Shown here: in pieces, positions 1 through 64,000 of the stretch
Layout: each line of letters starts with the position of its first letter
Numbering within the stretch: the first letter of the stretch is position 1
DNA from: a virus
Lineage: Duplodnaviria; Heunggongvirae; Uroviricota; Caudoviricetes
Virus record (IMG/VR): IMGVR_UViG_2795385844_000002
Span: 1-64,000 of that record
Strand: one strand, 5' to 3'
Length of the DNA: 64,000 bases
Translations under genes and position numbers: made by a program
The notes under the pieces: model-generated
The model's database searches: none
The model's input: the letters and a program-made list of their open reading frames with translations, nothing else
What the model was told of the DNA's origin: nothing

Positions 1-198
1 ATGGCGATACCAAGAATGACCGACATACCGAATATTACCGAGTCTCGATACCAAGCATCTAACAATGCGGCACTTCCCGAATGGAAAGACTCGCTAATTG
101 TCGAGTGGCCGCATCAAAGGATCGAACTGACGGAACATATGGGCCACTATCTACGCGACGCATTAGATGCATGGCTAGGCCCAACCCATACCAACTAA
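1..198 (+). CDS. hypothetical protein (possibly 5'-truncated at window edge)
   Basis: ORF from nt 1 to TAA at 196-198, followed by an AAGGA RBS for the next gene. Confidence 0.3.
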   Translation: MAIPRMTDIPNITESRYQASNNAALPEWKDSLIVEWPHQRIELTEHMGHYLRDALDAWLGPTHTN

Positions 199-209
199 GG
201 ATAGAAACA

Positions 210-413
210 ATGAATCGCGGACCCAAGCCAAGGGTTGAGTATGGCGGGCGAACCTATACCACGCGGAAGTGGTCGGTAGAGATACCCGATTTGTATGCGA
301 TGGATAGCTTGGCCGCACTCGTCTGGCTCAATCAAAACACGATACCCACAGGTACAGGTATACGTACCGCGTCAGCGCCCAACCTGCGCGGGCTTAATCT
401 CGTTACCAATTAA
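210..413 (+). CDS. hypothetical small protein (67 aa)
   Basis: ATG at 210 preceded by AAGGA RBS; internal start of the 81..413 ORF. Confidence 0.45.
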   Translation: MNRGPKPRVEYGGRTYTTRKWSVEIPDLYAMDSLAALVWLNQNTIPTGTGIRTASAPNLRGLNLVTN

Positions 414-528
414 CCCACATACCAACTAATAGAGAGGCAAGTGAACCCATTGCGTGACTCACGGGAGTAATTCCGTGGGTTGCGTTGTGTGCTCACGACA
501 CACAATCCACACACGGAAGGGATTAGAA

Positions 529-867
529 ATGACACACATTGAGAACGATCGAGACGTCTTGGACGTTCGTGACCTCATCGAGCGCTACGAAGCATTGCGA
601 TCTGAACTCGATGACCTCACCGACCTGCTAGACGAGTTGCGAGGATCAGGGGGGGACCACCAATGGGAGGGCGATTGGTTCCCGGTGACGCTGATTAGAG
701 ACTCGTACTTTCAGGACTACGCGCAAGAGATGGCGGAGGACATCGGGGCAATCAGTGGTGATGCATCGTGGCCTAAGAACCATATCGACTGGGAAAGTGC
801 TGCTCAAGAACTCCAAATTGACTACAGCTCTGTGGAGTTCGACGGAACCACCTACTGGTACCGCTGA
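529..867 (+). CDS. hypothetical protein (113 aa, acidic)
   Basis: ATG at 529 preceded by the conserved ACACGGAAGGGAT upstream motif. Confidence 0.55.
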   Translation: MTHIENDRDVLDVRDLIERYEALRSELDDLTDLLDELRGSGGDHQWEGDWFPVTLIRDSYFQDYAQEMAEDIGAISGDASWPKNHIDWESAAQELQIDYSSVEFDGTTYWYR

Positions 868-1003
868 ATAGTTCTAGATAGGCAAAGTGGGTCGCGAGTC
901 TTTCTCGCGGCCCACTTGGTGCATCTAGCACCAAAACATCCTATGACCTGCATCGATTGGGTGCGTGGTCGGATGGTTTCACCACACGGAAGGGATACAA
1001 ACT

Positions 1004-2044
1004 ATGTCTGCTGAAATCGACAACGCAAACGGTGTCTACATGTACACCGACTCCCGTAATGATGCCTGGCATCAGCTGGGGCAGCAGGTCGGGCGCACTA
1101 TGACAGCTGAGGAGGTTCTCAGCGCGTCGCACCTAGCTGGTTGGGACGTACGGAAGATGCCTATCAACATCCCGCAAGACCCAATCATCAATATGGATGG
1201 GGTTACTACTCCACCTGCGATCGTCGTGCCCGACAGGTATGCAACAGTACGAACCAACCCGATTACCAAGGAGATTGACTACCTCGGGATTGTTGGCGAT
1301 CGGTATGAGCCGGTGCAGAACGAGGCATCATGCGATCTGTTGAACGCCATTGTGGACGAGTCGGGTGCTCATTTCGAGACAGCCGGTGCGCTCTACAACG
1401 GTCGCCAAACGTTCGTAACCATGAAGCTACCCAAGGTGATGGATATCGCTGGTGCGAACGGTGTTACCGACCGTACCGAGTGGTATCTAGCATCGCTCAA
1501 CAGTCACGACGGCTCAAGTTCGGTGCGGGTGATCTTGACGGGTGTACGCATCGTGTGCGCCAATACCCAGCAGTGGGCGTTGAAGAGTGCACGATCATCA
1601 TTCTCTGTGCGCCACACCAAGAATGCTAAGGCGAACATTGCCGAAGCGCGGCGGCTGTTAGGTATCACCTGGCAGTCCATCGACAGTGTGGACGCCGAGT
1701 TCCGGCGCATGGCTGAAGCTGAGATGTCCGTCATCGAAGCGGAGGAGTTTGTTCGTAAGCTGCTCAAGGCTGACGATGTCGAGCCAGGTACGGCTGCGGC
1801 CACTCGTCGTGACAATGTCGCCAACAGCGTTCTCGATCTGTTCACCTCGTCGGAAACCATTACGCCGGTTCGGGGTACGCGCTACGCGTTGTACAACGCA
1901 TTCACTGAGTATCAGGACCACTACGCAGCTGTTCGTGGAGCTGGTGGTCGGGATGCGGATGCGCGCGCACTACGCACCATTCGCGACGCAGAGAGTGAAA
2001 CCTCACTCAAGGCGCGTGCATTCCGTGGCCTACAGCTGGTCTAA
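1004..2044 (+). CDS. DUF932-like phage protein (347 aa)
   Basis: ATG at 1004 after the ACACGGAAGGGATAC motif; product has an NSHDGSS motif that I recall as typical of DUF932. Confidence 0.6.
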   Translation: MSAEIDNANGVYMYTDSRNDAWHQLGQQVGRTMTAEEVLSASHLAGWDVRKMPINIPQDPIINMDGVTTPPAIVVPDRYATVRTNPITKEIDYLGIVGDRYEPVQNEASCDLLNAIVDESGAHFETAGALYNGRQTFVTMKLPKVMDIAGANGVTDRTEWYLASLNSHDGSSSVRVILTGVRIVCANTQQWALKSARSSFSVRHTKNAKANIAEARRLLGITWQSIDSVDAEFRRMAEAEMSVIEAEEFVRKLLKADDVEPGTAAATRRDNVANSVLDLFTSSETITPVRGTRYALYNAFTEYQDHYAAVRGAGGRDADARALRTIRDAESETSLKARAFRGLQLV

Positions 2045-2174
2045 CGGAAATGCATATAGATGCGGGATGGGTGGTCGCGTGGTTTATCTGCGTGGCCATC
2101 TACCTAATCCAGTACAGGAGAGCTAAATAGGGAGGGTGGGACGCGAAGGGGTGCAAGCCTTTTCGCGGCCTGCC

Positions 2175-2192
2175 TGCTGTATTTAGACAGCA
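2175..2192. promoter_or_regulatory. palindromic operator-like site TGCTGTATTTAGACAGCA
   Basis: Perfect 6-bp inverted arms with a 6-bp spacer, immediately upstream of the ACACGGAAGGGATAC/RBS element of the 2211 gene. Confidence 0.45.
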
Positions 2193-2210
2193 CACACGGA
2201 AGGGATACCA

Positions 2211-2453
2211 ATGACAACTATCGCGGCACGACCGTTGAATGTGATCGCGAACGAGATTAAAAGGGATTGGGCCAAACCGTTTTACGGCGCTGCCCCCTAC
2301 TTGGATGCCATGGCTGCGCTCGGTGATATCGATGAGCGCTACGGGTGTTACTCTGCCGAGTTTATCGTTCTAGGCTTCCTGGCCAACTCTGGCAGCTGGC
2401 GCGGTCAAGTGGCTCGCCGGATCAAGAAGGAACTGACAGACATCCTGGGCTGA
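2211..2453 (+). CDS. hypothetical protein (80 aa)
   Basis: ATG at 2211 preceded by the conserved motif and the palindrome TGCTGTATTTAGACAGCA. Confidence 0.55.
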   Translation: MTTIAARPLNVIANEIKRDWAKPFYGAAPYLDAMAALGDIDERYGCYSAEFIVLGFLANSGSWRGQVARRIKKELTDILG

Positions 2454-2473
2454 ACAGGGAGCTGTCGTATGTC

Positions 2474-2491
2474 TGCTGTATTCAGGCAGCA
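2474..2491. promoter_or_regulatory. palindromic operator-like site TGCTGTATTCAGGCAGCA (second copy)
   Basis: Same architecture as 2175..2192; the surrounding 40 bp are conserved between the two copies. Confidence 0.45.
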
Positions 2492-2510
2492 ATACACGGA
2501 AGGGGTACGA

Positions 2511-2717
2511 ATGCATACATCCAGCATTCTGGGGACCAAGGGTGAGGGCGTCATGTGGCAGGGCCCTGGCCGACTGAAGTATGACGAGGCCTATAAGGAA
2601 GCCTCTGACCACGCTCTTTACTGGTTTGGCCGGAAGAGCGGTGAGGTGTCTGTGGACGAAACTAAGATCATCCACAACGGGGTTCACGTTGCAAACATCC
2701 TGGTAGAGAGGGTCTGA
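2511..2717 (+). CDS. hypothetical protein (68 aa)
   Basis: ATG at 2511 preceded by the same motif plus a palindrome; internal start of the 2469..2717 ORF. Confidence 0.55.
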   Translation: MHTSSILGTKGEGVMWQGPGRLKYDEAYKEASDHALYWFGRKSGEVSVDETKIIHNGVHVANILVERV

Positions 2718-2718
2718 G

Positions 2719-2937
2719 GTGGTGGAAAAGGGCGCCAAAGCGCACCTAGTCAATCTGGCTGACGAGTACAGGCCCACCATGGATGGTGAGGTGCTTCATT
2801 CATGGGCCAAGGAGGTCGTCACGGCGATTAGAGAGAGTGATAAGGGGGGGCGCAATGATTCTCGCGGCCCTCCTCATCACTGCTGGAATCACCACTCCTC
2901 CAAGCACTCCCGACTGTGCACGATTCGATGTGTGTAA
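2719..2937 (+). CDS. hypothetical protein; the 3' portion overlaps the next frame and may reflect a frameshift at a G7 tract
   Basis: GTG at 2719 one nt after the previous stop; the C-terminal 25 aa look non-native. Confidence 0.3.
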   Translation: MVEKGAKAHLVNLADEYRPTMDGEVLHSWAKEVVTAIRESDKGGRNDSRGPPHHCWNHHSSKHSRLCTIRCV

Positions 2938-3070
2938 GTACCAGCCGGGATATAACGGGCCCCTCATGCCCACCTGGAACACTCCAGGAACGCATGGGGG
3001 CTGGACAACCAATCAAGTCTTGTGCGACCCGGTCACGTACCAGTGTCGGCAAGTAGTACCAGGGAGTTGA
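2855..3070 (+). CDS. small membrane protein (71 aa, N-terminal TM)
   Basis: ATG at 2855 five nt after a GGGGGGG tract acting as SD; product begins MILAALLITAGITT (hydrophobic). Confidence 0.45.
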   Translation: MILAALLITAGITTPPSTPDCARFDVCKYQPGYNGPLMPTWNTPGTHGGWTTNQVLCDPVTYQCRQVVPGS

Positions 3071-3072
3071 CC

Positions 3073-3165
3073 ATGACTCGGTATTGCATCACTTGTGAGC
3101 GTGAACGGGAAATGAGAGTCGAGAACGGCGAACTGTACTGCTCGGTAGGCACCGGCAATGACTGA
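3073..3165 (+). CDS. small Zn-ribbon-like protein (30 aa, CxxC..C)
   Basis: ATG at 3073; stop overlaps the next start (ATGACTGA). Confidence 0.35.
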   Translation: MTRYCITCEREREMRVENGELYCSVGTGND

Positions 3166-3343
3166 CATCAATGCAGTAATAGAACGGCTAGAGAAAGCCG
3201 AACTTGAACTGGTGGCCATGCACACCGCCGCTAAGTCTAAATCTCTACACCCTGGCGACGTGGATATCGCCGAGGTTCGCAGACTCGGCGGCAAGGTTGA
3301 AGGTGTCCGTCTAGCTCTCTCATACCTAAGGGAAGAACAATGA
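3158..3343 (+). CDS. hypothetical protein (61 aa)
   Basis: ORF track; ATGA-type overlaps at both ends. Confidence 0.5.
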   Translation: MTDINAVIERLEKAELELVAMHTAAKSKSLHPGDVDIAEVRRLGGKVEGVRLALSYLREEQ

Positions 3344-3441
3344 GCACCGAGACCTATGACTTTGATGCCATCTGGGACAGCCTAGACAAGTGCTCTTACT
3401 GCGGGTATCCGACACCATGCACTTGCGAGACATCACTATGA
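3340..3441 (+). CDS. small Cys-rich protein (33 aa)
   Basis: ATG at 3340 overlaps the previous TGA; stop at 3439-3441 overlaps the next ATG. Confidence 0.35.
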   Translation: MSTETYDFDAIWDSLDKCSYCGYPTPCTCETSL

Positions 3442-3695
3442 CCGGGCGTGAGCGTATAGAACAAGCAGCCAAAGAAAATGGGTGGACCCTTGCGCAGCTG
3501 GTCGATGAGACTAGCCGAGTGTATGTACGCGGGCAGCAAGGCGTTTGGGTCTACTACGGCCCACAGGGCACCGCTACAGGCGCAATGTTTGGCACTCATG
3601 AAGTGGCATCCACCGTTACCGGTAAAACCAACGCACCTAAAGACGTGGCCGGTCAGGTTATCGCCTACCTACAGGAACACAAGGAGAATAATTGA
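3438..3695 (+). CDS. hypothetical protein (85 aa)
   Basis: ATG at 3438 (ATGA overlap); internal start of the 3390..3695 ORF. Confidence 0.5.
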   Translation: MTGRERIEQAAKENGWTLAQLVDETSRVYVRGQQGVWVYYGPQGTATGAMFGTHEVASTVTGKTNAPKDVAGQVIAYLQEHKENN

Positions 3696-3913
3696 CCCAG
3701 CAATACCGCATCACGCTAAAGATGGAAGACGGATTCACGAATGAATCCGTGGGGGAAGACCTTTCACAGCTTGTCCGTGACGCCAATGAATTGGCCAAGG
3801 ATCACAACGGTCTAATCTCCCAGGACTACGTCAATAAGATGGGCCTGATCGTCTACACCGCAGAGCAAGCGGGCGCAGCTACGGGATGGGGTTACGTAAC
3901 GCCGGTCATCTAA
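3692..3913 (+). CDS. hypothetical protein (73 aa)
   Basis: TTG start overlapping the previous stop; AAGGAG RBS upstream. Confidence 0.5.
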   Translation: MTQQYRITLKMEDGFTNESVGEDLSQLVRDANELAKDHNGLISQDYVNKMGLIVYTAEQAGAATGWGYVTPVI

Positions 3914-4036
3914 CACACCTGAATACGGAGGAGCCGCAGCGGGAGTCATTCTCGTTGCGGCTCTGCTGTTTTCAGCACTCAGGGCATGGGACTCACGAAC
4001 CCGTGCCCTTTTTCTATGCCCAGAGGAAGGGAACGC

Positions 4037-4504
4037 ATGTTATTGGAAGGTTGGACGTCAACACCGGTTGAATACGAACGGCTCACGCGCGCTGAGGTAG
4101 TCGAGCACGAGCGCTACTGGGCCGAGATGGTTCTCAAGGCGCGAAGCCTACGGCGCAAGTATGACCGCGCGGTATGGCTGAAGGACGTAAAACGGGCTGA
4201 GAGCCTCGCAGAGGCCCTGAGATCCCTTGGCCCATCTATGTTGTACGCCCACGGACGTTGGGAGCGTCACGGGCGCTGGAACCGGTATTACCAAGTACGT
4301 GGTGGCGCTGTACACACCACACTGACATGCCGGTGCATCAACAGGGAGACGGTACTGAACCCGCTCCCCCAATTCGCCGGTAGGTCAAGGAAGTTCATCG
4401 CAGATCGGTACAAGCTGTGCCGACACTGCGGGGACACCCACACGGGCGACATTCCTGCTGATCGAGCTTATCGGTCGTTCAAGGCCTACCTGCTCATTAC
4501 CTAA
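4037..4504 (+). CDS. hypothetical protein (155 aa)
   Basis: ATG at 4037 after a GAGGAAGGGA RBS. Confidence 0.5.
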   Translation: MLLEGWTSTPVEYERLTRAEVVEHERYWAEMVLKARSLRRKYDRAVWLKDVKRAESLAEALRSLGPSMLYAHGRWERHGRWNRYYQVRGGAVHTTLTCRCINRETVLNPLPQFAGRSRKFIADRYKLCRHCGDTHTGDIPADRAYRSFKAYLLIT

Positions 4505-4573
4505 AACGCGGTCTGACCTGCATTAAGTGGGTCGGGTTTACGTTCTGAATACACGAAGGAAGGGATACCCAAA

Positions 4574-4654
4574 ATGTTCGAAGAGGAAGAGATCGATTAC
4601 GGCCCCGAGTGGTGGGGTGACTACCTCCAGGAGTCGGGGAGGTTGGCCCAGTGA
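4574..4654 (+). CDS. tiny acidic peptide (26 aa)
   Basis: ATG at 4574 after the ACACGAAGGAAGGGATAC motif; stop overlaps the next GTG. Confidence 0.3.
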   Translation: MFEEEEIDYGPEWWGDYLQESGRLAQ

Positions 4655-4845
4655 AGTGCTCAATCAGCTACTGCTGGGAGGACTCCGTGTCCAAAGAGAT
4701 GTGCGCACACCACTACCAGCAGAACTACAAGCGGGACACGCGAGGCGATCGACGCAACCGGTCGCGTCTCGCTAAGCGTCTGGAGGCTAAGGGTTTCAAG
4801 GTCTCTCAGGAGTACCTGGAGCAGCGATTGGCTGGCCTACGGTGA
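4651..4845 (+). CDS. small Cys/His-containing protein (64 aa)
   Basis: GTG start (GTGA overlap); ORF track. Confidence 0.45.
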   Translation: MKCSISYCWEDSVSKEMCAHHYQQNYKRDTRGDRRNRSRLAKRLEAKGFKVSQEYLEQRLAGLR

Positions 4846-5117
4846 GCGCGCCAGTCACTCGGGATGTGCGCTACTGGTACGAGCTTGGTAGACGCACGCT
4901 ACTTCCCGGGACAGAGGTGTCCATTAGGGGCAAGACTGGCCGGTTTCGGTTCCAGTACTGGCGGCACACCAGCTCTGGCATGGATGAACTCACATTCGTC
5001 GGTGGGCCGCTACATGGACAGGGAGAGCGTTACGTCTCGGTCTACCCCGAGCGTGTTACACGGGTGCATCGAATCAACAAGACACTGACCAACATTCAGA
5101 AGGAGAAGCGCAAGTGA
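4842..5117 (+). CDS. hypothetical protein (91 aa)
   Basis: GTG start overlapping the previous stop; ORF track. Confidence 0.5.
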   Translation: MSAPVTRDVRYWYELGRRTLLPGTEVSIRGKTGRFRFQYWRHTSSGMDELTFVGGPLHGQGERYVSVYPERVTRVHRINKTLTNIQKEKRK

Positions 5118-5287
5118 GCGCCACGGTACTGGAGGCGCGGTGGCTCACGAAAGGCCACTACCTACCCGTGTATGCGGAATCGGTGGCTGAGGTGGTTCAG
5201 CTGGAGGACTTTGTCGTCGTGACGTTCGCCAGCGACCTGCCAGTGAAGGTCTTCCACGAAACCGACAAGGTCGAGGTGTGGGAATGA
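5114..5287 (+). CDS. hypothetical protein (57 aa)
   Basis: GTG at 5114 (GTGA overlap); stop TGA at 5285-5287 overlaps the next ATG. Confidence 0.4.
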   Translation: MSATVLEARWLTKGHYLPVYAESVAEVVQLEDFVVVTFASDLPVKVFHETDKVEVWE

Positions 5288-5478
5288 GGTACTGCCCCAC
5301 TCCCGACAAGAAGTCATATGTCAACAAAGGCGTAGCACTTCGAGCGGTTACCAGGATCCGCAAGAACAGTAGGACGAGGCACAACAAGAAGCGCTATATA
5401 CCGGTGGAGCCGTACGTCTGCTCGTGCGGCGAATACCACCTTTGCACCGCAGACAAGGCGAAGTTCAAACGCAAGTAG
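5284..5478 (+). CDS. small basic Cys-containing protein (64 aa)
   Basis: ATG at 5284 (ATGA overlap). Confidence 0.45.
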   Translation: MRYCPTPDKKSYVNKGVALRAVTRIRKNSRTRHNKKRYIPVEPYVCSCGEYHLCTADKAKFKRK

Positions 5479-5588
5479 AGAAGAGGGTCTGCCCACATGG
5501 GTTGGCCCTTTTCTTTTACCCAAATCGTTAGCATACCTAACCAAATACCCACCCAATCATTCAGTCTCCTGCGGTATCATCTGTGACT
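5479..5588. promoter_or_regulatory. candidate attP / integrase promoter region
   Basis: 110-bp non-coding gap immediately upstream of the serine integrase, with an imperfect inverted repeat around GCCCACATGGGTTGGCCC. Confidence 0.3.
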
Positions 5589-6983
5589 ATGCGAGCTGCC
5601 GTCTACCTGCGCCAATCAATGGATAGAGAAGGTGACGGACTAGCCGTCGAACGTCAGCGCGAAGACTGCCTGAGGATCTGCCGTGAGCGCGGCTGGGAAC
5701 CCACCCAGTACGTCGATAACGACACTAGCGCCAGCAAGGGCCGTCGACCGTCGTATGAGCGCATGCTCGCTGATATACGCAGTGGCCGCATTGATGCCGT
5801 AGTGGTGTGGGATCTTGACCGACTGCATCGTCAGCCCAAGGAGCTCGAGCAGTTCATTGAGCTGGCCGACGAGAAGCGGCTAGCGCTGGCCACCGTAGGC
5901 GGGGATGCCGATCTCTCCACCGATAACGGTCGGCTGTTCGCGCGCATCAAAGGCGCGGTGGCTAGGGCTGAGGTGGAGCGAAAGTCGGCAAGGCAGAAGC
6001 GCGCATTTCTCCAGATGGCCCAATCTGGTAAAGGCTGGGGCCCGCGCGCATTCGGATACAACGGTGACCATGACAAGCCGAAGATCATCCTCAAGGAGGC
6101 TGAGGCCCTGAGGCGTGGCTACAAGATGCTCCTGTCGGGCGAAACCCTCTATTCAGTTGCAAAACACTGGAATGACGCTGGCCTGAAGACTCCACGGGGG
6201 AACCTGTTCAACGGAACCACGGTGCGCCGGATTCTTCAGAACCCACGCTACGCAGCTGTCCGCACCTACCACGATGAAGTTGTGGGAGAGGGTAAGTGGC
6301 CCGCGATCATTGACGAGACCACCTGGCAGGCTGTGAATGCCCTCCTTAGCGACCCATCACGCCATCAGCCGCGCCAGGTTCGTAAGTACGTCCTCGGCGG
6401 TCTACTCACCTGCAGCGAGTGTGGCCACAAGATGTCTGTGGGCGTACAGCACCGGAAAGAGGGGAATGTCCCCATCTATCGGTGCAAGCACGTCAGCTGC
6501 GGCAAGGTCACCCGACGTGTTGAGCGTATGGATGAATGGGTGAGGGAGATTGTCCTGCGCAGGATGTCGAGTCGGCATTGGGTTCCCGGGAATCAGGACA
6601 ACCGGGAAAGGGCCCTCCAGCTACGGGAAGAGCTGGACACAATCAAGCAGCGAATGGACTCCCTCGCAATCGATTTCGCTGACGGAGAACTCACCGCAAG
6701 CCAGATGCGTATCGCCAATGAGCGAATGCAGGCGAAGCTTGATGACATTGAGGACAAGCTCCGTCGAACCAATGTGCGGCCACTCCCCGATGGGATTCTC
6801 ACCGCGAAGGACCGGGGCAAGTTTTACGACGACCAGATGTCTCTGGATGCGAAACGAGCCCTCATCGAGGCCTTATGCAACTCGATTGTCGTGCATCCCC
6901 TCAACCTCAAGGGCCGCAGTGCTTCCCAGGCTCCGCTCGGGCATAACATCGATGTCCACTGGCACAAGCCCAGTAATGGCTGA
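5589..6983 (+). CDS. int: large serine recombinase (serine integrase)
   Basis: N-terminal resolvase catalytic domain (YLRQS...R), recombinase domain and a Cys-rich zinc-ribbon region; 464 aa. Confidence 0.9.
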   Translation: MRAAVYLRQSMDREGDGLAVERQREDCLRICRERGWEPTQYVDNDTSASKGRRPSYERMLADIRSGRIDAVVVWDLDRLHRQPKELEQFIELADEKRLALATVGGDADLSTDNGRLFARIKGAVARAEVERKSARQKRAFLQMAQSGKGWGPRAFGYNGDHDKPKIILKEAEALRRGYKMLLSGETLYSVAKHWNDAGLKTPRGNLFNGTTVRRILQNPRYAAVRTYHDEVVGEGKWPAIIDETTWQAVNALLSDPSRHQPRQVRKYVLGGLLTCSECGHKMSVGVQHRKEGNVPIYRCKHVSCGKVTRRVERMDEWVREIVLRRMSSRHWVPGNQDNRERALQLREELDTIKQRMDSLAIDFADGELTASQMRIANERMQAKLDDIEDKLRRTNVRPLPDGILTAKDRGKFYDDQMSLDAKRALIEALCNSIVVHPLNLKGRSASQAPLGHNIDVHWHKPSNG

Positions 6984-7070
6984 GATCCGCGACAACTGCG
7001 ACTGAGTGAGTGGCGGTGCATCGTCCAGGATCCTGGCGAAGATCGCCTCGTCTTCGTCTGACCATTTCAT
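6873..7070 (-). CDS. hypothetical ORF antisense to the integrase 3' end (possible RDF candidate)
   Basis: 65-aa ORF with an ATGA overlap to the downstream gene, but it overlaps int by 111 nt on the opposite strand. Confidence 0.2.
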   Translation of the reverse strand: MKWSDEDEAIFARILDDAPPLTQSQLSRISAITGLVPVDIDVMPERSLGSTAALEVEGMHDNRVA

Positions 7071-7324
7071 CGAGGTAGTGCCCCATCCACTCGCTTCATG
7101 ACTTCAGCGACGAGCGCCCATGAGCCATCCGAATATCGGTGGTGCAGTGTGCCTGACGCGCTGGCCTTCGGGATCTTCGTACCGTCCAGTAGCGTTGCCT
7201 CACGCTGCTCCGCATCCCATCGGTAGACGTATGCACTGCCACGGTCGGGGCTGAACATCTCCTGACGGGTGATGAATACTTCACCAATCACTGTGCTGTT
7301 AACCATAATTGGAATGATCAGCAT
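7067..7324 (-). CDS. hypothetical protein (85 aa)
   Basis: ORF track; overlapping stop/start with neighbours. Confidence 0.5.
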   Translation of the reverse strand: MLIIPIMVNSTVIGEVFITRQEMFSPDRGSAYVYRWDAEQREATLLDGTKIPKASASGTLHHRYSDGSWALVAEVMKRVDGALPR

Positions 7325-7920
7325 GGCGCACCCCTCAGAATTACAAGTGCATCATCTGCAGACGCTTTAAGGGCCCGAGCATTGCAGTGGTTCTCTTGGT
7401 CGAGATAGTAAGGCTTTTCATCCATCACGGCAGACGCCATCTTGACATCTGTCTCAGCGCGACTGATTGCCTCCGCTGTGCCATCGCGGTCGACCGAGTC
7501 TGCGTATAACGAAAGGAATGCGCTGCGCAGTTCATGGCGGGAATCTGAGTCTGGGAATAGCTTCGCCAGCCGCGCGTAGTGGTATGCATTCTCGCGTAGT
7601 TTATCGACTATCGGTGCCCTGCGTAATAGCTCTGTGCCCCAGTGTGATTCGATGTCGAGCTCATTTGGCAGGGTCACGGTTGCGAACTTCAGGACGTCAT
7701 CTGAGTCAAGATCGACAGGCTGGTAGTTACCGTACTCTGCGCCTGGTTCGCCATTCATCAGCTTGGAATGCTGGGCGAGCGCACGCATAGCAAGGCGGTC
7801 ATCGCTAATCGACATGCGATCAAACCACCCAAACCAGCTGTTGTCATCCGCCCACATCCACCCGAAGAGAAGTGCGACGAAGGCTAATCCGACCAAGGTT
7901 CCAATGATCCCTGGCATCAT
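7318..7920 (-). CDS. membrane protein (200 aa, N-terminal TM)
   Basis: Hydrophobic N-terminus MMPGIIGTLVGLAFVALLFGW. Confidence 0.55.
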   Translation of the reverse strand: MMPGIIGTLVGLAFVALLFGWMWADDNSWFGWFDRMSISDDRLAMRALAQHSKLMNGEPGAEYGNYQPVDLDSDDVLKFATVTLPNELDIESHWGTELLRRAPIVDKLRENAYHYARLAKLFPDSDSRHELRSAFLSLYADSVDRDGTAEAISRAETDVKMASAVMDEKPYYLDQENHCNARALKASADDALVILRGAPC

Positions 7921-8615
7921 GGCCGATCCTCCAAGCCCTGGATTATCTCGATGATCTGATCAAGCGCCACGGGCTTGTCGTCCCACGCGTCAACACCGAC
8001 GTGAATCTGATTGATACGTGCTGGTTTGTTGCGCAGCGCAGCACCACGCCGCTTGGCCTCCCGGCCACCGATACTCAGCTTCTCCGGGCTATGCGTGTGG
8101 CCATGCAAGATGTAATGCCCATAATCAGGCAGACGCCACTCGGGATAGCGATCCTCATCCGTGTGGTCACCCGTGTACGGAAAATGTGACAGCATCGCGG
8201 TCACGTGACCATCTCTCAGGGGAATTCGAACTTTCGCGGCCAACTGAACACACTCAAATGGTGCAGGCCTGTCGGGTTGATCCTGGCCAAGATAGATGGG
8301 CAACCACTTATGCGAGTCGCGGTGCAAAGGATGTGTGCCACAATGATTTCCCGGAATACCGCGCTTGCGGCCAGGACGAGCCCGCAGCCAATCCAGGGCC
8401 CTCAATTGCGCTGTCTTGGTGCCGGACGAAATGTCACCCAACACCCACACGATATCGTCAGGCGCAACCATGCTGTCCCAGTTACGGGCCAGCTGCGCGT
8501 CATGAGAGTCGATCTCCGCGCCTACGTAGCGTGGTAGCACCCATCCACGAGTGCGTTCCCTGGCCACCTTCTCGTGGCCGATATGTAGGTCAGATGTGAA
8601 CCACACATTGCTCAT
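7917..8615 (-). CDS. calcineurin-like metallophosphoesterase
   Basis: Motifs SDLHIGH, GD, GNH and GHTH typical of Ser/Thr phosphatase-type phosphoesterases. Confidence 0.8.
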   Translation of the reverse strand: MSNVWFTSDLHIGHEKVARERTRGWVLPRYVGAEIDSHDAQLARNWDSMVAPDDIVWVLGDISSGTKTAQLRALDWLRARPGRKRGIPGNHCGTHPLHRDSHKWLPIYLGQDQPDRPAPFECVQLAAKVRIPLRDGHVTAMLSHFPYTGDHTDEDRYPEWRLPDYGHYILHGHTHSPEKLSIGGREAKRRGAALRNKPARINQIHVGVDAWDDKPVALDQIIEIIQGLEDRP

Positions 8616-9448
8616 TCGATCACCTCAGTGAATGGCCCGAATCGCTCTTCGAGCAGACCTATGGAGCGCAAGGTGTACCACTCCTCGTCCCCAACCTTCG
8701 ACTTCCATGAACCCGAGCCGAACCTGTACCGACGCCCTACTAGGTCATCCACGGGACTCCACACGGTGCCGTCTCGGGCCTCTTCGCAATCCAGGCTCGG
8801 AAGTACACGGGGCTCAAGGATTTCGGTGTAAGGAGGCAGCGCGTCAGGTTCATAGGCATCCCCGTACAGATCACCGCCCAGGCCACCGCTCACCCATCGG
8901 GTGCCGTCGTGCCAGAACTCCAGCCCAGCACAGTTCCGCCACCGTGATCCCTGCTCGTCTACCCCTAGACGGTCAACGACACGGGGTTCCCGGTAGGGCT
9001 TGGGACGTCGTTCCTCCCAGTGCTGACGGATTTCGCCGCCCACATCTTCAGCAGTGCGCTCCGGTTCCTGTTGTGCTGTTGGGTCGGGCCGAGGCACAAT
9101 CGGCTCTTCGCCAGGTGGGAACCAATCCAACCCTACTTGTTCGGGCCACTCGTCGGGGCGGATCTGCGGCCAAGAGTCGGCGTCGTATTGGTTCTTTCGG
9201 GCAGGGGCATTCGGGTTCAGCTGGAAGTATTCCCAGAATGGTGCATCAAGACCCACTGTTCGGTGAGCAACCCACCCCCCGTCTGGTCGTCGTGCGATGG
9301 TGCCAACAGGTGCACCCTCGGGGATGCTGTTAGCGGCAGCGATGATCCGGTCTATGTACTCATCGGTGGTGTCCACCCGGCCCTGCCACTCATCAGCGGC
9401 CTCACCCATCGCTTTCCGCTGCGCTTCAGTCGGATTCAACACGTTCAC
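8612..9448 (-). CDS. hypothetical protein (278 aa); C-terminal domain paralogous to the product of 35743..36234
   Basis: Shared C-terminal pattern LDC(D/E)EARDG(T/A)VW...YRF..G.W...EVI. Confidence 0.6.
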   Translation of the reverse strand: MNVLNPTEAQRKAMGEAADEWQGRVDTTDEYIDRIIAAANSIPEGAPVGTIARRPDGGWVAHRTVGLDAPFWEYFQLNPNAPARKNQYDADSWPQIRPDEWPEQVGLDWFPPGEEPIVPRPDPTAQQEPERTAEDVGGEIRQHWEERRPKPYREPRVVDRLGVDEQGSRWRNCAGLEFWHDGTRWVSGGLGGDLYGDAYEPDALPPYTEILEPRVLPSLDCEEARDGTVWSPVDDLVGRRYRFGSGSWKSKVGDEEWYTLRSIGLLEERFGPFTEVIE

Positions 9449-10134
9449 CAGCCAAACTCCCTTGGTACATAGACTTGGTTCTGCGGTCGGATGAAGTCCG
9501 AATCCGCTGGCGGTTGGTCAGATTCTGTGATGCGAATCAGCAGACGCCATCCACGTTCAGTAGCCTGCGACGCCTGGTGGATGTTCCACCAATCCCATGA
9601 ATACCAAACACTCTCTTGCGCAACCAGTTTCCGCAGGGTCGTGCAACCATCAATCCGGCGAGTTAATTCTGAATAAAGCTGTTCGTCTTCGTCGTGCTCA
9701 ATCGGCAGGTGCAGTAATCCATCAATGAACACAGTTGGGCAGTCGTTTCCAACGTGCAGCGTGTGGTAGCGCGGGTAATAGCCCTCAAGGGAACGGTAAT
9801 TCTGCAGCGGGAGGGACGGCGCGCCCCAATTCGCTGGGGTCAAGGTCTCGTCTGCCGCGCTGTAGCGCGGAACCCCATCGGTATGCCACCCGGGAATCGC
9901 AGGCCACCAACCGGGCATCAGCATAGAGACCTTGGTGTCCACGAAGATGTGCTTGTGGTCCCCAACAATTGGGGCTGACTGCAGGAGTCCGCGCAAGAGT
10001 GGACCTCCATAGAGCACAGCATTCGACAGGCTCGCACGGCGCAGGTTCGGTGTCCCCTCGATTAAGCCAGAGGGATCTGAATACGCCTGGGGTCCAATGA
10101 CCACCGGGTTGCGGTTGAACCAATATGTGGTCAC
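9445..10134 (-). CDS. hypothetical protein (229 aa)
   Basis: ORF track; tight overlap with neighbours. Confidence 0.55.
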   Translation of the reverse strand: MTTYWFNRNPVVIGPQAYSDPSGLIEGTPNLRRASLSNAVLYGGPLLRGLLQSAPIVGDHKHIFVDTKVSMLMPGWWPAIPGWHTDGVPRYSAADETLTPANWGAPSLPLQNYRSLEGYYPRYHTLHVGNDCPTVFIDGLLHLPIEHDEDEQLYSELTRRIDGCTTLRKLVAQESVWYSWDWWNIHQASQATERGWRLLIRITESDQPPADSDFIRPQNQVYVPREFGW

Positions 10135-10481
10135 AGTAGCTTCAACTCCCCCGTGATCGGAGCGAGCTCTTCAGCCGTTGCAGGTCCAATAGCGCAACAC
10201 GTGGTCGTCAAGATGCCATGGAATTCGGTCTTCCCGTTATCCGTGATCAGTGCGTTCGGGAGGTTGGCTTTAATTGCCTTGCCCCAAAGGTCAATCAGGG
10301 CGTCTTCGCTCTCCACCCGTACGCAGACCTTCGTGAACGAACCCGCGAGCCACTCGACCACACGTGGGTCGTCGCGGTACTCGAGAACGGCCCCCAGAGA
10401 GGCGTGAGCACCCTGCGAAACCATCTTCCCGGCACGCATGCCGAGATCCTTACGCATGACGATTACCTGCTTCAGTCCCAT
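10131..10481 (-). CDS. pth2: peptidyl-tRNA hydrolase, PTH2 family
   Basis: 116 aa with a QGAHAS motif and PTH2-like fold signature. Confidence 0.8.
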   Translation of the reverse strand: MGLKQVIVMRKDLGMRAGKMVSQGAHASLGAVLEYRDDPRVVEWLAGSFTKVCVRVESEDALIDLWGKAIKANLPNALITDNGKTEFHGILTTTCCAIGPATAEELAPITGELKLL

Positions 10482-10684
10482 GGAATCAGTCCTGCGCTAT
10501 TCAGACGCTTCAGGCATGCGGCCATCTCCCGCAAACTGATGGGTTCCACAATGTCCTTGGCGTCTTCGGTAATGTGGCAGATCTCGCTCTGCTCCTCGAA
10601 GCAGATCAGTAGGATCTCTTCCAGATTGAGCTCCTCCAGATCACTCACTGTCGTACACCTCTCCCATGATCTGAGCGCCGTCAT
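10472..10684 (-). CDS. hypothetical acidic protein (70 aa)
   Basis: ORF track. Confidence 0.45.
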   Translation of the reverse strand: MTALRSWERCTTVSDLEELNLEEILLICFEEQSEICHITEDAKDIVEPISLREMAACLKRLNSAGLIPWD

Positions 10685-10764
10685 AGACGGTCACCGGGTC
10701 GTAGTCGCATGCCGAATCGCGGTACCCCTTGCCTGGGATCACCGGGTACTTCTCAAACCAGAAC

Positions 10765-11277
10765 TCACCGTGCAAGAGCGCACGGTCCAGTGTGTGGGTC
10801 GACGTGGTAACTGGCTGGTGGTGAACATAGCGGGCCGCTGTAGCCGAAATTGGTAACCGAGATCCCCGCGCGCTCTGCTCGCTTCATGCAATCCCAGGTA
10901 CCGCGTGAATCCTTCAACGGGAAGGCGATACACGTATCGGCACCACGGTCGACCATCTCCTGGTTTCGCAGGTGCCCAGCGACCGGGCAATAGCGAGTAC
11001 CGTTCTTCCACCGAACGGCATGAGTGCAGTGCTGGTCGCAGTCTCGGTACCAGTCCGCAGGAACGCCCTCGTTCATTACCGGAAAGCCCTTAGCCATCGC
11101 TTCGTCGGCCCACTGCGATGCGAACAGGTCAGCACCGCTCGGGCACTCCCCCTGCACCACAACGAGATCGCCCTGGCCGCGCTTCCCTGCAATCGCAAGC
11201 TGGGCATTCAGAGCGGAACGTACGAACTTGCGGGACGGCCAGGCCCGACTACCTGTAACCAGAACGCGGCGCGTCAT
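10765..11277 (-). CDS. DUF2493 / SLOG-family (DprA-like Rossmann) protein
   Basis: N-terminal VLVTGSRAW motif typical of DUF2493. Confidence 0.5.
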   Translation of the reverse strand: MTRRVLVTGSRAWPSRKFVRSALNAQLAIAGKRGQGDLVVVQGECPSGADLFASQWADEAMAKGFPVMNEGVPADWYRDCDQHCTHAVRWKNGTRYCPVAGHLRNQEMVDRGADTCIAFPLKDSRGTWDCMKRAERAGISVTNFGYSGPLCSPPASYHVDPHTGPCALAR

Positions 11278-11372
11278 AGCAAGGCACCCACAACTGTCAC
11301 CAATAGGCCGATCACCGCAACGACCATCGCAACCGGCAATAGTGTCAGCGGCAGGTCATAGACCAAACCCAT
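11274..11372 (-). CDS. tiny membrane peptide (32 aa)
   Basis: Internal ATG of a longer low-complexity ORF; hydrophobic; ATGA overlap with the 10765..11277 start. Confidence 0.3.
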   Translation of the reverse strand: MGLVYDLPLTLLPVAMVVAVIGLLVTVVGALL

Positions 11373-11431
11373 GACGCACATTCCTGACGGAACCCCTACG
11401 AGTACGCCCGACCAGTATGGAACGAGAGGGT

Positions 11432-11542
11432 TCAATGCCCCCACCTCAGCTCCATCAGAGTCGGGAAGATTAGGACCAGGATGACCACGAGCCCACCCAT
11501 CGCCAGTGACACGTACCAAGCCCAATCGTCCAGGCGCTTCAT
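11432..11542 (-). CDS. tiny membrane peptide (36 aa)
   Basis: MKRLDDWAWYVSLAMGGLVVILVLIFP...; ATGA overlap with the upstream gene. Confidence 0.3.
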   Translation of the reverse strand: MKRLDDWAWYVSLAMGGLVVILVLIFPTLMELRWGH

Positions 11543-11838
11543 AGCTTCTCCAGCTTGTAGGTTGAAAGAACCTTCCTGATCGCGCCTGGATAAGTCCACC
11601 CCTGTCCGGTCTCCTCTTCCACGGCGGCAATGAAGGCCTTCTCGACAGCCTCCTGCTCCTCAAGTGCCTGGTAAGTCTCAGCACGCTCTCCGAGCCATAG
11701 CGCGACCTCTCGGATTCGGTCCGTGCCTGGACTAGATGGGCCGGAAGAAATCCCGCGCCATATAATGTCGCGCGCGAACAAAATCATTTCCGGCGTGACA
11801 GTCGGAATCCTCTCGAAGTCATAGGGATTCGATGTCAT
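11539..11838 (-). CDS. hypothetical protein (99 aa)
   Basis: ORF track. Confidence 0.5.
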   Translation of the reverse strand: MTSNPYDFERIPTVTPEMILFARDIIWRGISSGPSSPGTDRIREVALWLGERAETYQALEEQEAVEKAFIAAVEEETGQGWTYPGAIRKVLSTYKLEKL

Positions 11839-11948
11839 GCCTGACGCTCCAGCTTGATGTTCTCAATCAGCTCCGCTACCGACGCTACGAAGTCAACGAC
11901 GCTCAGGGCGACGATTGTGATGCTCAAGTACTTTCTGAATTCCTTCAT
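11835..11948 (-). CDS. tiny membrane peptide (37 aa)
   Basis: MKEFRKYLSITIVALSVVDFVASV...; ATGA overlaps on both sides. Confidence 0.3.
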   Translation of the reverse strand: MKEFRKYLSITIVALSVVDFVASVAELIENIKLERQA

Positions 11949-11988
11949 ATACCAATGCTATTGAGCGATTCTGGGTTCATGTGGGTAC

Positions 11989-12017
11989 GAAAAAAGCCCC
12001 CAGCTTTCGCTGAGGGC
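11989..12017 (-). terminator. rho-independent terminator (minus strand) at the downstream end of the tRNA array
   Basis: GC hairpin GCCCCCAGC/GCTGAGGGC followed on the minus strand by UUUUUU. Confidence 0.5.
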
Positions 12018-12025
12018 TCTTCGAG

Positions 12026-12099
12026 TAGTCCATGCGGGAATCAAACCCGCACCAACACCTTGAAAAGAGGGTGGTGTGCTCTCACTACACCAATGGACC
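12026..12099 (-). tRNA. tRNA-like element, non-canonical (T-loop TTTGATT, anticodon arm does not fold)
   Basis: Acceptor GGTCCAT/ATGGACT, D-arm GTGT..GCAC and a perfect T-stem GCGGG/CCCGC, but no 5-bp anticodon stem; contains TTTTCAA. Confidence 0.3.
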
Positions 12100-12105
12100 T
12101 TAGGG

Positions 12106-12444
12106 CTATTGCTCAACCCACTTGCCGGATTCGCGAACCTCAGTCTTGAGGTTCACCGGCCACATATCGCGCTCAACCTGGGCCCGCTGCAGCTCCTCAC
12201 GACCGACCTGACGCTTCACCCATAGTTGGAACTTCGGTGAGTTCGCCATACGCCTGAATGCAGACTGCTTGTTCTGCAGCTGGCTACGCTCCTCGCGCGA
12301 CTCACCCACCGCGCCAGAAGGCTCATGCGTGATCCGCACACCCGTCTCGCGCTTGTTCTGGTTTTGACCGCCCTTGCCCCCGGCTCGGAACGTGTCTACG
12401 CGACAATCCGAGAGGGTGACGGACAGTACTCGTTCTCTACTCAC
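12106..12444 (-). CDS. arfB: ArfB/ICT1-like GGQ-domain peptidyl-tRNA hydrolase (class I release factor domain)
   Basis: RAGGKGGQNQNKRETGVRITHEPSG matches the GGQ motif region of RF1-domain proteins; basic C-terminal tail. Confidence 0.75.
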   Translation of the reverse strand: MSRERVLSVTLSDCRVDTFRAGGKGGQNQNKRETGVRITHEPSGAVGESREERSQLQNKQSAFRRMANSPKFQLWVKRQVGREELQRAQVERDMWPVNLKTEVRESGKWVEQ

Positions 12445-12445
12445 G

Positions 12446-12519
12446 TCAAGTCGACCGGATTTGAACCGGCGTCCCCCGCCGTGACAGGGCGGTGCTTTAG
12501 ACCTCTAAGCTACGACTCG
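12446..12519 (-). tRNA. tRNA-Asp (GTC)
   Basis: Full cloverleaf: acceptor CGAGTCG/CGACTTG, D GCTT/AAGC, anticodon stem CCGCC/GGCGG with loop CTGTCAC, T-arm GCCGG-TTCAAAT-CCGGT. Confidence 0.8.
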
Positions 12520-12630
12520 ATAAGCCGTTTTCCGCGCGCCGGTTTTCGAGTCCGACGCGCCAGGGTGGACGGCACCCTGAGCCAACTTTCTGGGAATCAA
12601 ACCCTGGAGCTGCTTGGCCAAAACTCCCGT

Positions 12631-12703
12631 GGAGACGGTGCGAATTGAACGCGACCACACCAATCTTGCAAGGATCGGTCGCCACCTTGGAACATGCGCC
12701 CCC
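12631..12703 (-). pseudogene. degenerate tRNA-like sequence (anticodon arm resembles tRNA-Ala TGC)
   Basis: Good anticodon arm CGATC-CTTGCAA-GATTG but the T-stem and acceptor do not pair. Confidence 0.25.
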
Positions 12704-12704
12704 A

Positions 12705-12781
12705 TGGGGCCTCATCGAGGTCTCGAACCCCGCGCCTCTTCGTTACTAAGGAAGTGCTCTAGCCAGATGAGCTAATGAGGC
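12705..12781 (-). tRNA. tRNA with encoded CCA, anticodon loop TTAGTAA (AGT, Thr-like; isotype uncertain)
   Basis: Acceptor GCCTCAT/ATGAGGC then C-CCA; D GCTC/GAGC; T-arm CGGGG-TTCGAGA-CCTCG; 31:39 C.C mismatch. Confidence 0.6.
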
Positions 12782-12782
12782 C

Positions 12783-12856
12783 TGGTACCTTGCGAGAGAA
12801 TTGAACTCCCATCCTCGGGGTGTAAACCCGGTGCCCTTCCGTTGGACGAGCAAGGC
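12783..12856 (-). tRNA. tRNA-Val (TAC), CCA encoded
   Basis: Acceptor GCCTTGC/GCAAGGT then A-CCA; anticodon loop TTTACAC; T-arm GGGAG-TTCAATT-CTCTC. Confidence 0.7.
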
Positions 12857-12981
12857 ATATTGAGCTTTTGGTTGAGGGTGCCAATGCTGCAGCGAGAGGT
12901 CCCTGGCGGATGCTCTATCCGCGCCATACTTCCGGCGACAACCGAAGTCTCCACCGTAGGGTCGCCCATCCCAGGGCGTCG

Positions 12982-13056
12982 AACGAGTGACCAGATTCGA
13001 ACTGGCACGACCTGTTTGGAAGACAGGGATGCTAAACCGTTAAACATCACACTCGC
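12982..13056 (-). tRNA. tRNA-Gly (TCC)
   Basis: Acceptor GCGAGTG/CACTCGT; anticodon arm CCTGT-CTTCCAA-ACAGG; T-arm GCCAG-TTCGAAT-CTGGT. Confidence 0.75.
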
Positions 13057-13104
13057 TTGAGTATGCAGATCGTAGGCTTCAAGGGTACGAAATGCGTACT
13101 GTTG

Positions 13105-13175
13105 CACGACCGACAGGAGTTGAACCTGCTTCCACGCGGCTTAGGAGGCCGTTGGTCTGTCCGAGTTACAGTCGT
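13105..13175 (-). tRNA. tRNA-Arg (CCT), short D-arm
   Basis: Acceptor ACGACTG/CGGTCGT; anticodon loop CTCCTAA; T-arm GCAGG-TTCAACT-CCTGT. Confidence 0.45.
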
Positions 13176-13182
13176 AAGTTGG

Positions 13183-13254
13183 TAAGCCCGCAGTGAGTTG
13201 AACACTGGTTTCCGCCTTATCAGAGCGGTGTCCTAACCATTGGACGACGAGCTA
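13183..13254 (-). tRNA. tRNA-Ile (GAT)
   Basis: D GTCC/GGAC; anticodon arm CCGCT-CTGATAA-GGCGG; T-arm CAGTG-TTCAACT-CACTG; 1:72 mismatch. Confidence 0.6.
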
Positions 13255-13255
13255 G

Positions 13256-13327
13256 TGGGTCTGGTAGGACTCGAACCTACGTCTCCGACTTAAGAGGACG
13301 GAGCTAAACCATCTCAGCTACAAACCC
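13256..13327 (-). tRNA. tRNA-Lys (CTT)
   Basis: Acceptor GGGTTTG/CAGACCC; anticodon loop CTCTTAA; T-arm GTAGG-TTCGAGT-CCTAC. Confidence 0.55.
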
Positions 13328-13335
13328 ATTGTTGG

Positions 13336-13407
13336 TAGGGCGCAAGGGATTCGAACCCTCAACACGCGAGGTAAAAGCTCGGGGTGATTCCGTTTCACCA
13401 ACGCCCA
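13336..13407 (-). tRNA. tRNA-Lys (TTT)
   Basis: D GTGA/TCAC; anticodon arm CCGAG-CTTTTAC-CTCGC; T-arm GAGGG-TTCGAAT-CCCTT. Confidence 0.6.
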
Positions 13408-13410
13408 ATA

Positions 13411-13647
13411 TCAATTCATTGCCGGAAACGCCTCCCACACATGCGGATAAGCAGCGCGGTATGCGTCGCGACTGGAGCGGGTAAGAATTGTCGTCGGCTT
13501 ACACCCGATAACCACCAGCCCTTCCCTGCGCACCCTCTCCACCGCGAGCTCAGGAGTCATCCTCCTGCCGTACACAAACATCGTGCCGGTGGTCGTCTCG
13601 ACATCGAATACTTTCACGTAGTCGGCGCGAGGATCGAACTCGCACAC
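13411..13647 (-). CDS. hypothetical protein (78 aa) embedded in the tRNA array
   Basis: ORF track; GTG start; no strong RBS. Confidence 0.3.
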   Translation of the reverse strand: MCEFDPRADYVKVFDVETTTGTMFVYGRRMTPELAVERVRREGLVVIGCKPTTILTRSSRDAYRAAYPHVWEAFPAMN

Positions 13648-13751
13648 ACCGAGGTTTGAGCTCGGCGGCTTTGCCAGGTTTGCCTAGCCGACCATGCTCA
13701 GCATTTAACCGACCCGAGGCGGTCGGCACCCGTGAGGGCTGTTTGAACCGG

Positions 13752-13825
13752 TACTCCAAGAGGGATTCGAACCCACAACCTCCAGGGTCTAAGCCTGTCG
13801 CCTCTGCCAGTTGGGCTATTGGAGC
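13752..13825 (-). tRNA. type-I tRNA with anticodon TAG (Leu-codon CUA reader, short variable loop)
   Basis: Acceptor GCTCCAA/TTGGAGT, A73; anticodon loop CTTAGAC; T-arm GTGGG-TTCGAAT-CCCTC. Confidence 0.5.
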
Positions 13826-13882
13826 TTGGTGCCGATATTGCCGCGTCGGCTTTACGGTGACTCCTACTCACCGAGCGCGTCG

Positions 13883-13954
13883 AGACGAAGGCCGGGATCG
13901 AACCGGCGTGGGCCAGGGTTGCAGCCTGCCAGCTAGCCACTCACTCACTTCGCC
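13883..13954 (-). tRNA. tRNA-Cys (GCA)
   Basis: Acceptor GGCGAAG/CTTCGTC; anticodon arm GCAGG-CTGCAAC-CCTGG; perfect T-arm GCCGG-TTCGATC-CCGGC. Confidence 0.6.
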
Positions 13955-13962
13955 TTAAGCCG

Positions 13963-14127
13963 CTATTCTGCGGCGGGTGCTGCCTTCTTCGCTGGTGCCT
14001 TCTTGGCTACCGGCTTTTCTTCCACTGCGTAGTGGAAGTCCTCAAGGGTATCCATACGATCAATCAGGTCGTTTACCGCCTTGACGATGTCGATATGGGC
14101 GATGCCCGTGCGCAGCTTGTCAGTCAT
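13963..14127 (-). CDS. small hypothetical protein (54 aa) within the tRNA array
   Basis: ATG at 14127; product MTDKLRTGIAHIDIVKAVNDL...KKAPAKKAAPAAE. Confidence 0.4.
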   Translation of the reverse strand: MTDKLRTGIAHIDIVKAVNDLIDRMDTLEDFHYAVEEKPVAKKAPAKKAAPAAE

Positions 14128-14150
14128 ATTGGCCTTTCGGTGTCTGTACG

Positions 14151-14221
14151 TCCCCGTGCGCGGAGTTGAACCGCGATAACCTCGGTCACAGCGAGGGGCT
14201 CTGCCATTGAGCTACACAAGG
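14151..14221 (-). tRNA. tRNA-His (GTG)
   Basis: Acceptor CCTTGTG/CACGGGG; D GCTC/GAGC; anticodon arm CCTCG-CTGTGAC-CGAGG; T-arm CGCGG-TTCAACT-CCGCG. Confidence 0.8.
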
Positions 14222-14285
14222 TATGGCGCTGGCCAGAGCAGCATGGCATCTCTGTTTCTTCGGGCTTTGTACCGGCAGCGCTAAG

Positions 14286-14360
14286 ACCCGTTGACAGGAT
14301 TCGAACCTGCATGCGTTGCGCCTTCGTAGGGCGGTGGGCGCTCCATTGCCCAACAACGGG
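14286..14360 (-). tRNA. tRNA-Arg (ACG)
   Basis: Acceptor CCCGTTG/CAACGGG; D GGGC/GCCC; anticodon loop CTACGAA; T-arm GCAGG-TTCGAAT-CCTGT. Confidence 0.65.
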
Positions 14361-14372
14361 AGCAGGCGGTTT

Positions 14373-14388
14373 AACGTGGAGTGCCCAG
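14373..14388. repeat. 16-bp direct repeat ACGTGGAGTGCCCAGC, copy 1 (inside tRNA array)
   Basis: Identical 16-mer again at 14644..14659. Confidence 0.6.
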
Positions 14389-14498
14389 CACGGAGCAGTT
14401 TTTCGTGATGTCTCAACACGGATGGTTCTTCCAGTTGTGAACCAACAACATTCATGAGCCAGTTTCTACCTCAGCCGTGTACTGGCAACCCTCGTCCG

Positions 14499-14573
14499 TG
14501 GCGGGTACCGGATTTGAACCGGTGGTCTCAAGGTTATGAGCCTTGCGAGATGGCCGAGCTTCTCTAACCCGCT
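14499..14573 (-). tRNA. tRNA-Met (CAT)
   Basis: D GAGA/TCTC; anticodon arm CAAGG-CTCATAA-CCTTG; perfect T-arm ACCGG-TTCAAAT-CCGGT; 1:72 A.C mismatch. Confidence 0.7.
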
Positions 14574-14643
14574 ATGTATGGTGACTCATTCCGACAGGAC
14601 AGTTCGTCGCCTACCGTATCCGCGCGAGTCAACGCGACCTTTT

Positions 14644-14659
14644 ACGTGGAGTGCCCAGC
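14644..14659. repeat. 16-bp direct repeat ACGTGGAGTGCCCAGC, copy 2
   Basis: Identical to 14373..14388. Confidence 0.6.
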
Positions 14660-14698
14660 TTTTCACCAGTAGCTGCGGAACCTGGTTTCCCTTACACG

Positions 14699-14772
14699 CC
14701 GACTCTCCCCGAATCGAACGGGGGCGCACCGGGCTTCAACCGGTCGCTCTTACCTAACTGAGCTAAGAGTCG
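14699..14772 (-). tRNA. tRNA-Phe (GAA)
   Basis: Acceptor CGACTCT/AGAGTCG; D GCTC/GAGC; anticodon arm ACCGG-TTGAAGC-CCGGT; T-arm CCCCG-TTCGATT-CGGGG. Confidence 0.85.
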
Positions 14773-15066
14773 ATTGTTAGAGGCTGAGAGTACACCCGCT
14801 ATCGAGAACCTTTCGCAGCATTATGGATTCGCTGCTTCTCCAGGCCATCCCTGACCTAGTTCTCACGCCTGGTCCGTTACCGTGAACCACTCGTTATGCC
14901 GAAAGCTACTCTGCGGCTTTCCCTTCGCGATGAGATGGCCGTCTCACTGCTGCAGTACTTGCCTACAAACCGCACTCACCTTGCGGGACTATTGTGCGGC
15001 CCAGATTCCCGAGGGTCTGGGATTAAGGCGCTTTTGCTCCTCGGCAGGGGAAGGACTTTTGCTTTT

Positions 15067-15138
15067 AATTGACGACGGGACTTGAACCCGCACATCCAGT
15101 TTCCAATAACTGGTGACCTACCGTTGGTCTACGTCATT
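15067..15138 (-). tRNA. tRNA with 8-nt anticodon loop TATTGGAA (Gln-TTG or Pro-TGG-like; possible quadruplet or frameshift decoder)
   Basis: Good D (GACC/GGTC) and T arms; anticodon arm CCAGT-TATTGGAA-ACTGG is 18 nt instead of the usual 17. Confidence 0.5.
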
Positions 15139-15592
15139 CTCACAGCGGAGAATGATTTGACTAGAGACGTGCTTCCCCATGAAGTTCCGAACCCTTTTGG
15201 GGCACAGAATGCTTCACGCCTCTCGTGCTTTCGCCTGGCGGGGCTAATTACACTCTCTCTCAACCACATTGCGAGCCGTCGCCCGACGCGAGATCGATCA
15301 TGGAACACGCCCTTGCTTGCGAGGCTCGGACTCAGTTCCTTCCGTTCCACAGGGCGCTCGTTCAATAGCCTTTTCACACGCACGTACGTGATGGTGTCCT
15401 CAGCACTTTGCCGTTGGACGGGGCGTAACTCGCAACCTGGCAGCCATCTCTGACTGCTCAAGGATTGGATTGCATGGATTGCCCTTGCGGGTGGTGGGTT
15501 GTCACCCCACCTTTCACCACCTTGCGGTGGCTTATGGGCCATACCCCGAATGTCTTAACTATATCTCCCACAACAGAGTTCGTGTGGGTGAG

Positions 15593-15675
15593 CGGAGAGG
15601 CAGGTATTCGAAACCTACTGCGAACAGCGCTCCGGTTAGCAACCGGGCCTAGTCACCTAACTAGTTGCGCTCTCC
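15593..15675 (-). tRNA. tRNA-Ser (GCT), type II
   Basis: 83 nt; anticodon loop TTGCTAA; long variable arm GCGCTGTTCGCAG; T-arm TAGGT-TTCGAAT-ACCTG. Confidence 0.6.
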
Positions 15676-15754
15676 ATGGTCCACCATTTCAGCACTGACG
15701 CGATCTTCAGTGCACCTGTTCAGCCACCGTTCAGGCAGGTGGAAGTCTTTAGAG

Positions 15755-15839
15755 CGGAAAGTCGAGGAATCGAACCCCCAGGACGCACTGCCTGCCCCGG
15801 TATTCGACGCCGGTTGCCGACCATTCAGCGGGACCTTCC
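15755..15839 (-). tRNA. putative type-II tRNA (Ser-CGA-like), low confidence
   Basis: 85 nt; acceptor GGAAGGT/ACTTTCC; T-loop TTCGATT; anticodon region GTCGAAT; imperfect stems. Confidence 0.35.
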
Positions 15840-15921
15840 ATCGCCCCAGAATTCATGACGCAGCCTGGCGCACACTGCGGACAGCCAACTCGTGGCAGGT
15901 ACCTACCGGTTGACCCTAAAG

Positions 15922-15993
15922 CTGAAGACCCTGGATTCGAACCAAGAACTGCGACGTTCAGAGCGTCGTGTGTTGCCGTTACACCAATCTTCA
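15922..15993 (-). tRNA. tRNA-Gln (CTG)
   Basis: D GTGT/ACAC; anticodon arm CGACG-CTCTGAA-CGTCG; T-arm CTTGG-TTCGAAT-CCAGG. Confidence 0.75.
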
Positions 15994-16072
15994 ATGCTGA
16001 GACTGGCCTTGCGGGCGGGGGAACGTTTCTGCTTGCCGCAAGCCTTCAGTTCGTTCCACACCAGTCTCATTG

Positions 16073-16150
16073 TCTCGCCGTCAGGAGTCGAACCTGCACA
16101 CCCGAAGGAGCAGATTTACAGTCTGCGTTGATCGCCTATTCGCGACGAGA
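16073..16150 (-). tRNA. tRNA-Tyr (GTA), type II
   Basis: Anticodon arm GCAGA-CTGTAAA-TCTGC; variable arm TCCTTCGGGTGT; acceptor CTCGTCG/CGGCGAG. Confidence 0.6.
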
Positions 16151-16201
16151 TTGGAGCCAGTGCTCGGCTTCTCGCCGATTCGCATGCACACACTGACATG
16201 G

Positions 16202-16274
16202 CTGGCTTGGAAGGATTCGAACCTACACCTCGCGAGTTAACAGCTCGCTGCTCTACCAATTGAGCTACAGGCCA
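16202..16274 (-). tRNA. tRNA-Asn (GTT)
   Basis: Canonical TAGCTCAATTGGTAGAGC D-arm; anticodon arm GCGAG-CTGTTAA-CTCGC; T-arm GTAGG-TTCGAAT-CCTTC. Confidence 0.8.
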
Positions 16275-16393
16275 AGGGCGAGGGTGGCCAGTGTCAGCGC
16301 GCTTTCTGACCTGTGCGACCCTCTTGCCCGTCCTGCTTAGAGATGAGACGGAGCCGAAAACACCCGTACGGTCATCGTACGTGATGACGAACG

Positions 16394-16469
16394 TCTGCCA
16401 GGCGCGATTTGAACACGCGATCTCCTGGACCCAAACCAGGCGGGATGGCCAAACTTCCCTACAAGCAGA
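16394..16469 (-). tRNA. tRNA-Pro (TGG)
   Basis: D GGGA/TCCC; anticodon arm CCTGG-TTTGGGT-CCAGG; T-arm GCGTG-TTCAAAT-CGCGC. Confidence 0.75.
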
Positions 16470-16711
16470 TGATGGACGACACGGCCCAGGTACGGCACCT
16501 CAGGTCGGATCCTTTTTGTCGGAACCTACTGCGGGATTACCCTGCCATCCATGTGACCATCAGCATCCCGATGGCCGCGCGGAGATGTCTCTCCACATTC
16601 CCCGTACGACCGACGCTTTCCTGGAGCTACCTGTACTTGCGTATATGGTCTGACAGCCGGGGCCACACTGACTAACGAGGATGTTCTCCCTTTGCACTAC
16701 CGGCAGCCTAC

Positions 16712-16736
16712 GCCGCCAGTCGGGGCTCGAACCCGA
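16712..16736 (-). other. orphan T-arm/acceptor-like hairpin immediately 3' of the tmRNA (possible processing signal, terminator or tRNA remnant)
   Basis: Perfect TCGGG-TTCGAGC-CCCGA hairpin plus CTGGCGG, but no upstream tRNA body. Confidence 0.3.
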
Positions 16737-16748
16737 ATCTTCCTCTCG

Positions 16749-17102
16749 TGGAGCTGCCCGGAATTGAACCGGGATGTTACGTGACTTGTCACAGTCTTCT
16801 ACGTGCGTAGTCCACCGATTGGGTCGGTTGGGGTGGACGCCTGTCCGAATCGAGACCTCAGACTCTCGACCGATCTTCCAGCACAGTTTGTCGCCTGAGA
16901 GCTGGTCATTGCGAGTTCCCCGTATTCGCGACGGTGGATTGGTACACGGAACGGGTAAACCGTTGTACCCCACCGGACTACGCAGCTAGGGCGTAGTCGG
17001 ACTGAGCAGAAGCTGCAGTTATTGTGGTTGCACTGTTACGGGCGTTGCATGCCCGGCACGCTTCTCAGTAAGTTGACACGCAATCGAATACCTGTCAGCC
17101 CC
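16749..17102 (-). ncRNA. ssrA: tmRNA (ssrA), about 354 nt, tag peptide AASAQSDYALAA
   Basis: 5' GGGGCUGACAGGUAUUCGAUUG (compare E. coli GGGGCUGAUUCUGGAUUCGAC); 3' CCCGG-UUCAAUU-CCGGG-CAGCUCCA with a G3:U70 and A73 Ala-identity acceptor; internal ORF GCA GCU UCU GCU CAG UCC GAC UAC GCC CUA GCU GCG UAG. Confidence 0.85.
16978..17016 (-). other. tmRNA tag-peptide reading frame (AASAQSDYALAA, stop UAG)
   Basis: Preceded by AAUAACU (compare E. coli AAUAGUC); ends in the classic ...YALAA degron. Confidence 0.75.
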
Positions 17103-17159
17103 ATTGAAGTATCTATATCTCTATGGAGTTTTCAAATGTCATGCCACACAAAGGCATTG

Positions 17160-17230
17160 CCCGGATGGAGAGAATCGAACTCCCGTTGGCGGGTTTGGAA
17201 GCCGCTGTCCTGCCACTGGACCACATCCGA
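17160..17230 (-). tRNA. tRNA-Trp (CCA)
   Basis: D GTCC/GGAC; anticodon loop TTCCAAA; T-arm GGGAG-TTCGATT-CTCTC; acceptor TCGGATG/CATCCGG. Confidence 0.65.
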
Positions 17231-17304
17231 ATTTCCAGATTTTCAGGCCCTGGTAGCCCCTCTTGCTGAACTAAGTCTACGACCCACCCACATGAACCCC
17301 TAGC

Positions 17305-17344
17305 GAATAAAAACGGGCCCCGATCCATTGAGGAACCGGGGCCC
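17305..17344 (-). terminator. rho-independent terminator (minus strand) upstream of the tRNA/tmRNA array
   Basis: 7-bp GC stem GGGCCCC/GGGGCCC followed on the minus strand by GUUUUUAUU. Confidence 0.55.
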
Positions 17345-17364
17345 AACGTCGAGAAAGCCTACGC

Positions 17365-17544
17365 TTACTGCTTGGTTGGGAAGGTTCCGTCATCAGCCGG
17401 AATGGTGCCGTTCCACCATCCGTGAGCCTTCGCCTGTGACCACTTGTCGCGGTCAGCCGACCCATAGATGGCCTCGACCACCTGCGAGCGGAACAGGTCA
17501 GCCTGTGGAGTTCCCGCTACGGGCTTGTTGTTCTGATTCGCCAT
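17365..17544 (-). CDS. hypothetical protein (59 aa)
   Basis: ATG at 17544 with an AAGGA RBS 9 nt upstream; not in the ORF track (shorter than 60 aa). Confidence 0.45.
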   Translation of the reverse strand: MANQNNKPVAGTPQADLFRSQVVEAIYGSADRDKWSQAKAHGWWNGTIPADDGTFPTKQ

Positions 17545-17622
17545 GTGGTGAGTCCTTGCCTGAAAGTCTTTGATGCACAGACACTGTGCTTACATCTTTA
17601 TTCTAGCACGCGTTTGCTGTGA

Positions 17623-17985
17623 CTATTCCCGCCAGTTCCTTGACGTGGGATGTTTGACCTTCTTCTTCGCCTTCCCGCCTCGACGCTGATTGCAAACCAG
17701 GTGGCAGGGAACGAGATTCGAAACGTCGTAGCAGAGTGGGTCATCCCAGGCGAGATCTTTCACGGGGATGATGTGGTCTACGGTCGCGCTCATCGGGTCA
17801 GGCCATTTGAGGTTCAGGTCAATGAACTCGTGACACTGGTCGCAGATCTGACTGGCTCGCAAAACACGCGCCTTTGCCTTCTCGAACCTTACCCCGGTTC
17901 GCCCCAGGGAGCGAGGGCCTTTCGTTGAGCTGGTGGGCAAGTAAGTAGTCCTTCGCGCGCGTGAGCATTTCGACAGAGTCGTCAA
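17623..17985 (-). CDS. HNH endonuclease
   Basis: CDQC...DHIIPV...N...H HNH motif; the N-terminus overlaps the upstream EndoVII gene, so the start is uncertain. Confidence 0.55.
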   Translation of the reverse strand: MTTLSKCSRARRTTYLPTSSTKGPRSLGRTGVRFEKAKARVLRASQICDQCHEFIDLNLKWPDPMSATVDHIIPVKDLAWDDPLCYDVSNLVPCHLVCNQRRGGKAKKKVKHPTSRNWRE

Positions 17986-18412
17986 ACAGACCTAATGCCG
18001 TGTTGCAGGTCTTGCATAGAAGGCCACGGATGCATCTGCCGCAGCTCTTATTTGCTGCGCAGCAGGTGTGATCATGATCAACGCAGATCTTCCCATCCAG
18101 CAGCTCGTCTGCGCATATAGCGCATCGCCCGCCCTGGTTGGACCTCATCTGCGTGAGATCATCTGGCGTTAGTCCAAACCGATAGAAGTAGGCGCGCGCC
18201 CGCATGCACCTCTTGCAGTGAGTTCGACGCTGACGCCCGTTGTGTCCGTGGTTGCCATAAAACTCAGAAACGGGTAGATGCTGCTTGCACCAATTGCACT
18301 GTCGGACCTCTGATACATCTGTCTCTAAATTCATTATCTCACTAATTTGGCCACGCTCACTGCGGCAACCCGGCCCATCCCTCAAGACGTACCAGACGGC
18401 GCTCAAGTTCAT
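17819..18412 (-). CDS. endonuclease VII-like (Endonuclease_7 domain) protein
   Basis: CAICAD...CVDHDHTCC...GRCIRGLLCKTCNTALG Zn-binding EndoVII signature. Confidence 0.6.
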   Translation of the reverse strand: MNLSAVWYVLRDGPGCRSERGQISEIMNLETDVSEVRQCNWCKQHLPVSEFYGNHGHNGRQRRTHCKRCMRARAYFYRFGLTPDDLTQMRSNQGGRCAICADELLDGKICVDHDHTCCAANKSCGRCIRGLLCKTCNTALGLFDDSVEMLTRAKDYLLAHQLNERPSLPGANRGKVREGKGACFASQSDLRPVSRVH

Positions 18413-18585
18413 CCAGGCGCGCGTTCTGAGCCTTGTCCGTATCGTCCGGTCATCAAGCGGAAACCCGCCTCATACAGCGCCTCTGCGGCCTTCAGGGCTC
18501 CACCCTCGTTCGGATAGACGTCAGTCCAGTCGTAGAAGCGTCCATTGACGCGGGCCTTTGCATGCTGCTTGATGAGCGCGGTCAT
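18409..18585 (-). CDS. hypothetical protein (58 aa; internal start of the 94-aa ORF)
   Basis: The start at 18585 avoids overlap with the upstream SPFH gene, which ends at 18612. Confidence 0.35.
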   Translation of the reverse strand: MTALIKQHAKARVNGRFYDWTDVYPNEGGALKAAEALYEAGFRLMTGRYGQGSERAPG

Positions 18586-18611
18586 CAAACTGACGTCGGA
18601 CACGTCCCCAC

Positions 18612-19472
18612 CTACTTGGTGGGGACAGTCAGCATGACCGGCGTCGGCCAGCAGAGGAGCGCAATGCCCTTGTCCTTGGCGATGTCCAGACACTTGGAGA
18701 CCAGCACGTTGGGGTCGCGTGATACGGAGCTCGACAGAATCTCATTTGCGCGGGCCTGGGCCTCGGCAGTCTTCTGGTCCTGCAGGGCCACCGAGGTGGC
18801 AGCGCGGGACTGGTTGATTTGATTGATCTTCTGTTCGGTGCCCTCGTCGTAGTCGATCGTCGGGACAGCTACGTCCAAGATTTCGACTTGGGTGCCCACC
18901 TTGCTTGCAAGGATTTTGCGGGCCTGCTCCGACAGCTCTGGCAGTGGAGACTGGTCGAGATTCTTCGGGGCCAAAGGGTCGAACGTTGCGAACACCTCGT
19001 TCAATGCAACCTGCAGGTTTCGGGTGACCAGGTTGGTTCGAACGTTGTCGAATGTCTTGTACTGGACGAACAGCTCTGGCGTGGCTTCCTGCTTAATCTG
19101 CCAACGAACTGACACATCCGCGTCTGCAGTGGAAGAGTTACCTAGACGAACCTTGATGCGGTTATCACCCTTGTGCTGGTCGATCTGGATCGCCCCGTCC
19201 ATCTCAGTGACGTTCGCCCACGGGGCCTTGAAGTGTAGGCCGTTGGACAGCGTTGAGCCATTCGGTCGCCCGAACGTGGTCTCGATACCAATCTGGCGAG
19301 TACCAACGGTGGTAATCGAAGCGAAGATACCGAAGATCAGCGCGAATACACCGGCACCGGCAGCGGTGAGGAGTGGGATGTATCGATCTTTGTGGGGCGC
19401 GATCGGAGTTGCAATAACGGCAATTCCGGCAACGATGAGCAGGATCAGGGTGATCCACATTGTGGGCGGCAT
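18612..19472 (-). CDS. SPFH/band-7 (prohibitin/HflK-like) membrane protein
   Basis: N-terminal TM helices followed by a band-7 domain pattern; 286 aa. Confidence 0.7.
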   Translation of the reverse strand: MPPTMWITLILLIVAGIAVIATPIAPHKDRYIPLLTAAGAGVFALIFGIFASITTVGTRQIGIETTFGRPNGSTLSNGLHFKAPWANVTEMDGAIQIDQHKGDNRIKVRLGNSSTADADVSVRWQIKQEATPELFVQYKTFDNVRTNLVTRNLQVALNEVFATFDPLAPKNLDQSPLPELSEQARKILASKVGTQVEILDVAVPTIDYDEGTEQKINQINQSRAATSVALQDQKTAEAQARANEILSSSVSRDPNVLVSKCLDIAKDKGIALLCWPTPVMLTVPTK

Positions 19473-19576
19473 AGACGGCTCCTAGATTTCGGTGGTGAGT
19501 AATTCGGCTACGGTCGCGGGCCGCTGAGACCCACGTCTGAAGTGAAATAGCCTGTGGTAGAAGTAGATGAGCTGCT

Positions 19577-20089
19577 TCACGCGACGTTTCCGAACAGGCG
19601 CTCCATCACGTTGTCGGTGGAGGCCCGGAACTCGGCAAGGTTCTTCGAGTGGTTGTCCACATCGCCTGGCTGAGTGCTGAGACGTGAACGCCACTCGAGG
19701 TTTTCGGCGTCGCAGTTGTGTGGATCCCCGTCAATATGGTGAACGCGCCACTTCTGCACTTCACGTTGATCAGCTCGGTTGTACGGCACGCCATGGAATG
19801 CAGAAGCGACTAGGGTGTCTACCCGTAAGAGCAGACTCCAACTCGCAGTACGCCCGGATCCACGATGAATCGACACGTATAGATGGTCATCAGCTGGTCG
19901 GTTCTTACTGGTGTTCCGGCCAATTCGCCGCGACAGGTAGTAGCCGTTGTAGTTGCGTTTCCATGTCGTGCCGTCCTTGCGGGTGAATTCCCGGGTGAAC
20001 GGCAACGATCGAACGATACCTGTGTTGGACACTTCATACCGCTGGTCCAGGAAAGGGATTGGCTTCCAGATCAGCTCAGGTGTCTCCAT
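19577..20089 (-). CDS. HNH homing endonuclease with NUMOD4 motif
   Basis: WKPI...YEVSNTGIVRS (NUMOD4-like) and HHIDGDPHNCDAENLEW (HNH_3). Confidence 0.7.
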   Translation of the reverse strand: METPELIWKPIPFLDQRYEVSNTGIVRSLPFTREFTRKDGTTWKRNYNGYYLSRRIGRNTSKNRPADDHLYVSIHRGSGRTASWSLLLRVDTLVASAFHGVPYNRADQREVQKWRVHHIDGDPHNCDAENLEWRSRLSTQPGDVDNHSKNLAEFRASTDNVMERLFGNVA

Positions 20090-20304
20090 CAGCGTCCCTC
20101 CTCGGCCCAGTAAGCCTCCATCACCTTCGTTACGGCCTTGTACCAGTCGGGGCGTCCACTCAGCTCGCCGTCAACGGCATCGAAATAGACCTCGCCCGTT
20201 GCGGTTTCTTCGATCTCGCCGTCCAGATGCTGGCGGTCAAGCTCGCTGATGAGAACCTCTTCGAGCTGGCGGACAAGCACTGTGTCATCGGGGCGCAGGC
20301 TCAC
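20089..20304 (-). CDS. hypothetical acidic protein (71 aa)
   Basis: ORF track; GTG start. Confidence 0.45.
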   Translation of the reverse strand: MSLRPDDTVLVRQLEEVLISELDRQHLDGEIEETATGEVYFDAVDGELSGRPDWYKAVTKVMEAYWAEEGR

Positions 20305-20517
20305 CTAGATCTGCTCCAGGACCTTGATTACCTCATCTGGAAATACGCCAGATTCCTTGACCGCCGCGATGAAAGAGTTTGTGAGGGCTATGAGCCCCGC
20401 AGCGGTGCCCAGCCATGCGAAGAACTCGCCTACCTGATCGATGGGAATGCCGTTGAAACCAATGTCAACGGTGTCGTTGCTGTTGATATTGAAAGTGTTT
20501 TCGATTTGGTTCTTCAT
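20305..20517 (-). CDS. small membrane protein (70 aa)
   Basis: Internal ATG at 20517, two nt after the exonuclease stop; product MKNQIEN...FAWLGTAAGLIALTNSFIAAV. Confidence 0.4.
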   Translation of the reverse strand: MKNQIENTFNINSNDTVDIGFNGIPIDQVGEFFAWLGTAAGLIALTNSFIAAVKESGVFPDEVIKVLEQI

Positions 20518-20519
20518 AG

Positions 20520-21326
20520 TCAGATTCCTGTCACGTTGGTGGATGCAATGCAATGGGTGTCTTTCAGCCACTTGCCGCAGTCCTGGCACTGGAAGCGCGT
20601 GTAAACACGAGTGGCGTTCTTTCGAGTGCCCTGCTTGGTGATGTGCGTGGAATTGCAATTTGGACAATGCATCTCGCCGTCCTCGGTCCACAACCCGAGG
20701 TTCATGCCACGCAGCCACGGACGGGTGTCGTAGTAGAGCTCCACCGTCTGATCGACGTCGCGCATGTTGTAGCTCTTCATTGACCGACGAGCACGGCGTA
20801 GCACATCGCCCTGGCCGAAGCGCAGTGTGCGCCAAAGGCCATTCTCAGTGTTCTCCTTGCCCTCCATCGCCTTTGCCTTTGCGACATAGCGCATTGACTT
20901 GGCGTATGGGTTGAAGTTTCGCGAGATTTCCTTCATGAGGTCAATGTCCACATGAGGAGCTGGCGGCGTTAGGTCGTAATACCAGAACGCAGTATTGAGG
21001 TGCTTGACGTCGAAGTTCTTGCTGTTGTACCCAACGACGTAGTCCGCTGCCGACAGGAGGTCCCAAGCCTGCTCCACCATGTTCTGATGTCCACCACCCG
21101 GGGTGTGAGACTGGTTGTCCTGCGGGAGGTTCCCATCCCATTCGGCAACGAACTTGGTCTTGTGGTTGGGGTCGTCAATCCACCGGTAGGCGAAGCAGAT
21201 GGTGCGAGGAGGCTCGATAACGCGTTCGGGGGCAATCCAACTGCCGTACTGCTTGCCTTCCCACACCCCGTCAACCAGAGCCGACTGGCGCTCGATATCG
21301 ATTGCCAGGATCTTCGCATCCGTCAT
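20520..21326 (-). CDS. DnaQ-like (DEDD) 3'-5' exonuclease with C-terminal zinc ribbon
   Basis: ILAIDIE exo I motif, YNSKNFD exo II; C-terminal CPNC...CQDC. Confidence 0.7.
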   Translation of the reverse strand: MTDAKILAIDIERQSALVDGVWEGKQYGSWIAPERVIEPPRTICFAYRWIDDPNHKTKFVAEWDGNLPQDNQSHTPGGGHQNMVEQAWDLLSAADYVVGYNSKNFDVKHLNTAFWYYDLTPPAPHVDIDLMKEISRNFNPYAKSMRYVAKAKAMEGKENTENGLWRTLRFGQGDVLRRARRSMKSYNMRDVDQTVELYYDTRPWLRGMNLGLWTEDGEMHCPNCNSTHITKQGTRKNATRVYTRFQCQDCGKWLKDTHCIASTNVTGI

Positions 21327-21339
21327 ATGTCTGCCTATC

Positions 21340-21573
21340 TCAGTTCTGGAACTGTTCTTCGAGCTTCGCGGTGGTGAGCTTGTCCCAATGGGCGATGAAT
21401 TCTTCTGTCATGACATGCAATTGCTCACCGGACACGAGAAAGGCATGTGGCTCACCGCTCTTATGGGTAAGCACCTGAATGAAGATGTTCTCAGTGACCC
21501 GGATGGTCACGCCCATGTCTGTCTCAATGGCTTCGAGCTGACCGAGATGCTCGAACTCGCCCGTAGCGCTCAC
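21340..21573 (-). CDS. hypothetical protein (77 aa)
   Basis: ORF track. Confidence 0.45.
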   Translation of the reverse strand: MSATGEFEHLGQLEAIETDMGVTIRVTENIFIQVLTHKSGEPHAFLVSGEQLHVMTEEFIAHWDKLTTAKLEEQFQN

Positions 21574-21839
21574 TCGGGGGCCGCGAAGCAGTCGAGGGTC
21601 GTACCAGCGAGAAAGGCCTCGAACAGCATGTTAGTCATCTCGCCGCGCTCTTCTACGGTCTGCACCCAGACGCTCTTTGGAGGCGCTACGAGTGTGTCGG
21701 GGCCTGCGACGATTAGGAGGTAGCGCCCATCCTCCAGTGCGACAGTGAGGTGTCCGTTGGAGTAGTGGAATGGGAGCCGCGTCCCAGGTGTTTTCAAAGT
21801 TTCCATGTGTCCCAGTCTATTTCGGTAAAATGGGATCAT
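21570..21839 (-). CDS. hypothetical protein (89 aa) starting MIPFY at a motif-embedded ATG
   Basis: ATG at 21839 lies within TACCCACATGATCCC; longer upstream extensions look non-coding. Confidence 0.45.
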   Translation of the reverse strand: MIPFYRNRLGHMETLKTPGTRLPFHYSNGHLTVALEDGRYLLIVAGPDTLVAPPKSVWVQTVEERGEMTNMLFEAFLAGTTLDCFAAPE

Positions 21840-21847
21840 GTGGGTAG

Positions 21848-22069
21848 CTATTTTCGACCGAAACCCGTGTACGGATCGACCTTCTCGCTCAGGTAGTTCA
21901 GGAGATGGAGCCCCGTAATAGCCACGGCGGCATGACAAATAGCCCAACCAAGACGAGAGCTCAGCCACCTATCAAACTGGTGACTGAGCTTCTCATCTTC
22001 GGGCGCAAAGTATTCAACGGCGGCGATGTACGCCACCAGGCCGATCCAGCCCTTTTCGGAGTAACGCAT
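21848..22069 (-). CDS. small membrane-like protein (73 aa)
   Basis: ATGA overlap with the upstream gene at 22069. Confidence 0.4.
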   Translation of the reverse strand: MRYSEKGWIGLVAYIAAVEYFAPEDEKLSHQFDRWLSSRLGWAICHAAVAITGLHLLNYLSEKVDPYTGFGRK

Positions 22070-22440
22070 TAGTCGCGGAACTTTTCCAACCCCTTCGGGC
22101 CCTTGAAGCGATCATCGAACTCGGGGAAGTGCTTGCGGAAATACATCAATGCCAGGGCGTGGAAGATCACGGCGGTGAGGTGCTCCAGGCCGGTTCCACC
22201 CTCGCCGTTGTCAAACTCTTCGCCATTCCACCACGCCATAGCGTGACGCATCATCGCGTCGTACGACTTGGACCACTCATAGCCCTTGGCCCAGTTATGG
22301 TCTGAGTACTTCTTCGCGCCCTTGCCGTACAGCTCCGCAACCTCTAGGAGCTCACGCACTGGCAGCAGGGACATGCGGACGTCGTTGCCCGCCTTCTGCC
22401 CTCCCGTTGAGGAGGTGGTCATCACTTCCCCGACACTCAC
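22069..22440 (-). CDS. hypothetical protein (123 aa); weak resemblance to a dNTP pyrophosphohydrolase N-terminal domain
   Basis: ORF track; KYSDHNWAKGYEWSKSYDAMMRHAMAWWNGE. Confidence 0.5.
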   Translation of the reverse strand: MSVGEVMTTSSTGGQKAGNDVRMSLLPVRELLEVAELYGKGAKKYSDHNWAKGYEWSKSYDAMMRHAMAWWNGEEFDNGEGGTGLEHLTAVIFHALALMYFRKHFPEFDDRFKGPKGLEKFRD

Positions 22441-22622
22441 GCGCCAAGCTCCCTTGCTGCTTCGTTCAGAAAATCGTTGGCCTGGTCGTGGATCCCACGT
22501 AGGACGTCCTCGTCAACCTCAATAAGTTCATCGCGCTCATACACAGAGCTGAACTCGATTCCGTCTTCGAGGTGTTCGATCGCGATCCGGCGCGCGACCT
22601 CAGTGATCGCTTCTGGGGTCAC
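22437..22622 (-). CDS. hypothetical acidic protein (61 aa)
   Basis: GTG start at 22622 (GTGA overlap with the paralog-1 stop). Confidence 0.4.
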   Translation of the reverse strand: MTPEAITEVARRIAIEHLEDGIEFSSVYERDELIEVDEDVLRGIHDQANDFLNEAARELGA

Positions 22623-23047
22623 TTCTTCACCCACACTGTGATGGTCTTCTCCTGTGAGACAACCTCTTCGGTGGGTCCGTCGTAGTAGCCACCATTGAAG
22701 GAGGCATACCACCCATCACGACGGAAGTAGCGAACCTCGCCATTATCGTCGGTAATCTTGAAGACAAACCAGTACTGGTCGCCTTGACCTTCGCCTCCGA
22801 AGGTGTCCTCAAGCTCGATACGCCCGAAGCCTTCGAAGTACTTGTAATCAATCTCCGACTCGGGGATCGGATCGAATTTGCGGGTGTCAGGGTTCCACCG
22901 CTCCTTGTTCACCCCGATGTATTCCTCGAACTCGTGCCAGCCGGTGATGTGCTCGGTCTTCGGCTCAGTCTCTTTGTACGGGGTGTACGTCACATCCCAG
23001 CCGGTATCCTGTACCAGCTCTTCGATATCCTCGACGGTGTAGCTCAC
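22619..23047 (-). CDS. MSYT-family paralog 1 (142 aa)
   Basis: Shares the GGEG.GDQYWFVFK..GEVRYFRRDGWYASFNGGYYDGPT core with the two adjacent genes. Confidence 0.6.
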   Translation of the reverse strand: MSYTVEDIEELVQDTGWDVTYTPYKETEPKTEHITGWHEFEEYIGVNKERWNPDTRKFDPIPESEIDYKYFEGFGRIELEDTFGGEGQGDQYWFVFKITDDNGEVRYFRRDGWYASFNGGYYDGPTEEVVSQEKTITVWVKK

Positions 23048-23379
23048 TTGATCTCCTCATATACGTTCATAACCTTCTGCGTGACCCTTACTTCTCTCGT
23101 CGGGCCGTCATAGTCACCGCCAACGAAGGATGCGTAGTAGCCACTGCGTCGGAAGTACCGCTCAGTCCCATCAAGGCCGGTGACCTTGAAGACCATCCAA
23201 AGGTCTTCACCCTTTCCTTCGCCGCCGTACTGATCGATAAAGGTCGCTCGCCCGATACCAGGGATGACTACCTCTTCATCCCCGTACTCGAGCAGGTCTT
23301 CGAACTCGAACCAGCTACCGGACCACTCGTTTTCTTCGTCTTCGATCGCCTTGTTGAGTGCCTTGATTGTGTAGCTCAT
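23044..23379 (-). CDS. MSYT-family paralog 2 (111 aa)
   Basis: Tandem paralog; ATGA overlaps. Confidence 0.6.
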   Translation of the reverse strand: MSYTIKALNKAIEDEENEWSGSWFEFEDLLEYGDEEVVIPGIGRATFIDQYGGEGKGEDLWMVFKVTGLDGTERYFRRSGYYASFVGGDYDGPTREVRVTQKVMNVYEEIK

Positions 23380-23756
23380 CAGATAGACCTCCAGTCAGCC
23401 TTCTTTACGTGCGCGGCCTCTACCTCGAATGTGTCTCCACCCCAGTGGATTCCGTCATAGGAAGTGGCATAGCCACTGTGCTTGAAATGGCGAATGCCCG
23501 AGAAACTCCTCACCTCGAAAACGAAGTACACCTGTGTACTCACGCCCTGTTCCTTCTCTGGGGTGTGGGCCTCAACAAGGGTGGCTATGCCGATGCCCGG
23601 AAGACCAACAGAGGCACCCATCTGCAGAAGGTTGTAGAGCCCTTCCCAGGCGATCCCAGGTGCTACGAAGGTCCTAGCGAGGTCGGTGATGTCGTCAACG
23701 GTGTAGCTCATACGGTTTCCAATCGCTTCAGAAAGTGGCTGTTGTCTTTGTGCCAC
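23379..23756 (-). CDS. MSYT-family paralog 3 (125 aa, more divergent)
   Basis: N-terminal MSYTVDDI and C-terminal HFKHSGYATSYDGIHWGGDTFEV conserved with paralogs 1 and 2. Confidence 0.55.
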   Translation of the reverse strand: MAQRQQPLSEAIGNRMSYTVDDITDLARTFVAPGIAWEGLYNLLQMGASVGLPGIGIATLVEAHTPEKEQGVSTQVYFVFEVRSFSGIRHFKHSGYATSYDGIHWGGDTFEVEAAHVKKADWRSI

Positions 23757-24508
23757 TGCACGTAATCGAGATCCGGCTTACGGAACTCGTCAAAGTGGCT
23801 GACGATGAACTGAGCGCTCCTCCCCTTCGTCAGGGAGGTGATCGTGCGGCGCAGGGCCCACTGGTATGCCGCACCCGGTGAGTACTTGTAGTCGTTGGGG
23901 ATCACCAACCGCTCCAGTGCGGTCACGTAGATCTCCTCGCGGAACATCTGCACAATGCGCTCGTGAGGCATTGCCCAGACCTTCGCCATGTCCATCTGGA
24001 CCGTCTTGCCGTCCTTCAGGCACTCGTCATAGATGGGCTTCCCGGGTGTGTAGGCCACGGAGTGGTGGATGGAGTCATGGTCATAGATGCGCTTCACCGC
24101 GTCGGTGAAGAACTCGTCCGACTCCTGGGTGAGATCTACCTGCTTCTTGCCATGGAGGTCTTCCCACAACTTGTAGAGCACGTCATGCCATTCGGGGATG
24201 AGCTTGGCTCCTCTGCGCTTGAGGTCAAGCAGGTCGGCCATGTGCTTACCCCAGGAGTTGTTCTTCAGCTCCCAGTAGGCGTGCGAGTGCTTGATTGTGT
24301 ACAGCTGATCTGGGCTTGCGAATACGGACGTCTTGTCCGTCAACTCCAGAATCTCGTACAGCCGGGGATCCCAAAATGCGTCCCCTCGTATGGATGGGTC
24401 CGCGAGCGAGGTGTTTGGCTCGTTCGTGAAGAGGTCCACATCCTTCGGTTCCCGCCAGTCGGGAAACCAGTGCTTCGCGGCTACCGAGCCGACGATGAGC
24501 GTGGTCAA
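23708..24508 (-). CDS. hypothetical protein (about 267 aa; TTG start chosen to avoid overlap)
   Basis: The long ORF extends to 24631, but a TTGA overlap at 24505-24508 gives compact packing. Confidence 0.45.
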   Translation of the reverse strand: MTTLIVGSVAAKHWFPDWREPKDVDLFTNEPNTSLADPSIRGDAFWDPRLYEILELTDKTSVFASPDQLYTIKHSHAYWELKNNSWGKHMADLLDLKRRGAKLIPEWHDVLYKLWEDLHGKKQVDLTQESDEFFTDAVKRIYDHDSIHHSVAYTPGKPIYDECLKDGKTVQMDMAKVWAMPHERIVQMFREEIYVTALERLVIPNDYKYSPGAAYQWALRRTITSLTKGRSAQFIVSHFDEFRKPDLDYVQWHKDNSHFLKRLETV

Positions 24509-24738
24509 ATCCAGGCCTTCTGTCGGCGGATGCGGTGGATGCGACGGCGCACACGCGGGCGAAGCGGGTTGTACTCGCCATAGCCCTTCGCAAGGCTGCG
24601 CTTGAGTGCGCGGCCCGGAATTCGAGACCAACGCTCGGGGGCACCATCCGAGTCGGCGGGAACCATTGGGTTCTCATCCGCCACATGTACGTGGTCCTCG
24701 TGATCAGTCATTTTCACGCCCGCTTCGAGCTTGCTCAT
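24505..24738 (-). CDS. hypothetical protein (77 aa)
   Basis: ATG at 24738 (ATGA overlap with the upstream stop). Confidence 0.4.
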   Translation of the reverse strand: MSKLEAGVKMTDHEDHVHVADENPMVPADSDGAPERWSRIPGRALKRSLAKGYGEYNPLRPRVRRRIHRIRRQKAWI

Positions 24739-25172
24739 ATCTCTCCACATCCGTTGTGATTGATGAACTTTCGCCAGTGCTTCCAACCGTTTGGACAGTG
24801 GAAACCCCAGTCACGAGTCACGCGGCCAGTGATGATCAGGGTGGTGGCTGGCTTCTCGTACCACCGGTCGTGTTCGAAGCTCCATATCGGCAGAGGCACC
24901 AGCTCCACACGATGGGCCACGGTCGCTCGGCGGAACGCGATACTCGGGGCCTTGCGCAGATTCCGTGATCCGTCCGCGCGATGCTCCCAGTAGGAGCCCT
25001 TCAACAAGATCGACACGAACCACCACGGATGGTCGTGAAGTGCGCGATCGTCATCCGACCCGAGGAACTTGTGAAGGTAAATGTTGAAGTGCTTATTGCG
25101 CGGAATGACGTGCCACCGCAATAGGTATGGGGTTCCATCCTGGCGGTTAAGAGTGACGTCGGGAGCCCTCAT
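24735..25172 (-). CDS. hypothetical protein (145 aa)
   Basis: ORF track. Confidence 0.5.
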   Translation of the reverse strand: MRAPDVTLNRQDGTPYLLRWHVIPRNKHFNIYLHKFLGSDDDRALHDHPWWFVSILLKGSYWEHRADGSRNLRKAPSIAFRRATVAHRVELVPLPIWSFEHDRWYEKPATTLIITGRVTRDWGFHCPNGWKHWRKFINHNGCGEI

Positions 25173-25456
25173 GCGCGAAGCTCCTCCAAGCAGCGACTAG
25201 CCATTGCTTGAACGCGGGCAAGTTGATCCACCAGATTCACGCCTCCCATGAGGCGATGCCCAACCTCATATGTTTCGAAGCGGATATCTGACAAGGCACT
25301 TCTTACTTTGTCTAGTCGGCTAGACAAAAGGTGGATCGTAGTCTGCTGTGTCGCAATGATTTCCGCCATCGTCTGAATGCTGCCATTCAGCGATGCCGTT
25401 GCGCCCCAGTCGTTTCCATCCATGGAAATAATCGTATCGACGGGATTTGGGTTCAT
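25169..25456 (-). CDS. hypothetical protein (95 aa) starting MNPNP at a motif-embedded ATG
   Basis: The ATG at 25456 lies inside GGGTTCATGTGGGTG. Confidence 0.5.
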   Translation of the reverse strand: MNPNPVDTIISMDGNDWGATASLNGSIQTMAEIIATQQTTIHLLSSRLDKVRSALSDIRFETYEVGHRLMGGVNLVDQLARVQAMASRCLEELRA

Positions 25457-25592
25457 GTGGGTGAGAAAAAGTAGAGCCCCGGTCGGCGGCGCGTGAGAGG
25501 GCGTCTAGATACATCGACCGGGGCGACTACTGGAGCGTAGCTCTACAGCAGCTACTTACATTATATAGCTATGGCGTGCAAGCCTGGGTTTG

Positions 25593-26234
25593 CTACAGAC
25601 CCAGTTCGCGGCATACCAAGCTAAAGAGCTGGCTGAAGAAGTTCGATGACTTCCCAATGCGTGCAGCCAGATCCGTGGTTGGAACGGAAGGGTTGGCAAT
25701 GATCGCGTTCAACACATCCAGGCATGCTGCGCGACTCTGATGCCCAACACGACGATGGAATACAGCGAAGTCTGTGCGAGCCGTCACCAGCTCGTGAGCC
25801 GCACGTGCCTTTTCCAGGCGGTTGCGGTAGCGGGTATCCACACCGTTGTGAGCGTGGAGAGCTTCGCCAGTCAGGGCCTCTACCGGCATGGTGATCTGCT
25901 TGATGTCAGGCCACTCGGGGCGCATCGCTGCGCGTTCAGCTGGAGTGGTCCCACCCCAGATGCCGAATTCCTCGCCATTATCCAAAGCCCAGGTACGGCA
26001 CATGTCCAGAACGGGGCAGCGTGAGCACGTGGCCTTTGCGCGTTGCTCGGCGTAGGCCACCATTTCGGTAGCCAACTCCTGAGTGACTCCATCCTCGACC
26101 AGCTCTTCCACGGTGAGAAAGTGCGACTCCTGGTCGTCAGGATCGCATACAGCTTTGCTGCGCCAATCAAGATCCAGGTCGCTGGCCGTAGGTGGGCGCT
26201 CGATCATAGCGGTCATTTGGTTGTATCCCTTCAA
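25593..26234 (-). CDS. whiB: WhiB-family transcription factor with C-terminal extension
   Basis: Four-Cys WhiB pattern AVCDPDD...ATCSRCPVLDMC. Confidence 0.7.
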   Translation of the reverse strand: MKGYNQMTAMIERPPTASDLDLDWRSKAVCDPDDQESHFLTVEELVEDGVTQELATEMVAYAEQRAKATCSRCPVLDMCRTWALDNGEEFGIWGGTTPAERAAMRPEWPDIKQITMPVEALTGEALHAHNGVDTRYRNRLEKARAAHELVTARTDFAVFHRRVGHQSRAACLDVLNAIIANPSVPTTDLAARIGKSSNFFSQLFSLVCRELGL

Positions 26235-26693
26235 TCAGTCCCGGTCGTGTACCGGAACTTTTGTTGCAAGTGCGACAAGTTCGGCCAGGGTGCAGCTAAC
26301 CCACTGTTTCATGGGATCAGTTGTGCCCTTGCGCTTGTGAACGAAGAACCCGGCAAGAGCTCCCGCGTTCTTGGCCTCTACTTTAGCCTCCCCAACCCCT
26401 TCGGGAAGGCTTAATGCAGCTACGTCCTTAGTTTCGATAACGATGTCGTGCCCGTCAATACGGAAGTTGACAACATCGCCCTTGTCAACACTCCCCCAGC
26501 TCGGTGCAACCTGAATGTTGGGGTCCTGCAATGCTTCTCGCAGCCCATCAACAATGAGGCGATTGAAGTTCGCCCCTGCGGCTTTCGCCGACTTCCGGTT
26601 CCTACTCAACGACCCGCTACCTTTACGTCCGAACCTGTTTACGCGACAGACCCTCAACCTCACCGGCTGACTGTCCGTCAGTGGAATGACCAT
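26235..26693 (-). CDS. Hjc-like Holliday junction resolvase / PD-(D/E)XK nuclease
   Basis: GRKGSGSLSRNRKSAKAAGANFNRLIVDGL resembles the archaeal Hjc N-terminus; D...IETK catalytic motif; start chosen at an internal ATG. Confidence 0.5.
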   Translation of the reverse strand: MVIPLTDSQPVRLRVCRVNRFGRKGSGSLSRNRKSAKAAGANFNRLIVDGLREALQDPNIQVAPSWGSVDKGDVVNFRIDGHDIVIETKDVAALSLPEGVGEAKVEAKNAGALAGFFVHKRKGTTDPMKQWVSCTLAELVALATKVPVHDRD

Positions 26694-26857
26694 ACAGAGA
26701 GGGTATGACAACCGGCACCCACATGAACTGCAAACGCCTCCCCGCCGATGCACAGATACCCTCCCAAGTCTCGTTTGGCAGACTGTAACCCTGGTCACAC
26801 GGGGTCTACATCTGGGGACTCGGCTTTACCAGACAACTGACTGGTTGGGTTTGCCGC

Positions 26858-27181
26858 CTAGCGGATGAAGTCGGGCCGGTCATCCTCTTCCTCGGGGATC
26901 CTGCGAGCCATAGCCGCATAGAACTCCGCGCGCCGCGCCTTCGCCTTGGGGGTCTTCCCGAACATCTCGGGAATCCATTCACCAGCCACCCACACCGTAC
27001 TCTCCTGGCGGTCAACGCAATTCGCCTTCAAGCACTCAGGACGTACCGGACATTCACCACAGATGCTCTGGACCTCGGCAGTATCCTTCTCGCCAAGCTC
27101 GTTGGGGTCCTTGATGAAACGGATATCTCCACCACACTGGATGTACTGATACCACTCTTGGTTTGAATTCCAGAGCTTCAT
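26858..27181 (-). CDS. WhiB-like protein
   Basis: C..C(GGD)...CGECPVRPEC...C Cys pattern. Confidence 0.6.
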   Translation of the reverse strand: MKLWNSNQEWYQYIQCGGDIRFIKDPNELGEKDTAEVQSICGECPVRPECLKANCVDRQESTVWVAGEWIPEMFGKTPKAKARRAEFYAAMARRIPEEEDDRPDFIR

Positions 27182-28473
27182 GCCGCGAACCGCATCTGGT
27201 CGAAACGCTCAGCAAGGATCACGACATCCTCAGGGCCCTGGCGATTCTTCACGAAGCACGCGTTCATCAGTGGCACGCCCTGGTCTTCGTCATCTCCATG
27301 GGACGTAGGTGGACGGGACAGGATGACAGCGACATCAGCCGTCTGCTCAATGCCGCCCGATTCGCGAAAGTCCGACTTGTTCGGAAGGCGAGGCTTGCCG
27401 TTGTGCTGCTCGAGGCTGCGATTCAACTGTGCCGCAACAAGAACCGCACAGTCCAGCCGCCGCGCAATGCTGCGAGCCATGGTCGCGATGTAGTCGACCT
27501 CCAGCACACGTGAGTCAAATCGCTTGGCAGACTTGACCAGCTGCAGGTAGTCAATGAATACGAAGTCCAGACCGAACCGCTGCTTGTGCACCCGGCACCT
27601 CTGCGCGATTTCCTCAATGGTGAGGTCTGGCTCATCATCGATCGTGAAACGGATCTCCGCATTTTCAGCAGCCCATCGGCTGATCTTCTCCTGCTGAGAC
27701 GGATCCATCTTGCGCCGGAAGATCGGCTTATAGGGGGTCTCGGTGCCGCACGCAGCAAGACGGCCCATCAGGTCGTCCTTGGAGAGCTCCAGCGAGAACA
27801 CCAGCGTCTCGTACCCCTGCTTGGCGATATGCCACGACACCTGCGTGCCGAAGATCGTCTTGCCGCAGCCAGGGCGTGCGCCCGTCACATAGAGGCGCTG
27901 ACTCTGATAGCCCCCACCGAGCTGGTCATTGACATTCATCCAGGGTGTTGGCAAGAACGGGCGATCATCCTCCTGCGCTGTAGACCACTGGTCATACAGG
28001 TCGCGGAACCCTAGGGAGTATATCTCCTGCATGTCATCCAGCTGGTCAAGGAAGGATCGCGCGGCCTCCAGTGCCTCGGGAATCTCGCCCGGATCGTCGT
28101 GCAGCGCCTGGAACCTCTGCCCCAGGCTGTTGACGGTGCGAATCTTCCACTGCTCTGTGACGATCTGTGCGTAGTAACCGACGTTCCCCGGCACATTGCA
28201 GTGCTCCATGCAGGTCTGCAGGTAGGGGGCTCCACCAGACTTGCGCAGATCCTTACTTCGGCGCAAGCGGTCGAACACCGTCATGGCGTCAATAGGCACA
28301 GCCTCCGCATACATGCCCTGAATGCACGTGAAGAGGAGCTCGTTGGTTGGGTGGTAGAAGTGATCAGCCCTCAGGCCCTCCAGCTTGGAGAACACGTCAG
28401 GGTTCAGGAGGAGCGCTCCGATTACACCTTGCTCGGCTCGGAGGTCGTGGGCTGGCTCTCGGTCTCCTGACAC
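27178..28473 (-). CDS. dnaB: DnaB-like replicative helicase
   Basis: Walker A GARPGCGKT, DnaB C-terminal RecA fold motifs and the N-terminal AEQGVIGALLL helix. Confidence 0.9.
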   Translation of the reverse strand: MSGDREPAHDLRAEQGVIGALLLNPDVFSKLEGLRADHFYHPTNELLFTCIQGMYAEAVPIDAMTVFDRLRRSKDLRKSGGAPYLQTCMEHCNVPGNVGYYAQIVTEQWKIRTVNSLGQRFQALHDDPGEIPEALEAARSFLDQLDDMQEIYSLGFRDLYDQWSTAQEDDRPFLPTPWMNVNDQLGGGYQSQRLYVTGARPGCGKTIFGTQVSWHIAKQGYETLVFSLELSKDDLMGRLAACGTETPYKPIFRRKMDPSQQEKISRWAAENAEIRFTIDDEPDLTIEEIAQRCRVHKQRFGLDFVFIDYLQLVKSAKRFDSRVLEVDYIATMARSIARRLDCAVLVAAQLNRSLEQHNGKPRLPNKSDFRESGGIEQTADVAVILSRPPTSHGDDEDQGVPLMNACFVKNRQGPEDVVILAERFDQMRFAA

Positions 28474-28943
28474 TCGACCCTCTCTCTATAAATCTGGGTG
28501 ATCCATGCCCGCGAAATCTCCCTGTGCCAGAAGCGGATAGCTTCTGGGTCGGTCATATCGTCGGGTGGATACTGCTTGGGCATCTTGATGCCGAATCGGT
28601 TCTCCACAGCTTTTACGTTCGTGGTCTTCCACTGCTGCTTCATCCAATTCCGTTGGGCTGCACGCTCGTCTGCGAAAAGATCGACGTCGTCGTACCGGCC
28701 CTGCTTTAGCCAGGAATGCGCTGCTGGAACGTAGGTCAAGTCGTCCGGGTCACATGACATCGCAAAGTTGCGCGCGGACTCAATGAGCTTGGCCGGATCT
28801 TGCCCCTTGTTTTCGACCAGGTCAGCGAAAACACGCTCGGCCTCACTGATGGCAGTGTGTTTGGGATAGGCATCCCAAAACTGCCTGAAAGACCGAGCGT
28901 GTTTCTTACGCGCCTCGCCGGGGGTTAGCTTTTCGCTCACCAA
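28422..28943 (-). CDS. hypothetical protein (173 aa), possible replication accessory protein
   Basis: ORF track; overlaps the dnaB start by 52 nt. Confidence 0.4.
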   Translation of the reverse strand: MVSEKLTPGEARKKHARSFRQFWDAYPKHTAISEAERVFADLVENKGQDPAKLIESARNFAMSCDPDDLTYVPAAHSWLKQGRYDDVDLFADERAAQRNWMKQQWKTTNVKAVENRFGIKMPKQYPPDDMTDPEAIRFWHREISRAWITQIYRERVECQETESQPTTSEPSKV

Positions 28944-29371
28944 TCCGGTTCATCGTTGTTGGCGTCGCCGCCCCATGCATCTTCAGCGGGCTTCTGACGT
29001 GCACCTCCACCGCCCTTCTGCGGAGCTGCAGTGGCAAAGCGAAGGTCGGGGCCGAAGGAATCGAACTCAACTTCCAACACAGAGCGCTTCTCGCCCTCGC
29101 GGGTCTCGAAGGAGCGCTGCTTGATCTGGCCGTGGCCGATAACGCGGTCTCCGCGCGATAGGCTCTCGGCTACGTTCTCCGCGAACACATCCCAGATGGT
29201 TCCGTTCAGGAACGTGGTGTCACCGTCGACCCAGTTGCCACCCGGGTCCTTCTTCCGGGTGTTCGTCGCTACCGACACATTGACCACGGCCTTACCGCCG
29301 CCAGTAAAACGGACCTCGGGATCACGAGTCAGGGTGCCAACAACAGTGACTTCAGGAAGGGTGATGCTCAT
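28937..29371 (-). CDS. ssb: single-stranded DNA-binding protein
   Basis: OB-fold SSB signature, Gly-rich linker and acidic C-terminal tail DEPDW. Confidence 0.85.
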   Translation of the reverse strand: MSITLPEVTVVGTLTRDPEVRFTGGGKAVVNVSVATNTRKKDPGGNWVDGDTTFLNGTIWDVFAENVAESLSRGDRVIGHGQIKQRSFETREGEKRSVLEVEFDSFGPDLRFATAAPQKGGGGARQKPAEDAWGGDANNDEPDW

Positions 29372-29392
29372 ATGCTCTCAATTCGTTCGGGA

Positions 29393-29746
29393 TCAGTTGC
29401 TGGACCATGGGTCTCGTAGATCGATGTCTCTATGATATTCGGCTCCCAGTAGGTTCATGTGGGTGAACTTCCCCAGGTGGTGCTGGTATATCGGGATGGA
29501 AGCTGGCTCTTCCCAAGGCCTTACGTGATAGCCCTCAGAGTGTGCTGCGTTGGGGTTGTGTTCAATCCACCCATGGCAACCGACCGTTCCGTGTCCGCAC
29601 ACGTGGACGATGTTGTCGAGGCTCCACAGGCCTCCCTGAGACCTCTTCTTGCGGTGGTGCATAGACAGTCCACCACCGATGCCGCAACGCTCGCATAGGC
29701 CACCTGAGCGGCGTGAGACCTCTACGCGGCACTGCTTCTCGGTCAT
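29393..29746 (-). CDS. HNH endonuclease
   Basis: CERCG...HHRKKRSQGG...CHGWIEHN HNH motif; start at MTEKQ (29746), one nt overlap with the upstream stop. Confidence 0.6.
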   Translation of the reverse strand: MTEKQCRVEVSRRSGGLCERCGIGGGLSMHHRKKRSQGGLWSLDNIVHVCGHGTVGCHGWIEHNPNAAHSEGYHVRPWEEPASIPIYQHHLGKFTHMNLLGAEYHRDIDLRDPWSSN

Positions 29747-29901
29747 CAAATGGGGAGGAGGATCCGCGCAAGCTGACGAAGCAACTCCCGCTGCCACGGA
29801 ATGACGATCTCACCGAGCATCGCCTCAAGCTGCTGAATGAAATTGGGGTCAGGCCTTACAAACTCGCGCAGCTCAGCGTCCAATGCGTCAAAGTCAGCCA
29901 T
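29746..29901 (-). CDS. hypothetical protein (51 aa)
   Basis: ATG at 29901; not in the ORF track (shorter than 60 aa). Confidence 0.35.
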   Translation of the reverse strand: MADFDALDAELREFVRPDPNFIQQLEAMLGEIVIPWQRELLRQLARILLPI

Positions 29902-30073
29902 TGCGTGTCCTTCTCTTCAGTTCCTCGCGCTGGTGGGTCTGCAAGCTCTTCAAAACCTTCGTGAACGGCCACGTCTTGCCATCGTGAATCAGCGTGCCGT
30001 CGCGGTCATACGCGGGCCGCTGGTCAGGGAGCTTGTTCGGCAACGCGGGGGCGTGAAAATGCGATGGGCGCAT
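29894..30073 (-). CDS. hypothetical protein (59 aa)
   Basis: ATG at 30073; 8-nt overlap with the downstream start. Confidence 0.35.
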   Translation of the reverse strand: MRPSHFHAPALPNKLPDQRPAYDRDGTLIHDGKTWPFTKVLKSLQTHQREELKRRTRNG

Positions 30074-30378
30074 CAGGATCCGAGTCCTCTCATCTGTACG
30101 TCAGTCCCAGCTAGAGAGCTATACAGCGTCCAGCGGGATGGGAAGTTGAAACCGAGATCCTCGAACCAGTCGCGGTCCCATTCGGGAGTCTCTGTAGCCC
30201 AGATGAATTCACCATTGGATAGCTCAATGACTGCTGATCTCACCGTCTTCTCTTCGGGGTGTGCGAAGAGGTAGTCGCCCATGTAGTAGCACAGCCAAGC
30301 GCCCGGGGTAAGGTCTGGCTCCTTCAGTTCGCCGGGGAAATTCTGGAAAAGCCGACGCAACGAGTTGAGCAGCTTCAC
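30073..30378 (-). CDS. hypothetical protein (101 aa)
   Basis: ORF track. Confidence 0.5.
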   Translation of the reverse strand: MKLLNSLRRLFQNFPGELKEPDLTPGAWLCYYMGDYLFAHPEEKTVRSAVIELSNGEFIWATETPEWDRDWFEDLGFNFPSRWTLYSSLAGTDVQMRGLGS

Positions 30379-30578
30379 AGCACGTTCTCCTTGAATTCCA
30401 AAGTGAGCCAGAGGCCATCAGGTTCGTTTGTGATTCGCACTGAATGCGCATCCCCACCAGGGATTGTCAGTAACGCAGCACCGTGAGTGAGGGTGAGGGC
30501 GACCTGATAATCGGTGCGGGGGTGGTTGCGGATGGCCTGCGCGATGCGGCTCTCTAGTCGAACGCGAACCGAGTTCAC
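30375..30578 (-). CDS. hypothetical protein (67 aa)
   Basis: ORF track; ATGA overlaps. Confidence 0.45.
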   Translation of the reverse strand: MNSVRVRLESRIAQAIRNHPRTDYQVALTLTHGAALLTIPGGDAHSVRITNEPDGLWLTLEFKENVL

Positions 30579-31078
30579 ATCTCCCCCAGGTACTTTGTTT
30601 CGGTGTAGCTTTGGGACTGACTGGGCGGATCCATAACGGCTTCCCAGTCGTGGAAGTTCCTCACGCAGAAGCGAAGGTTCGTCTCCTCACCCGGCTTGTC
30701 CCACCAGATGACGTTGTCATCGAGAACGCGATACTCGACATAGCCGTTGGCAGCATCACACCGCAGGATGGTGAAGCCGAAGGGCGACTGAAGTTTGGTA
30801 ATCCGATCCTTTTGGCAGCTAGTGGGATCCAGCTCTTTGGCGATCAATGTAAACTCATCAGCCGCAGTAATCACTGGGCGGTCAGAAGCGTCGCGATCGA
30901 TGCGGAATCGTCCAACCTCGCCGTGTCCTTCAGCGATTAGCGTGGAGTTGAAGAACTCCTCTCCGGTCTCCGGGTCCTGCCATCCCTCATCGGGATACTT
31001 TCCGACAAGCCGAAGTACGATCTCACTCAAGGCCCAACTCCCTCGCCCACTCCTGGAAGTGCTCTGTCGAGTTCTCAT
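30575..31078 (-). CDS. hypothetical protein (167 aa)
   Basis: ORF track; start may be an internal GTG at 31018. Confidence 0.45.
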   Translation of the reverse strand: MRTRQSTSRSGRGSWALSEIVLRLVGKYPDEGWQDPETGEEFFNSTLIAEGHGEVGRFRIDRDASDRPVITAADEFTLIAKELDPTSCQKDRITKLQSPFGFTILRCDAANGYVEYRVLDDNVIWWDKPGEETNLRFCVRNFHDWEAVMDPPSQSQSYTETKYLGEM

Positions 31079-31370
31079 CCCGCAACGCCTTGCTGTCGAG
31101 CCACTTTGCGAGGCCTTCCGCTGACTGCGCTGTGTAGCGCTTCACTGCAACCTCCGAGATGCCGCGCGACTGAAGAAGCTTTGTGCGGTCATGGTCATAG
31201 GAGGCGAGCACTACACGGATGTTCGCAGCCATACCATGCGGGTATTCACCGTGCTCCTCGAGATAGTCGAGGACGTGCGAAAGTGCTACGTACAGAACCT
31301 CTCCGTAGGAGATGGGGATCTGGGCGCTACTCATCGCGCATCTCGTCTTCAAGCCGGTTGAAGAACTCAC
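31023..31370 (-). CDS. hypothetical protein (115 aa)
   Basis: ORF track. Confidence 0.45.
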   Translation of the reverse strand: MSSSTGLKTRCAMSSAQIPISYGEVLYVALSHVLDYLEEHGEYPHGMAANIRVVLASYDHDRTKLLQSRGISEVAVKRYTAQSAEGLAKWLDSKALRDENSTEHFQEWARELGLE

Positions 31371-31686
31371 CTTCAGCCTCTTTGTACTGCTCGGTGATTG
31401 CCGCCAGGAAGTGTTCGCCTACCTCACGAGCGATAGCGTCTCCAGCCACCAAACCAGCAGGACCGTAGTTGGCGTGAAGATACTCTGCGACTAGCTCGTT
31501 GTATCCGAGCAGCCAGTCCGCGATCTTGTCGCGGTACGCCTTTGGGATATTCGTATGCAAGGCTAGGAAGTTGATAAACGTACGCGGTGCCTCCGCGATG
31601 GTGAACGGCAGCGAGAGGTTCATTGAATCGACCCGCTTGGGCTGGGCAGGAAGCTTGATGGGGTCAGGGATTGGCTTACGGGCCAT
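31327..31686 (-). CDS. hypothetical protein (119 aa)
   Basis: ORF track. Confidence 0.5.
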   Translation of the reverse strand: MARKPIPDPIKLPAQPKRVDSMNLSLPFTIAEAPRTFINFLALHTNIPKAYRDKIADWLLGYNELVAEYLHANYGPAGLVAGDAIAREVGEHFLAAITEQYKEAEGEFFNRLEDEMRDE

Positions 31687-32078
31687 CAGAAGTTTCCTCC
31701 ACCAGTTCCGAATACTTGTGCCAGCAGTTTGGAGCGCATACCGATCGCAATCAGCTCTTTCTCAAGCGCTGACAACCGGCGTTCGCAGAGACCAAGCTGG
31801 GCATTGGCGATATCGAGGTCAATGCGCTCCTGCTCAGTCTCCTTGGCCGCGTGAGCCTTTGCCTTGCCAACAGCGCCAGTGAACGCCATCATCTGACGGG
31901 CCTCGGCTACGGCGAATCGAGTTGCGCGCCAATCCTTCTGTGCCCTATGCCAGGCAAGAATCTTGTTCCACTTCGTGATAAGGAAGTTGACCTTATCTAA
32001 CTCGCGGTCGATATGGTCGGGCGTGAGATCCGTGTATGTGTAGTCAACCAGCTCGTCGCTCATTCGACCTCGTACCAC
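31686..32078 (-). CDS. hypothetical protein (130 aa)
   Basis: ORF track. Confidence 0.5.
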   Translation of the reverse strand: MVRGRMSDELVDYTYTDLTPDHIDRELDKVNFLITKWNKILAWHRAQKDWRATRFAVAEARQMMAFTGAVGKAKAHAAKETEQERIDLDIANAQLGLCERRLSALEKELIAIGMRSKLLAQVFGTGGGNF

Positions 32079-32269
32079 TCAGTGACGGTGCGCTGCAGCA
32101 ATTTCAGCTCGGGATCCTTACCTACATAAGCACGCGCCTGGGCCTCAGTGAGCTCGCCAACCTCGTCGCGGCAGGCAACCTCTCCGCATGGGTACGAAAA
32201 GCTCCACTCTACGTAGCACTTCGGCAGCGGCTTGTTCTGCGCTTCGAGCTGCTCCTGCACGCTACTCAT
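32060..32269 (-). CDS. hypothetical protein (69 aa)
   Basis: ORF track. Confidence 0.45.
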   Translation of the reverse strand: MSSVQEQLEAQNKPLPKCYVEWSFSYPCGEVACRDEVGELTEAQARAYVGKDPELKLLQRTVTEWYEVE

Positions 32270-32784
32270 CCGATGCCGTCCACAATGCCAAGGGCAACAG
32301 CTTCATCCATCGCCAAATACCATTCCTTGTCCCGCATGCGCTCACGGAACTCGTTGTAAGGCAGCTTGCAACGGGTGTGGGCTTTGATGTAGCGCGCGAC
32401 CCATTTCTCGCTGAACTCAAGCTCATTGCGCACCTGAGCCATCGTCTGGTCGTGAAATGTCAGTAGCGGCTCGTGGATGTAGATGTAGCCCATCTGACCA
32501 CCTAGACGTACATCGCCAGCCTGGAGGATCAATGAGGCTGCAGAAGCGGCACGCCCGCGCACACGAGTGGTGATGTGGTGTCCCCCGCCACCGGCCTCAG
32601 ACATTCGCACGAGCTCGTCATAGATGGCGTCCCCGTGCTCCATAGATCCGCCTGGTGAGTTGATGATCAACTCAATTGGACGCCCTGGCTGGTCAACACC
32701 AATGTCACGCAGGAGGTTGAGGGTCTTGCGTGCGCCCTTCTCGTCAATCTCGCCATGTAGCCCCAGCTCTGCCGGTTCCATCAT
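32266..32784 (-). CDS. ClpP-like serine protease (S14 family)
   Basis: INSPGGS active-site region and downstream AAS.ASLIL ClpP-like motif. Confidence 0.7.
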   Translation of the reverse strand: MMEPAELGLHGEIDEKGARKTLNLLRDIGVDQPGRPIELIINSPGGSMEHGDAIYDELVRMSEAGGGGHHITTRVRGRAASAASLILQAGDVRLGGQMGYIYIHEPLLTFHDQTMAQVRNELEFSEKWVARYIKAHTRCKLPYNEFRERMRDKEWYLAMDEAVALGIVDGIG

Positions 32785-33638
32785 GCAACTCGCTTCAGTT
32801 CAGGGACGACACGCAGCTTGCGGGCCCACTGTCCACCACGAACAATGTCGCGGCCACGCGCTAGGGGAACCTCGTAGATCCCCCACCTCCATTTCCCGCG
32901 CTTATCGGGAGTCTGGGGACAATGGAACATCAACGCCGTCTCGGTATCGCAGTCATGGTCAGCGAATTCTGCGGTGCCATCGCCGTTCGGCCAGAAGTCG
33001 GCCCATGGGATGTCTTGCTGGACAACTGAATCCTGATACAGCTGACCCATCACGTAAAGCGCCAACTGAGCACAGACACCCATGCGGTACTGGTCGTCCT
33101 TGCCGGTCTTGATGTCCACCATGTAGCGGACTCCATTCCATTCGACAATGCGGTCAGCAGAACCGGCAGCGCGTAGCGTAGACACTCGGCCATCGGGCAG
33201 CTCCATACGATCGTTCGCCTGTAGGAAGACCTCCCGGGCCAAGAACGTCATCCCGGGAATGGATGCGATGCACTCGTGATACCCATCCAGAATGGGCTTC
33301 ATATCCTCATCGACCAGCGACCAGTCGAGGTTCCCCTCTTCCAGGACTCCGGTGAAGTCGTGAATCGAGGTTCCACGCGATGACTTATTCATCGCACCGC
33401 CGATAGTCTCGGCCTGGTTAATGACTTCCTTGATCTCGCCCTTGCTCGAGTCCCAGCTACCGCCCTTGGCGATGATCGCCTTCATGCGGTTGAGCAACTG
33501 AGGGTTCTGCGCGAGACCGAACATGGCGTTGGCCTGATGCCAGGCAAACAACCCGTCCCCCGGCTTGTCCAAATCCTTAGCGAGAGTTGAGCAACGCGAG
33601 TATGCGACCCTTCGTCCCCCATCGGGGGTGTACAGCAT
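32781..33638 (-). CDS. Cas4/RecB-family PD-(D/E)XK exonuclease
   Basis: MVDIKTGKDD...QLALY nuclease motifs; C-terminal Cys cluster CDTETALMFHCP. Confidence 0.6.
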   Translation of the reverse strand: MLYTPDGGRRVAYSRCSTLAKDLDKPGDGLFAWHQANAMFGLAQNPQLLNRMKAIIAKGGSWDSSKGEIKEVINQAETIGGAMNKSSRGTSIHDFTGVLEEGNLDWSLVDEDMKPILDGYHECIASIPGMTFLAREVFLQANDRMELPDGRVSTLRAAGSADRIVEWNGVRYMVDIKTGKDDQYRMGVCAQLALYVMGQLYQDSVVQQDIPWADFWPNGDGTAEFADHDCDTETALMFHCPQTPDKRGKWRWGIYEVPLARGRDIVRGGQWARKLRVVPELKRVA

Positions 33639-33679
33639 GGGTCGCTGGTACCGGTCCCGGGGGATTGCCCAGTCAGTAA

Positions 33680-34303
33680 TTAGGCACTCGCAAGCAGCTC
33701 GAAGTGGGCGGCAGTCGCAGTCAGAGCGTCCACATCCGTGGAGCTCACCACGGCACCGCCATCTGGGTACTGCTCGGCGAACCAGACCTGCACGTCCTTC
33801 GACGCCACACCGGCAGCCTTGGCTGCAGCCTTCACGCGCGCCAGCGCCTCTGCGGCCTCAGGGTTGGCGTTCGTCTTCGGGGCAGCCTTGCGTGGCGCGG
33901 CCTTGGCGGAAGCAGCGTTGCCATCATCATCGACGTCGGCCACCAAGCCGAGTGCTGCCATGTAGGCGTAGCGGCGTGCGTAGGTGATCGCGGAGCCGTG
34001 AGCCTGTGGGTCGTTCTTCACTGGGTGAAGGACCATCGTGGAAGAGATCTGCTCGCCGCTCTCGTGGATGACAACAGTCTTGAGCGTGTCGTAAACCTTG
34101 CCATCGGCGTTGACATAGGAGGGCTGCTGGGAGACAGCAAGACCATGCTTAGCCAGCACCGGCTGAGCCTCACGCATCACCGCCGGAAGGTCGGCATACT
34201 TGGACTTGAAGAACGGGTTCGCCGTGTCCTTGGCGATCACCCCGAACTCGGACTGTGCAGCAACGAGGGCCTCTGCGAGGGTTGAGTGCTTGAATTCGCT
34301 CAC
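33680..34303 (-). CDS. erf: ERF-family single-strand annealing protein
   Basis: PFFKSKYADL ERF signature; Ala/Lys-rich C-terminus. Confidence 0.8.
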   Translation of the reverse strand: MSEFKHSTLAEALVAAQSEFGVIAKDTANPFFKSKYADLPAVMREAQPVLAKHGLAVSQQPSYVNADGKVYDTLKTVVIHESGEQISSTMVLHPVKNDPQAHGSAITYARRYAYMAALGLVADVDDDGNAASAKAAPRKAAPKTNANPEAAEALARVKAAAKAAGVASKDVQVWFAEQYPDGGAVVSSTDVDALTATAAHFELLASA

Positions 34304-34370
34304 CAGTCAGTAGCTCCTATGTAGAGAAAAACGAACAGAACGACTCCCCATGGCCACCATGGGATTTGAA

Positions 34371-34598
34371 TCACTTAGAGACAGCTTCAAAGGACTTGGC
34401 GACTAGCCAGACCATCCCAGCAACGAGCCCGATCGCCACGGCGAGCGCAATCGGGCCCCAGAGGGGGGCAGTGACCCACCACCACGACCAATCCTGAACC
34501 GGGTTCTCCCAAGGGCAGATTTTCATCATGGCGAGAATGCCGAAGAGAATCATTCCGGCTAGACCCGAAATCGCCTGAGAATTACCAGAATCACTCAC
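34371..34598 (-). CDS. small membrane protein
   Basis: C-terminal TM helices; start uncertain (GTG at 34598 or ATG at 34553). Confidence 0.35.
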   Translation of the reverse strand: MSDSGNSQAISGLAGMILFGILAMMKICPWENPVQDWSWWWVTAPLWGPIALAVAIGLVAGMVWLVAKSFEAVSK

Positions 34599-35053
34599 GC
34601 TGGTGTCACTTTCTTCTGAGCCTGTAGGACTGTGCCGTGACTCCGGGCAACCCCTCGGATAAGTTCGACAACCTGTCCCTGAGTGCGGCTCGGGTCGTCG
34701 TTGTAGGCCGACACATCCCCGCCGAATCCAGCCGGGATGGCGCGCGAGATCAACCGGTGGGCACCCCACCAGGCGCGCATATCGTCCCGAGCAGCCGACT
34801 TACCCACCGCAGCGTCCAATGCCCCAAGGATGTCGTAGCGCACAGCGTCACCGACACGCTCGTGTCGCACACCCTGTGTCCAACCATTTGCTAGCAGACG
34901 CGCTGCAATCTGGAGAGTTGCCGCTACAGCCTCAGGATCATCCAGCACCACAACGTTGTTCTTGCGGGCGAGACGGCGCAGCCAGTTAGCAGTAGACATA
35001 GCTGCAATTTTATCAACTACCCACATGATGCAGTTTGCTGGCGAACCATCCAA
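34595..35053 (-). CDS. hypothetical protein (152 aa)
   Basis: ORF track. Confidence 0.45.
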   Translation of the reverse strand: MDGSPANCIMWVVDKIAAMSTANWLRRLARKNNVVVLDDPEAVAATLQIAARLLANGWTQGVRHERVGDAVRYDILGALDAAVGKSAARDDMRAWWGAHRLISRAIPAGFGGDVSAYNDDPSRTQGQVVELIRGVARSHGTVLQAQKKVTPA

Positions 35054-35346
35054 CTATTGTCACGAGCCTTGTCTAGATCCCATGGTTCAGCACCCATATT
35101 CCGTAGCTCACGACACACCCTGGTGCGCTGAATCTTGAGTGTCAGCACGGCGTCAGCGTCAGATTCCCTGTGCCGCTCACGAATTGACTCATCAAGCAGG
35201 AAGAGGTCGAGAAGCTTCTCGTTCCTACTCTCCAGAAACTTGGCTGCGGATTCACTCACGCATACCAGGCTGAACCCATACACCGACTTGTTCGTGTGGG
35301 TATGAGCGCCGAGGGACACGACCCCCTCGGCGGCGCGACTGCGCAC
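35017..35346 (-). CDS. hypothetical protein adjacent to the divergent regulatory region
   Basis: ORF track; start uncertain (GTG at 35259 possible). Confidence 0.35.
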   Translation of the reverse strand: MRSRAAEGVVSLGAHTHTNKSVYGFSLVCVSESAAKFLESRNEKLLDLFLLDESIRERHRESDADAVLTLKIQRTRVCRELRNMGAEPWDLDKARDNSWMVRQQTASCG

Positions 35347-35742
35347 TCAGGTCGACAGGAAGGGATACTACTTTGCTCGGCCTCCCTGAGTCTCGAAACC
35401 CATTCTACTGATCCTGGCTTAGATGGAATCGCACAACGGAAATAATGAACCATTTCCGCAGGTCAGGATCTTTCACCCACATGAACCCCTGCGCCATGTC
35501 GTAGCCTCCTAAAAGGAGAGTGCGAACGCAGTGAGCACGCACCTCCCGCTAGGGAGGCCCACGCCGGATTGGCGTGGCTGCCCGAAGGGCATCAACCTCC
35601 AGACCGCAGCGTCCCCACTTGAGCATGGTTCTCGGTGAAATGAATAACCCTTGCAGTCAAGGTATCTCACGTTGAGGTGGAGGTAGTCGTTACGTAAGTC
35701 GGGAACGGTACTAGAGCGCGTGCGCGCGAGCCCGCTACCCAC
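35347..35742. promoter_or_regulatory. divergent intergenic regulatory region containing two copies of the ACCCACATGAACCC motif
   Basis: About 400 bp non-coding between minus- and plus-strand gene blocks; motif copies at 35474..35482 and 35737..35745. Confidence 0.5.
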
Positions 35743-36234
35743 ATGAACCCGAAATGCGCTGCAAGACTTTGTGACATGGGAATTGAAGTACAGAAGGCTC
35801 GCGGGAATGAGATCATCTACCGCACTCCGAACGGCCCTATCCATATCAAGGCTTGGGACGACAACGCGGGAATCTGGTGCCTATCGCTCAATGCTCCCGA
35901 CCGATACCCGAACGGATCGCGCAAGCAAACTACCCGCACTCTGAACATCGGGCCCCAGAGCCACGCGGATATTGAGGCGTTCGTCCAGGCTTTCGCCGTG
36001 ATCTACGAAGCCGCGGGCAGATCGAAAGCCCCTCGCAAGCTCGGCGGTCTGGACTGCGATGAAGCGCGTGATGGCGCGGTGTGGGCTGACTCGGATGAGG
36101 GATTCCCTTTTCACTACCGATTCCGTGGTGGTAACTGGGAATACCTCGCTCTCGCTGGGGAGAGTAGCTGGAAGGTACTGGACGACCCGTACTCGCTTAT
36201 CGGCTACGGCCCCTATGTCGAGGTGATCGCGTGA
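35743..36234 (+). CDS. hypothetical protein (163 aa) starting MNPK; C-terminal domain paralogous to the product of 8612..9448
   Basis: ATG embedded in the conserved motif; C-terminal LDCDEARDGAVW...YRFRGGNWEYL...PYVEVI. Confidence 0.6.
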   Translation: MNPKCAARLCDMGIEVQKARGNEIIYRTPNGPIHIKAWDDNAGIWCLSLNAPDRYPNGSRKQTTRTLNIGPQSHADIEAFVQAFAVIYEAAGRSKAPRKLGGLDCDEARDGAVWADSDEGFPFHYRFRGGNWEYLALAGESSWKVLDDPYSLIGYGPYVEVIA

Positions 36235-37034
36235 GCCATCACTCCCCTCGCCACAAGGAGATCGCCGCGAAAGGACTAATCCTCCTCACTGAGGTTGGAT
36301 CCGGCCTCCACGGTGTGACCCTGGAGGGCACTGACGACCATGACGAGATGGGTATCTGCATTCCCCCACCGGAATGCGTTCTGGGCCTGGAGAAGTTCGA
36401 GCAGTACGCCGATCGTTGGCGCTCAGACGGGACACGCATTCCTGACGGAGTGCGCAGTCAGCATGGCGATACCGATCACACGACGTATGCATTGAACAAG
36501 TGGGCTCGCCTTGCAGCGCAGGGGAACCCGACCGTTCTACTCCCGTTGTTCGCACCCAAGGGAAAGATCTATAAGCAGACGCTGGAGGGCACTCAACTTC
36601 TTAGGGCCCGGAGTCTGTTCCTCTCGAGGGACGCTGGGTGGCGGTTCCACGGTTATCTGAAAGCGCAGCGTGCGCGCATGATTGGCGAAAAGGGTGTGTC
36701 GAAACACAAGAATCGCCGCGAGCTGGTGGAGCAGTTAGGTTTCGACACGAAGATGGCCTACCACGCTCTGCGCCTAGCCGTCCAGGGTTCAGAACTGATG
36801 ACTCACCAAACCATCACAGTTCCCATGGCTGCATCGAACGTGAATTGGCTTCGGTACGTGCGCAATGGCGGCGCATCACTCGAATACGTGACACGGTGGC
36901 TGGATCAACTTACCGCTGCGCTTGAAATCGACATCGCGGCGTCGAGCCTCCCCGATCACGTTGACCACGACCAACTGAACGACTTCCTAATTGGCCTGCA
37001 CTACGGCTACTGGAAACGCACCGGTCAACTCTAA
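36231..37034 (+). CDS. Pol-beta superfamily nucleotidyltransferase
   Basis: GSGLHG-x7-DDHD NTase core motif; ATGA overlap with the upstream gene. Confidence 0.65.
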   Translation: MSHHSPRHKEIAAKGLILLTEVGSGLHGVTLEGTDDHDEMGICIPPPECVLGLEKFEQYADRWRSDGTRIPDGVRSQHGDTDHTTYALNKWARLAAQGNPTVLLPLFAPKGKIYKQTLEGTQLLRARSLFLSRDAGWRFHGYLKAQRARMIGEKGVSKHKNRRELVEQLGFDTKMAYHALRLAVQGSELMTHQTITVPMAASNVNWLRYVRNGGASLEYVTRWLDQLTAALEIDIAASSLPDHVDHDQLNDFLIGLHYGYWKRTGQL

Positions 37035-37052
37035 ACACGAAGGGATACGCAT

Positions 37053-37412
37053 ATGAGCAACAAGCGCAAGGACAGCATCGGAGTTCTCTCCAAGACTCAG
37101 GGAATGGTCAAGCTCGCGAAGCCGGGACCACCTGTCGCGGTTGGCACTCGCGTCACTGGGCACAACCTGGGCGCAGTGACGCACATTGTCTCGATCGAAG
37201 CTGAGCGCGTAGGTGAGAAGCGCGCCATCGGCATCACTTTCAATGAGGATGGCAGCCTTCACGCTGTGACCGTCCACTCCGCCGATGGTCCGCTCGCGGA
37301 ATTCAAGCCAGGCACCCATCTGAGCATTGGTGATAGTGGTGACCTTGTCGTGTTCGATGAGGAGCACTTCTACGACCCCGTCAGCGGTGCTGAGGTGGTT
37401 GAGGTTCACTAA
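37053..37412 (+). CDS. hypothetical protein (119 aa)
   Basis: ATG after the ACACGAAGGGATAC upstream motif. Confidence 0.55.
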   Translation: MSNKRKDSIGVLSKTQGMVKLAKPGPPVAVGTRVTGHNLGAVTHIVSIEAERVGEKRAIGITFNEDGSLHAVTVHSADGPLAEFKPGTHLSIGDSGDLVVFDEEHFYDPVSGAEVVEVH

Positions 37413-37681
37413 TGAAGACCTATGTCCACAACCCCACCGAGGTTGAGGCTATCCAGGTAGTGCGGCCATGGAAGGGCGTTCAAGACGCTGTCCCATTCGC
37501 TCACATGGTGAAGAAAGCCTCTGGCGCGTTCGACTACTTCAAGGTTTCATTTCCAGGCATCTCAGAGGTTGAGCGCGCGTACGAAGGTGACTGGATCGTG
37601 AAGGACCACGGTTACTACGAAGTGCTCACGAATGTTCAGTTCCAGTACTACTACGGAGACGCCAATGGTAACGGCGATTAG
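37412..37681 (+). CDS. hypothetical protein (89 aa)
   Basis: ORF track; ATGA overlap. Confidence 0.5.
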   Translation: MKTYVHNPTEVEAIQVVRPWKGVQDAVPFAHMVKKASGAFDYFKVSFPGISEVERAYEGDWIVKDHGYYEVLTNVQFQYYYGDANGNGD

Positions 37682-37955
37682 TGCTGGCATCTCCGAGATG
37701 GTGAATTCGGCGTTCGATGAATCTCGGTGTGAGGCTGAGCATACTGAGGTGAAGCACGAAGGAAAGATCGCTGCCCTCTGGGTTGGTCACACTTGCGCGG
37801 AACAGCTGTTATGTGAGGCCCACTTCAAATGCGCTGTTGATGTATGGATCCCACGCCACAAGCACACAGTCGCGACGATCGGCTACATCATCTGCGCGGA
37901 CTGCAATCGAAAGTTCCTCACCGCAGAGGAGTTCGTGACGGTGTATCCACTATGA
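37665..37955 (+). CDS. Cys/His-rich small protein (96 aa)
   Basis: Internal ATG at 37665; CEAEH...GHTCAEQLLCEAHFKC...CADC pattern. Confidence 0.4.
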   Translation: MVTAISAGISEMVNSAFDESRCEAEHTEVKHEGKIAALWVGHTCAEQLLCEAHFKCAVDVWIPRHKHTVATIGYIICADCNRKFLTAEEFVTVYPL

Positions 37956-38371
37956 CCATCACACTCCCCGACCTTGATGATCTCGACATGGAGTCCGTAC
38001 TGGAGAACTCCTACAAGGACTTCCATTGCAAGGGGTTCGACTACCTCTGCCTCTACCGCTCACCCGAGCTCACGCTGAAGGCCTACTTCTTCGAAGGTGA
38101 CGCCCAGGACGCGAGTGAGGTGGTGAACCCGCACAACCATCGCTACGACTTCCACACCACATGTCTGTCCGGCGCGGTGGAGAATCGCTGGTACCGGTCC
38201 TACCCATTCACCTTCGATACTGAGTCGAAGCCACAGAGCTACAACATGTTTGATTGGCACACGCCTCTGAACGGTGGTGGAGGCTTCACTATCAGTGGTG
38301 AGATCACACTGCAGAACTACAAGTCGATCCAACGCACCCCCGGTGCGTGGATACGGGATGGCTGCAGATGA
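37952..38371 (+). CDS. hypothetical protein (139 aa)
   Basis: ATG at 37952 (ATGA overlap); internal start of the 37844..38371 ORF. Confidence 0.5.
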   Translation: MTITLPDLDDLDMESVLENSYKDFHCKGFDYLCLYRSPELTLKAYFFEGDAQDASEVVNPHNHRYDFHTTCLSGAVENRWYRSYPFTFDTESKPQSYNMFDWHTPLNGGGGFTISGEITLQNYKSIQRTPGAWIRDGCR

Positions 38372-38567
38372 GCTGCACACCATCAAGATTCTGAAGCCAG
38401 ACACAGTTCTGTTTCTCGTGCAGTACGAAGACGTGGTGCCGTTGAATCAGCCAACGCAGACATTTACTCAGTCTGTCCAGCCACCTGACCTGTCAGGCTT
38501 GTACAACAAGTTCACCGCCGACCAGGCGGTGAAGAGGATCAAGCAACTGCAGGAGCTGATCGATTAG
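38358..38567 (+). CDS. hypothetical protein (69 aa)
   Basis: ATG at 38358. Confidence 0.4.
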   Translation: MAADELHTIKILKPDTVLFLVQYEDVVPLNQPTQTFTQSVQPPDLSGLYNKFTADQAVKRIKQLQELID

Positions 38568-38688
38568 GCGAGTGGAGCCACACCACGCGGCTACCTTTCC
38601 GCAGGTCGCGACCACTCAGGCCGCAAACTTTGACGGAGTTTTCTGATTCCAGTTTACGTGCAGGTCGTAATGCTCTACGTTGTTCCCT

Positions 38689-39930
38689 ATGTCTCGTGAC
38701 AAGACCTCTCGCAACCAGTACAAGACGTACTGGTGCCGGAATCTGCAACGCTGGCCAGATGTGCAGAAGGCCCGCCGTCGGGTCACGCCCGCTACTCGCA
38801 GAACGCTAGCGGCCCTCACCATCACAGCCGTCATGATCGGGGGCGCGAAGATCGTTAGCGACGAGACTATGCCAGGCAGCGGATTTTCGCCCGTGCAGAC
38901 CGCAGCAGCGGAGCCAACTGGTCCTCCCGCGCCAACCGGAGGCATGACCGATGGTGGCGGGCAAGGCTTTCAACCTCCGCAAATGCCTAGCTCAATGCCT
39001 GATTACCAGGGCGGCAACAACCAGCCGCCACTAGATCAGAACTCCGGAATTAGCATATACAATTCCGGCAATCCGCAAGCACCGCAACAGGTTCCGGGCC
39101 AGCAAGGCGGTCAGCAGCCCCAGCAGAGCTGGGATCAACCCGCACACGGGACGCAAATACCCGACTACTCCACCGCGCCCGGATACACCCAAGGCCCCGG
39201 CAAGCCAAACCCGGACTACCAAGCACCGCAACAGCAGTCGCCGCAACAGGGCCAACAACCCCAGCAGCAGCCTCAACAGCAGCAGCCAAGCCAGGCCCCC
39301 ACACAGACTCAACAGCCCGAGCAGCCGCAGAACAAGCAAGACGACACCACGCAGCAGCTCAACGAGCGCCAACAACAATGCCAGGCCGTCGCCCAGTCCT
39401 TTGGGAACCCCGCCGAAGAAGTGCTAAATGAGATAGTCGGTGAAATCCCCGATGCTCTCCGCAGCATGCTACCCAACGGCGGGCTACCCCGGCAGGGCGG
39501 GCCATCTCGGTCATGGAGCAAAGAGCCCTCCCCGGTGCCGGTTCCAAGCGGCGGCTGCAACGGACAATGCCCACCCCCAGAAGTGAAGGCTCAATGGGGC
39601 GTTATACGCACTGACTATACGGGTGGATTCAGGTCGCAAATCAACTCGATTGACGATATGAAAAGGATCGCACGAGACCTAGAAGACGCTCAGTCATCGA
39701 TGGCCGACATATGCAGTTATTCTTGGATACTAGCCTTCGCTAACGCAGTACCCTTTCTTGGCAAGGTGGTGGTTGGATCGGCTTCCTGGGGCTGCGCCCA
39801 GTACAACAACGCGGTAGGTGGTATGAAGACGGCTATATCTCGGGCGGCGGAGGAAGGTTTCTGCGGAACCATGGATTTTCATTATAACTTTTGGTGGAAC
39901 TTCACCAGACAAAAGTGCTTATTCGCCTAA
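38689..39930 (+). CDS. membrane-anchored Pro/Gln-rich protein with Cys-rich C-terminal domain
   Basis: TM LAALTITAVMIGGAKIV, long P/Q/G low-complexity region and a conserved Cys-containing C-terminal domain. Confidence 0.55.
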   Translation: MSRDKTSRNQYKTYWCRNLQRWPDVQKARRRVTPATRRTLAALTITAVMIGGAKIVSDETMPGSGFSPVQTAAAEPTGPPAPTGGMTDGGGQGFQPPQMPSSMPDYQGGNNQPPLDQNSGISIYNSGNPQAPQQVPGQQGGQQPQQSWDQPAHGTQIPDYSTAPGYTQGPGKPNPDYQAPQQQSPQQGQQPQQQPQQQQPSQAPTQTQQPEQPQNKQDDTTQQLNERQQQCQAVAQSFGNPAEEVLNEIVGEIPDALRSMLPNGGLPRQGGPSRSWSKEPSPVPVPSGGCNGQCPPPEVKAQWGVIRTDYTGGFRSQINSIDDMKRIARDLEDAQSSMADICSYSWILAFANAVPFLGKVVVGSASWGCAQYNNAVGGMKTAISRAAEEGFCGTMDFHYNFWWNFTRQKCLFA

Positions 39931-39950
39931 GACCCTGAGGTTAAAAGCCA

Positions 39951-40721
39951 GTGGATAAAAATTCTGTAAACAAAGCGCTCCGCATCACTCGGATAGTTCT
40001 AATTGTTGCGGGCCTAATCGGATTAACGCTTACGCTGTTCACTGACCTGCCAATGTCCCAGGTAGCGCTGTACCTCGTAGCCGCATATGGGATATGGGTG
40101 GTAGTCGATGCCATCGTGAACACCAGCAGCCGAAAACAGCTTTACCTAAAGCTAGCTGGAGTGGTAGCCGCTGTCGGTATTGCGTGGCTGGTTGTCGTAT
40201 TGCTAATACGCGGCATATTTGCTGGAGGAAATACTAGCTCGGTTGACCAGCAAGAAACTGAGCAGACTTCATTCTCGCCAATAGCGGGGCAATTCCCGCC
40301 AGACACGAAAACGATCAATCCTGACTTTCCCGCTGGAACATGTGTGAATCTTCACGGGTCTCGCACCAACGCCCAAGTCGACAAAGCCGGATGCGGTTCA
40401 CCAGAGAACAACTTCATCGTTGTGCAGCAGGTCCAGAAACCGAGCGAATGCGTTGGCGACGTAGACCAGAAGTACTACACCAACACAGCCGGTCGCGGCG
40501 AGTGGACAGTCTGCATGGATTACTACTGGGTCCAAGGCAGCTGCCTAAGCATGAACGGCTTCGAAATCAAACGGGTTAAATGCGATGACCGCACAAAACC
40601 CGCCCGTGAGAAGCCGGTACGACTAGCTCTCAACAGCACCAACATATCTAGCTGCCCATCAGGCGGCTACGCACATCCCGTACGTAGGTTCGTCGTCTGC
40701 ACTGAGACTCAAACTAGTTAA
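39951..40721 (+). CDS. membrane protein with Cys-rich extracellular domain
   Basis: Three predicted N-terminal TM helices; GTG start. Confidence 0.5.
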   Translation: MDKNSVNKALRITRIVLIVAGLIGLTLTLFTDLPMSQVALYLVAAYGIWVVVDAIVNTSSRKQLYLKLAGVVAAVGIAWLVVVLLIRGIFAGGNTSSVDQQETEQTSFSPIAGQFPPDTKTINPDFPAGTCVNLHGSRTNAQVDKAGCGSPENNFIVVQQVQKPSECVGDVDQKYYTNTAGRGEWTVCMDYYWVQGSCLSMNGFEIKRVKCDDRTKPAREKPVRLALNSTNISSCPSGGYAHPVRRFVVCTETQTS

Positions 40722-40722
40722 A

Positions 40723-41112
40723 GTGGTAGATCAGAACCTGCTTTCGGCTATATGCCTAGTGCTCACCGCGTTGGGAATTCGGGTAGTCCTGGCTGTTGTG
40801 TTTTATGTTGCTGGCGCGCTGCTCGGCCAGCGTTGGGCCACTTATGGCAACGTCGACATCGCGCTCAACCGGCTATTCAGGGTGCTACCCCGATGGGGTC
40901 AAGTGCTCGTCTCATTGGCAGTTGTTGCGGCCCTACTTGCCCTGTCCATACTTGCCACCGGCTCAGCAACCGGAGTTGGGCTCGGCATCATGATCTACCT
41001 GATAACCACCGCCACAGTCACACTGCCCACACCCGCGAACGCCACAGATCGCATCACAAGGTTCCCCCTACGGGAACTCGCGGGAGTGCCTTGTCGACGG
41101 CGGAATAACTGA
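40723..41112 (+). CDS. polytopic small membrane protein
   Basis: Multiple hydrophobic helices; GTG start. Confidence 0.5.
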   Translation: MVDQNLLSAICLVLTALGIRVVLAVVFYVAGALLGQRWATYGNVDIALNRLFRVLPRWGQVLVSLAVVAALLALSILATGSATGVGLGIMIYLITTATVTLPTPANATDRITRFPLRELAGVPCRRRNN

Positions 41113-41144
41113 ATTGCCCTCTGAGATCCCCTGTAACGAAAGAA

Positions 41145-41176
41145 CCCCGGCTCCACTACGGAGTCGGGGTTTTCTC
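41145..41176. terminator. rho-independent terminator between convergent gene blocks
   Basis: CCCCGGCTCC-ACTA-CGGAGTCGGGG hairpin followed by TTTTCTCTTG. Confidence 0.6.
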
Positions 41177-41200
41177 TTGCCTGCAGCCAGCTGAGGGCGA

Positions 41201-41452
41201 CTACACCACCAATGCGTGGTAGTCCGCAATCAGCTCCTTCAGCTCCTCGGAAGCGAAGCCCTCCCATACATTGTCGTCATCGATCAGCACAACAGGTGCG
41301 TTCATGAACCCGTGAGATGTCACGCGCTCATGCCATGTCGCGTCCTCGTCCAGGCGGATCTCCTCGAAAGGGATCTCGTTCTTCTTCAGCTGGTTCTTCA
41401 CCAACGTGCAGCGGTGGCAGGACGGTCCGGTTGAAAAGACAGTGATGGTCAA
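41201..41452 (-). CDS. nrdH: NrdH-like glutaredoxin
   Basis: CHRC redox-active site near the N-terminus; 83 aa. Confidence 0.7.
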   Translation of the reverse strand: MTITVFSTGPSCHRCTLVKNQLKKNEIPFEEIRLDEDATWHERVTSHGFMNAPVVLIDDDNVWEGFASEELKELIADYHALVV

Positions 41453-41460
41453 GAGATTCC

Positions 41461-42426
41461 TTACAGAGAACGCAGGTATGCCACTGCGGGTTCGATGTCG
41501 TAATTGATATGAGGAAGGGTCGGTGGCGACTGCGCGATGAACTGCCCACCGTAGATGATTGCCCGGAACACTGCGAAGATCTCCACAGGTGGATTGCGGA
41601 TGATCTGCCCGACCTGCTCCAGAAGAGAGTCGGCCCCGATGAAGGCGTTCTTCAACTCCTGAACCACGCGGTAGACGGCGGTCATCATCTCGCCGGTTTT
41701 ATCGTCCGGGGTGTCGGTGTAGATATCGCGGCCCCACACGCTGTTGGCCCCGTGGGCGTAGTCGTACCACCATGCCGGGGTGTTGACCAGGCGATCGTCG
41801 CCAATTCCGCGGCCTGCCGGAACGGGCCAACCTGCGGCGCGGTTTCCGTTCGCCACGCCGACTTCACGACATGGGTTGCCATAAGTGACTGCACCGATGA
41901 TGCGATCCTCGAGGTCAGTGCCCACGATGTAGCGCTTCCACACCATCGAGGTGACAATAGCTCCCTGCGAGTAGCCGACCAGGACGAACTTCGCGGCCGG
42001 GAATCGGTCCAACAGCCGCTTCATCTGCCTCAGCAGTTCCGTGATACCAGCGTCCACCGAAGACCCCATCGGGAATGCAGCAGCGGGATAGCCAATCCCC
42101 TGCCAGCGGAACAAGTCGAGAACTTCACGCGCCAGGTCAGCCGGATAGCCCGCGTCCCAGCCCGCTCCCGTGCCAGCGACAGTGAACAGCCACGGCTTCA
42201 ACGCCTCTGGAACACCCAGGGCCTTCTGAGTGGCGAAGTCTAGAATGCCATCAGTACGCAAACCACCCTTGTTGCGCTGGAACGCTTTCACGGCAGCTGT
42301 GAGCTCAGGAGTGAACTTTTCAGTCAGCGCGAGCGACTTACCGTATGAGAACTTCGCGCGCAGCTCACCAACAGCTGCGAGAACAGGTAGGCCTTCCATG
42401 CCTTCCTGCCAGCCAATCCATGCCAT
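41461..42426 (-). CDS. lysB: lysin B (mycolylarabinogalactan esterase) with N-terminal peptidoglycan-binding domain
   Basis: GYSQGA serine esterase motif; PG_binding_1-like N-terminus. Confidence 0.8.
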   Translation of the reverse strand: MAWIGWQEGMEGLPVLAAVGELRAKFSYGKSLALTEKFTPELTAAVKAFQRNKGGLRTDGILDFATQKALGVPEALKPWLFTVAGTGAGWDAGYPADLAREVLDLFRWQGIGYPAAAFPMGSSVDAGITELLRQMKRLLDRFPAAKFVLVGYSQGAIVTSMVWKRYIVGTDLEDRIIGAVTYGNPCREVGVANGNRAAGWPVPAGRGIGDDRLVNTPAWWYDYAHGANSVWGRDIYTDTPDDKTGEMMTAVYRVVQELKNAFIGADSLLEQVGQIIRNPPVEIFAVFRAIIYGGQFIAQSPPTLPHINYDIEPAVAYLRSL

Positions 42427-42489
42427 GAGTACTTCTTTCGGAGATGACGAACGGACCCACCAATAGCGGTGGGCCCGTCGTGTTGTGAG

Positions 42490-42804
42490 TTAGTGAGAGG
42501 TGCGGTACTGGTCGATCAATTCCTGAACCAACTCTGGGTTGGCCTTCACCACAGCCTCGACGTGAACGGGGTCAGTCGAGCCCTCATGGAGGATCTTCTC
42601 CACCAAGTCCACGGCGGTCTTGTTCTTCTTCAGGAACGTCAAAACCGCAGTAACGCCTGCAAATCCGACCATGAGTCCATGAACCCAGTTGGGCGGCAGG
42701 CCATCAGCGATGGCAAGAACAGTTCCTTCCTGAGCGGCGAGCGCGCCGAGGAAGGCTACAAGGGCCTTGTAGATCTCAGGTAGGCGACGTAGGAGATCCA
42801 TCAC
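42490..42804 (-). CDS. putative holin
   Basis: Small protein with two TM helices located in the lysis cassette. Confidence 0.5.
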   Translation of the reverse strand: MMDLLRRLPEIYKALVAFLGALAAQEGTVLAIADGLPPNWVHGLMVGFAGVTAVLTFLKKNKTAVDLVEKILHEGSTDPVHVEAVVKANPELVQELIDQYRTSH

Positions 42805-43010
42805 TTACCTCCGAACAACTTTCCAATCGGTCCGAGAATCTGCTCTACCGCGTTCCCAACCGTCTTCTCGATGCAGTCGGGAAGCATCTCCCAGGCTTCG
42901 TTCTTGGCCTGCTGGATCTCCTCGCGAATGACCTTCTCGACCACCGGCTTGAACTCGCGAACAATCGGCGAAACAAACGCCTGTCCAACAAACTTCGCTA
43001 CGGCACTCAC
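42801..43010 (-). CDS. hypothetical protein in lysis cassette (69 aa)
   Basis: ORF track. Confidence 0.45.
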   Translation of the reverse strand: MSAVAKFVGQAFVSPIVREFKPVVEKVIREEIQQAKNEAWEMLPDCIEKTVGNAVEQILGPIGKLFGGK

Positions 43011-44353
43011 TTCGCGGCCTCCTTGTAGGCCTCGAGAATCTCCTTCGGCACACTGGCGAGAATCTTCTTGGCACGTGCGATGTTGCCCTTGTCGGTAACA
43101 GCGCCTTCGCCTGCAGCAGTGCGGATTACGCGCTGCAGTGCATCCTCATCCCCCAGAACCGCAAGTCGCTCGATGAGCTCGGCGTGCTCCATGCCATCGT
43201 CGTTCAACAGCATTCCGGCCAACGTATCCACGGGGCCCTCACCCGGGGTGCGGTAAATCGAACGAGACTCCCAGCGATTGGTCAGCTCGAAGTAGATGCG
43301 GTTCAGCTTCAGCCGATCGTCATCAGTGAACATGTCATCCTCTCCAGCCTGAGCTGAGAATTCGAGTAGGTAGTTGTTGAAGACGTCCCACGGAAAGTTC
43401 GGCCCCACGTCGGTGTGGTTGCCGATACCAAGGCCGACAGTGATTCCGTTGTGGTCGGTAATTCCGTCAGTGGTAGGAAGCTGCGAATACTTGTTTCCCA
43501 CAAGGACCTGGACCGGAATCCCGTACTTCACACAGTCCTGCACAGCCAGGTAAGCGGAGACTCGAATTGCTTTGTCGTACTTCTGAAGCCATTCGATGCG
43601 GCTCATTGAGGCGTAAGATCCTGCGAACACCTGATTGATCGTGTATCCATTGGCATCCAACACGGACCACGAAGCGTCGTCGGTGTCAACGAGATCCAAC
43701 GTCTTCCCGTCTGGATCAATCACGTAGTGGTAAGAGACACTCGCACCGGCCATATAGTTGACCAGGTCCATACCAAGTGCGTTGCCCTCTTCGGTGTGGA
43801 GAACGATCAGGCGCGGCTTTCGACCATTGCGCGACTGCCAATTTGGAGCCCACTGCCCGATTATGTTCTCTTCTTCAAAGAACCTCGGCGGCAGAACAAT
43901 CCCAGTGGTCAGTCGGTTGAAGTACTCAACAGCCACTCCCATCGCCTGGTCATAACGATCGGGGAACGCGGAGCGCTGTACCTTCTGGGCACACTGGCCC
44001 GGGGTAAGCCCAGGATCGTTGTAATCGAACGCTTTAAGCCCAAACTTGCGAGGGTTCGCCAGATGGTCATAAAACATGGCAGCAGCCTTGTAAGGGTCCA
44101 TGCGATCATCGAGCGAACCCCACTCAGGAAAGTTCTGCTGCTGAAACTCATTAACGGACGTACCGTCCGATCCCACCGCGTCATACTTGAACCTCTTATC
44201 AAGGGACTCTGGGTAATTCGAGTTTGCGTACATCACGAACTTCGACTCCACCCACGCGGTGGCCAGCGCAATGTGGATACCGCGTGAAGTGATGCCGAGA
44301 TCCTGCCCGCAGCGAATGACGATCCGTGCGATGTCGTCCTTGGTGTAGAACAT
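43007..44353 (-). CDS. lysA: lysin A (endolysin) with amidase_2/PGRP domain
   Basis: SYHYVIDPDGKT...DDASWSV amidase motifs; start at MFYTKDD (alternative 44401). Confidence 0.75.
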   Translation of the reverse strand: MFYTKDDIARIVIRCGQDLGITSRGIHIALATAWVESKFVMYANSNYPESLDKRFKYDAVGSDGTSVNEFQQQNFPEWGSLDDRMDPYKAAAMFYDHLANPRKFGLKAFDYNDPGLTPGQCAQKVQRSAFPDRYDQAMGVAVEYFNRLTTGIVLPPRFFEEENIIGQWAPNWQSRNGRKPRLIVLHTEEGNALGMDLVNYMAGASVSYHYVIDPDGKTLDLVDTDDASWSVLDANGYTINQVFAGSYASMSRIEWLQKYDKAIRVSAYLAVQDCVKYGIPVQVLVGNKYSQLPTTDGITDHNGITVGLGIGNHTDVGPNFPWDVFNNYLLEFSAQAGEDDMFTDDDRLKLNRIYFELTNRWESRSIYRTPGEGPVDTLAGMLLNDDGMEHAELIERLAVLGDEDALQRVIRTAAGEGAVTDKGNIARAKKILASVPKEILEAYKEAAK

Positions 44354-44360
44354 GAAGCCC

Positions 44361-45365
44361 TTAAGGGGTGTCAGCGATGATGATGTCGGAGATCTCCACA
44401 CCTGGTGTCAGGAGGTCTGACTTAAATCCGAGGCCGAAATAGCGCTCGCCCTCACCGTGGTTCACGAGCTGTGTTGTGTCTGTCCAGCTGACAATCGGCG
44501 TCAACGAGGTACCGACGTACAGTGAGTACGCATTGGTGAGTGGGTTGTATTCGGCGGTGTAGTTCTGGTTGGTGGCAGTGGTGTACTGCACCGGAGTGAC
44601 GCGACTCTGCGTGGTAACTGGGCCCGTTCCGGTAACAACCTCGACAGTGTCGTGCTGCCACAAGCCATTCAGAAAGACGCCGTTGTGCTTCAGCGCCGCG
44701 TAGTTGGTCATGTCGTAGTTCGAACAGATCGCAATCCACGCGGTGCCAGAACCGAATCGAATCGTGTTGTAGGTCAGGCGAATCGCATCGGTTTTCAATG
44801 GTGCGTAGTACAGCATTGCCACGTCGTCAAACAACGTAGGTCCACCACCAGCGCCATCGGTAATCGATGCTGCTGCAACCGCGTTCGGAAGGCTGCGGTA
44901 CGCGTTGTCGTAGACACGCGGCTTGCCATTCATGATGCGCCATGCAGGATCCACCACGAAGCCGGGAGTGCCAAAGCTATAGCGGTACTGCACGCCGTCG
45001 AACTCACCAGACTGAGGCGGCGCATCGGGAAATGGAGCTTCGCTTCGAATCACGGTGCCCTGTAGTTCGAGCCGGGGTTCATCCAAGTCTGGGGTCTGAA
45101 TGTGCAGAGTCCACGAAGCGCCGCGCGGCAGGGCATTCGAAATAGCCTTGGCCTCAAGGAAGGTCACAGTAGGGCCAGTGACAATACCTTCAAATGTTGC
45201 GAGTGTCTGGCTATAAGTGTTCTTGATAGTCAAGAATGCAGTAGTCCCAGATGGGAACCTCTTACCACCACTGAGCGTGTACTTATAGTGAAGCGGATTG
45301 TCGCGATTCAGCTCAAGAGGCTGGTTGCTGAGAACCCGAGTCGAAGGCGTCCAAATCGCCATCAA
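44361..45365 (-). CDS. minor tail protein
   Basis: Position in the tail block; beta-rich 334-aa product. Confidence 0.55.
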   Translation of the reverse strand: MMAIWTPSTRVLSNQPLELNRDNPLHYKYTLSGGKRFPSGTTAFLTIKNTYSQTLATFEGIVTGPTVTFLEAKAISNALPRGASWTLHIQTPDLDEPRLELQGTVIRSEAPFPDAPPQSGEFDGVQYRYSFGTPGFVVDPAWRIMNGKPRVYDNAYRSLPNAVAAASITDGAGGGPTLFDDVAMLYYAPLKTDAIRLTYNTIRFGSGTAWIAICSNYDMTNYAALKHNGVFLNGLWQHDTVEVVTGTGPVTTQSRVTPVQYTTATNQNYTAEYNPLTNAYSLYVGTSLTPIVSWTDTTQLVNHGEGERYFGLGFKSDLLTPGVEISDIIIADTP

Positions 45366-45384
45366 AACTCTCTCTTTCAGTGTA

Positions 45385-45741
45385 TCAGGAGACGCGCTTC
45401 GCGAGATTTATCTTGCGGCGCAATGCGATACGCTCTTCTTCGTTCAGTCCGGTAATCTTCGGGAACAGGTCATCCAGGATGTCCGTAAGTCCGGTGACCG
45501 CGCCCACCAGCTGATCCAGCCGGTCGCGAAGTTCCGCATTCTCCTTGCGCACTTCCTCGCGGATTGCTGTCGAGATGGCCGAAAGTACCTGCGCCTCATC
45601 AACCTTGCGCTTACGTCGACCTGTTGTGAACTCAATGATCTTGCTCAGCACACCACCAGCTGCCAGGGCCCCAAACAGGGAGGCCACAGTCTCGGCGTCC
45701 AGATCAATGAGTTCGTCCACCAGGCTCACAACTCGGCCCAA
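45385..45741 (-). CDS. hypothetical structural-region protein (118 aa)
   Basis: TTG start. Confidence 0.4.
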   Translation of the reverse strand: MGRVVSLVDELIDLDAETVASLFGALAAGGVLSKIIEFTTGRRKRKVDEAQVLSAISTAIREEVRKENAELRDRLDQLVGAVTGLTDILDDLFPKITGLNEEERIALRRKINLAKRVS

Positions 45742-45886
45742 TCTGCTACCTCAGCTTCGGGGGCGTAGTGCCCACCTACTTCTGAGTGCATCACCGCCCA
45801 CTTGCCATCGGTGCGCTGAATGGCTACGGCCAGTCGGTCCGGGGACACGCGAATCTCGGGATTCGTGTTGTCAGTCAATGTGTTTC

Positions 45887-47473
45887 CTATACAGATGCGG
45901 TGTTGTCGTGTCCTGGGACATCGACATCACGTGCCGCCTCAACAACGGAGAGCCCTCTGTCCTCCGGGGGAACGACACCAAGACGATCAACCGCAGCGAT
46001 ATTCATAGCCCGCTCGGTCTCACCCACAGTTGCGCTGCGTTCGCTTTCATTTACCGCGATATCGCGTTCAGTTTGAGGAACATTGACGGATCGATCGACT
46101 GGATCGATGTATACGATCTCGCGGATGGATCCGAACCATGCCCACATCGATGCGTTTACCGACAAGTCGGCATCGGCGGTGAACTTCGCCCCGACCGTTC
46201 CGGCTCCAAGAACCTCCACCGCCAAGCTGGCAGCAGCCGCGTAGTTCACCTGCGCTGCTGCGGTCACGGCTGCGACCAGGTCTAGGTTGGTATCTGCGAC
46301 ATTGCCACCGGTCGAATCTGGAGTGCTGTCGAACTCAATACCCAGCGTCGCTTGTGCGCTGACAGTTTTATGTGCCTCTGCGGTGATAAAGGCCATCGCC
46401 ACTAGGTTCGCGGCCAGGCTTCCCTGATACTTCAGTCCAGCTTCAAGGCCAGCACCAATGCCGAGTGCGCCCCCAATGGCTTGCCCGCGTGCTGCCACTG
46501 CAGTGACGGCGGTAACCATATTCAGGGCGCTCGTGACACCGAGGTCTACATTCGCACCTGCCAGCAACGACGCCGCCAGGGCGAGGCTCACGTCCGCCAC
46601 CCCATACTCGGTTGCCGCAGCTGAGGTGGAGGTGTTTACCGCCAGCGAGGCTGCGCCGTTCAGTACCTTGACGATCGCACCGATCGGTGAGGCCGAGAGA
46701 AACAGGCTCGACTGAACCTTGGCGTCATACCGATTGATACCAACGGGTGTGGCCGCAGCGGAAAGATTCGCACCCATGGACTGGCCCCGAGAGCCGGTCA
46801 CGGATGACGTGGCGGTTACTGCCAAGGCTGCACCCACGACAGCGCTGTTAGTCAGTCGTGCGGTGGGCGACGCGATAGCCGATAGATTGGCGTCAGCTGT
46901 CCAGGCGACTGGCTCGTACCAGGCGAAGAACCAGATCTGACCAGCACCACCGGGCCGTCCCGGTTTCACACCGATCGTGAAGAATCCGCCCGTGCCTGGA
47001 CCACCACCGCCACCCGGGGCTACGCCATCATTGTTGGCAGCGGCTGTACCGCCACCAGCGTAGGCATTGCCGTTGTAGGTGATACTTCCGGGCGACTCAC
47101 CAGGAGTGTTCTTGCCGTTTCCCGCGTAGGCACCAGCACCGCCAGCGCCACCGGCAGCAGTCGTGGTTGAGCCATTGAATGTCGCGGATGATCCGCCCCC
47201 AGCTCCACCGGCCTTCTCAATCGGGCCTGCGGAGCCGCTGGCTCCAACCGACCAATCAACATTGGGCGCAGCCCAAGGAGCCCCTGGTGGACGAGTAAGC
47301 GTGAAGGTCTGCCATGACCCCTTCTTGCCACCCTCGCCAGTGGTGTTCTGGCCACCATCGCCACCACCACCGCCCCCGCCAGCTCCAAGGAGGATTACAT
47401 CCACCCGGTTCGCTTCGGGTGGCAGCACGTAAGAACCGGAGCCTGACGTATATGTAGTCGACCCCAGCGCCAT
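45887..47473 (-). CDS. glycine-rich minor tail protein
   Basis: GGAGG/GGxGG collagen-like Gly-rich N-terminal half typical of actinophage minor tail proteins. Confidence 0.7.
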   Translation of the reverse strand: MALGSTTYTSGSGSYVLPPEANRVDVILLGAGGGGGGGDGGQNTTGEGGKKGSWQTFTLTRPPGAPWAAPNVDWSVGASGSAGPIEKAGGAGGGSSATFNGSTTTAAGGAGGAGAYAGNGKNTPGESPGSITYNGNAYAGGGTAAANNDGVAPGGGGGPGTGGFFTIGVKPGRPGGAGQIWFFAWYEPVAWTADANLSAIASPTARLTNSAVVGAALAVTATSSVTGSRGQSMGANLSAAATPVGINRYDAKVQSSLFLSASPIGAIVKVLNGAASLAVNTSTSAAATEYGVADVSLALAASLLAGANVDLGVTSALNMVTAVTAVAARGQAIGGALGIGAGLEAGLKYQGSLAANLVAMAFITAEAHKTVSAQATLGIEFDSTPDSTGGNVADTNLDLVAAVTAAAQVNYAAAASLAVEVLGAGTVGAKFTADADLSVNASMWAWFGSIREIVYIDPVDRSVNVPQTERDIAVNESERSATVGETERAMNIAAVDRLGVVPPEDRGLSVVEAARDVDVPGHDNTASV

Positions 47474-47863
47474 TTACGCCGCCAGAGGACCCAGGGACAA
47501 GCCGCAGTTAGTCAGGGTCAAGGTGTCGCCAGACTGAACACTCTTCGGGACGGACAGAACAGCCGACCACAGAAAGTTGCCACCAGTTGACGCGTCCCAG
47601 ATCGAGATATGGGTGATCGTCTCAGTGGCGGTCATCGCCCAGGACGGGTTCGTTCCGGTCAGCGCGATTGCACCAGATGCAGCCGCAGCGAACGCAGCCT
47701 GACTCCTCGCCGTCACAGCCGATCCTGCTGCAGTGCCAGCAGCGCCAGGGTCTGCGGTGTGAAGGCGTACCCACAGGCCACCAGGCTGAGCCCAGGCGGT
47801 TCCACCTCGTAGGTGGTCAAGAATCTTGTTGGCGAGGTTGGCAGTGTGAAGACCAACGGTCAT
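47474..47863 (-). CDS. minor tail protein
   Basis: ORF track; tail block. Confidence 0.5.
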   Translation of the reverse strand: MTVGLHTANLANKILDHLRGGTAWAQPGGLWVRLHTADPGAAGTAAGSAVTARSQAAFAAAASGAIALTGTNPSWAMTATETITHISIWDASTGGNFLWSAVLSVPKSVQSGDTLTLTNCGLSLGPLAA

Positions 47864-47949
47864 TCGGAATCCTTTGAATCACTTGGTCGCTCTACCTCAG
47901 CGTCTGCCCACGCCGTTAGAGCGAAAACGCTCCCAGTAGGTTCGTTCAC

Positions 47950-48231
47950 CTACATCTCCTTGATTTCGACCGTGAAAGTTCGGTCATCTTCACGACCACC
48001 GTTGGTAATGACATGAACGGTGACGTCGTACTTACTTCCGGCTGCACCGGCAGAGACCCAAACAGTCAATGCGTCAACCGTGTTAGAGACAGTTCCGACA
48101 GTCAGGCCACCAGTTGGGGACACCGTCGCCGTTGCCGACGTGATCGTGTCGCCAGGGGCAAGCCAGTCAGCCCAATTCAGGGTGTAGTCGAGAACCGCGT
48201 CAGGATCCTGCTTAAATGTCCTGAGCGACAA
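47950..48231 (-). CDS. hypothetical tail-block protein (93 aa)
   Basis: ORF track. Confidence 0.45.
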   Translation of the reverse strand: MSLRTFKQDPDAVLDYTLNWADWLAPGDTITSATATVSPTGGLTVGTVSNTVDALTVWVSAGAAGSKYDVTVHVITNGGREDDRTFTVEIKEM

Positions 48232-48240
48232 GGTAACTCC

Positions 48241-48591
48241 CTAAGACTTATGAATGGATTCGTAACCCATTGCCGAAAGCGCCGCATCATGTGACGAGCA
48301 CTCCTCAATCCGGCACAGCGGAGTCAGCCCATTGGCTGGGTTGAAGTCCGCGTCGAGAACTACCGCGTTCTCGTCCGACAGGAAGACGTCAACTGTCTTC
48401 GGCAGGTGGAGCATGTTCACCGGGATACCAAGCAGATTGCCCAGGGACTCGGCAGACGCAACAGTGATCAGTAGGTACCACGTTGTGTCACCATCCGAGC
48501 AGCGGTAGTGATTGGTCTTCGGGCAGAACTGCGGTAGAAATTCCGAAATCAGTTCAGCTGTATGCATTAACCCTCTTTCCAGAAGACCCAC
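48241..48591 (-). CDS. hypothetical tail-block protein (116 aa)
   Basis: ORF track. Confidence 0.45.
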   Translation of the reverse strand: MGLLERGLMHTAELISEFLPQFCPKTNHYRCSDGDTTWYLLITVASAESLGNLLGIPVNMLHLPKTVDVFLSDENAVVLDADFNPANGLTPLCRIEECSSHDAALSAMGYESIHKS

Positions 48592-50237
48592 AGCACACCA
48601 CTAGCCCCGGGCCCCCCTGTACCGCCCGATCCTTTACTTCCGGTGTCGTAGCCAGCGCCACCACCACCGCCGCCACCGCCACCACCGGGGTATCCGCCAG
48701 CGCCGCCATTGCCGCCCTTGGCCTGAGCCAAAGTGCCGGTCGGGTTTCCGCCTCCGCCACCACCACCGCCGCCACCGCCACATTTAGTGTCAGCGCCAGC
48801 GGAGACCGACTCTCCAGCCGTCCCATTTGTTGCCGGTAGTGCGCTAGGCGATCCACCAGTTCCGCCTCCCGCAGACGCGGACGCAACTCCGGTTCGACCT
48901 GTGGTTCCATAGTTGGCTGACGTTCCGGCTTTGTAGCCACCGGTACCACCGGCCCCACCACTTCCAGGTGTGGACGACGTTGCCAGGAAGGCGAATTCGC
49001 TCCTGCTTTGGATACCGCCAGCACCAGCGACAGTTGTTAGATATGACCCAAACGATGTGTCATTGCCATTCGTTCCGATTGTTACGTCAACCGGCCAAGT
49101 AATGGCAGATGGATCCAAGCTTAGCTTCAGGAACCCACCGTTCAGACCGCCAGAACCGGCAGCCCCACCGGCTGATGTAGTGCCACTAGATCCACCAAAC
49201 CCGTTGCTACCAGAGCCAATTCCGATAACGATAACTTCGCTAAGATTTGCAGCCGGTTTCCCGTAGGACTGCGATGAAACGATTGTGTCCACGGTGTAGC
49301 CGTTGATTACGGCTTGCTTGATCGCCTCGATAGTCGTCTTGACTTCAGCTGGCGAGCCAGTCGCGGACGATCCGCCGAACCAGCCATTAGTGATCGCCTG
49401 GAAGCCCCCGACAACGACGTTCCCGAGATCTACCAGGCCCTCAACGGCACTCTTCGCCACCTCACCAACCAGCTTTGAGGCGTCGTAGCCACCTTCGCCA
49501 TTCAGGTGCGATGTCTTGCCAGTGATGGCATTCCACCAGTCCTTGACATCCTGGAGAGCCTGGTTGATTGGCGTGACCAAAACACCACGGAAGATGTCAA
49601 TGACCTGGTTGATCATGGAGTTGATGCCGTTAAGCACTCCCCCAAGGCCCGCGATCATGTCCTGCGCAAACTGGCCAGAAACGATCTTCGAAGCATCAAG
49701 CCCGGGAATAACGCTGCCCGACAGCAGGCCACCGATCAGTGTGGCGAGCTTCCCCACAGGGGCGAGGATCATGTCAATGAAGTCAGCCGCTGCCGCAAGT
49801 GGATTGAATGACGGCGAGTTGAAGTCTATATGCGCGAGGAACTTCTTTAGATTGTCGAACCAGAGCTTCAGCTCAGCGATTCCGCCATCAGCGATGCCGG
49901 TGATCCACTTGACGATGTCACCGAGAAGTGGAACTTCCTTGAGGCTGTTGAGGAATGCCTCCATTCCCTCGTCCAGATTGATATTCAACCCAGGGAACAG
50001 GCGATTTACCAACGCCTCGAGGATCGCAAGAGGCAATCCCAGTGCCGCATTCAATCCATGGAAGATCGCATCAGAGGCGTTATTCAGTGAACTGTTGTTC
50101 TGAACGCGCTGCTTGAGCATCTCCTCAATGGGACCACGCGTTCGGCCAGCTAGATTGCCAAGTCCCGCACCAACAACGCCACCGTCATGTCCAGATAGGT
50201 CATACCCACTCGGATCGCTGCCAGTTGGCATCGTCAT
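48567..50237 (-). CDS. minor tail protein with poly-Gly C-terminus
   Basis: C-terminal GGGGGGGGGGNPTG...GGGGGGGGGG; 556 aa. Confidence 0.65.
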   Translation of the reverse strand: MTMPTGSDPSGYDLSGHDGGVVGAGLGNLAGRTRGPIEEMLKQRVQNNSSLNNASDAIFHGLNAALGLPLAILEALVNRLFPGLNINLDEGMEAFLNSLKEVPLLGDIVKWITGIADGGIAELKLWFDNLKKFLAHIDFNSPSFNPLAAAADFIDMILAPVGKLATLIGGLLSGSVIPGLDASKIVSGQFAQDMIAGLGGVLNGINSMINQVIDIFRGVLVTPINQALQDVKDWWNAITGKTSHLNGEGGYDASKLVGEVAKSAVEGLVDLGNVVVGGFQAITNGWFGGSSATGSPAEVKTTIEAIKQAVINGYTVDTIVSSQSYGKPAANLSEVIVIGIGSGSNGFGGSSGTTSAGGAAGSGGLNGGFLKLSLDPSAITWPVDVTIGTNGNDTSFGSYLTTVAGAGGIQSRSEFAFLATSSTPGSGGAGGTGGYKAGTSANYGTTGRTGVASASAGGGTGGSPSALPATNGTAGESVSAGADTKCGGGGGGGGGGGNPTGTLAQAKGGNGGAGGYPGGGGGGGGGGAGYDTGSKGSGGTGGPGASGVLWVFWKEG

Positions 50238-50240
50238 GGG

Positions 50241-50696
50241 TTACTCCTTGGATTTGATGTACTCAGTGAGCAGGATCAATTTCTTGATCTCGGACTCGAA
50301 CTGCTTGGAGATCTTGGCGCGCTCCTCATCGGAACCAGCTGCCTTGATCTTCTTGAGAAGTTCCGCATACTCGGGATGTTCTTCAGCGATATACCCAAGA
50401 ACCTCTTCGGCTTTCGCCTTCAGGTCATTGGACTTACCGAAGTCTTCTGGCTTCTCATTCACAATGTCCGCGACCGCGAACTGGCCCCCACCTACAGCCC
50501 ACTTCGTGGCGAGCTCGGGGTGCCAACGCAATCCGAGTTCCCACCACAGTTCAGAAGTGGGTTCCCAAGACTGAACGATCGCCATAACCTGGTTCGGATT
50601 CGCACCTGGTCGCGGATCAACCATGCCTACGCCAAGGACCCAGGCCATTCCCTTAGGGTGCTCTGGATCGGGCGGATGAACATTAACCGGAGGCAT
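50241..50696 (-). CDS. tail-block protein (151 aa)
   Basis: ORF track. Confidence 0.5.
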   Translation of the reverse strand: MPPVNVHPPDPEHPKGMAWVLGVGMVDPRPGANPNQVMAIVQSWEPTSELWWELGLRWHPELATKWAVGGGQFAVADIVNEKPEDFGKSNDLKAKAEEVLGYIAEEHPEYAELLKKIKAAGSDEERAKISKQFESEIKKLILLTEYIKSKE

Positions 50697-50741
50697 CTGC
50701 TCCTACCTCTATTGTCTCACGAATAAGCCTGCAGGCCAGCA

Positions 50742-52472
50742 CTAACTAATGAGGTGGACACCGATGTTCTGGAGGATGTCCTTGATCTTCTTAGTTAGCC
50801 GAGCAAGACGTTCACCGACCGACATTGCGGCCTTGTTCTGCCCGATCTTCACCTGGACGCTGAGTGGCGTATTGGACGCGTTATCCCACGAAGGAATGAT
50901 CTCCTCGACCTGGGAAACGAAAATTCGGTCACCGTATCCACGGCTAGTGGAACCGACACGGGAACCAATTGCGAAGTGTGCACCCGGAATAATCCACGAG
51001 TTACCCCTCAATGACAGTGTATGCGAGGTCTCAGACTTCGACGCCAGAAAACCACCACGTAGAGCGGCCAGCGCAGACAGCGACCACGAGTTGTTTTCGG
51101 CACCCTGCTGGTACAGCTCCCAAAGGTGAACCCACCCAAGGTTCTTCGCGCGGCCAGTGTTCTTCCACTCCAACCACGCGGCGATCGTGCCCACCAGGAA
51201 TGGCATGATCACATCAGCTGCGATGGTTCCCGCCGACGAGAATCCACCAAGTAGGAAGTAGCCCAGGATATTTCCGGTGGTCTCGATGATCAAACGTGCA
51301 ATGGCATCCGCTGCCGGGTTGTCACCACCAACCACCACAGACACTGCAGTGGCAGGGCTCCACGTGAGCTCGCTGGTCTCGACTGGAGACCAGCTCGAAT
51401 CTCTGATGACCAACCACGGCATTTGCGCCAAGGTGGCAAGCCACCCACTCCCGTAGTACTCGTCAGGGTGGTAAGTCTCATCATCTGCGATGACTGACGC
51501 GGTGTCCTCAATGAAGCCACCGACATACTGCACGACCGAACGGACCATGCCATCTGCGATCGTTCCGCCGAGGAAGGTTCCGCCAAGGATTGGGTTGTAA
51601 TAACCGCTGTCGTCAACGATCTCGAAGATCAAAGCGCCATTCGCGGGCGTTTCAACGAACAGAATGCCATTCTCAGTCTCACCCTCATCGGAGAAGCAGC
51701 GCCTCCACCTGATGGTCAGCTGTGCATCCTCCAAGGCGTCCGCGATTACCGAATCGATCGGGTTCATGCGGGTACCGAGGACGGTCCACAGGGACGAATC
51801 ATCAAGCGGCAGTGGATTGGCCTTGATGTGACACTGCCAGTTTTCCCACTCGGTAGGCAGTAGCCCTAGCCACTGACTCAAATCGAATGGATCGTCTGGC
51901 AGGTGGTAGATCGGTGCCTGCACCCGAATCAGGTTGATCAGGATCATGATCGAGCAGGCCCATTTCGCGGGGCCCAGGATGGGCAGCACCCTTGGCCACT
52001 GGAAAACTGGGATGGGCAGGGCCGGATTCGGTGGGCCCAAAAGGAACTGGAGGAACTGGAGGTCGTCGTTGAACGTCAGCTCCATGTACGCCATGCCATC
52101 TCGCATCTTCTTGGCATGGTGGTGAAGCAATCCCGTCCAACGGAGCTTGCCGCCGAAGAAGTCGATGCGGATGACAACGTTCTTGCGCGCGTGAGGATCA
52201 TCAGGAATGGAGCGCATCCACTCCGAGATGTAGTGATCGAAACGCAGCTCAAGCACGCCCTGAGTGGAGGTGTTCTTCTTGAACGGGAACGAGGCCTTGA
52301 TAGTGTCGCGGTAATCGACACGTCCGTAGTACTCCAGGCCTGGCGATCCGTCTTCCTTGTTGCGCCAGAAGGAGATCACCGGCTTTGCCATGCGAAGCCA
52401 CATCAGCTCCTGGCGATAGGCCTCGACAGACTCATTGATGCCCGAGATCTCCTCGAGCGTCCTTAGACTCAT
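50742..52472 (-). CDS. minor tail protein (large, about 576 aa)
   Basis: Immediately downstream of the TMP-adjacent minor tail gene; start at MSLRTLEE. Confidence 0.6.
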   Translation of the reverse strand: MSLRTLEEISGINESVEAYRQELMWLRMAKPVISFWRNKEDGSPGLEYYGRVDYRDTIKASFPFKKNTSTQGVLELRFDHYISEWMRSIPDDPHARKNVVIRIDFFGGKLRWTGLLHHHAKKMRDGMAYMELTFNDDLQFLQFLLGPPNPALPIPVFQWPRVLPILGPAKWACSIMILINLIRVQAPIYHLPDDPFDLSQWLGLLPTEWENWQCHIKANPLPLDDSSLWTVLGTRMNPIDSVIADALEDAQLTIRWRRCFSDEGETENGILFVETPANGALIFEIVDDSGYYNPILGGTFLGGTIADGMVRSVVQYVGGFIEDTASVIADDETYHPDEYYGSGWLATLAQMPWLVIRDSSWSPVETSELTWSPATAVSVVVGGDNPAADAIARLIIETTGNILGYFLLGGFSSAGTIAADVIMPFLVGTIAAWLEWKNTGRAKNLGWVHLWELYQQGAENNSWSLSALAALRGGFLASKSETSHTLSLRGNSWIIPGAHFAIGSRVGSTSRGYGDRIFVSQVEEIIPSWDNASNTPLSVQVKIGQNKAAMSVGERLARLTKKIKDILQNIGVHLIS

Positions 52473-53383
52473 ACAGCCCCCACTGGACGGCTCCAGGGGC
52501 GCGAGTACCACTTGGGCACCTCAAGCTGGAGGCGATAGCCACCAACGGCGTCCTTTACCTGAACCGGAAGGCGGCTATAAGTTCCTCCAGCAATCGGGTA
52601 CAGAAGATCCTTACCCTTCCAAAGTCCCTGAAGGTGAATGCGGTTGGCTGCCATAAGGGTTTGCACTCGCGGGTCTGAGTTAGCAACACAGCCAGCACCC
52701 TTTGGCAGGTACGGGAGTTCGACTGTTCTACCCGAGTCCTGGATGCCTCGCCCATACTCTTCGTTGCCAAAGGAGAAGTCGGGTAGACGCCAGCGCGCCT
52801 GATCGGTGAGAGTCCACTTAGGCCAGACGGGAACGTCACAGTCGACGTCAAGCTTGAAAGTGGTTCGACCACTGGCAGTGTCGCCGTCCCACTCGTAGAA
52901 GTCCGAGGGCCCCACAAAGAACGGCAACTCAGCGGCAACCGTCATCACGACAGTGCTGCAGGCATACAGCGCGGGGTCCTTACCCTCCCAGGGACCGTCT
53001 TCGTATGCCCGAGGCTCTTCGAGTAGACGAACCCTCAAATCCCGGTAGCCATCCGAGGTGGTGAATCGGATGATCGCTTCCTTCACGTAGTCAAATGCGA
53101 AGCGCCACTTGGAATCGACTGTGCGCCAAACCTCAGGGTCTCCCCCGTCATCAAAGATGTTGACGGTGAATACGACGTCCCTTCGCTCCCATCGGAAGTC
53201 AACGAACGTCTGTCCATACGCACCCGGAAGCCACATCGACTTGACCGGGGCATCGATCATCCCCTTGAGCTTGGGCATGAGTTCCACACCCTGCTCGCCC
53301 TTACCGGGCCCGGAGATACAGAAGTACTCTCCGTGCACGCCGAAGATCTCAATCTTCGCGGTGTAATCGATTGTGTCCATCAC
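52469..53383 (-). CDS. minor tail protein (distal tail protein candidate)
   Basis: First gene after the tape measure protein; 304 aa. Confidence 0.6.
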   Translation of the reverse strand: MMDTIDYTAKIEIFGVHGEYFCISGPGKGEQGVELMPKLKGMIDAPVKSMWLPGAYGQTFVDFRWERRDVVFTVNIFDDGGDPEVWRTVDSKWRFAFDYVKEAIIRFTTSDGYRDLRVRLLEEPRAYEDGPWEGKDPALYACSTVVMTVAAELPFFVGPSDFYEWDGDTASGRTTFKLDVDCDVPVWPKWTLTDQARWRLPDFSFGNEEYGRGIQDSGRTVELPYLPKGAGCVANSDPRVQTLMAANRIHLQGLWKGKDLLYPIAGGTYSRLPVQVKDAVGGYRLQLEVPKWYSRPWSRPVGAV

Positions 53384-53428
53384 AAGTTTCCGTAGAGTGG
53401 AAATGAAACGCGGAGCGGCAGCGTGTGT

Positions 53429-56400
53429 TTAGCCGTACTTGGAGATGTATGGCATCGCTGCCTGCGCATCCGAGGTCGCCTGAACCCTCTTGAATTCATC
53501 AAGGTTCGTGACGTGGTACTGACGGTTGTCGTTGACCAACTTCGGAACGCCGGTCTGCTGCGGCTGACGCGAAGGCAGCATTGGGATACCCGAGGCAGAC
53601 TGGGTGGATCCACCAGTGGCGGTACCAACCAATAGCGACGAGAGGATGTTCACGGCACCGGAGATGGCCTGGCCACCCATCTGGAAACCGGCCTGAATAC
53701 CCTGCCCTGCAGCTCCACCAGCGCCAGGTGCGGCGGTGTTGATACCCATAGAGGCAGCCATCGCGGCTAGGCCACCAATGGCTCCTGCAGCGCCCTTGAT
53801 CGCTCCCGAGACACTGGGGTTGTTGTGCTCCTGTGAGGTGGGTGCAGCACCCAGAGTCGCGCGCATGTCTGGCTGATCGGTAGGAGATGCGCCAGGCTGT
53901 GCACCTGGATCACCTGCCTGTGGACCGGCACCCATAGCGGCACCGGCACCACCAATCTCAGTCAATGCGTCATTGACCTGGGGAAGAGCGCCAGGGTCAG
54001 GAGCGGGAGCAGTCGCCCCGGGCCCCGGCGCGCCTCCGGTCGAAGGGACCGCACCCGCTGCGCCAATAGATGGCACCTGAACAGCGGGAGCAGGCTGCTG
54101 CTCGGGCTGATCTAGGTCTAGCGGTCCAGGAGTCTGGCCACCAGCTCCAGGTGCAGGAGGAGGCGGAATGAAGAGCGGGAATCCACCGTCAGCGAATCCC
54201 TTGGCGACGTTGCGGGGGATCTTCTTGCTGTTGAGCGCATCGAACAGCGCGGGCCCATAGAACTGGGTCGCATCCCCACTAGTGCGGTATTCACCTGTCG
54301 ACAGCCATGCCAAGTCGTTGGCCCAGCCACCATCGGCAAAACCGACACCACGTCCGATCTGGTTTGGCGATCCGTCCTTGTTAACGCCCCATCGCTTGAT
54401 GGTGTAGTTGATGGCAGCGGCGATCTGGGATACCGGGTCGTTGATACTTCCCGACCCGATGTTTTCGACCTTGTAGGAGTCGAAAGTGGTTGGCAGGAAG
54501 TTAAATAGACCCTGGACGGTTTGCCTTCCACCCTTGCCATCCGTGTCGTTAGGGTTGATCGAGAACGGATCACCCTTCGACTCGGTCCAGATCTGCTCCT
54601 CAAGGGGCTTCTGCCACAAGGAGGGGTCCACACCCATGGCCGCACAGATTTGTGCGATGAGCGCTCCATAGCGCGCGTGGATCTGCTCCTTCGTGGTCGA
54701 CTGCCCGAGACCACTCGTAGGAGCCCCACCCTTGCCCGAGCTGTATGCACTCGGATCGAATGACATCCCGTTGGCCGCTAGTTTCTGCTGCAGCTGAGGG
54801 CTCAAGCCTGCGACACCGCTTGAGTAGTCAGACATCGCCTGGTCGGCAATATCAGCGCCCGAGTTGGATCCGTTGAGTGCGCTCATGAACTTGTCGAGCG
54901 GGTTTGAGTTCTTCCTAGGCTCGTCGCTCAGGTAGTAGTTGCCGATCTGCTGAGCTGCCTGGACATACGACAAGTCAAGGCCGAAGATTCCGGCCAACGC
55001 CTGAAGACCGACCTGGCCGACCTGCTTTGCGATCGACACTGGCTGAATGTTGTCAGGCAGAGTCTTCAAGGCTGCCAAAAGGTTTGGCGTACCCGATCCA
55101 CCGCCCTGCTGGTAGATATTCGGCAGCATCGATCGCCCACCAGGCAAAGGAATAGACCAGCTCTGACGGGTATGAACGTGGTCGGTGTGCCCACTCCAGT
55201 CGTCGCGGTAGTAGTCCTCAATCGACTGGTTAGCGCCACGGTCGCCTGGATCAACGCCGATCTTGGTTCCGTCACGAGGATCCATGAAGATGACCTGCTC
55301 CATGCCAGGAACAGACTTCACGTACTCCGCGAAAGCACGAAGGTTCTCGGGCGGACCAGTCCAGTCAATGCCCTTGTTCAGTCCACTCTTTTCCTGGTGC
55401 CCCGGATATGTGGATGCCTTCAGTCCGAAGGCTGAGCCGAGCTGGTTGACCCAGTCGGGGAACTTGACTCCCTGTCCGCCGAATCCTTCACTATTAGATC
55501 CGACCGCAATGCCATATGGCTCGCGGATATCAGGTACCCCGCCACCAAGTGCAATGTCCGCACCCGGGACGCTGAAATCAGCTCCAGGGCCCGGTGTTAC
55601 AGGTGTATCGCCAAGATGCGGGGCTGGCTTACCGATCGAAGGCGCTGCGCCACCAGGGTTTAGCGTCTGCTTCGGGCCAATCGGCGGAAGGTCAGGCGCA
55701 GGCGCAGGTCGCGGTGGAGGTGCAGGAAGGGGTGCTGGCGCGGGTGCAGGTGCTGGAGCGGGTGCCACTGGCTCGGGCATGAATCCAGGCGCGACAGCTG
55801 GCATCGGCGCGATACCACCACCGCCGATAGGGCCGATAGGGCTTGGCACCGGCATAGGAGGCTGCTGTGGGATATCGAACGGGAATCCACCGCCGAAGTG
55901 GCGAGGAATCCTCTTATTGTTCAGGTCATCAAACAGCTTGACGCCGTAGTAACTAACGGCATCCGCATTGGTGATGTGCTCGTATGGCGAGACGCGAACC
56001 AGGTTCATGTCGTCGCGCGGGCCACCGATTCCCCGAACGAGACCGCCGTCCTTGAACTTCTGGACATCTAGAAGCTGAGCAGTGGCATCAGCAGTCAGGT
56101 GAGTCTCGTACTGGCCGTCGCGAACCTTGGTGGTCGAACCGATCGTCTCGTCAACGTTCGGATCGCGGTCGGTGGTGATGACACCATTACCGTCCTGACC
56201 GATCGCAATGTGCGACGAGTCATTCAGTCCGCCAAAAGGCCCGAAGATCGCAACACCACGGCCACCAGGCTTGAAGCGCCCCTGTCCGTTCGATGCCTCG
56301 TTGACCTGGCGCTTGTCCGCACCATGCTGGCCCAGCGAGCTCGGGATGTCACTAAGACCGATCAGCGGGGCCGCGAGATCGATGGTCCCAGTGGACTTCA

Positions 56401-59167
56401 GTACCGAAGTGAAATCGTGCGGGATAGCTCCAGTGGCCTGTCCAGCAGAGATGCGAGGCGTGTTAACAGCGGCAGGCATCCACGGAAAGATGTTGTGGCT
56501 CTGTAGAATATCGTTATATGCCTTGTCGACCTTCTCCTTGGCCTTCTGGTCACCACGCAGACCGGCCACGAAAGTGTCAAGGTCAATGCCGCGCTCGTTC
56601 CACAGCTCAGCGTCACCACGCCAGACATCGCTCGAACCGATGATCGACTTCAGCTGCTCCTGGCCAGCGCCAAGAAGCTGATTGCGCTGTACGTCGTTGC
56701 CAGGGAGCATCGCCGCAAGAAGCTGGGCATCGCTCTGAACCAACTTTGAGCGGCGAGCGTCCTCAAAGAGGTTCCTATCCCCCAGGCCGGGGATGGCGTA
56801 CTTCTGGGCGCTCTTCGCGGTCTCGGTTACACCCTGCGCGTTGAGGTTGCCAGTGACGTCGTCAATAGCACCCTTCAGTCCATCGAGGGCAACCCTCTGC
56901 CTATCAGCGTCTTCGGCAGCCTTGCGGTGAGACTCTCCGAGCTTGTCGATGGCGATGATCGCGCTGCCCACGGCAGCAGTAAGCGCCAATGGTCCGAACA
57001 GGGCCCCGGCTAGCGCGCCAACACGGGTGAGCATCGAAGCCCTACCGGCCCCACCGATCTTCTCCCCAGCACGTGTGGCCGCGTCACCAATATCGTTGAT
57101 GCCCTTGCGAGCATTGCCTGCCGCAGTAGTAGTCGCGGTGAGCTTGGGCTCAACCTCTTTAACCTTGCGACCGAAAGCGTCGTACCGGTTACCTGCGCGG
57201 TCTACAGCTTCACCGAAACGCAGGGCCTCCTCACGCGCCTGACGGCTCGAGAGACCAGGAAGCTCCTCGCCCTTGGCAACACGAAGGTTGCGCGCCGTAG
57301 CCTGAACGCCAGGGATGTTGCGAGTCCCCTCGAAACGTGCAGCGGCCTCAACAACCTTGTTGTAGTTCTTCCATGCCCCAGTGAGCCCCTCAAGAATGGG
57401 CTTGACCGTGCGGTACGTCAGATAGACCTTCAGCAGGGTGGAGAGCGCATGCGTGTGCTGCTCAATCCACCTCGCGGAGCTGATGAATACACCGAGGGTT
57501 CCTAGCATCGCTGCCGACCATTCGCGTGCAGCCTCTACCGCATCACCGATACCACCCTTGACACGCTTCAACGCATCCCAGAGGCGATCAATGAAGTCGC
57601 GAGCCTCACCGAAGTACTTCGCCAGCATGTTCTGGCCACGCGTGGACTTCAGGAAGTCGTCAAGCTTCTTCGTTCCATCGGCCAACGAGGAGATGAATCC
57701 GCCCTTGTGACCGGAAGCCTTGTCGAAGGCAGCGGCCACCGAGGAGACGATCCCGCCGATATTCAACAGCGAGTTGCCGAGGTCACCGATAGCCTTCAGA
57801 CCTGAGTCAATCCAGCGGTCTAGCGAACCGTCAGTGGAAACTCGCTTGGTGAACCGATCGAAGCGATCGAAGACCGAAGAGAACGCATTACCAATGCGTG
57901 GCAGGAAGTCCGAGGACTCCTTGGTCAACCGGGTGAAGCCACTGATCAGTGGGTCCATTCCCCGGGCCATGTTGCGCCAGAAGATGTCAGTGTTGCCGAA
58001 GATCGCGGACATCAATCCCTGGTTGGCGTTGCCGCCGACAGAGGACAGCGCGCTCCTCAGGGCAGCGTTGATTCCGCTTGCGGTGCGACGGATTCCGATG
58101 GACAGTCCCGGCAGGGCCTTCTGACCTAGCTCCGTAATCGCTACGTCAAGGCCCTCGCTAAGCGCGTCCTGAGAGCTCTGCTGAAGTTCATGCCATGCAC
58201 CGGATAGCCCATGGACCGCCTCGACGGTCTTGCGCATGTTTGGCGACAGCTGGCCGAGCGCCTTGTCTACCTCTGAGATCTTCGAGGCGCTGAGAGCCTC
58301 TGTGTTCTTTGCAATCTGGTCGAGGGCATCAAGTACCCGATCCGCACCTTCTACGCCCTGAGCGTTCGCGTCAGCGGCATCCTGCGCAGTCCTCTGCGCC
58401 CTGGTCTGGACCTCCTGTAGGTGATCCAGTGCCTGAAGGTACGAAAGCTGGTCACGCTTCAACTCGGTAAGCGAACGCTGACCACCCTCACGAATGCGGT
58501 CAGCAGCCTCCTGTACGGACAGAACAGCATCCGCCACGTTCAGGGACGAACGACGGTTCTCCGCATTCAGGTCCTGAATCTCGCGGATAGTGTCGCGAAC
58601 AGCCATGCGATACGAGCGATACGAGCTCTCCACATTGCGGTTCGCAGTGGCGATCTCACGCGCACGTGTCGTTGCGTCCTTGGAGTCTGCCGAGTATGCC
58701 TTGAATGCAGCGCCAACACCATTGAGACCAACGGCAAGTGCGCCAACCGATGCCAGTGCGCCGCCAAGTAGGCCAGGAAGCGCGAAGGCGCTCTTAGCCA
58801 ACGCGTCTAGGCCCGACGTTGCGCTACCAGCCGCATACGCGAGAGCCGGTAGGGCGTCGAGCCCAATTACCTTGATGTTTAGGCGAAGTGCCTTAGAAAG
58901 AGAGTTCCGCTTGAAGATGTGCTCAACCTGCGAAAGGTCGCGACGGAACGTCTGGAGATCTGCCCGAACGGGGATCGAAACCGCATTCAGTTCCTGGCGC
59001 TGACGCCAAGCCTGTACTTCTGCTTCGGCCTTGCCGAGCTGCGGGTCAAATTCGATCTTGATGTGATCGAACTTCATCGCGTTGAGGCGGCGATCCGCCT
59101 CAGTCTTGAACCCACGCAGAGTAGGGACAATGCGGATTGCGGCCTCACCCACTAGGGTGGCAGCCAT
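53429..59167 (-). CDS. tape measure protein (1912 aa)
   Basis: Very long alpha-helical/Ala-rich protein with an internal Pro-rich segment and hydrolase-like motifs, downstream of the tail chaperones. Confidence 0.9.
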   Translation of the reverse strand: MAATLVGEAAIRIVPTLRGFKTEADRRLNAMKFDHIKIEFDPQLGKAEAEVQAWRQRQELNAVSIPVRADLQTFRRDLSQVEHIFKRNSLSKALRLNIKVIGLDALPALAYAAGSATSGLDALAKSAFALPGLLGGALASVGALAVGLNGVGAAFKAYSADSKDATTRAREIATANRNVESSYRSYRMAVRDTIREIQDLNAENRRSSLNVADAVLSVQEAADRIREGGQRSLTELKRDQLSYLQALDHLQEVQTRAQRTAQDAADANAQGVEGADRVLDALDQIAKNTEALSASKISEVDKALGQLSPNMRKTVEAVHGLSGAWHELQQSSQDALSEGLDVAITELGQKALPGLSIGIRRTASGINAALRSALSSVGGNANQGLMSAIFGNTDIFWRNMARGMDPLISGFTRLTKESSDFLPRIGNAFSSVFDRFDRFTKRVSTDGSLDRWIDSGLKAIGDLGNSLLNIGGIVSSVAAAFDKASGHKGGFISSLADGTKKLDDFLKSTRGQNMLAKYFGEARDFIDRLWDALKRVKGGIGDAVEAAREWSAAMLGTLGVFISSARWIEQHTHALSTLLKVYLTYRTVKPILEGLTGAWKNYNKVVEAAARFEGTRNIPGVQATARNLRVAKGEELPGLSSRQAREEALRFGEAVDRAGNRYDAFGRKVKEVEPKLTATTTAAGNARKGINDIGDAATRAGEKIGGAGRASMLTRVGALAGALFGPLALTAAVGSAIIAIDKLGESHRKAAEDADRQRVALDGLKGAIDDVTGNLNAQGVTETAKSAQKYAIPGLGDRNLFEDARRSKLVQSDAQLLAAMLPGNDVQRNQLLGAGQEQLKSIIGSSDVWRGDAELWNERGIDLDTFVAGLRGDQKAKEKVDKAYNDILQSHNIFPWMPAAVNTPRISAGQATGAIPHDFTSVLKSTGTIDLAAPLIGLSDIPSSLGQHGADKRQVNEASNGQGRFKPGGRGVAIFGPFGGLNDSSHIAIGQDGNGVITTDRDPNVDETIGSTTKVRDGQYETHLTADATAQLLDVQKFKDGGLVRGIGGPRDDMNLVRVSPYEHITNADAVSYYGVKLFDDLNNKRIPRHFGGGFPFDIPQQPPMPVPSPIGPIGGGGIAPMPAVAPGFMPEPVAPAPAPAPAPAPLPAPPPRPAPAPDLPPIGPKQTLNPGGAAPSIGKPAPHLGDTPVTPGPGADFSVPGADIALGGGVPDIREPYGIAVGSNSEGFGGQGVKFPDWVNQLGSAFGLKASTYPGHQEKSGLNKGIDWTGPPENLRAFAEYVKSVPGMEQVIFMDPRDGTKIGVDPGDRGANQSIEDYYRDDWSGHTDHVHTRQSWSIPLPGGRSMLPNIYQQGGGSGTPNLLAALKTLPDNIQPVSIAKQVGQVGLQALAGIFGLDLSYVQAAQQIGNYYLSDEPRKNSNPLDKFMSALNGSNSGADIADQAMSDYSSGVAGLSPQLQQKLAANGMSFDPSAYSSGKGGAPTSGLGQSTTKEQIHARYGALIAQICAAMGVDPSLWQKPLEEQIWTESKGDPFSINPNDTDGKGGRQTVQGLFNFLPTTFDSYKVENIGSGSINDPVSQIAAAINYTIKRWGVNKDGSPNQIGRGVGFADGGWANDLAWLSTGEYRTSGDATQFYGPALFDALNSKKIPRNVAKGFADGGFPLFIPPPPAPGAGGQTPGPLDLDQPEQQPAPAVQVPSIGAAGAVPSTGGAPGPGATAPAPDPGALPQVNDALTEIGGAGAAMGAGPQAGDPGAQPGASPTDQPDMRATLGAAPTSQEHNNPSVSGAIKGAAGAIGGLAAMAASMGINTAAPGAGGAAGQGIQAGFQMGGQAISGAVNILSSLLVGTATGGSTQSASGIPMLPSRQPQQTGVPKLVNDNRQYHVTNLDEFKRVQATSDAQAAMPYISKYG
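55690..55775. repeat. GC-rich short tandem repeat (GGTGCAGG/GGTGCTGG units) encoding a poly(Pro-Ala) segment of the TMP
   Basis: Visible hexamer-like periodicity gcaggtgc / ggtgctgg. Confidence 0.4.
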
Positions 59168-59180
59168 TTAGTCTCCTGGA

Positions 59181-59647
59181 CTATTGACGCTGTGTCCGTT
59201 CGCGATTGCGCTGCTGCGCGCGCTCGACAGCGTTCTTGGTTTTGATCAACTTCCGCTGGAGACGCAATTCGAGGCCCGGAATGACAGGACCCGGCAAGGA
59301 CTTACCGATCTGCACCTCAACGAGGCGCTTCAACCACGCGATATCTTCGGTATGCCCGAAGATGCGTACCTTGTGGGGACCGTCATCACTGTCCTTACGA
59401 GACCCCATCCATTCGATAGTTTCCGGGTCGTTGAGAACAGCCTCATTGGTCAGAGTGCCCTGGATATTCATCAGGGTGTCAAAGAATCCGAGTAGCTCAT
59501 CAATGGGCCGCTTGCGTCGCCATCGGCCATCGCCAACCGGCTCCCACTGGAAGTACTCGTATGCAGAGAAATGAAGAAGGTGCTGGCAATCCCAGCAGAT
59601 CGCTGACCAGTAACGGTCAACGATCGTGATTAGTCTTTTAGGCCCTC
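59181..59647 (-). CDS. tail assembly chaperone, -1 frame T-extension (expressed as G-T fusion by programmed frameshift)
   Basis: The -1 frame relative to G is open from 59645 through 59181 and overlaps the last 5 codons of G; slip site CCUAAAAG. Confidence 0.55.
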
Positions 59648-59920
59648 ATCACCCGGCGCTCCGAAGAAGTGGCGCAGGTAGAGGGTGTTGAAGTTCTCCC
59701 ACACGTGCTTTGGCAGCGGGTCGAACAGCTCATGGACGGCGTCGTACAGATCACCGAACAAGGCGCGCTCACCGGCCTCAATCGTCGGGGCGGAACGCCA
59801 CGCGTTCACCTGCGCCTGAGTTGGCTCAAGGAACTTTAGTCCCTGGAACTCCAGCGGAGGGATAGCATTTTCAGTCTGGAGCTTCTCCCAGACTGAATCG
59901 GTGTTCTTTGCAGTAGCCAC
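59630..59920 (-). CDS. tail assembly chaperone (G)
   Basis: 96-aa ORF immediately upstream of the TMP; GTG start. Confidence 0.65.
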   Translation of the reverse strand: MATAKNTDSVWEKLQTENAIPPLEFQGLKFLEPTQAQVNAWRSAPTIEAGERALFGDLYDAVHELFDPLPKHVWENFNTLYLRHFFGAPGDEGLKD

Positions 59921-60014
59921 TTGATCTGCTCCTATCGAAAGTGGTTGTTACAGAGGTAATCCCCAGCCCCGCAGCGCTGCCGCAGGGCCGGGGAAAGTCA
60001 TTGAATTGCCAGGA

Positions 60015-60908
60015 TCAGCTGACGGTGATAGTTACCGTCGAGGCCTTGCCCTGGTAGGTCGCGGTAATAGTCGCGCTACCGGTTGCGACACCAGTGACCT
60101 TGCCGTGCTTATCAACCGACGCCTTGGTAGGTGCCGAGCTGGTGTACTTGGCGATCGGGGTGTAGTTGATCCCATTGTCACCGGTCACGGTGATCTGCGA
60201 GGAAGCCGCCACGGCCACGGTCGCAGTCGTAGGAGTCGCGGTGATCGAAGCGATCGGAGCCACGAAGCCGGTCTTGTCGACCAGGCGTAGCCAGCCAGGT
60301 CCGCACCAACCCTGTAGGACCGAGAAGCCCATTTCCTTGTCGCGGAAGGCCTGGAACGTCATCTTGTAGGTGACCGCTCCGTCGTCCTTGCTGTCCTGGT
60401 TATCGACCTTCACCAGCTTGGTACGCGGCATGATGTAGTAGGCGAAGAGATCCTCACCGTTCACGTCATCGCTGGCCACCAGGTAGGCGCGGTAGAAGAT
60501 GTTGCGCGGCAGAGTGGGAGCCTTCAGGGTCACACCACCACCGGGCGAAACCTCGAGGTTGGTGCTATCGAAGACAGTTCCCCAGAACTTCTCCAGCACA
60601 ACCTTCTTGGTCTCAAGGAACTCAGCCTCGAACTGAACGGTGCGCTTGGAGATGATGGTGCGCGCAGGCTCCGCGTCACCGTAGGACTCGATGTCAGTCG
60701 AATCGATGTTGTGGGTGATCGAGACACCGGCCTTCTTCTCGATCATGCCTGCAGACTCGGCGGTCGCGGGCACGTCAAGGTCGCCGGTAACTAGATCCTC
60801 GAGAGTCGCGACAGCGGGGTTATCCATGTCATCGAACAGGATCGCGAAGTGCATGTTCGCACGGATGAGATCGTTGTTCGCGTCGCGAATGGTCTCAAAA
60901 TCAGCCAT
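60015..60908 (-). CDS. major tail protein with C-terminal Ig-like (Big_2) domain
   Basis: C-terminal ...VTGVATGSATITATYQGKASTVTITVS Big_2 pattern; position upstream of the chaperones. Confidence 0.75.
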   Translation of the reverse strand: MADFETIRDANNDLIRANMHFAILFDDMDNPAVATLEDLVTGDLDVPATAESAGMIEKKAGVSITHNIDSTDIESYGDAEPARTIISKRTVQFEAEFLETKKVVLEKFWGTVFDSTNLEVSPGGGVTLKAPTLPRNIFYRAYLVASDDVNGEDLFAYYIMPRTKLVKVDNQDSKDDGAVTYKMTFQAFRDKEMGFSVLQGWCGPGWLRLVDKTGFVAPIASITATPTTATVAVAASSQITVTGDNGINYTPIAKYTSSAPTKASVDKHGKVTGVATGSATITATYQGKASTVTITVS

Positions 60909-60926
60909 GAGCTAGAGATGTCCTTG

Positions 60927-61436
60927 TTAGGGAAGCGATTTGATGATCTGCCGGTACTTCGGCAGCCCTTCGGGCTCGCGGAGCGAGATCTTGAAGGAGA
61001 TGGGGATGAATTTCTCGTCCACGTAGTTCTCAGGTACGAGCTGTGGACCGAGCCACTCCTCCGACTTGCGGATCGTGGTTGTATCGCCATCTGGCAGGGT
61101 GATCGGAAGTCCCGTCACCACTTCGTCATCCATCATTCGACGGACGAAACGGATTAGTTTCCAAGACTCTTTGCGAGTCGGCGTAATAGCGGCGATCTGG
61201 ATTACTGCCTGATCCATGCGGAGTGAGGGATCAAACCGTCCAGGCTGTCGCCATACCCGCAGAGTGGGCTGCGTACCACCAACTTCCTCACCTGGAGAAA
61301 GGCTGTACCAACCTGGCGGAAGCCAAGTGCATACCTTGACCTTGTCTCCAAGGAGCCGCGAAAGATAGCTCATAACAAGCTCTTCCGCGTCGGTATCATC
61401 GTCCTCGTACCAGTCGGGAAGTTCCAACATGGTCAT
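60927..61436 (-). CDS. tail terminator / head-tail joining protein
   Basis: Position between connector genes and the major tail protein. Confidence 0.5.
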   Translation of the reverse strand: MTMLELPDWYEDDDTDAEELVMSYLSRLLGDKVKVCTWLPPGWYSLSPGEEVGGTQPTLRVWRQPGRFDPSLRMDQAVIQIAAITPTRKESWKLIRFVRRMMDDEVVTGLPITLPDGDTTTIRKSEEWLGPQLVPENYVDEKFIPISFKISLREPEGLPKYRQIIKSLP

Positions 61437-61855
61437 AGAGGCGGCAATTCTGCGTAGAGGGCTGAGCGAAGCGCTCCCGAACCCTGGTAAATGGATCCGT
61501 GCTGGCCCTCAGATGGGTTCTTGCGTCCCATCTCATCTGCGAGTGCGTAACGCACTCCAACAGTGATTTGGCCAATCCAGCGATCAGTTTTGTATCCACC
61601 GATGAACACTTCGGCAGAAACCGCACCGGCCATAGCGCCCGGGTGACGGTCGCTCTGCTGCTTGGGTCGAGCCTCAAGGCTGGTCACGTAATTGACTGCG
61701 ACCTTGGCGGTGTACTCGCCAGTTAGCGCATGAAGTCGTGTCCCTACAAGGATTTGCGCGAGAGCCGGGTTCGGATCCTTGTAAAAGTAGGCAAGCCCAC
61801 CCTCGGCGTGACGTTCGAGCGGATAGCCCTTGTCAGCGTCAGTTGATGGTGGCAT
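61433..61855 (-). CDS. head-tail connector complex protein
   Basis: ORF track; position. Confidence 0.5.
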   Translation of the reverse strand: MPPSTDADKGYPLERHAEGGLAYFYKDPNPALAQILVGTRLHALTGEYTAKVAVNYVTSLEARPKQQSDRHPGAMAGAVSAEVFIGGYKTDRWIGQITVGVRYALADEMGRKNPSEGQHGSIYQGSGALRSALYAELPPL

Positions 61856-62246
61856 CTACGGTTACCCAGTGATATTCAGGTGGAGTACCGGTCATCAACT
61901 GGGGGTAGTCCCACATGCCAGTCGAAGTGACCTTGTACTTCACTTCATTGATGACTAGACGGTCACCGAACTTCACCTTGATGGCGTTCTTGTTCGGGAT
62001 CCCAATCTGGCCAGTGGTATTCGAGGACTCTTGGCGATCCAGAGAGGAAAACGGAGCCTGTCCACCCATGATCAATCCATAGACGGTTCCGACACACCCA
62101 ACGCCACCTTCGAGGCGAATAACGTTGCCGTGCTCGTCAATCGGGTCTCCGTGCTCATCCCGGCTATGCACTGCCCGGTAGACCTTCGCTGACAGCGAGC
62201 CGCGCCTAATCACAGATGCTCGCTCTCCATCCACCCCGGATCCCAT
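61839..62246 (-). CDS. head-tail connector complex protein
   Basis: ORF track; position. Confidence 0.5.
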   Translation of the reverse strand: MGSGVDGERASVIRRGSLSAKVYRAVHSRDEHGDPIDEHGNVIRLEGGVGCVGTVYGLIMGGQAPFSSLDRQESSNTTGQIGIPNKNAIKVKFGDRLVINEVKYKVTSTGMWDYPQLMTGTPPEYHWVTVDATIN

Positions 62247-62689
62247 GGGTTGAAATACGGAAGTGGCTTGTCGAACCCGAGGATTCGCACGTAGCCGAGA
62301 ACCATGTCCATGTCATCTCGACAAGTCCCCTGCACCCAGAGCTGTCCGCTAGGGCGGTACTTCTGGAGAAAGGCCTTCTCAGCGTCTGTAAAGAACCCGT
62401 TCGGGTATGCAAGACGGTCGTACGAAGCGGACTCGGGGCCCTTGACCTCGTAGGTGACGTGGCGGGGGTTTTCGAACTCCCTGCGCGCAGCTGCGGCGAC
62501 AATGCCGCGAACTGTGACAGAAACCGTGTCACGATCCGGCCAGAGCTTGCCCGAGATCATTCGAGCCCACCCGGAGGCCACGCGGAGAATGAACCTCGCG
62601 CGGGCCTTGTCGTCGTCATCGAAGACGACGCCCATCCAGGTGGCTAGCTCATCTGCAGTGGCAAGCTGGTCGGGAAAATCGTCGGCCAT
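62210..62689 (-). CDS. head-to-tail adaptor protein
   Basis: First gene after the MCP; acidic N-terminus MADDFPDQLATADELATW. Confidence 0.55.
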   Translation of the reverse strand: MADDFPDQLATADELATWMGVVFDDDDKARARFILRVASGWARMISGKLWPDRDTVSVTVRGIVAAAARREFENPRHVTYEVKGPESASYDRLAYPNGFFTDAEKAFLQKYRPSGQLWVQGTCRDDMDMVLGYVRILGFDKPLPYFNPWDPGWMESEHL

Positions 62690-62701
62690 CTTGCCTCCCG
62701 A

Positions 62702-63844
62702 TCAGGCGACAGTGATGGTGTAGTTGTCCGTAACCGAACCGATAGTCGCGGTGATCTTGGCGGTACCTGCGGCCACACCGGTCACGACGCCGTTCGCGTC
62801 AACGGTCGCCTTGGCAGGGGTGTCCGAGACCCAAGTGACCATCGAGTCACCGGCACGGTTGTCTAGGTTGGAATCAACCAACGAGAGCGCGCGAGTCGCA
62901 CCTACAGCCACATCGCCCTTGTTGCCGATGGCAACCGACGTTGCGGCGAGCTGGATACGAGCTGCGCGGACAAACCCGGGATCGGGATCAACCACGGCCT
63001 TGTATCCGGCCCAGGTGTCGACCAACGAACGGTCAGTAGTGATCTGCGAGTCGTAGTCACCCAGCCAACGCAGGCCAATTCCATTCTCGGAACCAACAGT
63101 CGACACAGCGACGTTGTTGGAGAACGGCTTACCAGGTGCGCGGGTAACCAGCACGAAGGCAGTTGGGTGGAACAGGAACGCCGCACCGTGAGGGATGGTG
63201 TCCACCACAACCACGTCATATCCGGCCAGACGACCGATACGGGCGTTGGTCAGGCGGTCAGCACCGGCCTGTCCTGCCGAGTCGTAGCGCACGAAACGGT
63301 CATCAAGAAGCAGGGCCTCTTCGACAGCCGATCCGACAAGAAGGACGCGTCCCTCACGGGGAACGAAAGCGTCATTGAGCTGACGACGGGCGTGGATCAC
63401 CGCGTTGTAGATCGCATCCGCCGCAGCGGTGTGCACCTGCTGGTACGGAGCGTCAACAATGGTGGTCGCGACACCGGCCTCGAGCTTCTCGCTGACAGAG
63501 CGAACCTGACGCGGAAGAACATCCACAGCGAAGCTGCGAACGTCAAGCTCGCGCTCCTCATCGGTCAGAGCGATCAGGTTGTACACCACGTCGTTCAGAC
63601 GGACGTCGACCGAGGTCTCAGTCAGGTCGCTGACCTGCATAAGACGGTCCTGCCCAGTCGCGCGCAGCTTGCGCGTGTGAGCGATGGTTGGCTGCGGGAT
63701 GCGGATGGTGATGGTGTCGTTGTACTTGCCACCGAAGTCACCAAGGCCGTCCTTCCACACAAAGTGTGGGAGAACAAGATCCGACTGCAGCATGCCGAGG
63801 ATCGTGTTAATGATCACGGTCGGCTTCAGGAATGCGTTAGCCAT
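62702..63844 (-). CDS. major capsid protein (HK97 fold) with C-terminal Ig-like (Big_2) domain
   Basis: MANAFLKPTVIINTILG...; C-terminal ...VTGVAAGTAKITATIGSVTDNYTITVA Big_2 repeat. Confidence 0.85.
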   Translation of the reverse strand: MANAFLKPTVIINTILGMLQSDLVLPHFVWKDGLGDFGGKYNDTITIRIPQPTIAHTRKLRATGQDRLMQVSDLTETSVDVRLNDVVYNLIALTDEERELDVRSFAVDVLPRQVRSVSEKLEAGVATTIVDAPYQQVHTAAADAIYNAVIHARRQLNDAFVPREGRVLLVGSAVEEALLLDDRFVRYDSAGQAGADRLTNARIGRLAGYDVVVVDTIPHGAAFLFHPTAFVLVTRAPGKPFSNNVAVSTVGSENGIGLRWLGDYDSQITTDRSLVDTWAGYKAVVDPDPGFVRAARIQLAATSVAIGNKGDVAVGATRALSLVDSNLDNRAGDSMVTWVSDTPAKATVDANGVVTGVAAGTAKITATIGSVTDNYTITVA

Positions 63845-63881
63845 AAGCTACGAAATGTCCTTGGATTAAAGGGAAACCGGG

Positions 63882-64000
63882 TTAGCGTCGAGTGGTGAGC
63901 CCACCGCGCTCGCGGTCCTGCTTGATCTGATCGAGGATCGATGCGGTCATCGCCTCGTCCGAGTCCTCACTGGACCCGCCTCCACCACTCTGACCCTTAC
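63882..64000 (-). CDS. scaffolding protein, C-terminal fragment (continues beyond window)
   Basis: Open frame ending ...GQSGGGGSSEDSDEAMTASILDQIKQDRERGGLTTRR* just upstream of the MCP. Confidence 0.45.
   Translation of the reverse strand, partial: KGQSGGGGSSEDSDEAMTASILDQIKQDRERGGLTTRR

Follow-up and report, generated by a model that had tools for sequence, protein, structure and literature searches.

Motif copies and the genes behind them

The window, a 64,000-nt stretch of DNA, belongs to a cluster MabI (cluster M-like) prophage of Mycobacterium abscessus, and its motif-bearing end is 99% identical to prophi86-1, a cluster MabI prophage; cluster MabI is grouped with cluster M. Six copies of a ACACGGAAGGGATAC-type motif, all on the + strand and each 2–5 nt 5′ of an ATG, lie where an earlier note on this DNA had placed them, but the motif is a 15-mer rather than the 16-mer described there. 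The last three copies listed here were absent from that note.

511–525 (+): copy 1, ACACGGAAGGGATTA, two mismatches at the 3′ end, 3 nt 5′ of ATG 529
984–998 (+): copy 2, exact ACACGGAAGGGATAC, 5 nt 5′ of ATG 1004
2194–2208 (+): copy 3, exact ACACGGAAGGGATAC, 2 nt 5′ of ATG 2211
2494–2508 (+): copy 4, ACACGGAAGGGGTAC, 2 nt 5′ of ATG 2511
4551–4568 (+): copy 5, ACACGAAGGAAGGGATAC, 3-nt insertion variant, 5 nt 5′ of ATG 4574
37035–37048 (+): copy 6, ACACGAAGGGATAC, 1-nt deletion variant, 4 nt 5′ of ATG 37053
4022–4036 (+): degenerate copy, AGAGGAAGGGAACGC, directly 5′ of ATG 4037 (gene 4037–4504), core retained, ACAC and TAC flanks lost
26223–26232 (−): partial copy without the ACAC flank, GAAGGGATAC, 6 nt 5′ of the ATG of a WhiB-family gene (ortholog of prophi86-1 gene 88)
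35360–35368: orphan copy, AAGGGATAC, no ORF behind it

The gene after copy 1 (529–867) is ArdA-like and corresponds to prophi86-1 gene 164, with a Pfam ArdA score of 24 bits, under the cut-off of 27; the gene after copy 2 (1004–2044) encodes a DUF932 protein (Pfam, 191 bits). Copies 3 and 4 precede genes at 2211–2453 and 2511–2717, the second of which starts at an upstream ATG (2469) in the prophi86-1 annotation and at the motif-adjacent start in prophiT49-2 (gene 161). Behind copy 5 lies a 26-aa ORF (4574–4654), its stop overlapping the GTG of the next gene, that is unannotated in prophi86-1 and annotated as prophiT49-2 gene 151; motif-adjacent starts were preferred by later annotators. Copy 6, directly 3′ of the stop codon of a nucleotidyltransferase gene, precedes the ortholog of prophi86-1 gene 64 (37053–37412). 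The phage also encodes an ERF-family recombinase and two WhiB-family transcription factors.

When we scanned the window for the 15-mer with up to three mismatches, we found 6 matches compared to 1.21 expected, a count reached in 0 of 100 shuffles, and the 12-mer ACACGGAAGGGA with up to one mismatch gave 4 matches compared to 0.36 expected (0 of 100 shuffles). The three-mismatch scan was partly blind to copies 5 and 6 because both are indel variants: it recovered only the core of copy 5 (4554–4568, 3 mismatches) and missed copy 6, and a pattern allowing indels recovered both. A match at 16944, antisense to tmRNA, is probably a chance occurrence.

A motif family shared with cluster M phages

Right-arm genes of other MabI prophages are likewise preceded by the motif family, with the consensus CACACGGAAGGGATAC, and so are those of the cluster M phages Bongo, Rey, Estes, and Aziz, with CACACGGAGAAGGGAA; compared to the cluster M form, the MabI purine tract is 2 nt shorter and is followed by a clade-specific TAC. 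The 14 sources together supplied 105 distinct copies, all in the sense of the gene that follows; that gene starts with ATG in 103 cases and GTG in 2. From the TAC/TTA end to the ATG, copies 1–6 in the window have 3, 5, 2, 2, 5, and 4 nt, a spacing that had been called fixed; the actual rule is a distance of 5–8 nt from AAGGGA to the start codon, and the AAGGGR-to-start distance is mostly within this range among the 105 copies.

The earlier note held that loss of the flanks in related phages would count against its reading. We searched for them, and the ACAC flank is kept in all MabI and cluster M genomes examined, before orthologous as well as non-orthologous genes. ACAC carries 1.2–1.4 bits per position in both clades, which have no detectable nucleotide similarity to each other outside the motif. 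The proposal that both flanks are conserved beyond a ribosome-binding site thus held for ACAC, which is conserved more than rRNA pairing explains, but failed for the 3′ TAC, which is confined to the MabI clade and has GGGAA as its counterpart in cluster M phages. ACAC and AAGGGA lie a variable distance apart (a variation of 1–5 purines), so the motif is not one rigid 15-mer. The note's link to early genes is an assumption; what is observed is that copies are confined to leftward operons, where they sit ahead of the first gene to follow an intergenic gap. In prophi86-1, all 10 of 10 copies lie ahead of leftward genes, with no copy at a rightward gene (hypergeometric p ~5e-6, from an approximate tally of ~46 leftward genes among 144 CDS), and the motif core is absent from structural genes. 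Position, strand, copy number, association with ATG, leftward-operon restriction, and conservation across diverged phages are all direct observations.

Cluster M mycobacteriophages carry conserved repeats CR3 and CR4 (Pope et al. 2014, J Virol 88:2461; summarised in PMC7953290). Compared indirectly, by way of that summary, the motif appears to match CR3, and this kind of element is therefore already known. Among the insertions said there to carry CR3 are Estes gene 172 and Aziz gene 158, and we found that both have ACACGGAGAAGGGAA just 5′ of the ATG and share nothing else upstream. Further likenesses are the shared phage lineage (Vilmaviridae, Mclasvirinae; MabI grouped with cluster M), ACAC...AAGGGA before ATG in the four cluster M phages, a location between genes of a leftward right-arm operon adjoining a serine integrase, and stem-loops upstream. 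The elements studied here differ in host, M. abscessus, and in lying within an integrated prophage; our literature search turned up no mention of these repeats in MabI prophages. Membership of a published repeat class, upstream hairpins, the leftward-operon and first-gene restriction, and mosaic junctions did not figure in the earlier note.

Upstream hairpins and the purine core

The motif forms the 3′ portion of a larger leader unit that consists, from 5′ to 3′, of a GC-rich stem-loop, a small hairpin whose loop is conserved, CACAC, the purine core, 5–8 nt, and the ATG. The structures upstream of the copies in the window are as follows.

460–477 (+): stem-loop 5′ of the small hairpin of copy 1
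484–506 (+): small hairpin of copy 1, GTTGTGTG-CTCACGA-CACACAAT, ending 4 nt 5′ of the copy
887–915 (+): GC-rich stem-loop of copy 2
916–934 (+): hairpin of copy 2, TTGGTGC-ATCTA-GCACCAA (covariance-model match 917–938, E 0.027)
945–970 (+): hairpin of copy 2, GACCTGCA...TGCGTGGTC
2142–2167 (+): GC-rich stem-loop of copy 3
2175–2192 (+): hairpin of copy 3, TGCTGT-ATTTAG-ACAGCA, ending 1 nt 5′ of the copy (covariance-model match 2173–2199, E 1.5e-7)
2474–2491 (+): hairpin of copy 4, TGCTGT-ATTCAG-GCAGCA, ending 2 nt 5′ of the copy (covariance-model match 2472–2499, E 4.7e-8)
3930–3964 (+): terminator-like stem-loop 5′ of the degenerate copy
3964–3977 (+): hairpin 5′ of the degenerate copy, TGCTG-TTTT-CAGCA (covariance model, E 0.16)
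3981–4009 (+): stem-loop with a T run 5′ of the degenerate copy
4515–4533 (+): hairpin of copy 5, GACCTGC-ATTAA-GTGGGTC, of the same repeat type as 945–970

Copy 6 has no intergenic hairpin. The association with upstream hairpins is observed directly: a hairpin of at least 5 bp ends no more than 8 nt upstream of 87 of the 105 copies, compared to 31 of 105 in shuffled sequences (maximum 44) and 31% at random genomic positions. Stems within single genomes differ by paired changes (TGCTG/CAGCA, TGGTG/CACCA, TTGTGTG/CACACAA, and TTGCGTA/TACGCAA), although a count of such covariation is partly circular because the sequences were picked for having a hairpin. Counts of G.U compared to A.C pairs did not discriminate which strand forms the hairpin. 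The region from CACAC to AUG is predicted to be unpaired at 0.55–0.77, compared to 0.1–0.2 for the region upstream, and the predicted accessibility of the core gains slightly from its natural context (0.54 vs 0.48 with shuffled upstream sequence). No sigma-70-like promoter was found in 1–7200, where 4.0 were expected.

The suggestion that the core can act as a Shine-Dalgarno site is supported by its distance from the start codon and its complementarity to the 3′ end of mycobacterial 16S rRNA, the last 8 nt of which we take to be 3′-UCUUUCCU-5′. With this assumed end, the core–rRNA duplex is worth −8.8 to −9.8 kcal/mol, compared to −7.4 for the genome median and −8.7 for GGAGG. The core is not an optimal Shine-Dalgarno sequence, and it lacks the canonical tetramers AGGA, GGAG, and GAGG.

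A putative translation-initiation leader and its alternatives

We favor, with confidence no more than middling, the reading that the repeat is the MabI-prophage version of cluster M CR3 and acts as a modular mRNA leader for translation initiation. As judged from sequence, ACACGGAAGGGATAC would be a ribosome-binding site within a longer conserved leader that has a further role. One such unit would precede the first cistron of every gene cassette in the leftward operons, with the purine core (GGAAGGGA in the window and GGAGAAGGGA in cluster M) serving as the Shine-Dalgarno site by pairing with the last 8 nt of 16S rRNA, two G.U pairs included, and with the CACAC(G) tract presumably single-stranded between the small hairpin and the core. 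ACAC would lie beyond the rRNA 3′ end and would therefore be unreadable by the ribosome's anti-Shine-Dalgarno sequence. ACAC and the hairpin are probably read by another component, perhaps a nuclease, or an RNA-binding factor encoded by phage or host, which would place a class of genes under common control. Reading at the RNA level is suggested by the variable gap from ACAC to AAGGGA, since such variation would be hard to reconcile with a rigid DNA-binding site. As a side effect, the repeated module may serve as an exchange point for gene cassettes between related prophages.

Elements in phage early-mRNA leaders that act on the ribosome-binding site include the T4 RegA/RegB targets, the SP82 polypurine 5′ stabiliser, and the T7 early RNase III sites. 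They too are short RNA signals common to early or host-takeover genes, placed at or beside the Shine-Dalgarno sequence and combined with hairpins at cistron boundaries; their sequences are unrelated to the motif, and the analogy would be one of mechanism only. The cluster K SAS, whose function was called ill-defined as late as 2024–25, is likewise asymmetric and in one orientation only, with 11–19 copies per genome in the non-structural arm, located 3–7 nt ahead of start codons that are strongly biased toward ATG and before genes with large upstream gaps; it has a Shine-Dalgarno-like core plus conserved positions unable to pair with 16S rRNA, and a second conserved inverted-repeat element upstream. 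It differs in sequence and belongs to an unrelated phage cluster, and the window contains about as many matches to its consensus GGGATAGGAGCCC as chance predicts (2, with 1.5 expected).

Where homology between related prophages breaks off, it does so precisely at the motif, a coincidence with mosaic junctions that is directly observed and that bears on an alternative we consider unlikely: an ordinary strong ribosome-binding site at the edge of a mobile cassette. Expression would then depend on the purine core alone, ACAC, TAC, and the hairpins would persist through recombinational copying and exchange of intergenic modules, and the repeat would link right-arm genes as they are shuffled. The 90-nt stretch that precedes copy 1 is found in 7 of 7 related prophages, with the alignment stopping exactly at ACAC, and the ArdA-like gene is present in none of the seven; in prophiT49-2 and L031 a gap of 541–701 bp lies between the upstream module of copy 2 and the DUF932 gene, which in L008 is joined to a different module. 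Identical leaders are common to non-homologous genes, and the phage-encoded ERF-family recombinase also suits this account. However, neutral hitchhiking would not preserve ACAC and AAGGGA in more than 100 MabI and cluster M copies while hairpin stems, spacers, and neighbouring genes diverged beyond nucleotide recognition, 12–15 bp is short for homologous exchange, and the leftward-operon restriction and near-exclusive ATG are left unexplained. Recombinational copying of whole modules could account for part of the flank conservation.

It is similarly doubtful that the repeat is an element of RNA processing or stability. On that view, cleavage of the polycistronic leftward transcripts would fall within the single-stranded CACAC tract; mycobacterial RNase E, which cuts on the 5′ side of cytidines, is one nuclease that could do this. 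Upstream hairpins would shield the 3′ end of the upstream message, and ribosomes on the polypurine tract would shield the new 5′ end from RNase J, by analogy with the SP82 stabiliser and the T7 early-operon RNase III sites. Stem-loops, a C-rich unpaired tract, and a purine tract at every cassette boundary are consistent with this scheme, as are the many terminator-like hairpins inside one operon that has no promoter-like sites. The T7 early operon also begins with an anti-restriction-like gene, as does the operon here. Against such cutting, CACAC fits the reported RN|CNU preference at the +1 C only, copy 6 is without an intergenic hairpin, and processing alone leaves the fixed ATG distance and the clade-specific TAC flank unexplained.

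A DNA-level control site seems quite improbable, whether an asymmetric operator of an immunity repressor, like the cluster A stoperators, or a non-canonical promoter or transcription start for a phage-modified RNA polymerase, with every transcript beginning at ACAC. In favor of such a site, the motif occurs in many asymmetric, intergenic copies that are always oriented with transcription, cluster MabI has no assigned repressor, two WhiB-family factors are phage-encoded, and sigma-70-like promoters are missing from the region though terminator-like hairpins flank each cassette. The stoperators, which are binding sites of L5 gp71, are also short, asymmetric, many-copied, oriented with transcription, and mostly intergenic (PMC3203893, PMC4351075), but they are repressor DNA sites that are not locked to start codons or Shine-Dalgarno complementarity, whereas the MabI motif has variable internal spacing and no known repressor. 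The cluster K ESAS, which adjoins SAS, was found to contain promoters (PMC11373665); it carries SigA-like −35/−10 hexamers, a promoter type not seen here, and its arms do not support RNA pairing, whereas the stems here co-vary. The tight 5–8 nt coupling to ATG and the anti-Shine-Dalgarno complementarity point instead to translation, variable spacing inside the motif is a poor fit to a DNA-binding site, co-varying hairpin arms within a single genome are not needed by one DNA-binding protein, and the loops do not match a TANNNT −10 element. Finally, chance recurrence of a purine-rich 15-mer, for which the single match at 16944 and isolated single-copy matches in unrelated contigs might speak, is refuted by the shuffles and by the location of all copies on one strand, before ATGs, recurring in every related genome.

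Motif copies, their genomic setting and cassette exchange

All six motif copies in the window lie on the + strand, each 2–5 nt before an ATG, where the earlier note had placed them. The copies and related sites are:

Copy 1, 511, + strand: 3' end TTA, not TAC
Copy 2, 984, + strand: exact 15-mer
Copy 3, 2194, + strand: exact 15-mer
Copy 4, 2494, + strand: G in place of A
Copy 5, 4551–4568, + strand: 3-nt purine insertion
Copy 6, 37035–37048, + strand: 1-nt deletion
Weaker relative AGAGGAAGGGAACGC: directly before ATG 4037
Weaker relative GAAGGGATAC, 26223–26232, − strand: 6 nt before the ATG of a WhiB-family gene
Orphan GACAGGAAGGGATAC, 35353–35368, including AAGGGATAC at 35360: no gene behind it

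When up to three mismatches were allowed, the 15-mer gave 6 matches in the window compared to 1.21 expected, and none of 100 shuffles reached 6; the 12-mer ACACGGAAGGGA, with up to one mismatch, gave 4 matches compared to 0.36 expected. A match with up to three mismatches at 16944, antisense to the tmRNA, is probably a chance occurrence. The AAGGGATAC sequence at 35360 has no credible ORF downstream and was left uncounted as a motif copy. Copies 1–5 lie in a leftward operon between the integrase and attR (window 511–4568, corresponding to prophi86-1 genes 154–164), where the genes behind them are an ArdA-like gene, a DUF932 gene, two small genes, and a 26-aa ORF; copy 6 stands in a different leftward block, ahead of the gene 64 ortholog. 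The orphan falls within a 396-bp intergenic region (35347–35742) from which the leftward block of genes and, on the other side, the rightward early operon diverge; because the MabI repressor has not been identified so far, this stretch is a candidate for the main control or immunity region.

Window bases 183–6000 are 99% identical to Mycobacterium phage prophi86-1, 97% identical to prophiT49-2, and 85% identical to prophiGD54-2; over its full length, the window runs collinear with prophi86-1 in reverse complement. These relatives are cluster MabI prophages of M. abscessus (Vilmaviridae, Mclasvirinae) and are placed with the cluster M mycobacteriophages. Cluster M phages and their relatives are characterized by a size of about 80 kb, arrayed tRNAs, a tmRNA, and a serine integrase located some 13 kb short of the right end; of these hallmarks, the window carries a tRNA array (17 tRNAs in the window), a tmRNA, and a serine integrase adjoining the motif region.

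The motif is found solely in front of genes that come first after an intergenic gap, and genes that overlap the preceding stop codon (translationally coupled genes) lack it. The complete prophi86-1 genome has 10 copies, and every one leads a leftward gene (those of the right arm, gene 64, and gene 29, the head of a leftward block beside terminase); none stands before a rightward early, tRNA-region, or structural gene. Thus, the motif is a class mark and not simply the best ribosome-binding site of the phage.

The 90 nt upstream of copy 1 are present in seven of seven related prophages at 93–100% identity, with alignments that stop at the base before ACAC, and the ArdA-like gene behind this copy is present in none of the seven. 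Some relatives have the module upstream of copy 2 next to the DUF932 gene; in prophiT49-2 and in the related prophage locus L031, an additional gene that bears the motif lies between the two, and in another such locus, L008, the DUF932 gene is joined to a different upstream module. These breaks in homology at copies 1 and 2 show an exchange of cassettes with crossovers at the motif.

The ArdA-like anti-restriction gene sits beside the DUF932 gene at window 529–2044; it scores 24 bits in Pfam, below the cut-off, and 4.7e-7 against a PHROG anti-restriction family, and the DUF932 match scores 191 bits. Paired genes of this kind are characteristic of conjugative-plasmid leading regions. In a clinically relevant M. 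abscessus prophage, the motif would mark the genes that adjoin attR, the anti-restriction-like one among them, as a single co-controlled set.

Conservation in MabI and cluster M phages and relation to CR3

The motif leader is present in 8 copies in 12 kb of prophiT49-2 and in 10 copies in 12 kb of prophiGD54-2, and many of the genes that it leads in these prophages are unrelated to the motif-led genes of the window. Right-arm genes of the cluster M phages Bongo and Rey carry CACACGGAGAAGGGAA 4–9 nt before the ATG (13 copies in Bongo and 11 in Rey), and the cluster M phages Estes and Aziz have leaders of the same type. IMG/VR scans with two 14–15-mers found multi-copy loci only in ~80-kb contigs and one 28-kb contig, whose leaders agree with the ones in MabI prophages or cluster M phages; single matches scattered over many other contigs look like chance. 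Among the matches listed in a bacterial-genome scan for the 15-mer, hits were single and scattered in unrelated taxa (Streptomyces, Bacteroidales, archaea, and others), as chance would give.

Pooling of these sequences and removal of duplicates left 105 distinct copies, all on the gene-sense strand, with ATG as the start codon in 103 and GTG in 2; the spacing from AAGGGR to the start is 5–8 nt in 94 of them. The sequence logos read CACACGGAAGGGATAC for MabI and CACACGGAGAAGGGAA for cluster M, with ACAC and AAGGGA common to both and TAC specific to MabI. The earlier note had proposed that both flanks are conserved beyond the needs of a ribosome-binding site, a claim open to the objection that related phages might lack them. 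The 5' flank, ACAC, is kept in both clades, whereas the 3' flank, TAC, is kept only in MabI; the objection thus fails for the 5' flank and half succeeds for the 3' flank. The MabI variant gives the cluster M family a second consensus, diverged from the first, and so reveals where selection acts: on ACAC and AAGGGA, and, outside MabI, not on TAC.

The conserved repeats of cluster M phages are named CR1–CR4, after Pope et al. (PMC7953290), and Estes gene 172 and Aziz gene 158 are inserted genes accompanied by CR3 copies (PMC7953290). The only element shared by the regions upstream of these two genes is ACACGGAGAAGGGAA before the ATG, and on the basis of these sequences and that report we would equate the motif family with CR3. 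Like CR3, motif copies are interspersed among many genes of the leftward-transcribed region at the far right, the same arm as in Bongo and Rey, and the stem-loops that accompany CR3 upstream of the repeat are also found in the window. Compared to the cluster M sequence ACACGGAGAAGGGAA, the window version has a 2-nt shorter purine run and the TAC flank. Our literature search found no statement that CR repeats occur in MabI prophages. The element is probably a member of a published repeat class, to which the window adds a new clade variant.

The closest named analog elsewhere is the start-associated sequence (SAS) of cluster K phages, which follows the same logic with a different sequence: like SAS, the motif is asymmetric, occurs in one orientation a few nucleotides before starts, prefers ATG, and stands, in the non-structural arm, before genes that have a large gap upstream. 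Membership in the SAS family itself was rejected, as the 13-bp GGGATAGGAGCCC with up to two mismatches gave 2 matches compared to 1.52 expected in the window, neither at a motif site. A known RNA family was likewise rejected, with no match at E ≤ 1 to Rfam covariance models in window 1–5200. The role of the cluster K SAS is still described as 'ill-defined', and mycobacteriophage start-associated repeats (cluster K SAS, cluster M CR3 and CR4) have been known for over a decade without a demonstrated function.

Leader architecture and proposed mechanism

Right-arm intergenic regions of the window run from a stop codon through one or more GC-rich stem-loops, some of them terminator-like, to a small hairpin, 0–8 nt of C/A-rich sequence, and ACACGG, followed by the purine core, 5–8 nt, and the ATG. 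A hairpin of at least 5 bp ending no more than 8 nt from ACAC accompanies 87 of the 105 pooled copies, compared to 31 of 105 in shuffled sequence (maximum 44 in 200 shuffles) and 31% of random genomic positions. The element is part of a larger unit that contains a hairpin and is limited to leftward operons. The commonest hairpin has the form yCTGsTs, a loop of the AyTyAG type, and sAsCA, with one stem pair that is C-G in 19 and G-C in 18 of 40 aligned examples; other copies have quite different stems (TTGTGTG/CACACAA or TTGCGTA/TACGCAA), at times in one genome. This covariation is suggestive support for the hairpin, in sequences pre-chosen for having one. Counts of G·U versus A·C pairs settle neither strand as the one that forms the hairpin and are partly circular, as G·U was allowed during hairpin picking. 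A search of the 64-kb window with a covariance model of the hairpin plus ACACGG gave just four sites, each on the + strand and within the first 4 kb. The predicted accessibility of the Shine-Dalgarno (SD) site is only marginally above that with shuffled upstream sequence, and the idea of an 'insulator' is weakly supported.

We take the 3' end of mycobacterial 16S rRNA to be ...GAUCACCUCCUUUCU-3'. With this assumed tail, GGAAGGGA and AGAAGGGA could form 8 consecutive pairs with the terminal UCCUUUCU, two of them G·U. The duplex energy is −8.8 kcal/mol for the core and −9.8 to −10.1 kcal/mol with flanks, compared to −8.7 kcal/mol for GGAGG and a genome median of −7.4 kcal/mol; the core contains none of the canonical AGGA, GGAG, and GAGG tetramers. 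Complementarity to the assumed 16S tail and a spacing of 5–8 nt, within the about 5–10 nt before the start typical of SD sites, suggest that the core functions in this way, and it is predicted to be a good SD site, not the best of the genome. The assumed tail is consistent with the one used in PMC3203893. ACAC(G) lies past the rRNA 3' end, and anti-SD pairing thus cannot account for its conservation, an argument also made for the cluster K SAS.

With moderate confidence, we favor a reading in which the motif is an mRNA-level initiation module: the core would serve as the SD site, the hairpin and CACAC flank would be read by another component, and the cassettes of the leftward operons would so obtain common control or processing. 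Variable internal spacing, paired stem changes, the predicted unpaired tract from CACAC to AUG, and the lack of sigma-70-like promoters in window 1–7200 argue for action at the RNA level, and we infer that a reader of the ACAC flank exists. The observation in the earlier note is real, and its interpretation as a shared translational enhancer or RNA–protein recognition site is broadly reasonable. A tentative and more doubtful proposal is that hairpin, CACAC, and core form the signal of a dedicated post-transcriptional regulon, bound by a factor common to cluster M and MabI. This factor would be a protein, or else a host nuclease or ribosome variant that is recruited; about 10–14 leftward-operon messages, including those of the anti-restriction-like and DUF932 genes, would be switched on, off, or processed together; and the clade-specific 3' flank (TAC versus AA) would have co-evolved with the factor. 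If true, such a regulon would give a defined mechanism for mycobacteriophage start-associated sequences, unexplained since 2011.

The initiation module and the other explanations do not fully exclude one another. A plain ribosome-binding site on a recombination linker would suit both the SD-like core and the homology breaks at copies 1 and 2, leaves the ACAC(G) flank and the restriction to leftward genes unaccounted for, and is unlikely. An RNase E-type processing and stability site would fit the behavior of mycobacterial RNase E, which cuts single-stranded RNA 5' of C and prefers intergenic regions; we consider it improbable. A DNA operator or non-canonical promoter, set against the features that point to RNA, is quite improbable, also for an operator of the cluster A stoperator type, which the immunity repressor would bind as double-stranded DNA to block transcription, and chance recurrence, set against the expected and shuffled match counts, is vanishingly so.

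Two further candidates were tried and rejected. For a SigA-type promoter in each intergenic region, no sigma-70-like site was found in window 1–7200, and the hairpin loops are unfit for TANNNT. For an antisense or trans-acting RNA, the window contains no complement of at least 10 nt to the motif besides the opposite strand of the copies themselves, with isolated 8–9-mers at chance level.

Gene starts, additional repeats and an RNA in the tRNA array

The start of prophi86-1 gene 161 is annotated at window 2469, compared to the start at 2511 next to the motif, and should probably be placed 42 nt further downstream; the 26-aa ORF (window 4574–4654) is absent from the prophi86-1 annotation, and the prophiT49-2 annotation handles both correctly. 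The annotated starts of Bongo gene 149 (locus L004 around 36379) and Rey gene 168 (locus L005 around 35377) also lie upstream of a motif-plus-ATG. The motif likely exposes annotation errors in these records; as a reliable guide to true start codons and small genes in MabI prophages, it sets several GenBank annotations right. With MabI-derived phages as candidates for engineering and therapy, a portable, strong, defined leader could also be a useful expression tool.

A second family of start-associated repeats (...CCCCTACTACATACCAAGGATAGAAACA-ATG, CCAACTAAGGATAGAAACA in the window) lies at the attR-distal end of the right arm, where it takes the place of the ACAC...AAGGGA leader before the last few genes. 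It is found at window 191–209 (ATG 210) and, in degenerate form, 422–440, upstream of prophi86-1 genes 165/166 (L001), and upstream of prophiT49-2 genes 167–169 (L006). A further conserved hairpin repeat, (C)TGACCWGCATCGATTGGGTKSCTGGTC, lies upstream of certain motif copies in genomes of MabI as well as cluster M (window 945–970 and 4515–4533; locus L007 at 11875; prophi86-1 locus L001 at 80665; upstream of Bongo gene 134 and Rey gene 154) and may be another published CR element. In Estes (L283) and Aziz (L284), the regions upstream of genes 167 and 168 contain truncated copies of the motif (ACACGGAGAAG..., GGAGAAGGGCACCTAGG...) that lead directly into a stem-loop, with no ORF, and resemble leftovers of deleted cassettes.

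A full-length GOLLD RNA (Rfam RF02032; 196 bits, E 9e-54) lies inside the tRNA array at window 14781–15224 on the − strand. The GenBank records examined annotate the nested tRNA only, or nothing, and no GOLLD RNA, and a literature search for GOLLD and mycobacteriophage found nothing relevant. The nested tRNA of the window is at 15067–15138, and the RNA is kept in relatives, at 15879–16292 in Bongo (L004), 14685–15108 in Rey (L005), and 22659–23102 in prophi86-1 (L003).

Follow-up and report, generated by a model that had tools for sequence, protein, structure and literature searches.

A MabI-like prophage tRNA array of Mycobacteroides abscessus with tmRNA, GOLLD RNA and a stand-alone GGQ protein as a probable back-up decoding set

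Why should a temperate phage carry a long series of tRNA genes together with a tmRNA, a GGQ-domain protein and a peptidyl-tRNA hydrolase, and what might these genes do for it? The question is raised by a stretch of viral DNA of 64,000 nucleotides (hereafter the window), in which the region of interest is the tRNA array unit, with adjoining early-lytic genes, of a temperate mycobacteriophage that resides as a prophage in Mycobacteroides abscessus; the phage type is cluster MabI of Dedrick et al., which is cluster-M-like. This identity follows from the 93-95% DNA identity and shared gene order between the window and the M. abscessus prophages prophiT49-2 and prophi86-1 (the latter a member of cluster MabI), from the annotations that the existing records of both carry for the array genes, and from the 100% identity of the GGQ protein with an NCBI M. 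abscessus protein; prophiGD54-2 is 88% identical to the window. The cassette is of a known kind, the mycobacteriophage tRNA-array translation cassette seen in the arrays of Mycobacterium prophages, cluster M and MabI (Pope 2014; Morgado & Vicente 2018, group G1; Dedrick 2021). Its genes have been read in terms of ribosome rescue and translational reprogramming (Morgado & Vicente 2018; Dedrick 2021), a ribosome-rescue function has been pointed out for the RF-1 domain, Pth and tmRNA genes of Mycobacterium tRNA arrays (PMC5966550), and it has already been proposed that such genes serve to maintain translation or act in counter-defence (PMC5966550, PMC8092301, PMC10264068). The original prediction suggested that same role; its components exist and may well be read in this way, but several of its specifics fail. 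Overall, what it observed was largely real and is partly confirmed, and its interpretation is partly supported.

The features are collected in Table 1. Between 12025 and 17230 ARAGORN called 21 tRNAs and one tmRNA, every one of them on the minus strand. Of the tRNAs 20 are canonical, a number far beyond chance on one strand within 5.2 kb. Rfam recovered 19 of the 20, no match at E<=0.01 being obtained for tRNA-Tyr(GTA), and a further Rfam match at 13105..13175 without an ARAGORN call is possibly a decayed tRNA. The claim of at least 21 tRNAs thus holds for 20, since the 21st (15066-15139) is non-canonical and lies inside a GOLLD RNA. The predicted tmRNA within the array was found by both programs (RF00023, 85.7 bits against a gathering score of 47, model positions 1-374). 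The array unit extends for ~5.3 kb on the minus strand, from 17345 to 11991, between two terminator-like hairpins, the upstream one (-25 kcal/mol, z -4.0) marking the 5′ boundary of the transcription unit and the downstream one (-25.7 kcal/mol, z -5.7) its end. It contains the 20 canonical tRNAs, the tmRNA, GOLLD with its tRNA-like insert, two small ORFs and the GGQ protein; the counterpart CDS of the 68-aa ORF in prophi86-1 adjoins its tRNA in the same way. One sigma-70-like site was found against 3.3 expected from shuffles.

Table 1. Features of the tRNA array unit and adjoining genes, in the order of minus-strand transcription
Feature	Position	Strand	Evidence or remark
Terminator-like hairpin, 13-bp stem then TTTTTATT, upstream of array	17314..17345	-	
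tRNA-Trp(CCA)	17159..17230	-	ARAGORN, Rfam
Sigma-70-like match TTGAAA-16-GATACT, just upstream of tmRNA	17108..17135	-	weak evidence
tmRNA, tag peptide AASAQSDYALAA	16746..17102	-	ARAGORN 16748-17102; RF00023
tRNA-Pro(TGG)	16393..16468	-	ARAGORN, Rfam
tRNA-Asn(GTT)	16199..16274	-	ARAGORN, Rfam
tRNA-Tyr(GTA), 78 nt	16072..16149	-	ARAGORN only; annotated in prophiT49-2
tRNA-Gln(CTG)	15921..15993	-	ARAGORN, Rfam
Conserved non-coding stretch directly 5′ of Rfam GOLLD match	15225..15546	-	
GOLLD RNA, conserved 3′ domain	14781..15224	-	Rfam RF02032, full model 1-416
tRNA-like insert inside GOLLD	15066..15139	-	ARAGORN
tRNA-Phe(GAA)	14698..14772	-	ARAGORN, Rfam
tRNA-Met(CAT)	14498..14573	-	ARAGORN, Rfam
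tRNA-Arg(ACG)	14285..14360	-	ARAGORN, Rfam
tRNA-His(GTG)	14150..14221	-	ARAGORN, Rfam
54-aa ORF between tRNA-His and tRNA-Cys	13963..14127	-	CDS in relatives; weak phrog_26843 match
tRNA-Cys(GCA)	13882..13954	-	ARAGORN, Rfam
tRNA-Leu(TAG), 76 nt, without long variable arm	13750..13825	-	ARAGORN, Rfam
tRNA-Leu(CAA), 76 nt, without long variable arm	13618..13693	-	ARAGORN, Rfam
68-aa ORF, GTG start adjoins tRNA-Leu(CAA) 3′ end	13411..13617	-	
tRNA-Lys(TTT)	13333..13407	-	ARAGORN, Rfam
tRNA-Lys(CTT)	13255..13327	-	ARAGORN, Rfam
tRNA-Ile(GAT)	13180..13254	-	ARAGORN, Rfam
Weak tRNA-like match	13105..13175	-	Rfam 28.9 bits, gathering score 29
tRNA-Gly(TCC)	12981..13056	-	ARAGORN, Rfam
tRNA-Val(TAC)	12783..12856	-	ARAGORN, Rfam
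tRNA-Thr(AGT)	12705..12781	-	ARAGORN, Rfam
tRNA-Asp(GTC), CCA not encoded	12445..12519	-	ARAGORN, Rfam
112-aa stand-alone GGQ protein ('mini-RF')	12106..12444	-	PF00472, phrog_3122
tRNA-Glu(TTC), begins 6 nt past GGQ-protein stop codon	12025..12099	-	ARAGORN, Rfam
Terminator-like hairpin, 14-bp stem, GAAA loop, U6, array-unit end	11991..12022	-	
SLOG/YAcAr-domain protein, 'DprA-like' in relatives' annotation	10765..11277	-	variable among relatives
PTH2-family peptidyl-tRNA hydrolase, archaeal/eukaryotic type	10131..10481	-	PF01981, TIGR00283, structures

GOLLD had been absent from the original list of features. Its conserved 3′ domain matched RF02032 with 196.1 bits against a gathering score of 150 (E 1e-54) and is ~99% identical in prophiT49-2 and prophi86-1, with diverging flanks. 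In mycobacteria GOLLD is known from tRNA clusters, where it contains a pseudo-tRNA (PMC6582537), and the RNA assembles into a 14-mer nanocage (PMC12286853); the present copy likewise matches at full length, lies in a tRNA island and carries a tRNA-like insert. The insert has a 5-bp acceptor stem, a 6-bp anticodon stem and a 6-nt anticodon loop, and is annotated in relatives as tRNA-OTHER or tRNA-Gln(ttg); its acceptor stem, its loop and its position within GOLLD led us to reject it as a canonical decoder. No noteworthy difference from GOLLD as described was seen; a conserved extension of ~320 nt on the 5′ side, outside the Rfam model, is probably the variable 5′ domain, so that GOLLD would reach to about 15546. 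This stretch is 73% identical in the divergent relative L009, where the next 370 nt upstream are unalignable, and its substitutions lack codon periodicity (27/31/27). A 137-aa ORF at 15129-15542 was discarded as spurious, being without codon periodicity and broken in four of five relatives.

The small GGQ protein had been described as ArfB/ICT1-like with a basic tail. Its GGQ motif is intact, and in the HMM check PF00472 was matched with 67.5 bits against a gathering score of 35; the NCBIfam models scored 69 bits for RF2, 64 for RF1 and 54 for PrfH. In the AlphaFold2 model (pLDDT 87) the C-terminal region is predicted to form a helix and a beta-hairpin, which are specific to the family and include the invariant W75 and W109. 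As judged from its sequence and this predicted fold, the protein is an isolated RF1/RF2-type domain 3, which in comparison with RF1/RF2 (and the mitochondrial mtRF1 and mtRF1a) lacks domain 1 and the codon-reading domains 2/4, the family-specific C-terminal element replacing the missing domains. Were it an ArfB-type non-stop rescue factor, its C-terminal tail would sense the empty mRNA channel and the peptide would be released, and its small size, its intact motif, its overall pI of 10.3 and a weak ArfB-model match in 47 of 52 family members agree with this. However, the ArfB model gave 25.5 bits against a cut-off of 100 and covered only residues 6-40 (the GGQ loop), BLASTP against E. coli ArfB aligned 34 residues, and no ArfB or ICT1 chain was among the PDB sequence matches. 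The last 30 residues carry a net charge of -2 against +9 in E. coli ArfB (+1 against +13 for the last 40), the mean for the C-terminal region across the family is -0.7, and the tail is predicted to be folded, with invariant Trp. On these grounds the reading is already disfavoured, and we regard it as very improbable. Both ArfB (YaeJ)/ICT1 and the present protein are small, codon-independent GGQ proteins, and their chemistry, peptidyl-tRNA hydrolysis at the peptidyl-transferase centre, would be expected to be alike; the phage protein differs in having a GGQ domain of RF1/RF2 type and in lacking the linker and the basic C-terminal tail. It is also set apart from mtRF-R/C12orf65, which goes with MTRES1, in that no S4-like or other conserved partner was found for the GGQ family.

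The protein might instead belong to a pair like PrfH and RtcB2, freeing peptides at jams caused by nuclease-damaged rRNA or tRNA that RtcB religates, with the ligase lost here. The PrfH match, however, covers only positions 105-180 of 200, which leaves out domain 2/4, the reader of the damaged decoding centre; both the RF2 and RF1 models outscore PrfH; and RtcB is encoded nowhere in the 64-kb window and lies near only 9 of 80 loci of the family. We consider this pairing improbable. The protein thus has neither the codon-reading domains of RF1, RF2 and PrfH nor the mRNA-channel tail of ArfB.

The predicted PTH2 was borne out by a full-length PF01981 match (E 1e-30) and by TIGR00283, which scored 94.7 bits (cut-off 82); solved archaeal Pth2 structures were likewise matched over the full length. 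Of the three rescue routes said to be covered, tmRNA and PTH2 are present and the ArfB-type one is unsupported; moreover, no SmpB homologue is encoded in the 64-kb window, so trans-translation is not self-contained. PTH2 lies in the next gene block, beyond the strong terminator hairpin that ends the array. The "module" originally proposed therefore has its components in place, but they do not share one unit, and in a survey of 80 viral GGQ loci, with tRNAs counted within 10 kb, PTH2 and the GGQ protein occurred together in only six, all close MabI-like relatives.

The GGQ family itself is large and mostly phage-borne, with relatives on 148 viral contigs. Clustering at 50% identity gives 150 clusters or more, and the best 150 of their representatives are all 82-216 aa long; most match the profile end to end, and G25, G26, H40, N58, W75 and W109 are invariant in 52 diverse members. 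Given this spread, the uniform size, the invariant residues, the pLDDT of 87 and the tRNA-rich loci, the gene is real and selected. At least five tRNAs lay within 10 kb in 25 of the 80 loci; about half of the homologues had none, and no protein neighbour conserved across the whole family was found, indicating that the function of the protein is not tied to tRNA arrays and that the "module" is lineage-specific. In the literature searched, no functional test of this small GGQ protein family was found.

The window shares with prophiT49-2 and prophi86-1 the tmRNA tag, PTH2, GOLLD and the position of the RF-1-domain gene between tRNA-Asp and tRNA-Glu. Compared with MabI and cluster M relatives it lacks RtcB, tRNA-Ala(TGC) and tRNA-Glu(CTC) and has tRNA-Glu(TTC) after the GGQ gene, which is ordinary within-cluster variation: tRNA-Ala, tRNA-Glu(CTC), tRNA-Tyr and tmRNA come and go among near-identical relatives, and this argues against all parts being essential. 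Could the locus then be a mosaic without coordinated function, a pile-up of mobile tRNA and small-gene cassettes that HNH homing endonucleases spread, with rescue genes side by side only by accident? HNH endonuclease genes are found beside or within the arrays, as also described in PMC5966550; relatives that are 88-98% identical differ in their tRNA, tmRNA, RtcB and SLOG genes; and the GGQ protein is often found without tRNAs. Against this, the array is tightly spaced on one strand with terminators at both flanks, GOLLD is conserved between diverging flanks, and late genes avoid codons without a phage tRNA (TTA, ATA, AGA and CAA account there for 0-4% of the codons of their amino acids). In addition, the GTG start of the GGQ gene directly follows the 3′ end of tRNA-Asp, a junction kept in relatives down to 73% protein identity. 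A purely incidental assembly accordingly seems distinctly improbable to us.

The 20 canonical tRNAs serve 18 amino acids, and since Ala and Ser are missing the set cannot be self-sufficient. The host is more GC-rich than the phage, at about 64% G+C against 57.6% for the window. Under strict wobble the array covers 62-68% of codons, and 81-82% if U34 and A34 are allowed to read all four codons of a box; nearly all codons left uncovered are those for Ala and Ser. The anticodons that serve four-codon boxes have U34 or A34, which read most broadly. The tRNAs had been proposed to include rare-codon readers and to supplement codons. In one form of this proposal they would read A/U-ending codons that the GC-richer host decodes poorly, and the rescue genes would do no more than mop up extra stalling. 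The lower G+C of the window, the many U34 anticodons that read A-ending codons and the 20-35% share of A/U-ending codons in several families of phage genes fit this proposal, and it has been argued likewise for cluster V phages (bioRxiv 10.64898/2026.06.26.734815). Yet the commonest codons are read as well, namely CAG (96% of Gln), AAG (91% of Lys), ATC, CGC and ACC, and the set extends to 18 amino acids, not to a handful of rare codons; in cluster C1 mycobacteriophages, codons that a phage tRNA matches were not found to differ in frequency from those without one (PMC10264068). Supplementation is hence the weaker reading, and we consider it unlikely. With its 18 amino acids and broad-wobble anticodons, the set looks like a near-complete back-up and not like a supplement for rare codons. 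A defence against anticodon nucleases of the host has been proposed as the role of phage tRNAs, Ser tRNAs being avoided (PMC10264068).

Together, we consider it probable that the array of this MabI-like prophage is a lytic back-up decoding set with tmRNA, GGQ protein and PTH2 as its rescue parts. During lytic growth the array would supply a near-complete decoding set, and phage translation would continue when the host's own tRNAs run short, as they would if anticodon nucleases or toxins of the host cleaved them. The GGQ protein, translated from an mRNA that probably has little or no leader because its start codon abuts tRNA-Asp, would most likely hydrolyse peptidyl-tRNA without reading a stop codon, and tmRNA with host SmpB, the GGQ protein and PTH2 may together clear the resulting stalled ribosomes and peptidyl-tRNAs.

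The window has a G+C content of about 57.6% and is phage DNA throughout. The region containing its minus-strand tRNA array is 95, 93 and 88% identical to the Mycobacterium abscessus prophages prophiT49-2, prophi86-1 (cluster MabI) and prophiGD54-2, respectively, and the cluster M phages Rey, Bongo and PegLeg are more distant relatives. Annotations for the tRNAs and the tmRNA, as well as for an 'RF-1 peptide chain release factor' and a peptidyl-tRNA hydrolase, already exist in unchanged order in the GenBank records of the sister prophages, which also list an RtcB-like ligase and a DprA-like protein. Morgado and Vicente listed the RF-1, Pth and tmRNA genes of Mycobacterium tRNA arrays as ribosome-rescue genes and found a structured RNA of ~430 nt in 81% of these arrays (PMC5966550), and Behra et al. 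described GOLLD with an internal pseudo-tRNA within a mycobacterial tRNA cluster (PMC6582537). The array unit of Morgado and Vicente comprises dense one-strand tRNAs, often with an RF-1-domain CDS, a tmRNA, a structured RNA and an HNH endonuclease; the window holds 20 tRNAs in 5.2 kb on one strand, which rules out a chance arrangement, and every listed accessory. Since GenBank contains near-identical prophages annotated in the same way, and rescue genes in arrays are an idea already in print, neither the module as such nor its general reading is new. The value of the analysis lies in a correction and a sharper question on the protein encoded between tRNA-Asp and tRNA-Glu (the GGQ protein).

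Features of the tRNA array and its flanks
Feature	Position (strand)	Support or remark
229-aa ORF	9445-10134 (-)	phrog_1843, actinophage family without Pfam hit
PTH2 gene	10131-10481 (-)	PF01981 positions 1-115 of 115, E 1e-30; TIGR00283 94.7 bits (above cut-off 82); NF003314 104.9 bits (below cut-off 126)
SLOG/YAcAr-domain gene	10765-11277 (-)	PF10686
Stretch corresponding to RtcB slot	11278-12024 (-)	
Hairpin 3' of tRNA-Glu	11991-12022	14 bp plus U-run, z -5.7
tRNA calls and tmRNA	12025-17230 (-)	ARAGORN
GGQ gene	12106-12444 (-)	PF00472 67.5 bits (gathering score 35)
Weak tRNA-like match	13105-13175 (-)	28.9 bits (gathering score 29)
68-aa ORF	13411-13617 (-)	
tRNA-Leu genes	13618-13693 and 13750-13825 (-)	76 nt each
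GOLLD RNA	14781-15224 (-)	RF02032 196.1 bits (gathering score 150), model positions 1-416 (full)
'tRNA-???'	15066-15139 (-)	inside GOLLD
137-aa ORF	15129-15542	rejected as a gene
Conserved non-coding stretch	15225-15546	320 nt, upstream of the Rfam match
tmRNA		RF00023 85.7 bits (gathering score 47), model positions 1-374; tag peptide AASAQSDYALAA
Hairpin 5' of tRNA-Trp	17314-17345	
HNH endonuclease gene and overlapping second Cys-rich ORF	17623-17985 and 17819-18412 (-)	PF01844 (HNH)

The original prediction, in which PTH2, an ArfB/ICT1-like GGQ protein with a basic tail, the tRNAs and the tmRNA form a translation-rescue module, was largely correct as an observation and partly supported as an interpretation: its components were recovered, but the ArfB-like identity and the basic tail were not. 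The 112-aa GGQ protein carries the motif quoted for it, with GGQ, the catalytic motif of ArfB/ICT1, at residues 25-27, and the RF-1 HMM matched well above its gathering score. Positions 223-288 of TIGR00020 were also matched, identifying the domain as RF1/RF2 domain 3, and the top fold matches were likewise of RF1/RF2 type. Among NCBIfam models RF2 (69 bits), RF1 (64 bits) and PrfH (54.3 bits) all scored higher than ArfB, which gave 25.5 bits over residues 6-40 only, against a cut-off of 100 bits (NF006718); neither by sequence nor by fold was an ArfB-type GGQ domain found. The RF2, RF1 and PrfH models matched all of 52 diverse family members and the ArfB model 47 of them, with a best E value (1e-11) far weaker than that of RF2 (1e-22) or PrfH (3e-20). 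A sequence search of the PDB returned RF1, RF2, mtRF1 and PrfH, ArfB/ICT1 being absent from the matches, and BLASTP against E. coli ArfB (sequence checked against PDB 4v95) aligned 34 residues around the GGQ loop. In an AlphaFold2 model of the GGQ protein (pLDDT 87), the sheet and helix of RF domain 3 are followed by another long helix and, at the terminus, a β-hairpin. The tail of ArfB is a flexible linker with a strongly basic C-terminus that occupies the empty mRNA channel; the C-terminal region of the GGQ protein is predicted to be folded, the net charge of its last 30 residues is -2 (E. coli ArfB, +9), and family members have a mean of -0.7 over the C-terminal region. RF1 and RF2 possess domain 1 and the stop-codon-reading domains 2/4 with their PxT or SPF motif, all of which the GGQ protein lacks; only ~66 of 353 RF profile positions were matched, with scores far below the cut-offs of 370-423 bits. 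PrfH, in turn, is a truncated release factor whose domain 2/4 recognises a damaged decoding centre. The PrfH model (TIGR03072, cut-off 166.65 bits) was matched over positions 105-180 of 200 only, and RtcB, the operon partner of PrfH, was absent by tblastn from the whole window but is present in the sister prophages. Judged by sequence and modelled fold, the 'release factor' of these phages belongs neither with ArfB nor with the codon-reading factors, and would consist of a lone RF1/RF2-type domain 3 whose cap, a helix plus a β-hairpin, is held by two invariant tryptophans.

Relatives of the GGQ protein were found on 148 viral contigs, and an NCBI M. abscessus entry is 100% identical to it. A profile search of 1.84 billion representatives gave best 150 hits (E up to 4e-26) that were all 82-216 aa long, most of them spanning the profile end to end. 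Across the 52 members (36-55% identity), the invariant residues are G25, G26, H40, N58, W75 and W109, with Q27 nearly invariant; in PHROGs the GGQ protein falls in phrog_3122. When genome contigs were scanned with the family alignment, mostly domain 3 of cellular RF1/RF2 was recovered, along with a single full-length relative, on a Peptococcaceae contig (L083), so that the scan was of little use for judging host range. From these sequence comparisons, the family is large and may represent a mostly phage-borne class of RF-derived enzyme. Literature searches found no functional study of any phage GGQ protein, and the survey of release-factor evolution by Burroughs and Aravind does not mention phage versions (PMC6514570).

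Co-occurrence was counted 10 kb either side of the GGQ gene in the best 80 viral loci. At least five tRNAs lay near the gene in 25 of the 80 and about half had none; because most phages carry few tRNAs, the association is clear. PTH2 was detected in this range only in six close relatives, and RtcB in nine of the 80 loci. No protein partner conserved across the family emerged in these loci when neighbouring ORFs (70 aa or longer, up to 6 kb away) were clustered, the outcome being just antisense shadow ORFs and lineage-specific neighbours. The module holds within the close MabI-like relatives and only loosely elsewhere. In prophiT49-2 and prophi86-1 the RtcB-like ligase follows the array (L001 3923-5161 and L002 3419-4651), in a variable slot, occupied in different relatives by RtcB alone, SLOG alone or the two together.

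ARAGORN called 21 tRNAs and one tmRNA, every one on the minus strand; of the 'at least 21' tRNAs predicted, 20 are canonical and the odd 21st sits within the GOLLD RNA. Rfam at a permissive threshold recovered 19 of the 20 canonical tRNAs, tRNA-Tyr being the exception. Together the 20 serve 18 amino acids, all except Ala and Ser, and in four-codon boxes they carry the broadest readers, U34 for Val, Gly, Pro and Leu and A34 for Thr and Arg. Computed for phage genes alone, on window ORFs no shorter than 150 aa, coverage by the set amounts to 62-68% of codons under strict wobble and rises to 81-82% when U34/A34 are allowed to read whole four-codon boxes; the uncovered codons are almost entirely those of Ala and Ser. 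Codons without a phage tRNA make up little of their own families in the late genes (41000-64000, minus strand), namely 0% for TTA, 1% for ATA, 1% for AGA and 4% for CAA, and are somewhat commoner in early genes. Such an 18-amino-acid, broad-reading set fits the codon supplementation originally proposed, in its rare-codon form, less well than it fits a near-complete back-up set, which reportedly has already been put forward for cluster M. The set is also consistent with the anti-nuclease hypothesis, since Ser tRNAs, whose avoidance it predicts (PMC10264068), are missing. Near-identical relatives differ in array content, with Ala(TGC), Glu(CTC), Tyr and tmRNA gained or lost. The HNH endonuclease gene just upstream of the array, overlapped by a second Cys-rich ORF, fits the literature proposal of homing-endonuclease-driven turnover of tRNA cassettes. 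Neither tRNA-Leu gene has the long variable arm usual in bacterial tRNA-Leu, and tRNA-Thr has the anticodon AGT, A34 being unusual except in tRNA-Arg(ACG). The weak tRNA-like match between tRNA-Gly and tRNA-Ile, not called by ARAGORN, may be a decayed tRNA. Because of the hairpins flanking tRNA-Glu and tRNA-Trp, the array looks from its sequence like a separate transcription unit, with PTH2 in the next block.

The GOLLD RNA within the array, overlooked in the original prediction, is ~99% identical across three prophages, with flanks of 88-95% identity. The stretch immediately upstream, which is non-coding and lies beyond the Rfam model, retains 73% identity even in a divergent relative, the next 370 nt being unalignable; it probably constitutes the variable 5' domain of GOLLD. 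The 137-aa ORF was rejected because its substitutions lack codon periodicity and it is broken in four of five relatives. The 'tRNA-???' element folds into a cloverleaf whose 5-bp acceptor stem and 6-nt (alternatively 8-nt) anticodon loop exclude it as a normal decoder; prophiT49-2 and prophi86-1 carry identical copies, labelled inconsistently as tRNA-OTHER or tRNA-Gln(ttg).

The predicted tmRNA was borne out by ARAGORN and by an Rfam score above the gathering threshold, and has both a tRNA-like domain and a tag reading frame. With E. coli SmpB as query (sequence checked against PDB 6q98), tblastn across the 64-kb window found no SmpB homologue (best E 2.9), and the phage tmRNA must therefore rely on host SmpB. 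The PTH2 assignment also stood, with a full-length domain match and an E value of 7e-23 against M. jannaschii Pth2 (PDB 2zv3). The SLOG/YAcAr-domain protein encoded between the array and PTH2 is called 'DprA-like' in relatives. SLOG domains are linked to nucleotide-based conflict systems. A 4-nt overlap joins the PTH2 stop codon to the 229-aa ORF, whose invariant residues include H84, D86, H124 and H186 and whose AlphaFold2 model (pLDDT 90.7) bears a weak resemblance to 2OG-Fe(II) oxygenases (Foldseek E 5e-4, TM ~0.4).

The GGQ gene begins at a GTG (12444) abutting the last base of tRNA-Asp (12445), a tRNA whose CCA is not encoded, and only 6 nt separate the stop codon of the gene from tRNA-Glu; seven relatives, with protein identities as low as 73%, retain the tRNA-Asp/GTG junction. 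Likewise, the GTG start of the 68-aa ORF abuts tRNA-Leu(CAA) at 13617/13618, as also annotated in prophi86-1. No Shine-Dalgarno sequence is visible for either gene. Since GTG starts abut tRNA 3' ends and leaderless mRNAs are translated efficiently in mycobacteria, this arrangement suggests that both genes have leaderless mRNAs, in that tRNA 3'-end processing would yield transcripts with little or no leader. If true, leader-free mRNA release at phage tRNA ends would give bacterial viruses a counterpart to mitochondrial tRNA punctuation.

Access of the GGQ protein to the ribosome, or its splitting of 50S-peptidyl-tRNA complexes, would follow a route other than an ArfB tail, PrfH-like recognition of the decoding centre or ArfA-type recruitment, and the protein may come into play when the translation apparatus is starved or damaged by host defences. 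That a distinct widespread class, a novel route to the ribosome and leaderless mRNA all hold jointly is a tentative proposal that we consider rather unlikely. The remaining interest is the stand-alone RF1/RF2-type GGQ family and its targeting, and the protein could show the minimal structure that delivers a GGQ loop to the peptidyl-transferase centre. As M. abscessus phages are in therapeutic use, determinants of host range and counter-defence are of practical interest, and the substrate of the GGQ protein could reveal how phages cope with translation-targeting defences.

Follow-up and report, generated by a model that had tools for sequence, protein, structure and literature searches.

The box ACCCACAYGAAC, a 12-mer that recurs along the 64-kb window (the whole stretch of DNA analysed here), ends in its sense copies 14-15 nt upstream of a SigA-type TANNNT -10 hexamer. 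The window is an M. abscessus prophage of Cluster MabI, related to Cluster M mycobacteriophages, and the MabI genome is organised like those of Cluster M. The arrangement of box, hexamer and start codon gives us good confidence that the box acts as a promoter element and that a leaderless start follows it. As an explanation of the whole we favour, with less assurance, about eight promoters that would carry the box in their -35 region and be read by a phage factor of the gp86 type. This reading predicts concrete promoters and start sites in a family of M. abscessus prophages that matters clinically, and would correct start-codon calls that differ between deposited records.

Copies and distribution of the box

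The core CCCACATGA is present in nine exact copies in the 64-kb window compared to 0.83 expected, with a maximum of 4 in shuffled sequence, which bears out the claim of an earlier sequence-only reading that the motif is non-random. Exact copies of YACCCACATGAWCC number seven, against 0.00 expected from 100 shuffles of the window, and the box is the commonest 10-mer and 12-mer of the window. A C or T mostly stands before it and a C after it. Together with two further copies that carry one mismatch (ACCCACACGAAC) and are conserved among relatives, the total comes to 11, of which 8 are sense and 3 antisense to local transcription. All fall within 11.9-35.8 kb, among the early genes, within the tRNA array or in the divergent control region, and the 25-kb virion-gene block has no copy except a one-mismatch coding coincidence at 51762-51773. 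The related prophages T49-2 and GD54-2 contain 10 and 11 exact ACCCACATGA cores respectively, each with one or two one-mismatch copies in addition.

Eight copies had been listed previously, and all eight exist on the strands reported. The copy given as 35474-82 is one base off (ACCCACATG occupies 35475-35483), and the list omitted the exact copy at 26717-26728 (plus strand) and the one-mismatch copies at 15578-15589 and 35290-35301 (both minus strand). The complete set is as follows, together with two neighbouring features.

11975..11986, minus strand: class 1 (promoter-type) copy (ACCCACATGAAC) directly after the tRNA-array terminator; -10 TAGCAT at 11955-11960, ATG at 11946-11948
11991..12022, minus strand: intrinsic terminator (hairpin and U-run) closing the tRNA array, with the 11975-11986 copy directly downstream
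15578..15589, minus strand: class 1 copy with one mismatch (ACCCACACGAAC), within the tRNA array; -10 TATAGT at 15558-15563
17286..17297, plus strand: class 2 copy, antisense to local genes, between a terminator (17314-17345, minus strand) and tRNA-Trp
21834..21845, minus strand: class 1 copy (ACCCACATGATC); -10 TAGACT at 21814-21819, predicted leaderless ATG at 21804-21806
25451..25462, minus strand: class 1 copy; -10 TACGAT at 25431-25436, predicted leaderless ATG at 25421-25423 (84 codons)
25593..26234, minus strand: gp86, a WhiB domain fused to a C-terminal WhiA-CTD-like region, the candidate box reader
26717..26728, plus strand: class 2 copy, antisense, in the space that separates the small WhiB and resolvase genes
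29453..29464, minus strand: class 1 copy in the 3' end of an HNH gene, upstream of the SSB gene (28937-29371); -10 TATCAT at 29432-29437
35019..35030, plus strand: class 2 copy (ACCCACATGATG), antisense, where genes 65 and 66 meet
35290..35301, minus strand: one-mismatch copy (ACCCACACGAAC) oriented towards the rightward early operon; prophiGD54-2 has it perfect
35475..35486, plus strand: class 1 copy in the divergent control region; -10 TAGCCT at 35502-35507
35737..35748, plus strand: class 1 copy; -10-like AAGACT at 35763-35768, predicted leaderless ATG at 35776-35778

The terminator at 11991-12022 folds with a dG of -25.1 kcal/mol (z -4.76), and none of 200 shuffles folds equally well. A conserved hairpin at 35307-35332 (dG -26.4, z -3.1) precedes the 35290 copy, and the same layout of hairpin and box is found at position 39412 of Rey. 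The 15578 copy sits about 330 nt upstream of the GOLLD RNA and is identical in T49-2 and GD54-2 despite differing upstream flanks; the 26717 copy is invariant in seven distinct MabI sequences, its downstream flank diverging. The 25451 copy lies directly downstream of the WhiB-fusion gene.

Promoter geometry and leaderless starts

A TANNNT hexamer at an offset of 13-16 past the 11-mer is present at 6 of the 11 window sites, where the background is 0.003 per position (P=1.4e-9). Those six are five exact-box sites and the one-mismatch site at 15578. Hexamers at the same offset are found at 7/11 sites in GD54-2, 7/11 in T49-2, 6/12 in Rey, 6/11 in Bongo, 3/5 in L091 and 5/8 in L092, and the box/-10 arrangement is likewise present in L215 and L216. 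Since the box ends 14-15 nt before TANNNT, its span is about -39 to -26. Canonical -35/-10 promoters are scarcer than expected (1 compared to 7.4). In M. smegmatis, 79 % of promoters carry ANNNT at -6 to -13 with TANNNT preferred, no -35 consensus exists, leaderless transcripts make up 24 %, and the leaderless start rule for mycobacteria is an A or G at +1 that belongs to the start codon (PMC6448022).

At four of these window sites, with 35737 and its AAGACT counted in, an ATG follows 6-7 nt past the hexamer, and the homologues of T49-2 genes 64, 87 and 97 have it at 7 nt. The sequence upstream of the predicted start has the TANNNT or ANNNT at 6-13 nt that characterises SigA-type leaderless promoters. 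These downstream ATGs coincide with starts that others have annotated, namely those of gene 64 and RtcB in T49-2, genes 80 and 91 in GD54-2 and gp56 in Rey. The ATG at 11946-11948, 6 nt past its hexamer, opens a 37-codon ORF, and its homologue is the annotated RtcB start (65883) in prophiT49-2. The ATG at 21804-21806 opens 78 codons homologous to T49-2 gene 97 and GD54-2 gene 91, and in GD54-2 the start is annotated at the downstream ATG (54875), as it is for the homologue of the 25421 ORF (50920). The ATG at 35776-35778 opens 152 codons homologous to T49-2 gene 64, for which the same ATG is the annotated start; the equivalent ATG, at 38887, starts gp56 of Rey. The transcript predicted from the 35475 site opens with a highly conserved AAAGGAGAGTGCGAACGCAGTGAGC.

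Comparison of 7-10 distinct MabI sequences leaves a footprint at these sites in which the box is invariant and the spacer variable, the T, A and final T of the -10 are invariant and its centre free, the 6-7 nt that lead up to the ATG are hypervariable and everything from the ATG onward is conserved. The hexamer of the 21834 site, for example, reads TAGACT, TACACT or TAAACT, with only its centre variable. At the 25451 site the 7 nt preceding the downstream ATG vary among eight sequences and the sequence past the ATG is invariant.

The sequence-only reading had suggested a start at the ATG embedded in the box, with transcription and translation both beginning at its A and yielding leaderless MNP or MIP proteins and micro-ORFs. 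The frames are as it described them (95, 163 and 89 codons, MNPESLNSIGI* and MNP*), so that three long ORFs do open from the box ATG in the window, and the T49-2 annotation places the starts of genes 87 and 97 there. However, no TANNNT is found 6-8 nt upstream of the box ATG. At the gene-64 site a stop ends its frame after 9 codons in prophiT49-2, prophiGD54-2 has it out of frame, L014 too has the frame closed or shifted, and the ATG itself is ACG in the MabI sequences L011 and L016; at two other sites it is ACG in all genomes. The codons between the two ATGs vary non-synonymously (IPFY/NPGC/NPVC; IIS/ITH/ITY/ILF), and the homologous boxes of five other lineages, Rey and Bongo included, have no ATG. 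We rejected the box ATG as a conserved start because relatives show a stop, a frame shift or ACG in its place; this version is largely refuted, and we give it almost no chance of being right. The box's own ATG, 32-33 nt before the invariant downstream ATG, is coincidental. What holds of the regulatory signal proposed earlier is its asymmetry and its tie to predicted transcription starts and leaderless genes; the embedded ATG as start signal does not hold.

As promoters, the roughly eight box sites would drive the non-structural transcription units of the MabI prophage: both arms of the divergent region, SSB and the replication genes, those behind the WhiB fusion, the DnaQ block, and one unit each within and after the tRNA array. 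Host RNA polymerase with SigA would use the -10 hexamer, and a factor encoded by the phage, not SigA region 4, would read the box.

Some copies depart from this layout. Two sense copies have an imperfect -10 (35737, with AAGACT) or no clean -10 at the class 1 offset (35290). The three conserved antisense copies also have no -10 at that offset, as seen at 26717, and a pure promoter model leaves them unexplained. On the minus strand a conserved TAGACT (17274-17279) lies 6 nt past the 17286 copy.

The start-associated sequences (SAS) of Cluster K are repeats that hold the ribosome-binding site and directly precede start codons. They were considered as a parallel and set aside, the box having no SD sequence and standing 32-33 nt before the conserved ATG.

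Box variants in related phage lineages

Five other box sequences occupy homologous genome positions in related phage lineages, with one and the same architecture. The homologous sites of Rey and Bongo carry TCCTGTAATCAC, three metagenomic lineages bear three further boxes, and the -10 spacing is unchanged in all of them. Neither Rey nor Bongo contains ACCCACATGAAC, and the window has no TCCTGTAATCAC. At the divergent-region sites the flanks of MabI align with those of Rey or Bongo and the box is replaced: the surroundings of the 35475 copy match Rey 39167 and Bongo 36977 with the box itself swapped. Homologous boxes also precede SSB (Rey 45889, Bongo 43779, L091 6733, L092 5866, L215 2826), and the 35019 copy has its positional homologue at Bongo 37867 (TTCTGTAATCGC+AGGTCAG). 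The same spacing with different boxes suggests a lineage-specific promoter element of the -35 region.

Cluster M phages have conserved repeats CR1 to CR4, with CR3 and CR4 in the right arm according to the passage of PMC7953290 that cites Pope et al. 2014 (J Virol 88:2461). From its positions and sequence context the box is probably the MabI counterpart of one of the published repeats, by inference CR1 or CR2. The repeats of Rey, Bongo and PegLeg share with it the genome architecture, a short asymmetric unit in about 10 copies confined to non-structural regions, and the positions themselves: in the divergent regions, ahead of SSB and of DnaQ, behind the WhiB gene and on the flanks of the tRNA array. 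The geometry to the -10 is that of TCCTGTAATCAC in Rey and Bongo. A right-arm repeat containing an SD sequence, CACACGGAAGGGATAC here and CACACGGAGAAGGGA in Rey, matches the location which that passage gives for CR3 and CR4. The differences are the sequence, ACCCACATGAAC here versus TCCTGTAATCAC, with only the outer CC...AC in common, and the direction of the two copies on either side of the tRNA array, which are inverted relative to Rey and Bongo. The Cluster M repeat would then be one of at least six interchangeable boxes sharing a single geometry.

What may read the box

One alternative is that the box is the operator of an immunity repressor, which in the lysogen would occupy the -35 region of every early promoter, with the promoter-less sites acting as roadblocks, much like Cluster A operators and stoperators. 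Promoters would then need the -10 hexamer alone, and mycobacterial promoters do work without a -35 consensus (PMC6448022). An asymmetric box of 12-14 bp in about 11 copies, mostly co-oriented with transcription, suits an operator, as does the strict conservation of the three antisense promoter-less copies by terminators or gene junctions. Subclusters M1 and M2 share a box and are reportedly homoimmune, which we count on this side. A repressor annotation is absent from every Cluster M or MabI record examined, and the location of the repressor has been described as unclear (PMC8092301). Against an operator, the -10 spacing is fixed within 1 nt in six lineages, as expected of an element that contacts RNAP and unneeded for a repressor site, and a scan of 33 window proteins gave no DNA-binding-domain repressor candidate and did give a putative RNAP-docking HTH protein. 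The Cluster A stoperator has a 13-bp consensus, GGTGGMTGTCAAG, that is bound by the immunity repressor. Like these sites (those of L5 gp71), the box is short, asymmetric, multicopy, mostly oriented with transcription and variable in sequence between lineages. Its sequence is unrelated to the stoperator consensus, as the sequence-only reading had noted. The resemblance which that reading saw to scattered stoperators fails on the fixed 14-15 nt distance to the TANNNT hexamer; stoperators have no fixed relation to a -10, are far more numerous and have a known repressor. We consider the operator explanation unlikely on balance, while noting that a box-binding repressor and a promoter element are compatible and not mutually exclusive.

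It is also conceivable that the phage exploits a host signal, the box being the -35 element of an alternative sigma factor or the site of a host transcription factor. The box differs between M. abscessus prophages and M. smegmatis phages and is common to M1 and M2, which have one host. However, the associated -10 is the housekeeping TANNNT rather than an ECF-type element, and conserved host sigma factors would not account for as many as six boxes among closely syntenic phages. When one genome per species was scanned with a 14-mer, a weak test, there were only isolated chance matches and no regulon-like clusters. We regard a host factor as very improbable.

For the phage-read promoter element that we prefer, gp86 is a tentative candidate reader based on its predicted fold. 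Its WhiB domain has four Cys and a GxWGG turn, with C30, C70, C73, C79 and G91-W93-G94-G95 invariant, and its C-terminal region has a long helix and HTH like those of the WhiA C-terminal domain. Foldseek matches include 8cwt, 6ono and 8dy9_H, a fold like that of Wbls bound to SigA region 4. Every lineage with the box/-10 architecture has the fusion gene, in syntenic position. The WhiB domain would dock on SigA region 4, and the box at the -35 position would be read by the WhiA-CTD-like, sigma-4-like HTH. Because the box overlies that position, SigA region 4 would be displaced or share the site. The gp86 operon is itself headed by a box-type promoter, which implies that basal expression is needed first.

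The leaderless sepX promoter of Streptomyces is activated by WhiB on SigA region 4 together with the WhiA-CTD reading a -35-like motif, the WhiA motif lying upstream of the -35 element (Lilic et al. 2023, PMC10243135). As in that system, a Wbl domain of gp86 would sit on SigA region 4 and a sigma-4-like HTH would give specificity at poor -35 elements; gp86 is predicted to contain both folds. It differs in being one polypeptide without WhiA's homing-endonuclease-like domain, and the box ACCCACATGAAC overlaps the -35 whereas the Streptomyces motif, GACAC, lies upstream of it. With both in one protein, gp86 would be the WhiA/WhiB co-activator in single-chain form, its function resembling the sigma appropriation by AsiA and MotA of T4. 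T4 middle promoters have a housekeeping -10 and a MotA box at about -30 to -35 that replaces the -35, with the factor tethered to sigma region 4. The parallel is by analogy only, a phage-specific box in the place of the -35 with a housekeeping -10; box, host and protein folds differ.

Should gp86 turn out to read the box, it would be the first Wbl protein to carry its own sequence-specific, sigma-4-like head for reading DNA and would offer a simple way to study how Wbl proteins give promoters their specificity, and the six box/helix pairs would be orthogonal promoter and activator parts for mycobacteria. More speculatively still, Cluster M and MabI phages may reprogram host RNA polymerase through a single-chain WhiB-WhiA-CTD fusion whose Fe-S WhiB domain holds SigA region 4, whose sigma-4-like HTH takes over -35 recognition and whose helix has co-evolved with the box in each lineage, which, if true, would provide modular, orthogonal 'private' phage promoters and a natural minimal WhiA/WhiB activator. 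The putative recognition helix of gp86 does differ between box lineages, a match that is confounded by phylogeny because every protein diverges between lineages. M1, M2 and the L214 clade keep E-[YW]-x-N in this helix, although the proteins are only 45-64 % identical, and CCTGTAATC(A/G)C is carried by M1, M2 and the single L214 site found.

Copies of the box in the window and in related phages

The window is 95.7 % identical to prophiT49-2 (T49-2), 94.5 % to prophi86-1 and 82 % to prophiGD54-2 (GD54-2), all Cluster MabI prophages of M. abscessus with a Cluster M-like organisation (PMC8092301; PMC9934374). The rightward early genes are on its minus strand, as is an array with 20 tRNAs, a tmRNA and an odd tRNA-like call of anticodon 'tg'. 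From the divergent region at ~35.35-35.75 kb, genes 64-59 extend along the plus strand, and virion genes occupy 38.6-64 kb.

The repeated 12-mer that we call the box is a real regulatory element. Shuffles of the window predict 0.00 occurrences of the pattern YACCCACATGAWCC and 0.83 of the core CCCACATGA; 7 and 9 are present, and the box core is the commonest 10-mer and 12-mer in the window. All eight copies listed by the sequence-only reading are present on the strands given, one of them with its coordinate off by a base, and the Met-Asn-Pro and Met-Ile-Pro reading frames at the motif are as it described. That count had overlooked one exact and two one-mismatch copies.

Further and antisense copies of the box
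26717-26728, plus strand: ninth exact copy
15578-15589, minus strand: one-mismatch copy ACCCACACGAAC, conserved in relatives
35290-35301, minus strand: one-mismatch copy ACCCACACGAAC, conserved in relatives
17286, 26717 and 35019, plus strand: class-2 copies, antisense, conserved, without promoter

Exact ACCCACATGA cores number 10 in T49-2 and 11 in GD54-2, and each prophage also has 1-2 copies with one mismatch; the sites match those of the window, except for one in the left divergent region, beyond the window limits. Full-text literature searches with the box sequences found nothing relevant, and an exact 14-mer scan restricted to one genome per species returned isolated single chance matches.

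No MabI box was found in the phages Rey (Cluster M2) and Bongo (Cluster M1). Their commonest 12-mer is TCCTGTAATCAC, and it occupies sites homologous to those of the MabI box: in the left and the central divergent region, upstream of SSB and of DnaQ, downstream of the long WhiB gene and at both ends of the tRNA array. In the central divergent region the flanks ccgcaggtcagg ... agtgcgaacgcagtgagc can be aligned across MabI, Rey and Bongo, with the box exchanged between them. The two copies flanking the tRNA array are inverted in MabI relative to Rey and Bongo. Cluster M phages are reported to have conserved repeats, CR1-CR4 (Pope et al. 2014, as described in PMC7953290), and the box is most probably the MabI-specific version of a Cluster M promoter repeat. 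Aligning the MabI box with the Rey box in reverse complement (TCATGT vs TCCTGT) was rejected, since the forward register is set by the flanks and by the -10 geometry. The sequence AGGTCAGG, found alongside the Rey and Bongo box, shows no enrichment in the window (26 matches vs 21 expected).

Homologues of the long WhiB protein were used to locate syntenic early regions in metagenome assemblies. Each such region has its own box and keeps the spacing to the -10 hexamer.

Boxes of metagenomic relatives (L-numbers are sequence handles)
L091: TCCCGTCTTACC, gap to TANNNT of N15, then 7 nt and ATG
L092: tCCCGGTAGAC, gap to TANNNT of N16
L215: CCAGTTT(C/G)AC, gap to TANNNT of N16
L216: CCCGATT(C/G)AC, gap to TANNNT of N16
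L214: CCTGTAATCGC, Cluster M type

When the boxes are aligned by their distance to the -10, each opens with CC, about 25-26 nt ahead of the hexamer, and closes with AC; the 6-7 central bases are lineage-specific and fall where a -35 hexamer would be. The most distant phage to carry a WhiB-HTH fusion, Kumao, has right-arm repeats but no box with N14-16-TANNNT geometry. The IMG/VR contigs L017 and L022-L025 yielded only the palindrome TTGCGSCGCAA, mostly within conserved coding sequence and unrelated to promoters.

Proposed promoter geometry and the start codon

Of 11 window sites, 6 have a TANNNT hexamer that begins 14-15 nt 3' of the 11-mer CCCACATGAAC, against a background of 0.003 per position (binomial P 1.4e-9). 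The same spacing is found at 7/11 sites in GD54-2 and 7/11 in T49-2 and, after CCTGTAATCAC, at 6/12 sites in Rey and 6/11 in Bongo. A TANNNT hexamer placed 6-13 nt before the start is the signature of a mycobacterial SigA -10 element; a -35 consensus is lacking in mycobacteria, where roughly one transcript in four is leaderless (PMC6448022). The early region is poor in canonical -35/-10 promoters (1 observed vs 7.4 expected). At the tRNA-array end, a strong intrinsic terminator (dG -25.1, z -4.8) lies directly upstream of the 11975 copy, giving the order terminator, box, -10, start. A terminator upstream of the 25451 copy was rejected, the segment folding no better than shuffles (z +1.0).

Start codons at proposed box promoters
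11946, 21804, 25421 and 35776: four window sites with ATG 6-7 nt past the -10 hexamer
21804-21839 and 25421-25456, minus strand: starts disputed between records
35743-35778, plus strand: start disputed between records

The embedded ATG had been proposed as a start codon, possibly of leaderless transcripts; both the reading frames at the gene-64 site and the footprints across relatives contradict this. At that site the frame from the box ATG ends after 9 codons in T49-2 and L014 and differs from the gene frame in GD54-2, and L011 and L016 have ACG in its place; in all of these sequences, an ATG 32-33 nt downstream opens a gene of 141-152 codons. Annotators placed the start of T49-2 gene 64 and RtcB, GD54-2 genes 80 and 91, and Rey gp56 at the downstream ATG. 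Public records disagree: two genes, 87 and 97 of prophiT49-2, start there at the box ATG but in prophiGD54-2 at an ATG 33 nt further on. Footprints from 7-10 distinct MabI sequences show an invariant box, a free spacer, a -10 with T, A and last T fixed and a variable centre, 6-7 hypervariable nt preceding the ATG (tatttcc, tactcat, tacttac, tctattt), and perfect conservation from the downstream ATG on. Boxes of other lineages lack an ATG. Taken together, these results indicate that the in-frame MNP/MIP extensions are a by-product of the fixed 33-nt promoter geometry. A leaderless start at the box ATG is essentially refuted, and on sequence comparison we favour the downstream ATG at the disputed starts.

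A conserved stem-loop at 35307-35332 (-), CCGAGGG-GGTCGTGT-CCCTCGG (dG -26.4), lies directly upstream of the box facing the rightward early operon; Rey has the same combination of hairpin and box at 39360-39423.

Candidate reader and role of the box

The gene for gp86, a long WhiB protein, is syntenic in every lineage with the box architecture.

25593-26234, minus strand: gp86, 213 aa, Pfam WhiB domain (E 2.6e-18)

Its C-terminus gives a weak HTH_24 match, and structural matches of its N-terminal domain in the AlphaFold model are WhiB1, WhiB3 and WhiB in complex with SigA region 4. In the published WhiA/WhiB complex, WhiB is docked on SigA region 4, the WhiA N-domain merely bridges WhiB to the WhiA C-terminal domain, and the latter recognises its motif in the manner of sigma region 4 at a -35 element; sepX, the target promoter, is leaderless (PMC10243135). 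The protein gp86 looks like a one-chain version of this pair, with the difference that the WhiA motif lies upstream of the -35 position whereas the MabI box overlies it. Full-length WhiB fusions in the phage collection are confined to Cluster M and MabI and, distantly, Kumao. The putative recognition helix differs with each box lineage (SSNFFSQLFS, RGEY(V/I)NSMLR, SRPWFNDLLR, KRAWFSDVLR, SANWFNTVTR, SDGWFSDMMT). Homologues from M1, M2 and the L214 clade share 45-64 % identity and keep E-[YW]-x-N; the CCTGTAATC(A/G)C box is present in M1, M2 and the single L214 site found. No other DNA-binding domain was seen among 33 window proteins scanned. The evidence for gp86 as a candidate reader is suggestive and falls short of proof: helix-box covariation is confounded by descent, and the box lies over the -35 position. 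The new part is the proposed link of the box to a fusion of WhiB with a WhiA C-terminal domain.

Alternatively, the box may be an immunity-repressor operator overlapping the -35 of every early promoter. Several observations agree with this: the asymmetry of the box, the conservation of three antisense copies that have no promoter, the lack of an annotated repressor in the Cluster M and MabI records examined, and the sharing of one box by M1 and M2, which are reportedly homoimmune. The fixed spacing, however, favours an element contacting RNA polymerase, and the two roles could coexist. Recognition by a host alternative sigma factor is unlikely because the -10 is of the housekeeping type and there are six different boxes.

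A conserved TAGACT/TAAACT at 17274-17279 (-), 6 nt downstream of an inverted box and ~45 nt before tRNA-Trp, may be the -10 of a tRNA-array promoter. The box would then lie in the spacer of this putative promoter, which suggests repression rather than activation.

Other RNAs, genes and repeats

A full-length GOLLD RNA (Rfam RF02032) lies within the tRNA array at 14781-15224 (-) and includes the odd 'tRNA-???(tg)' / 'tRNA-OTHER' call. GD54-2 (L005 22181-22624), Rey (L003 18409-18832) and Bongo (L009 16107-16520) carry it too, with scores of 182-216 bits across prophage and Cluster M phages vs a gathering score of 150. The GenBank records do not annotate it, Rey having tRNA-Ser and CDS 107 there, and no paper connecting GOLLD with mycobacteriophages came up in a full-text search.

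The predicted transcript of the 35475 promoter (35510-35735, +) begins with AAAGGAGAGTGCGAACGCAGTGAGC, which is near-invariant across MabI, Rey and Bongo, whose proteins share just ~35 % identity, and is followed by several GC-rich hairpins. This region may represent a leader or a small RNA that has been conserved; it has no Rfam match.

A frameshifted RtcB 3' of the 11975 copy was rejected, there being no RtcB match at 9000-12100. In contrast to prophiT49-2 and GD54-2, the region after the 11975 promoter (9445-11948, -) has, in place of the RtcB RNA ligase, small ORFs, a SLOG/YAcAr-domain gene and a PTH2 peptidyl-tRNA hydrolase, with a mosaic junction a few codons past the predicted leaderless ATG (ATGAAGGAATT...). 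In the right arm, the gene at 454-867 (+) weakly matches ArdA antirestriction protein (E 4e-5, under the Pfam cut-off) and that at 965-2044 (+) matches DUF932 (E 3e-56).

A second repeat family, CACACGGAAGGGATAC, is found at 510-525, 983-998 and 2193-2208 (+), with shorter GAAGGGATAC copies at 4559, 35359 and 37039 (+) and 26223 (-). It includes the Shine-Dalgarno-like GGAAGGGA and lies directly before the start codons of small right-arm genes, one copy for example being followed by ATG at 2211. It is the MabI counterpart of the Rey/Bongo right-arm repeat CACACGGAGAAGGGA, which is probably CR3/CR4.
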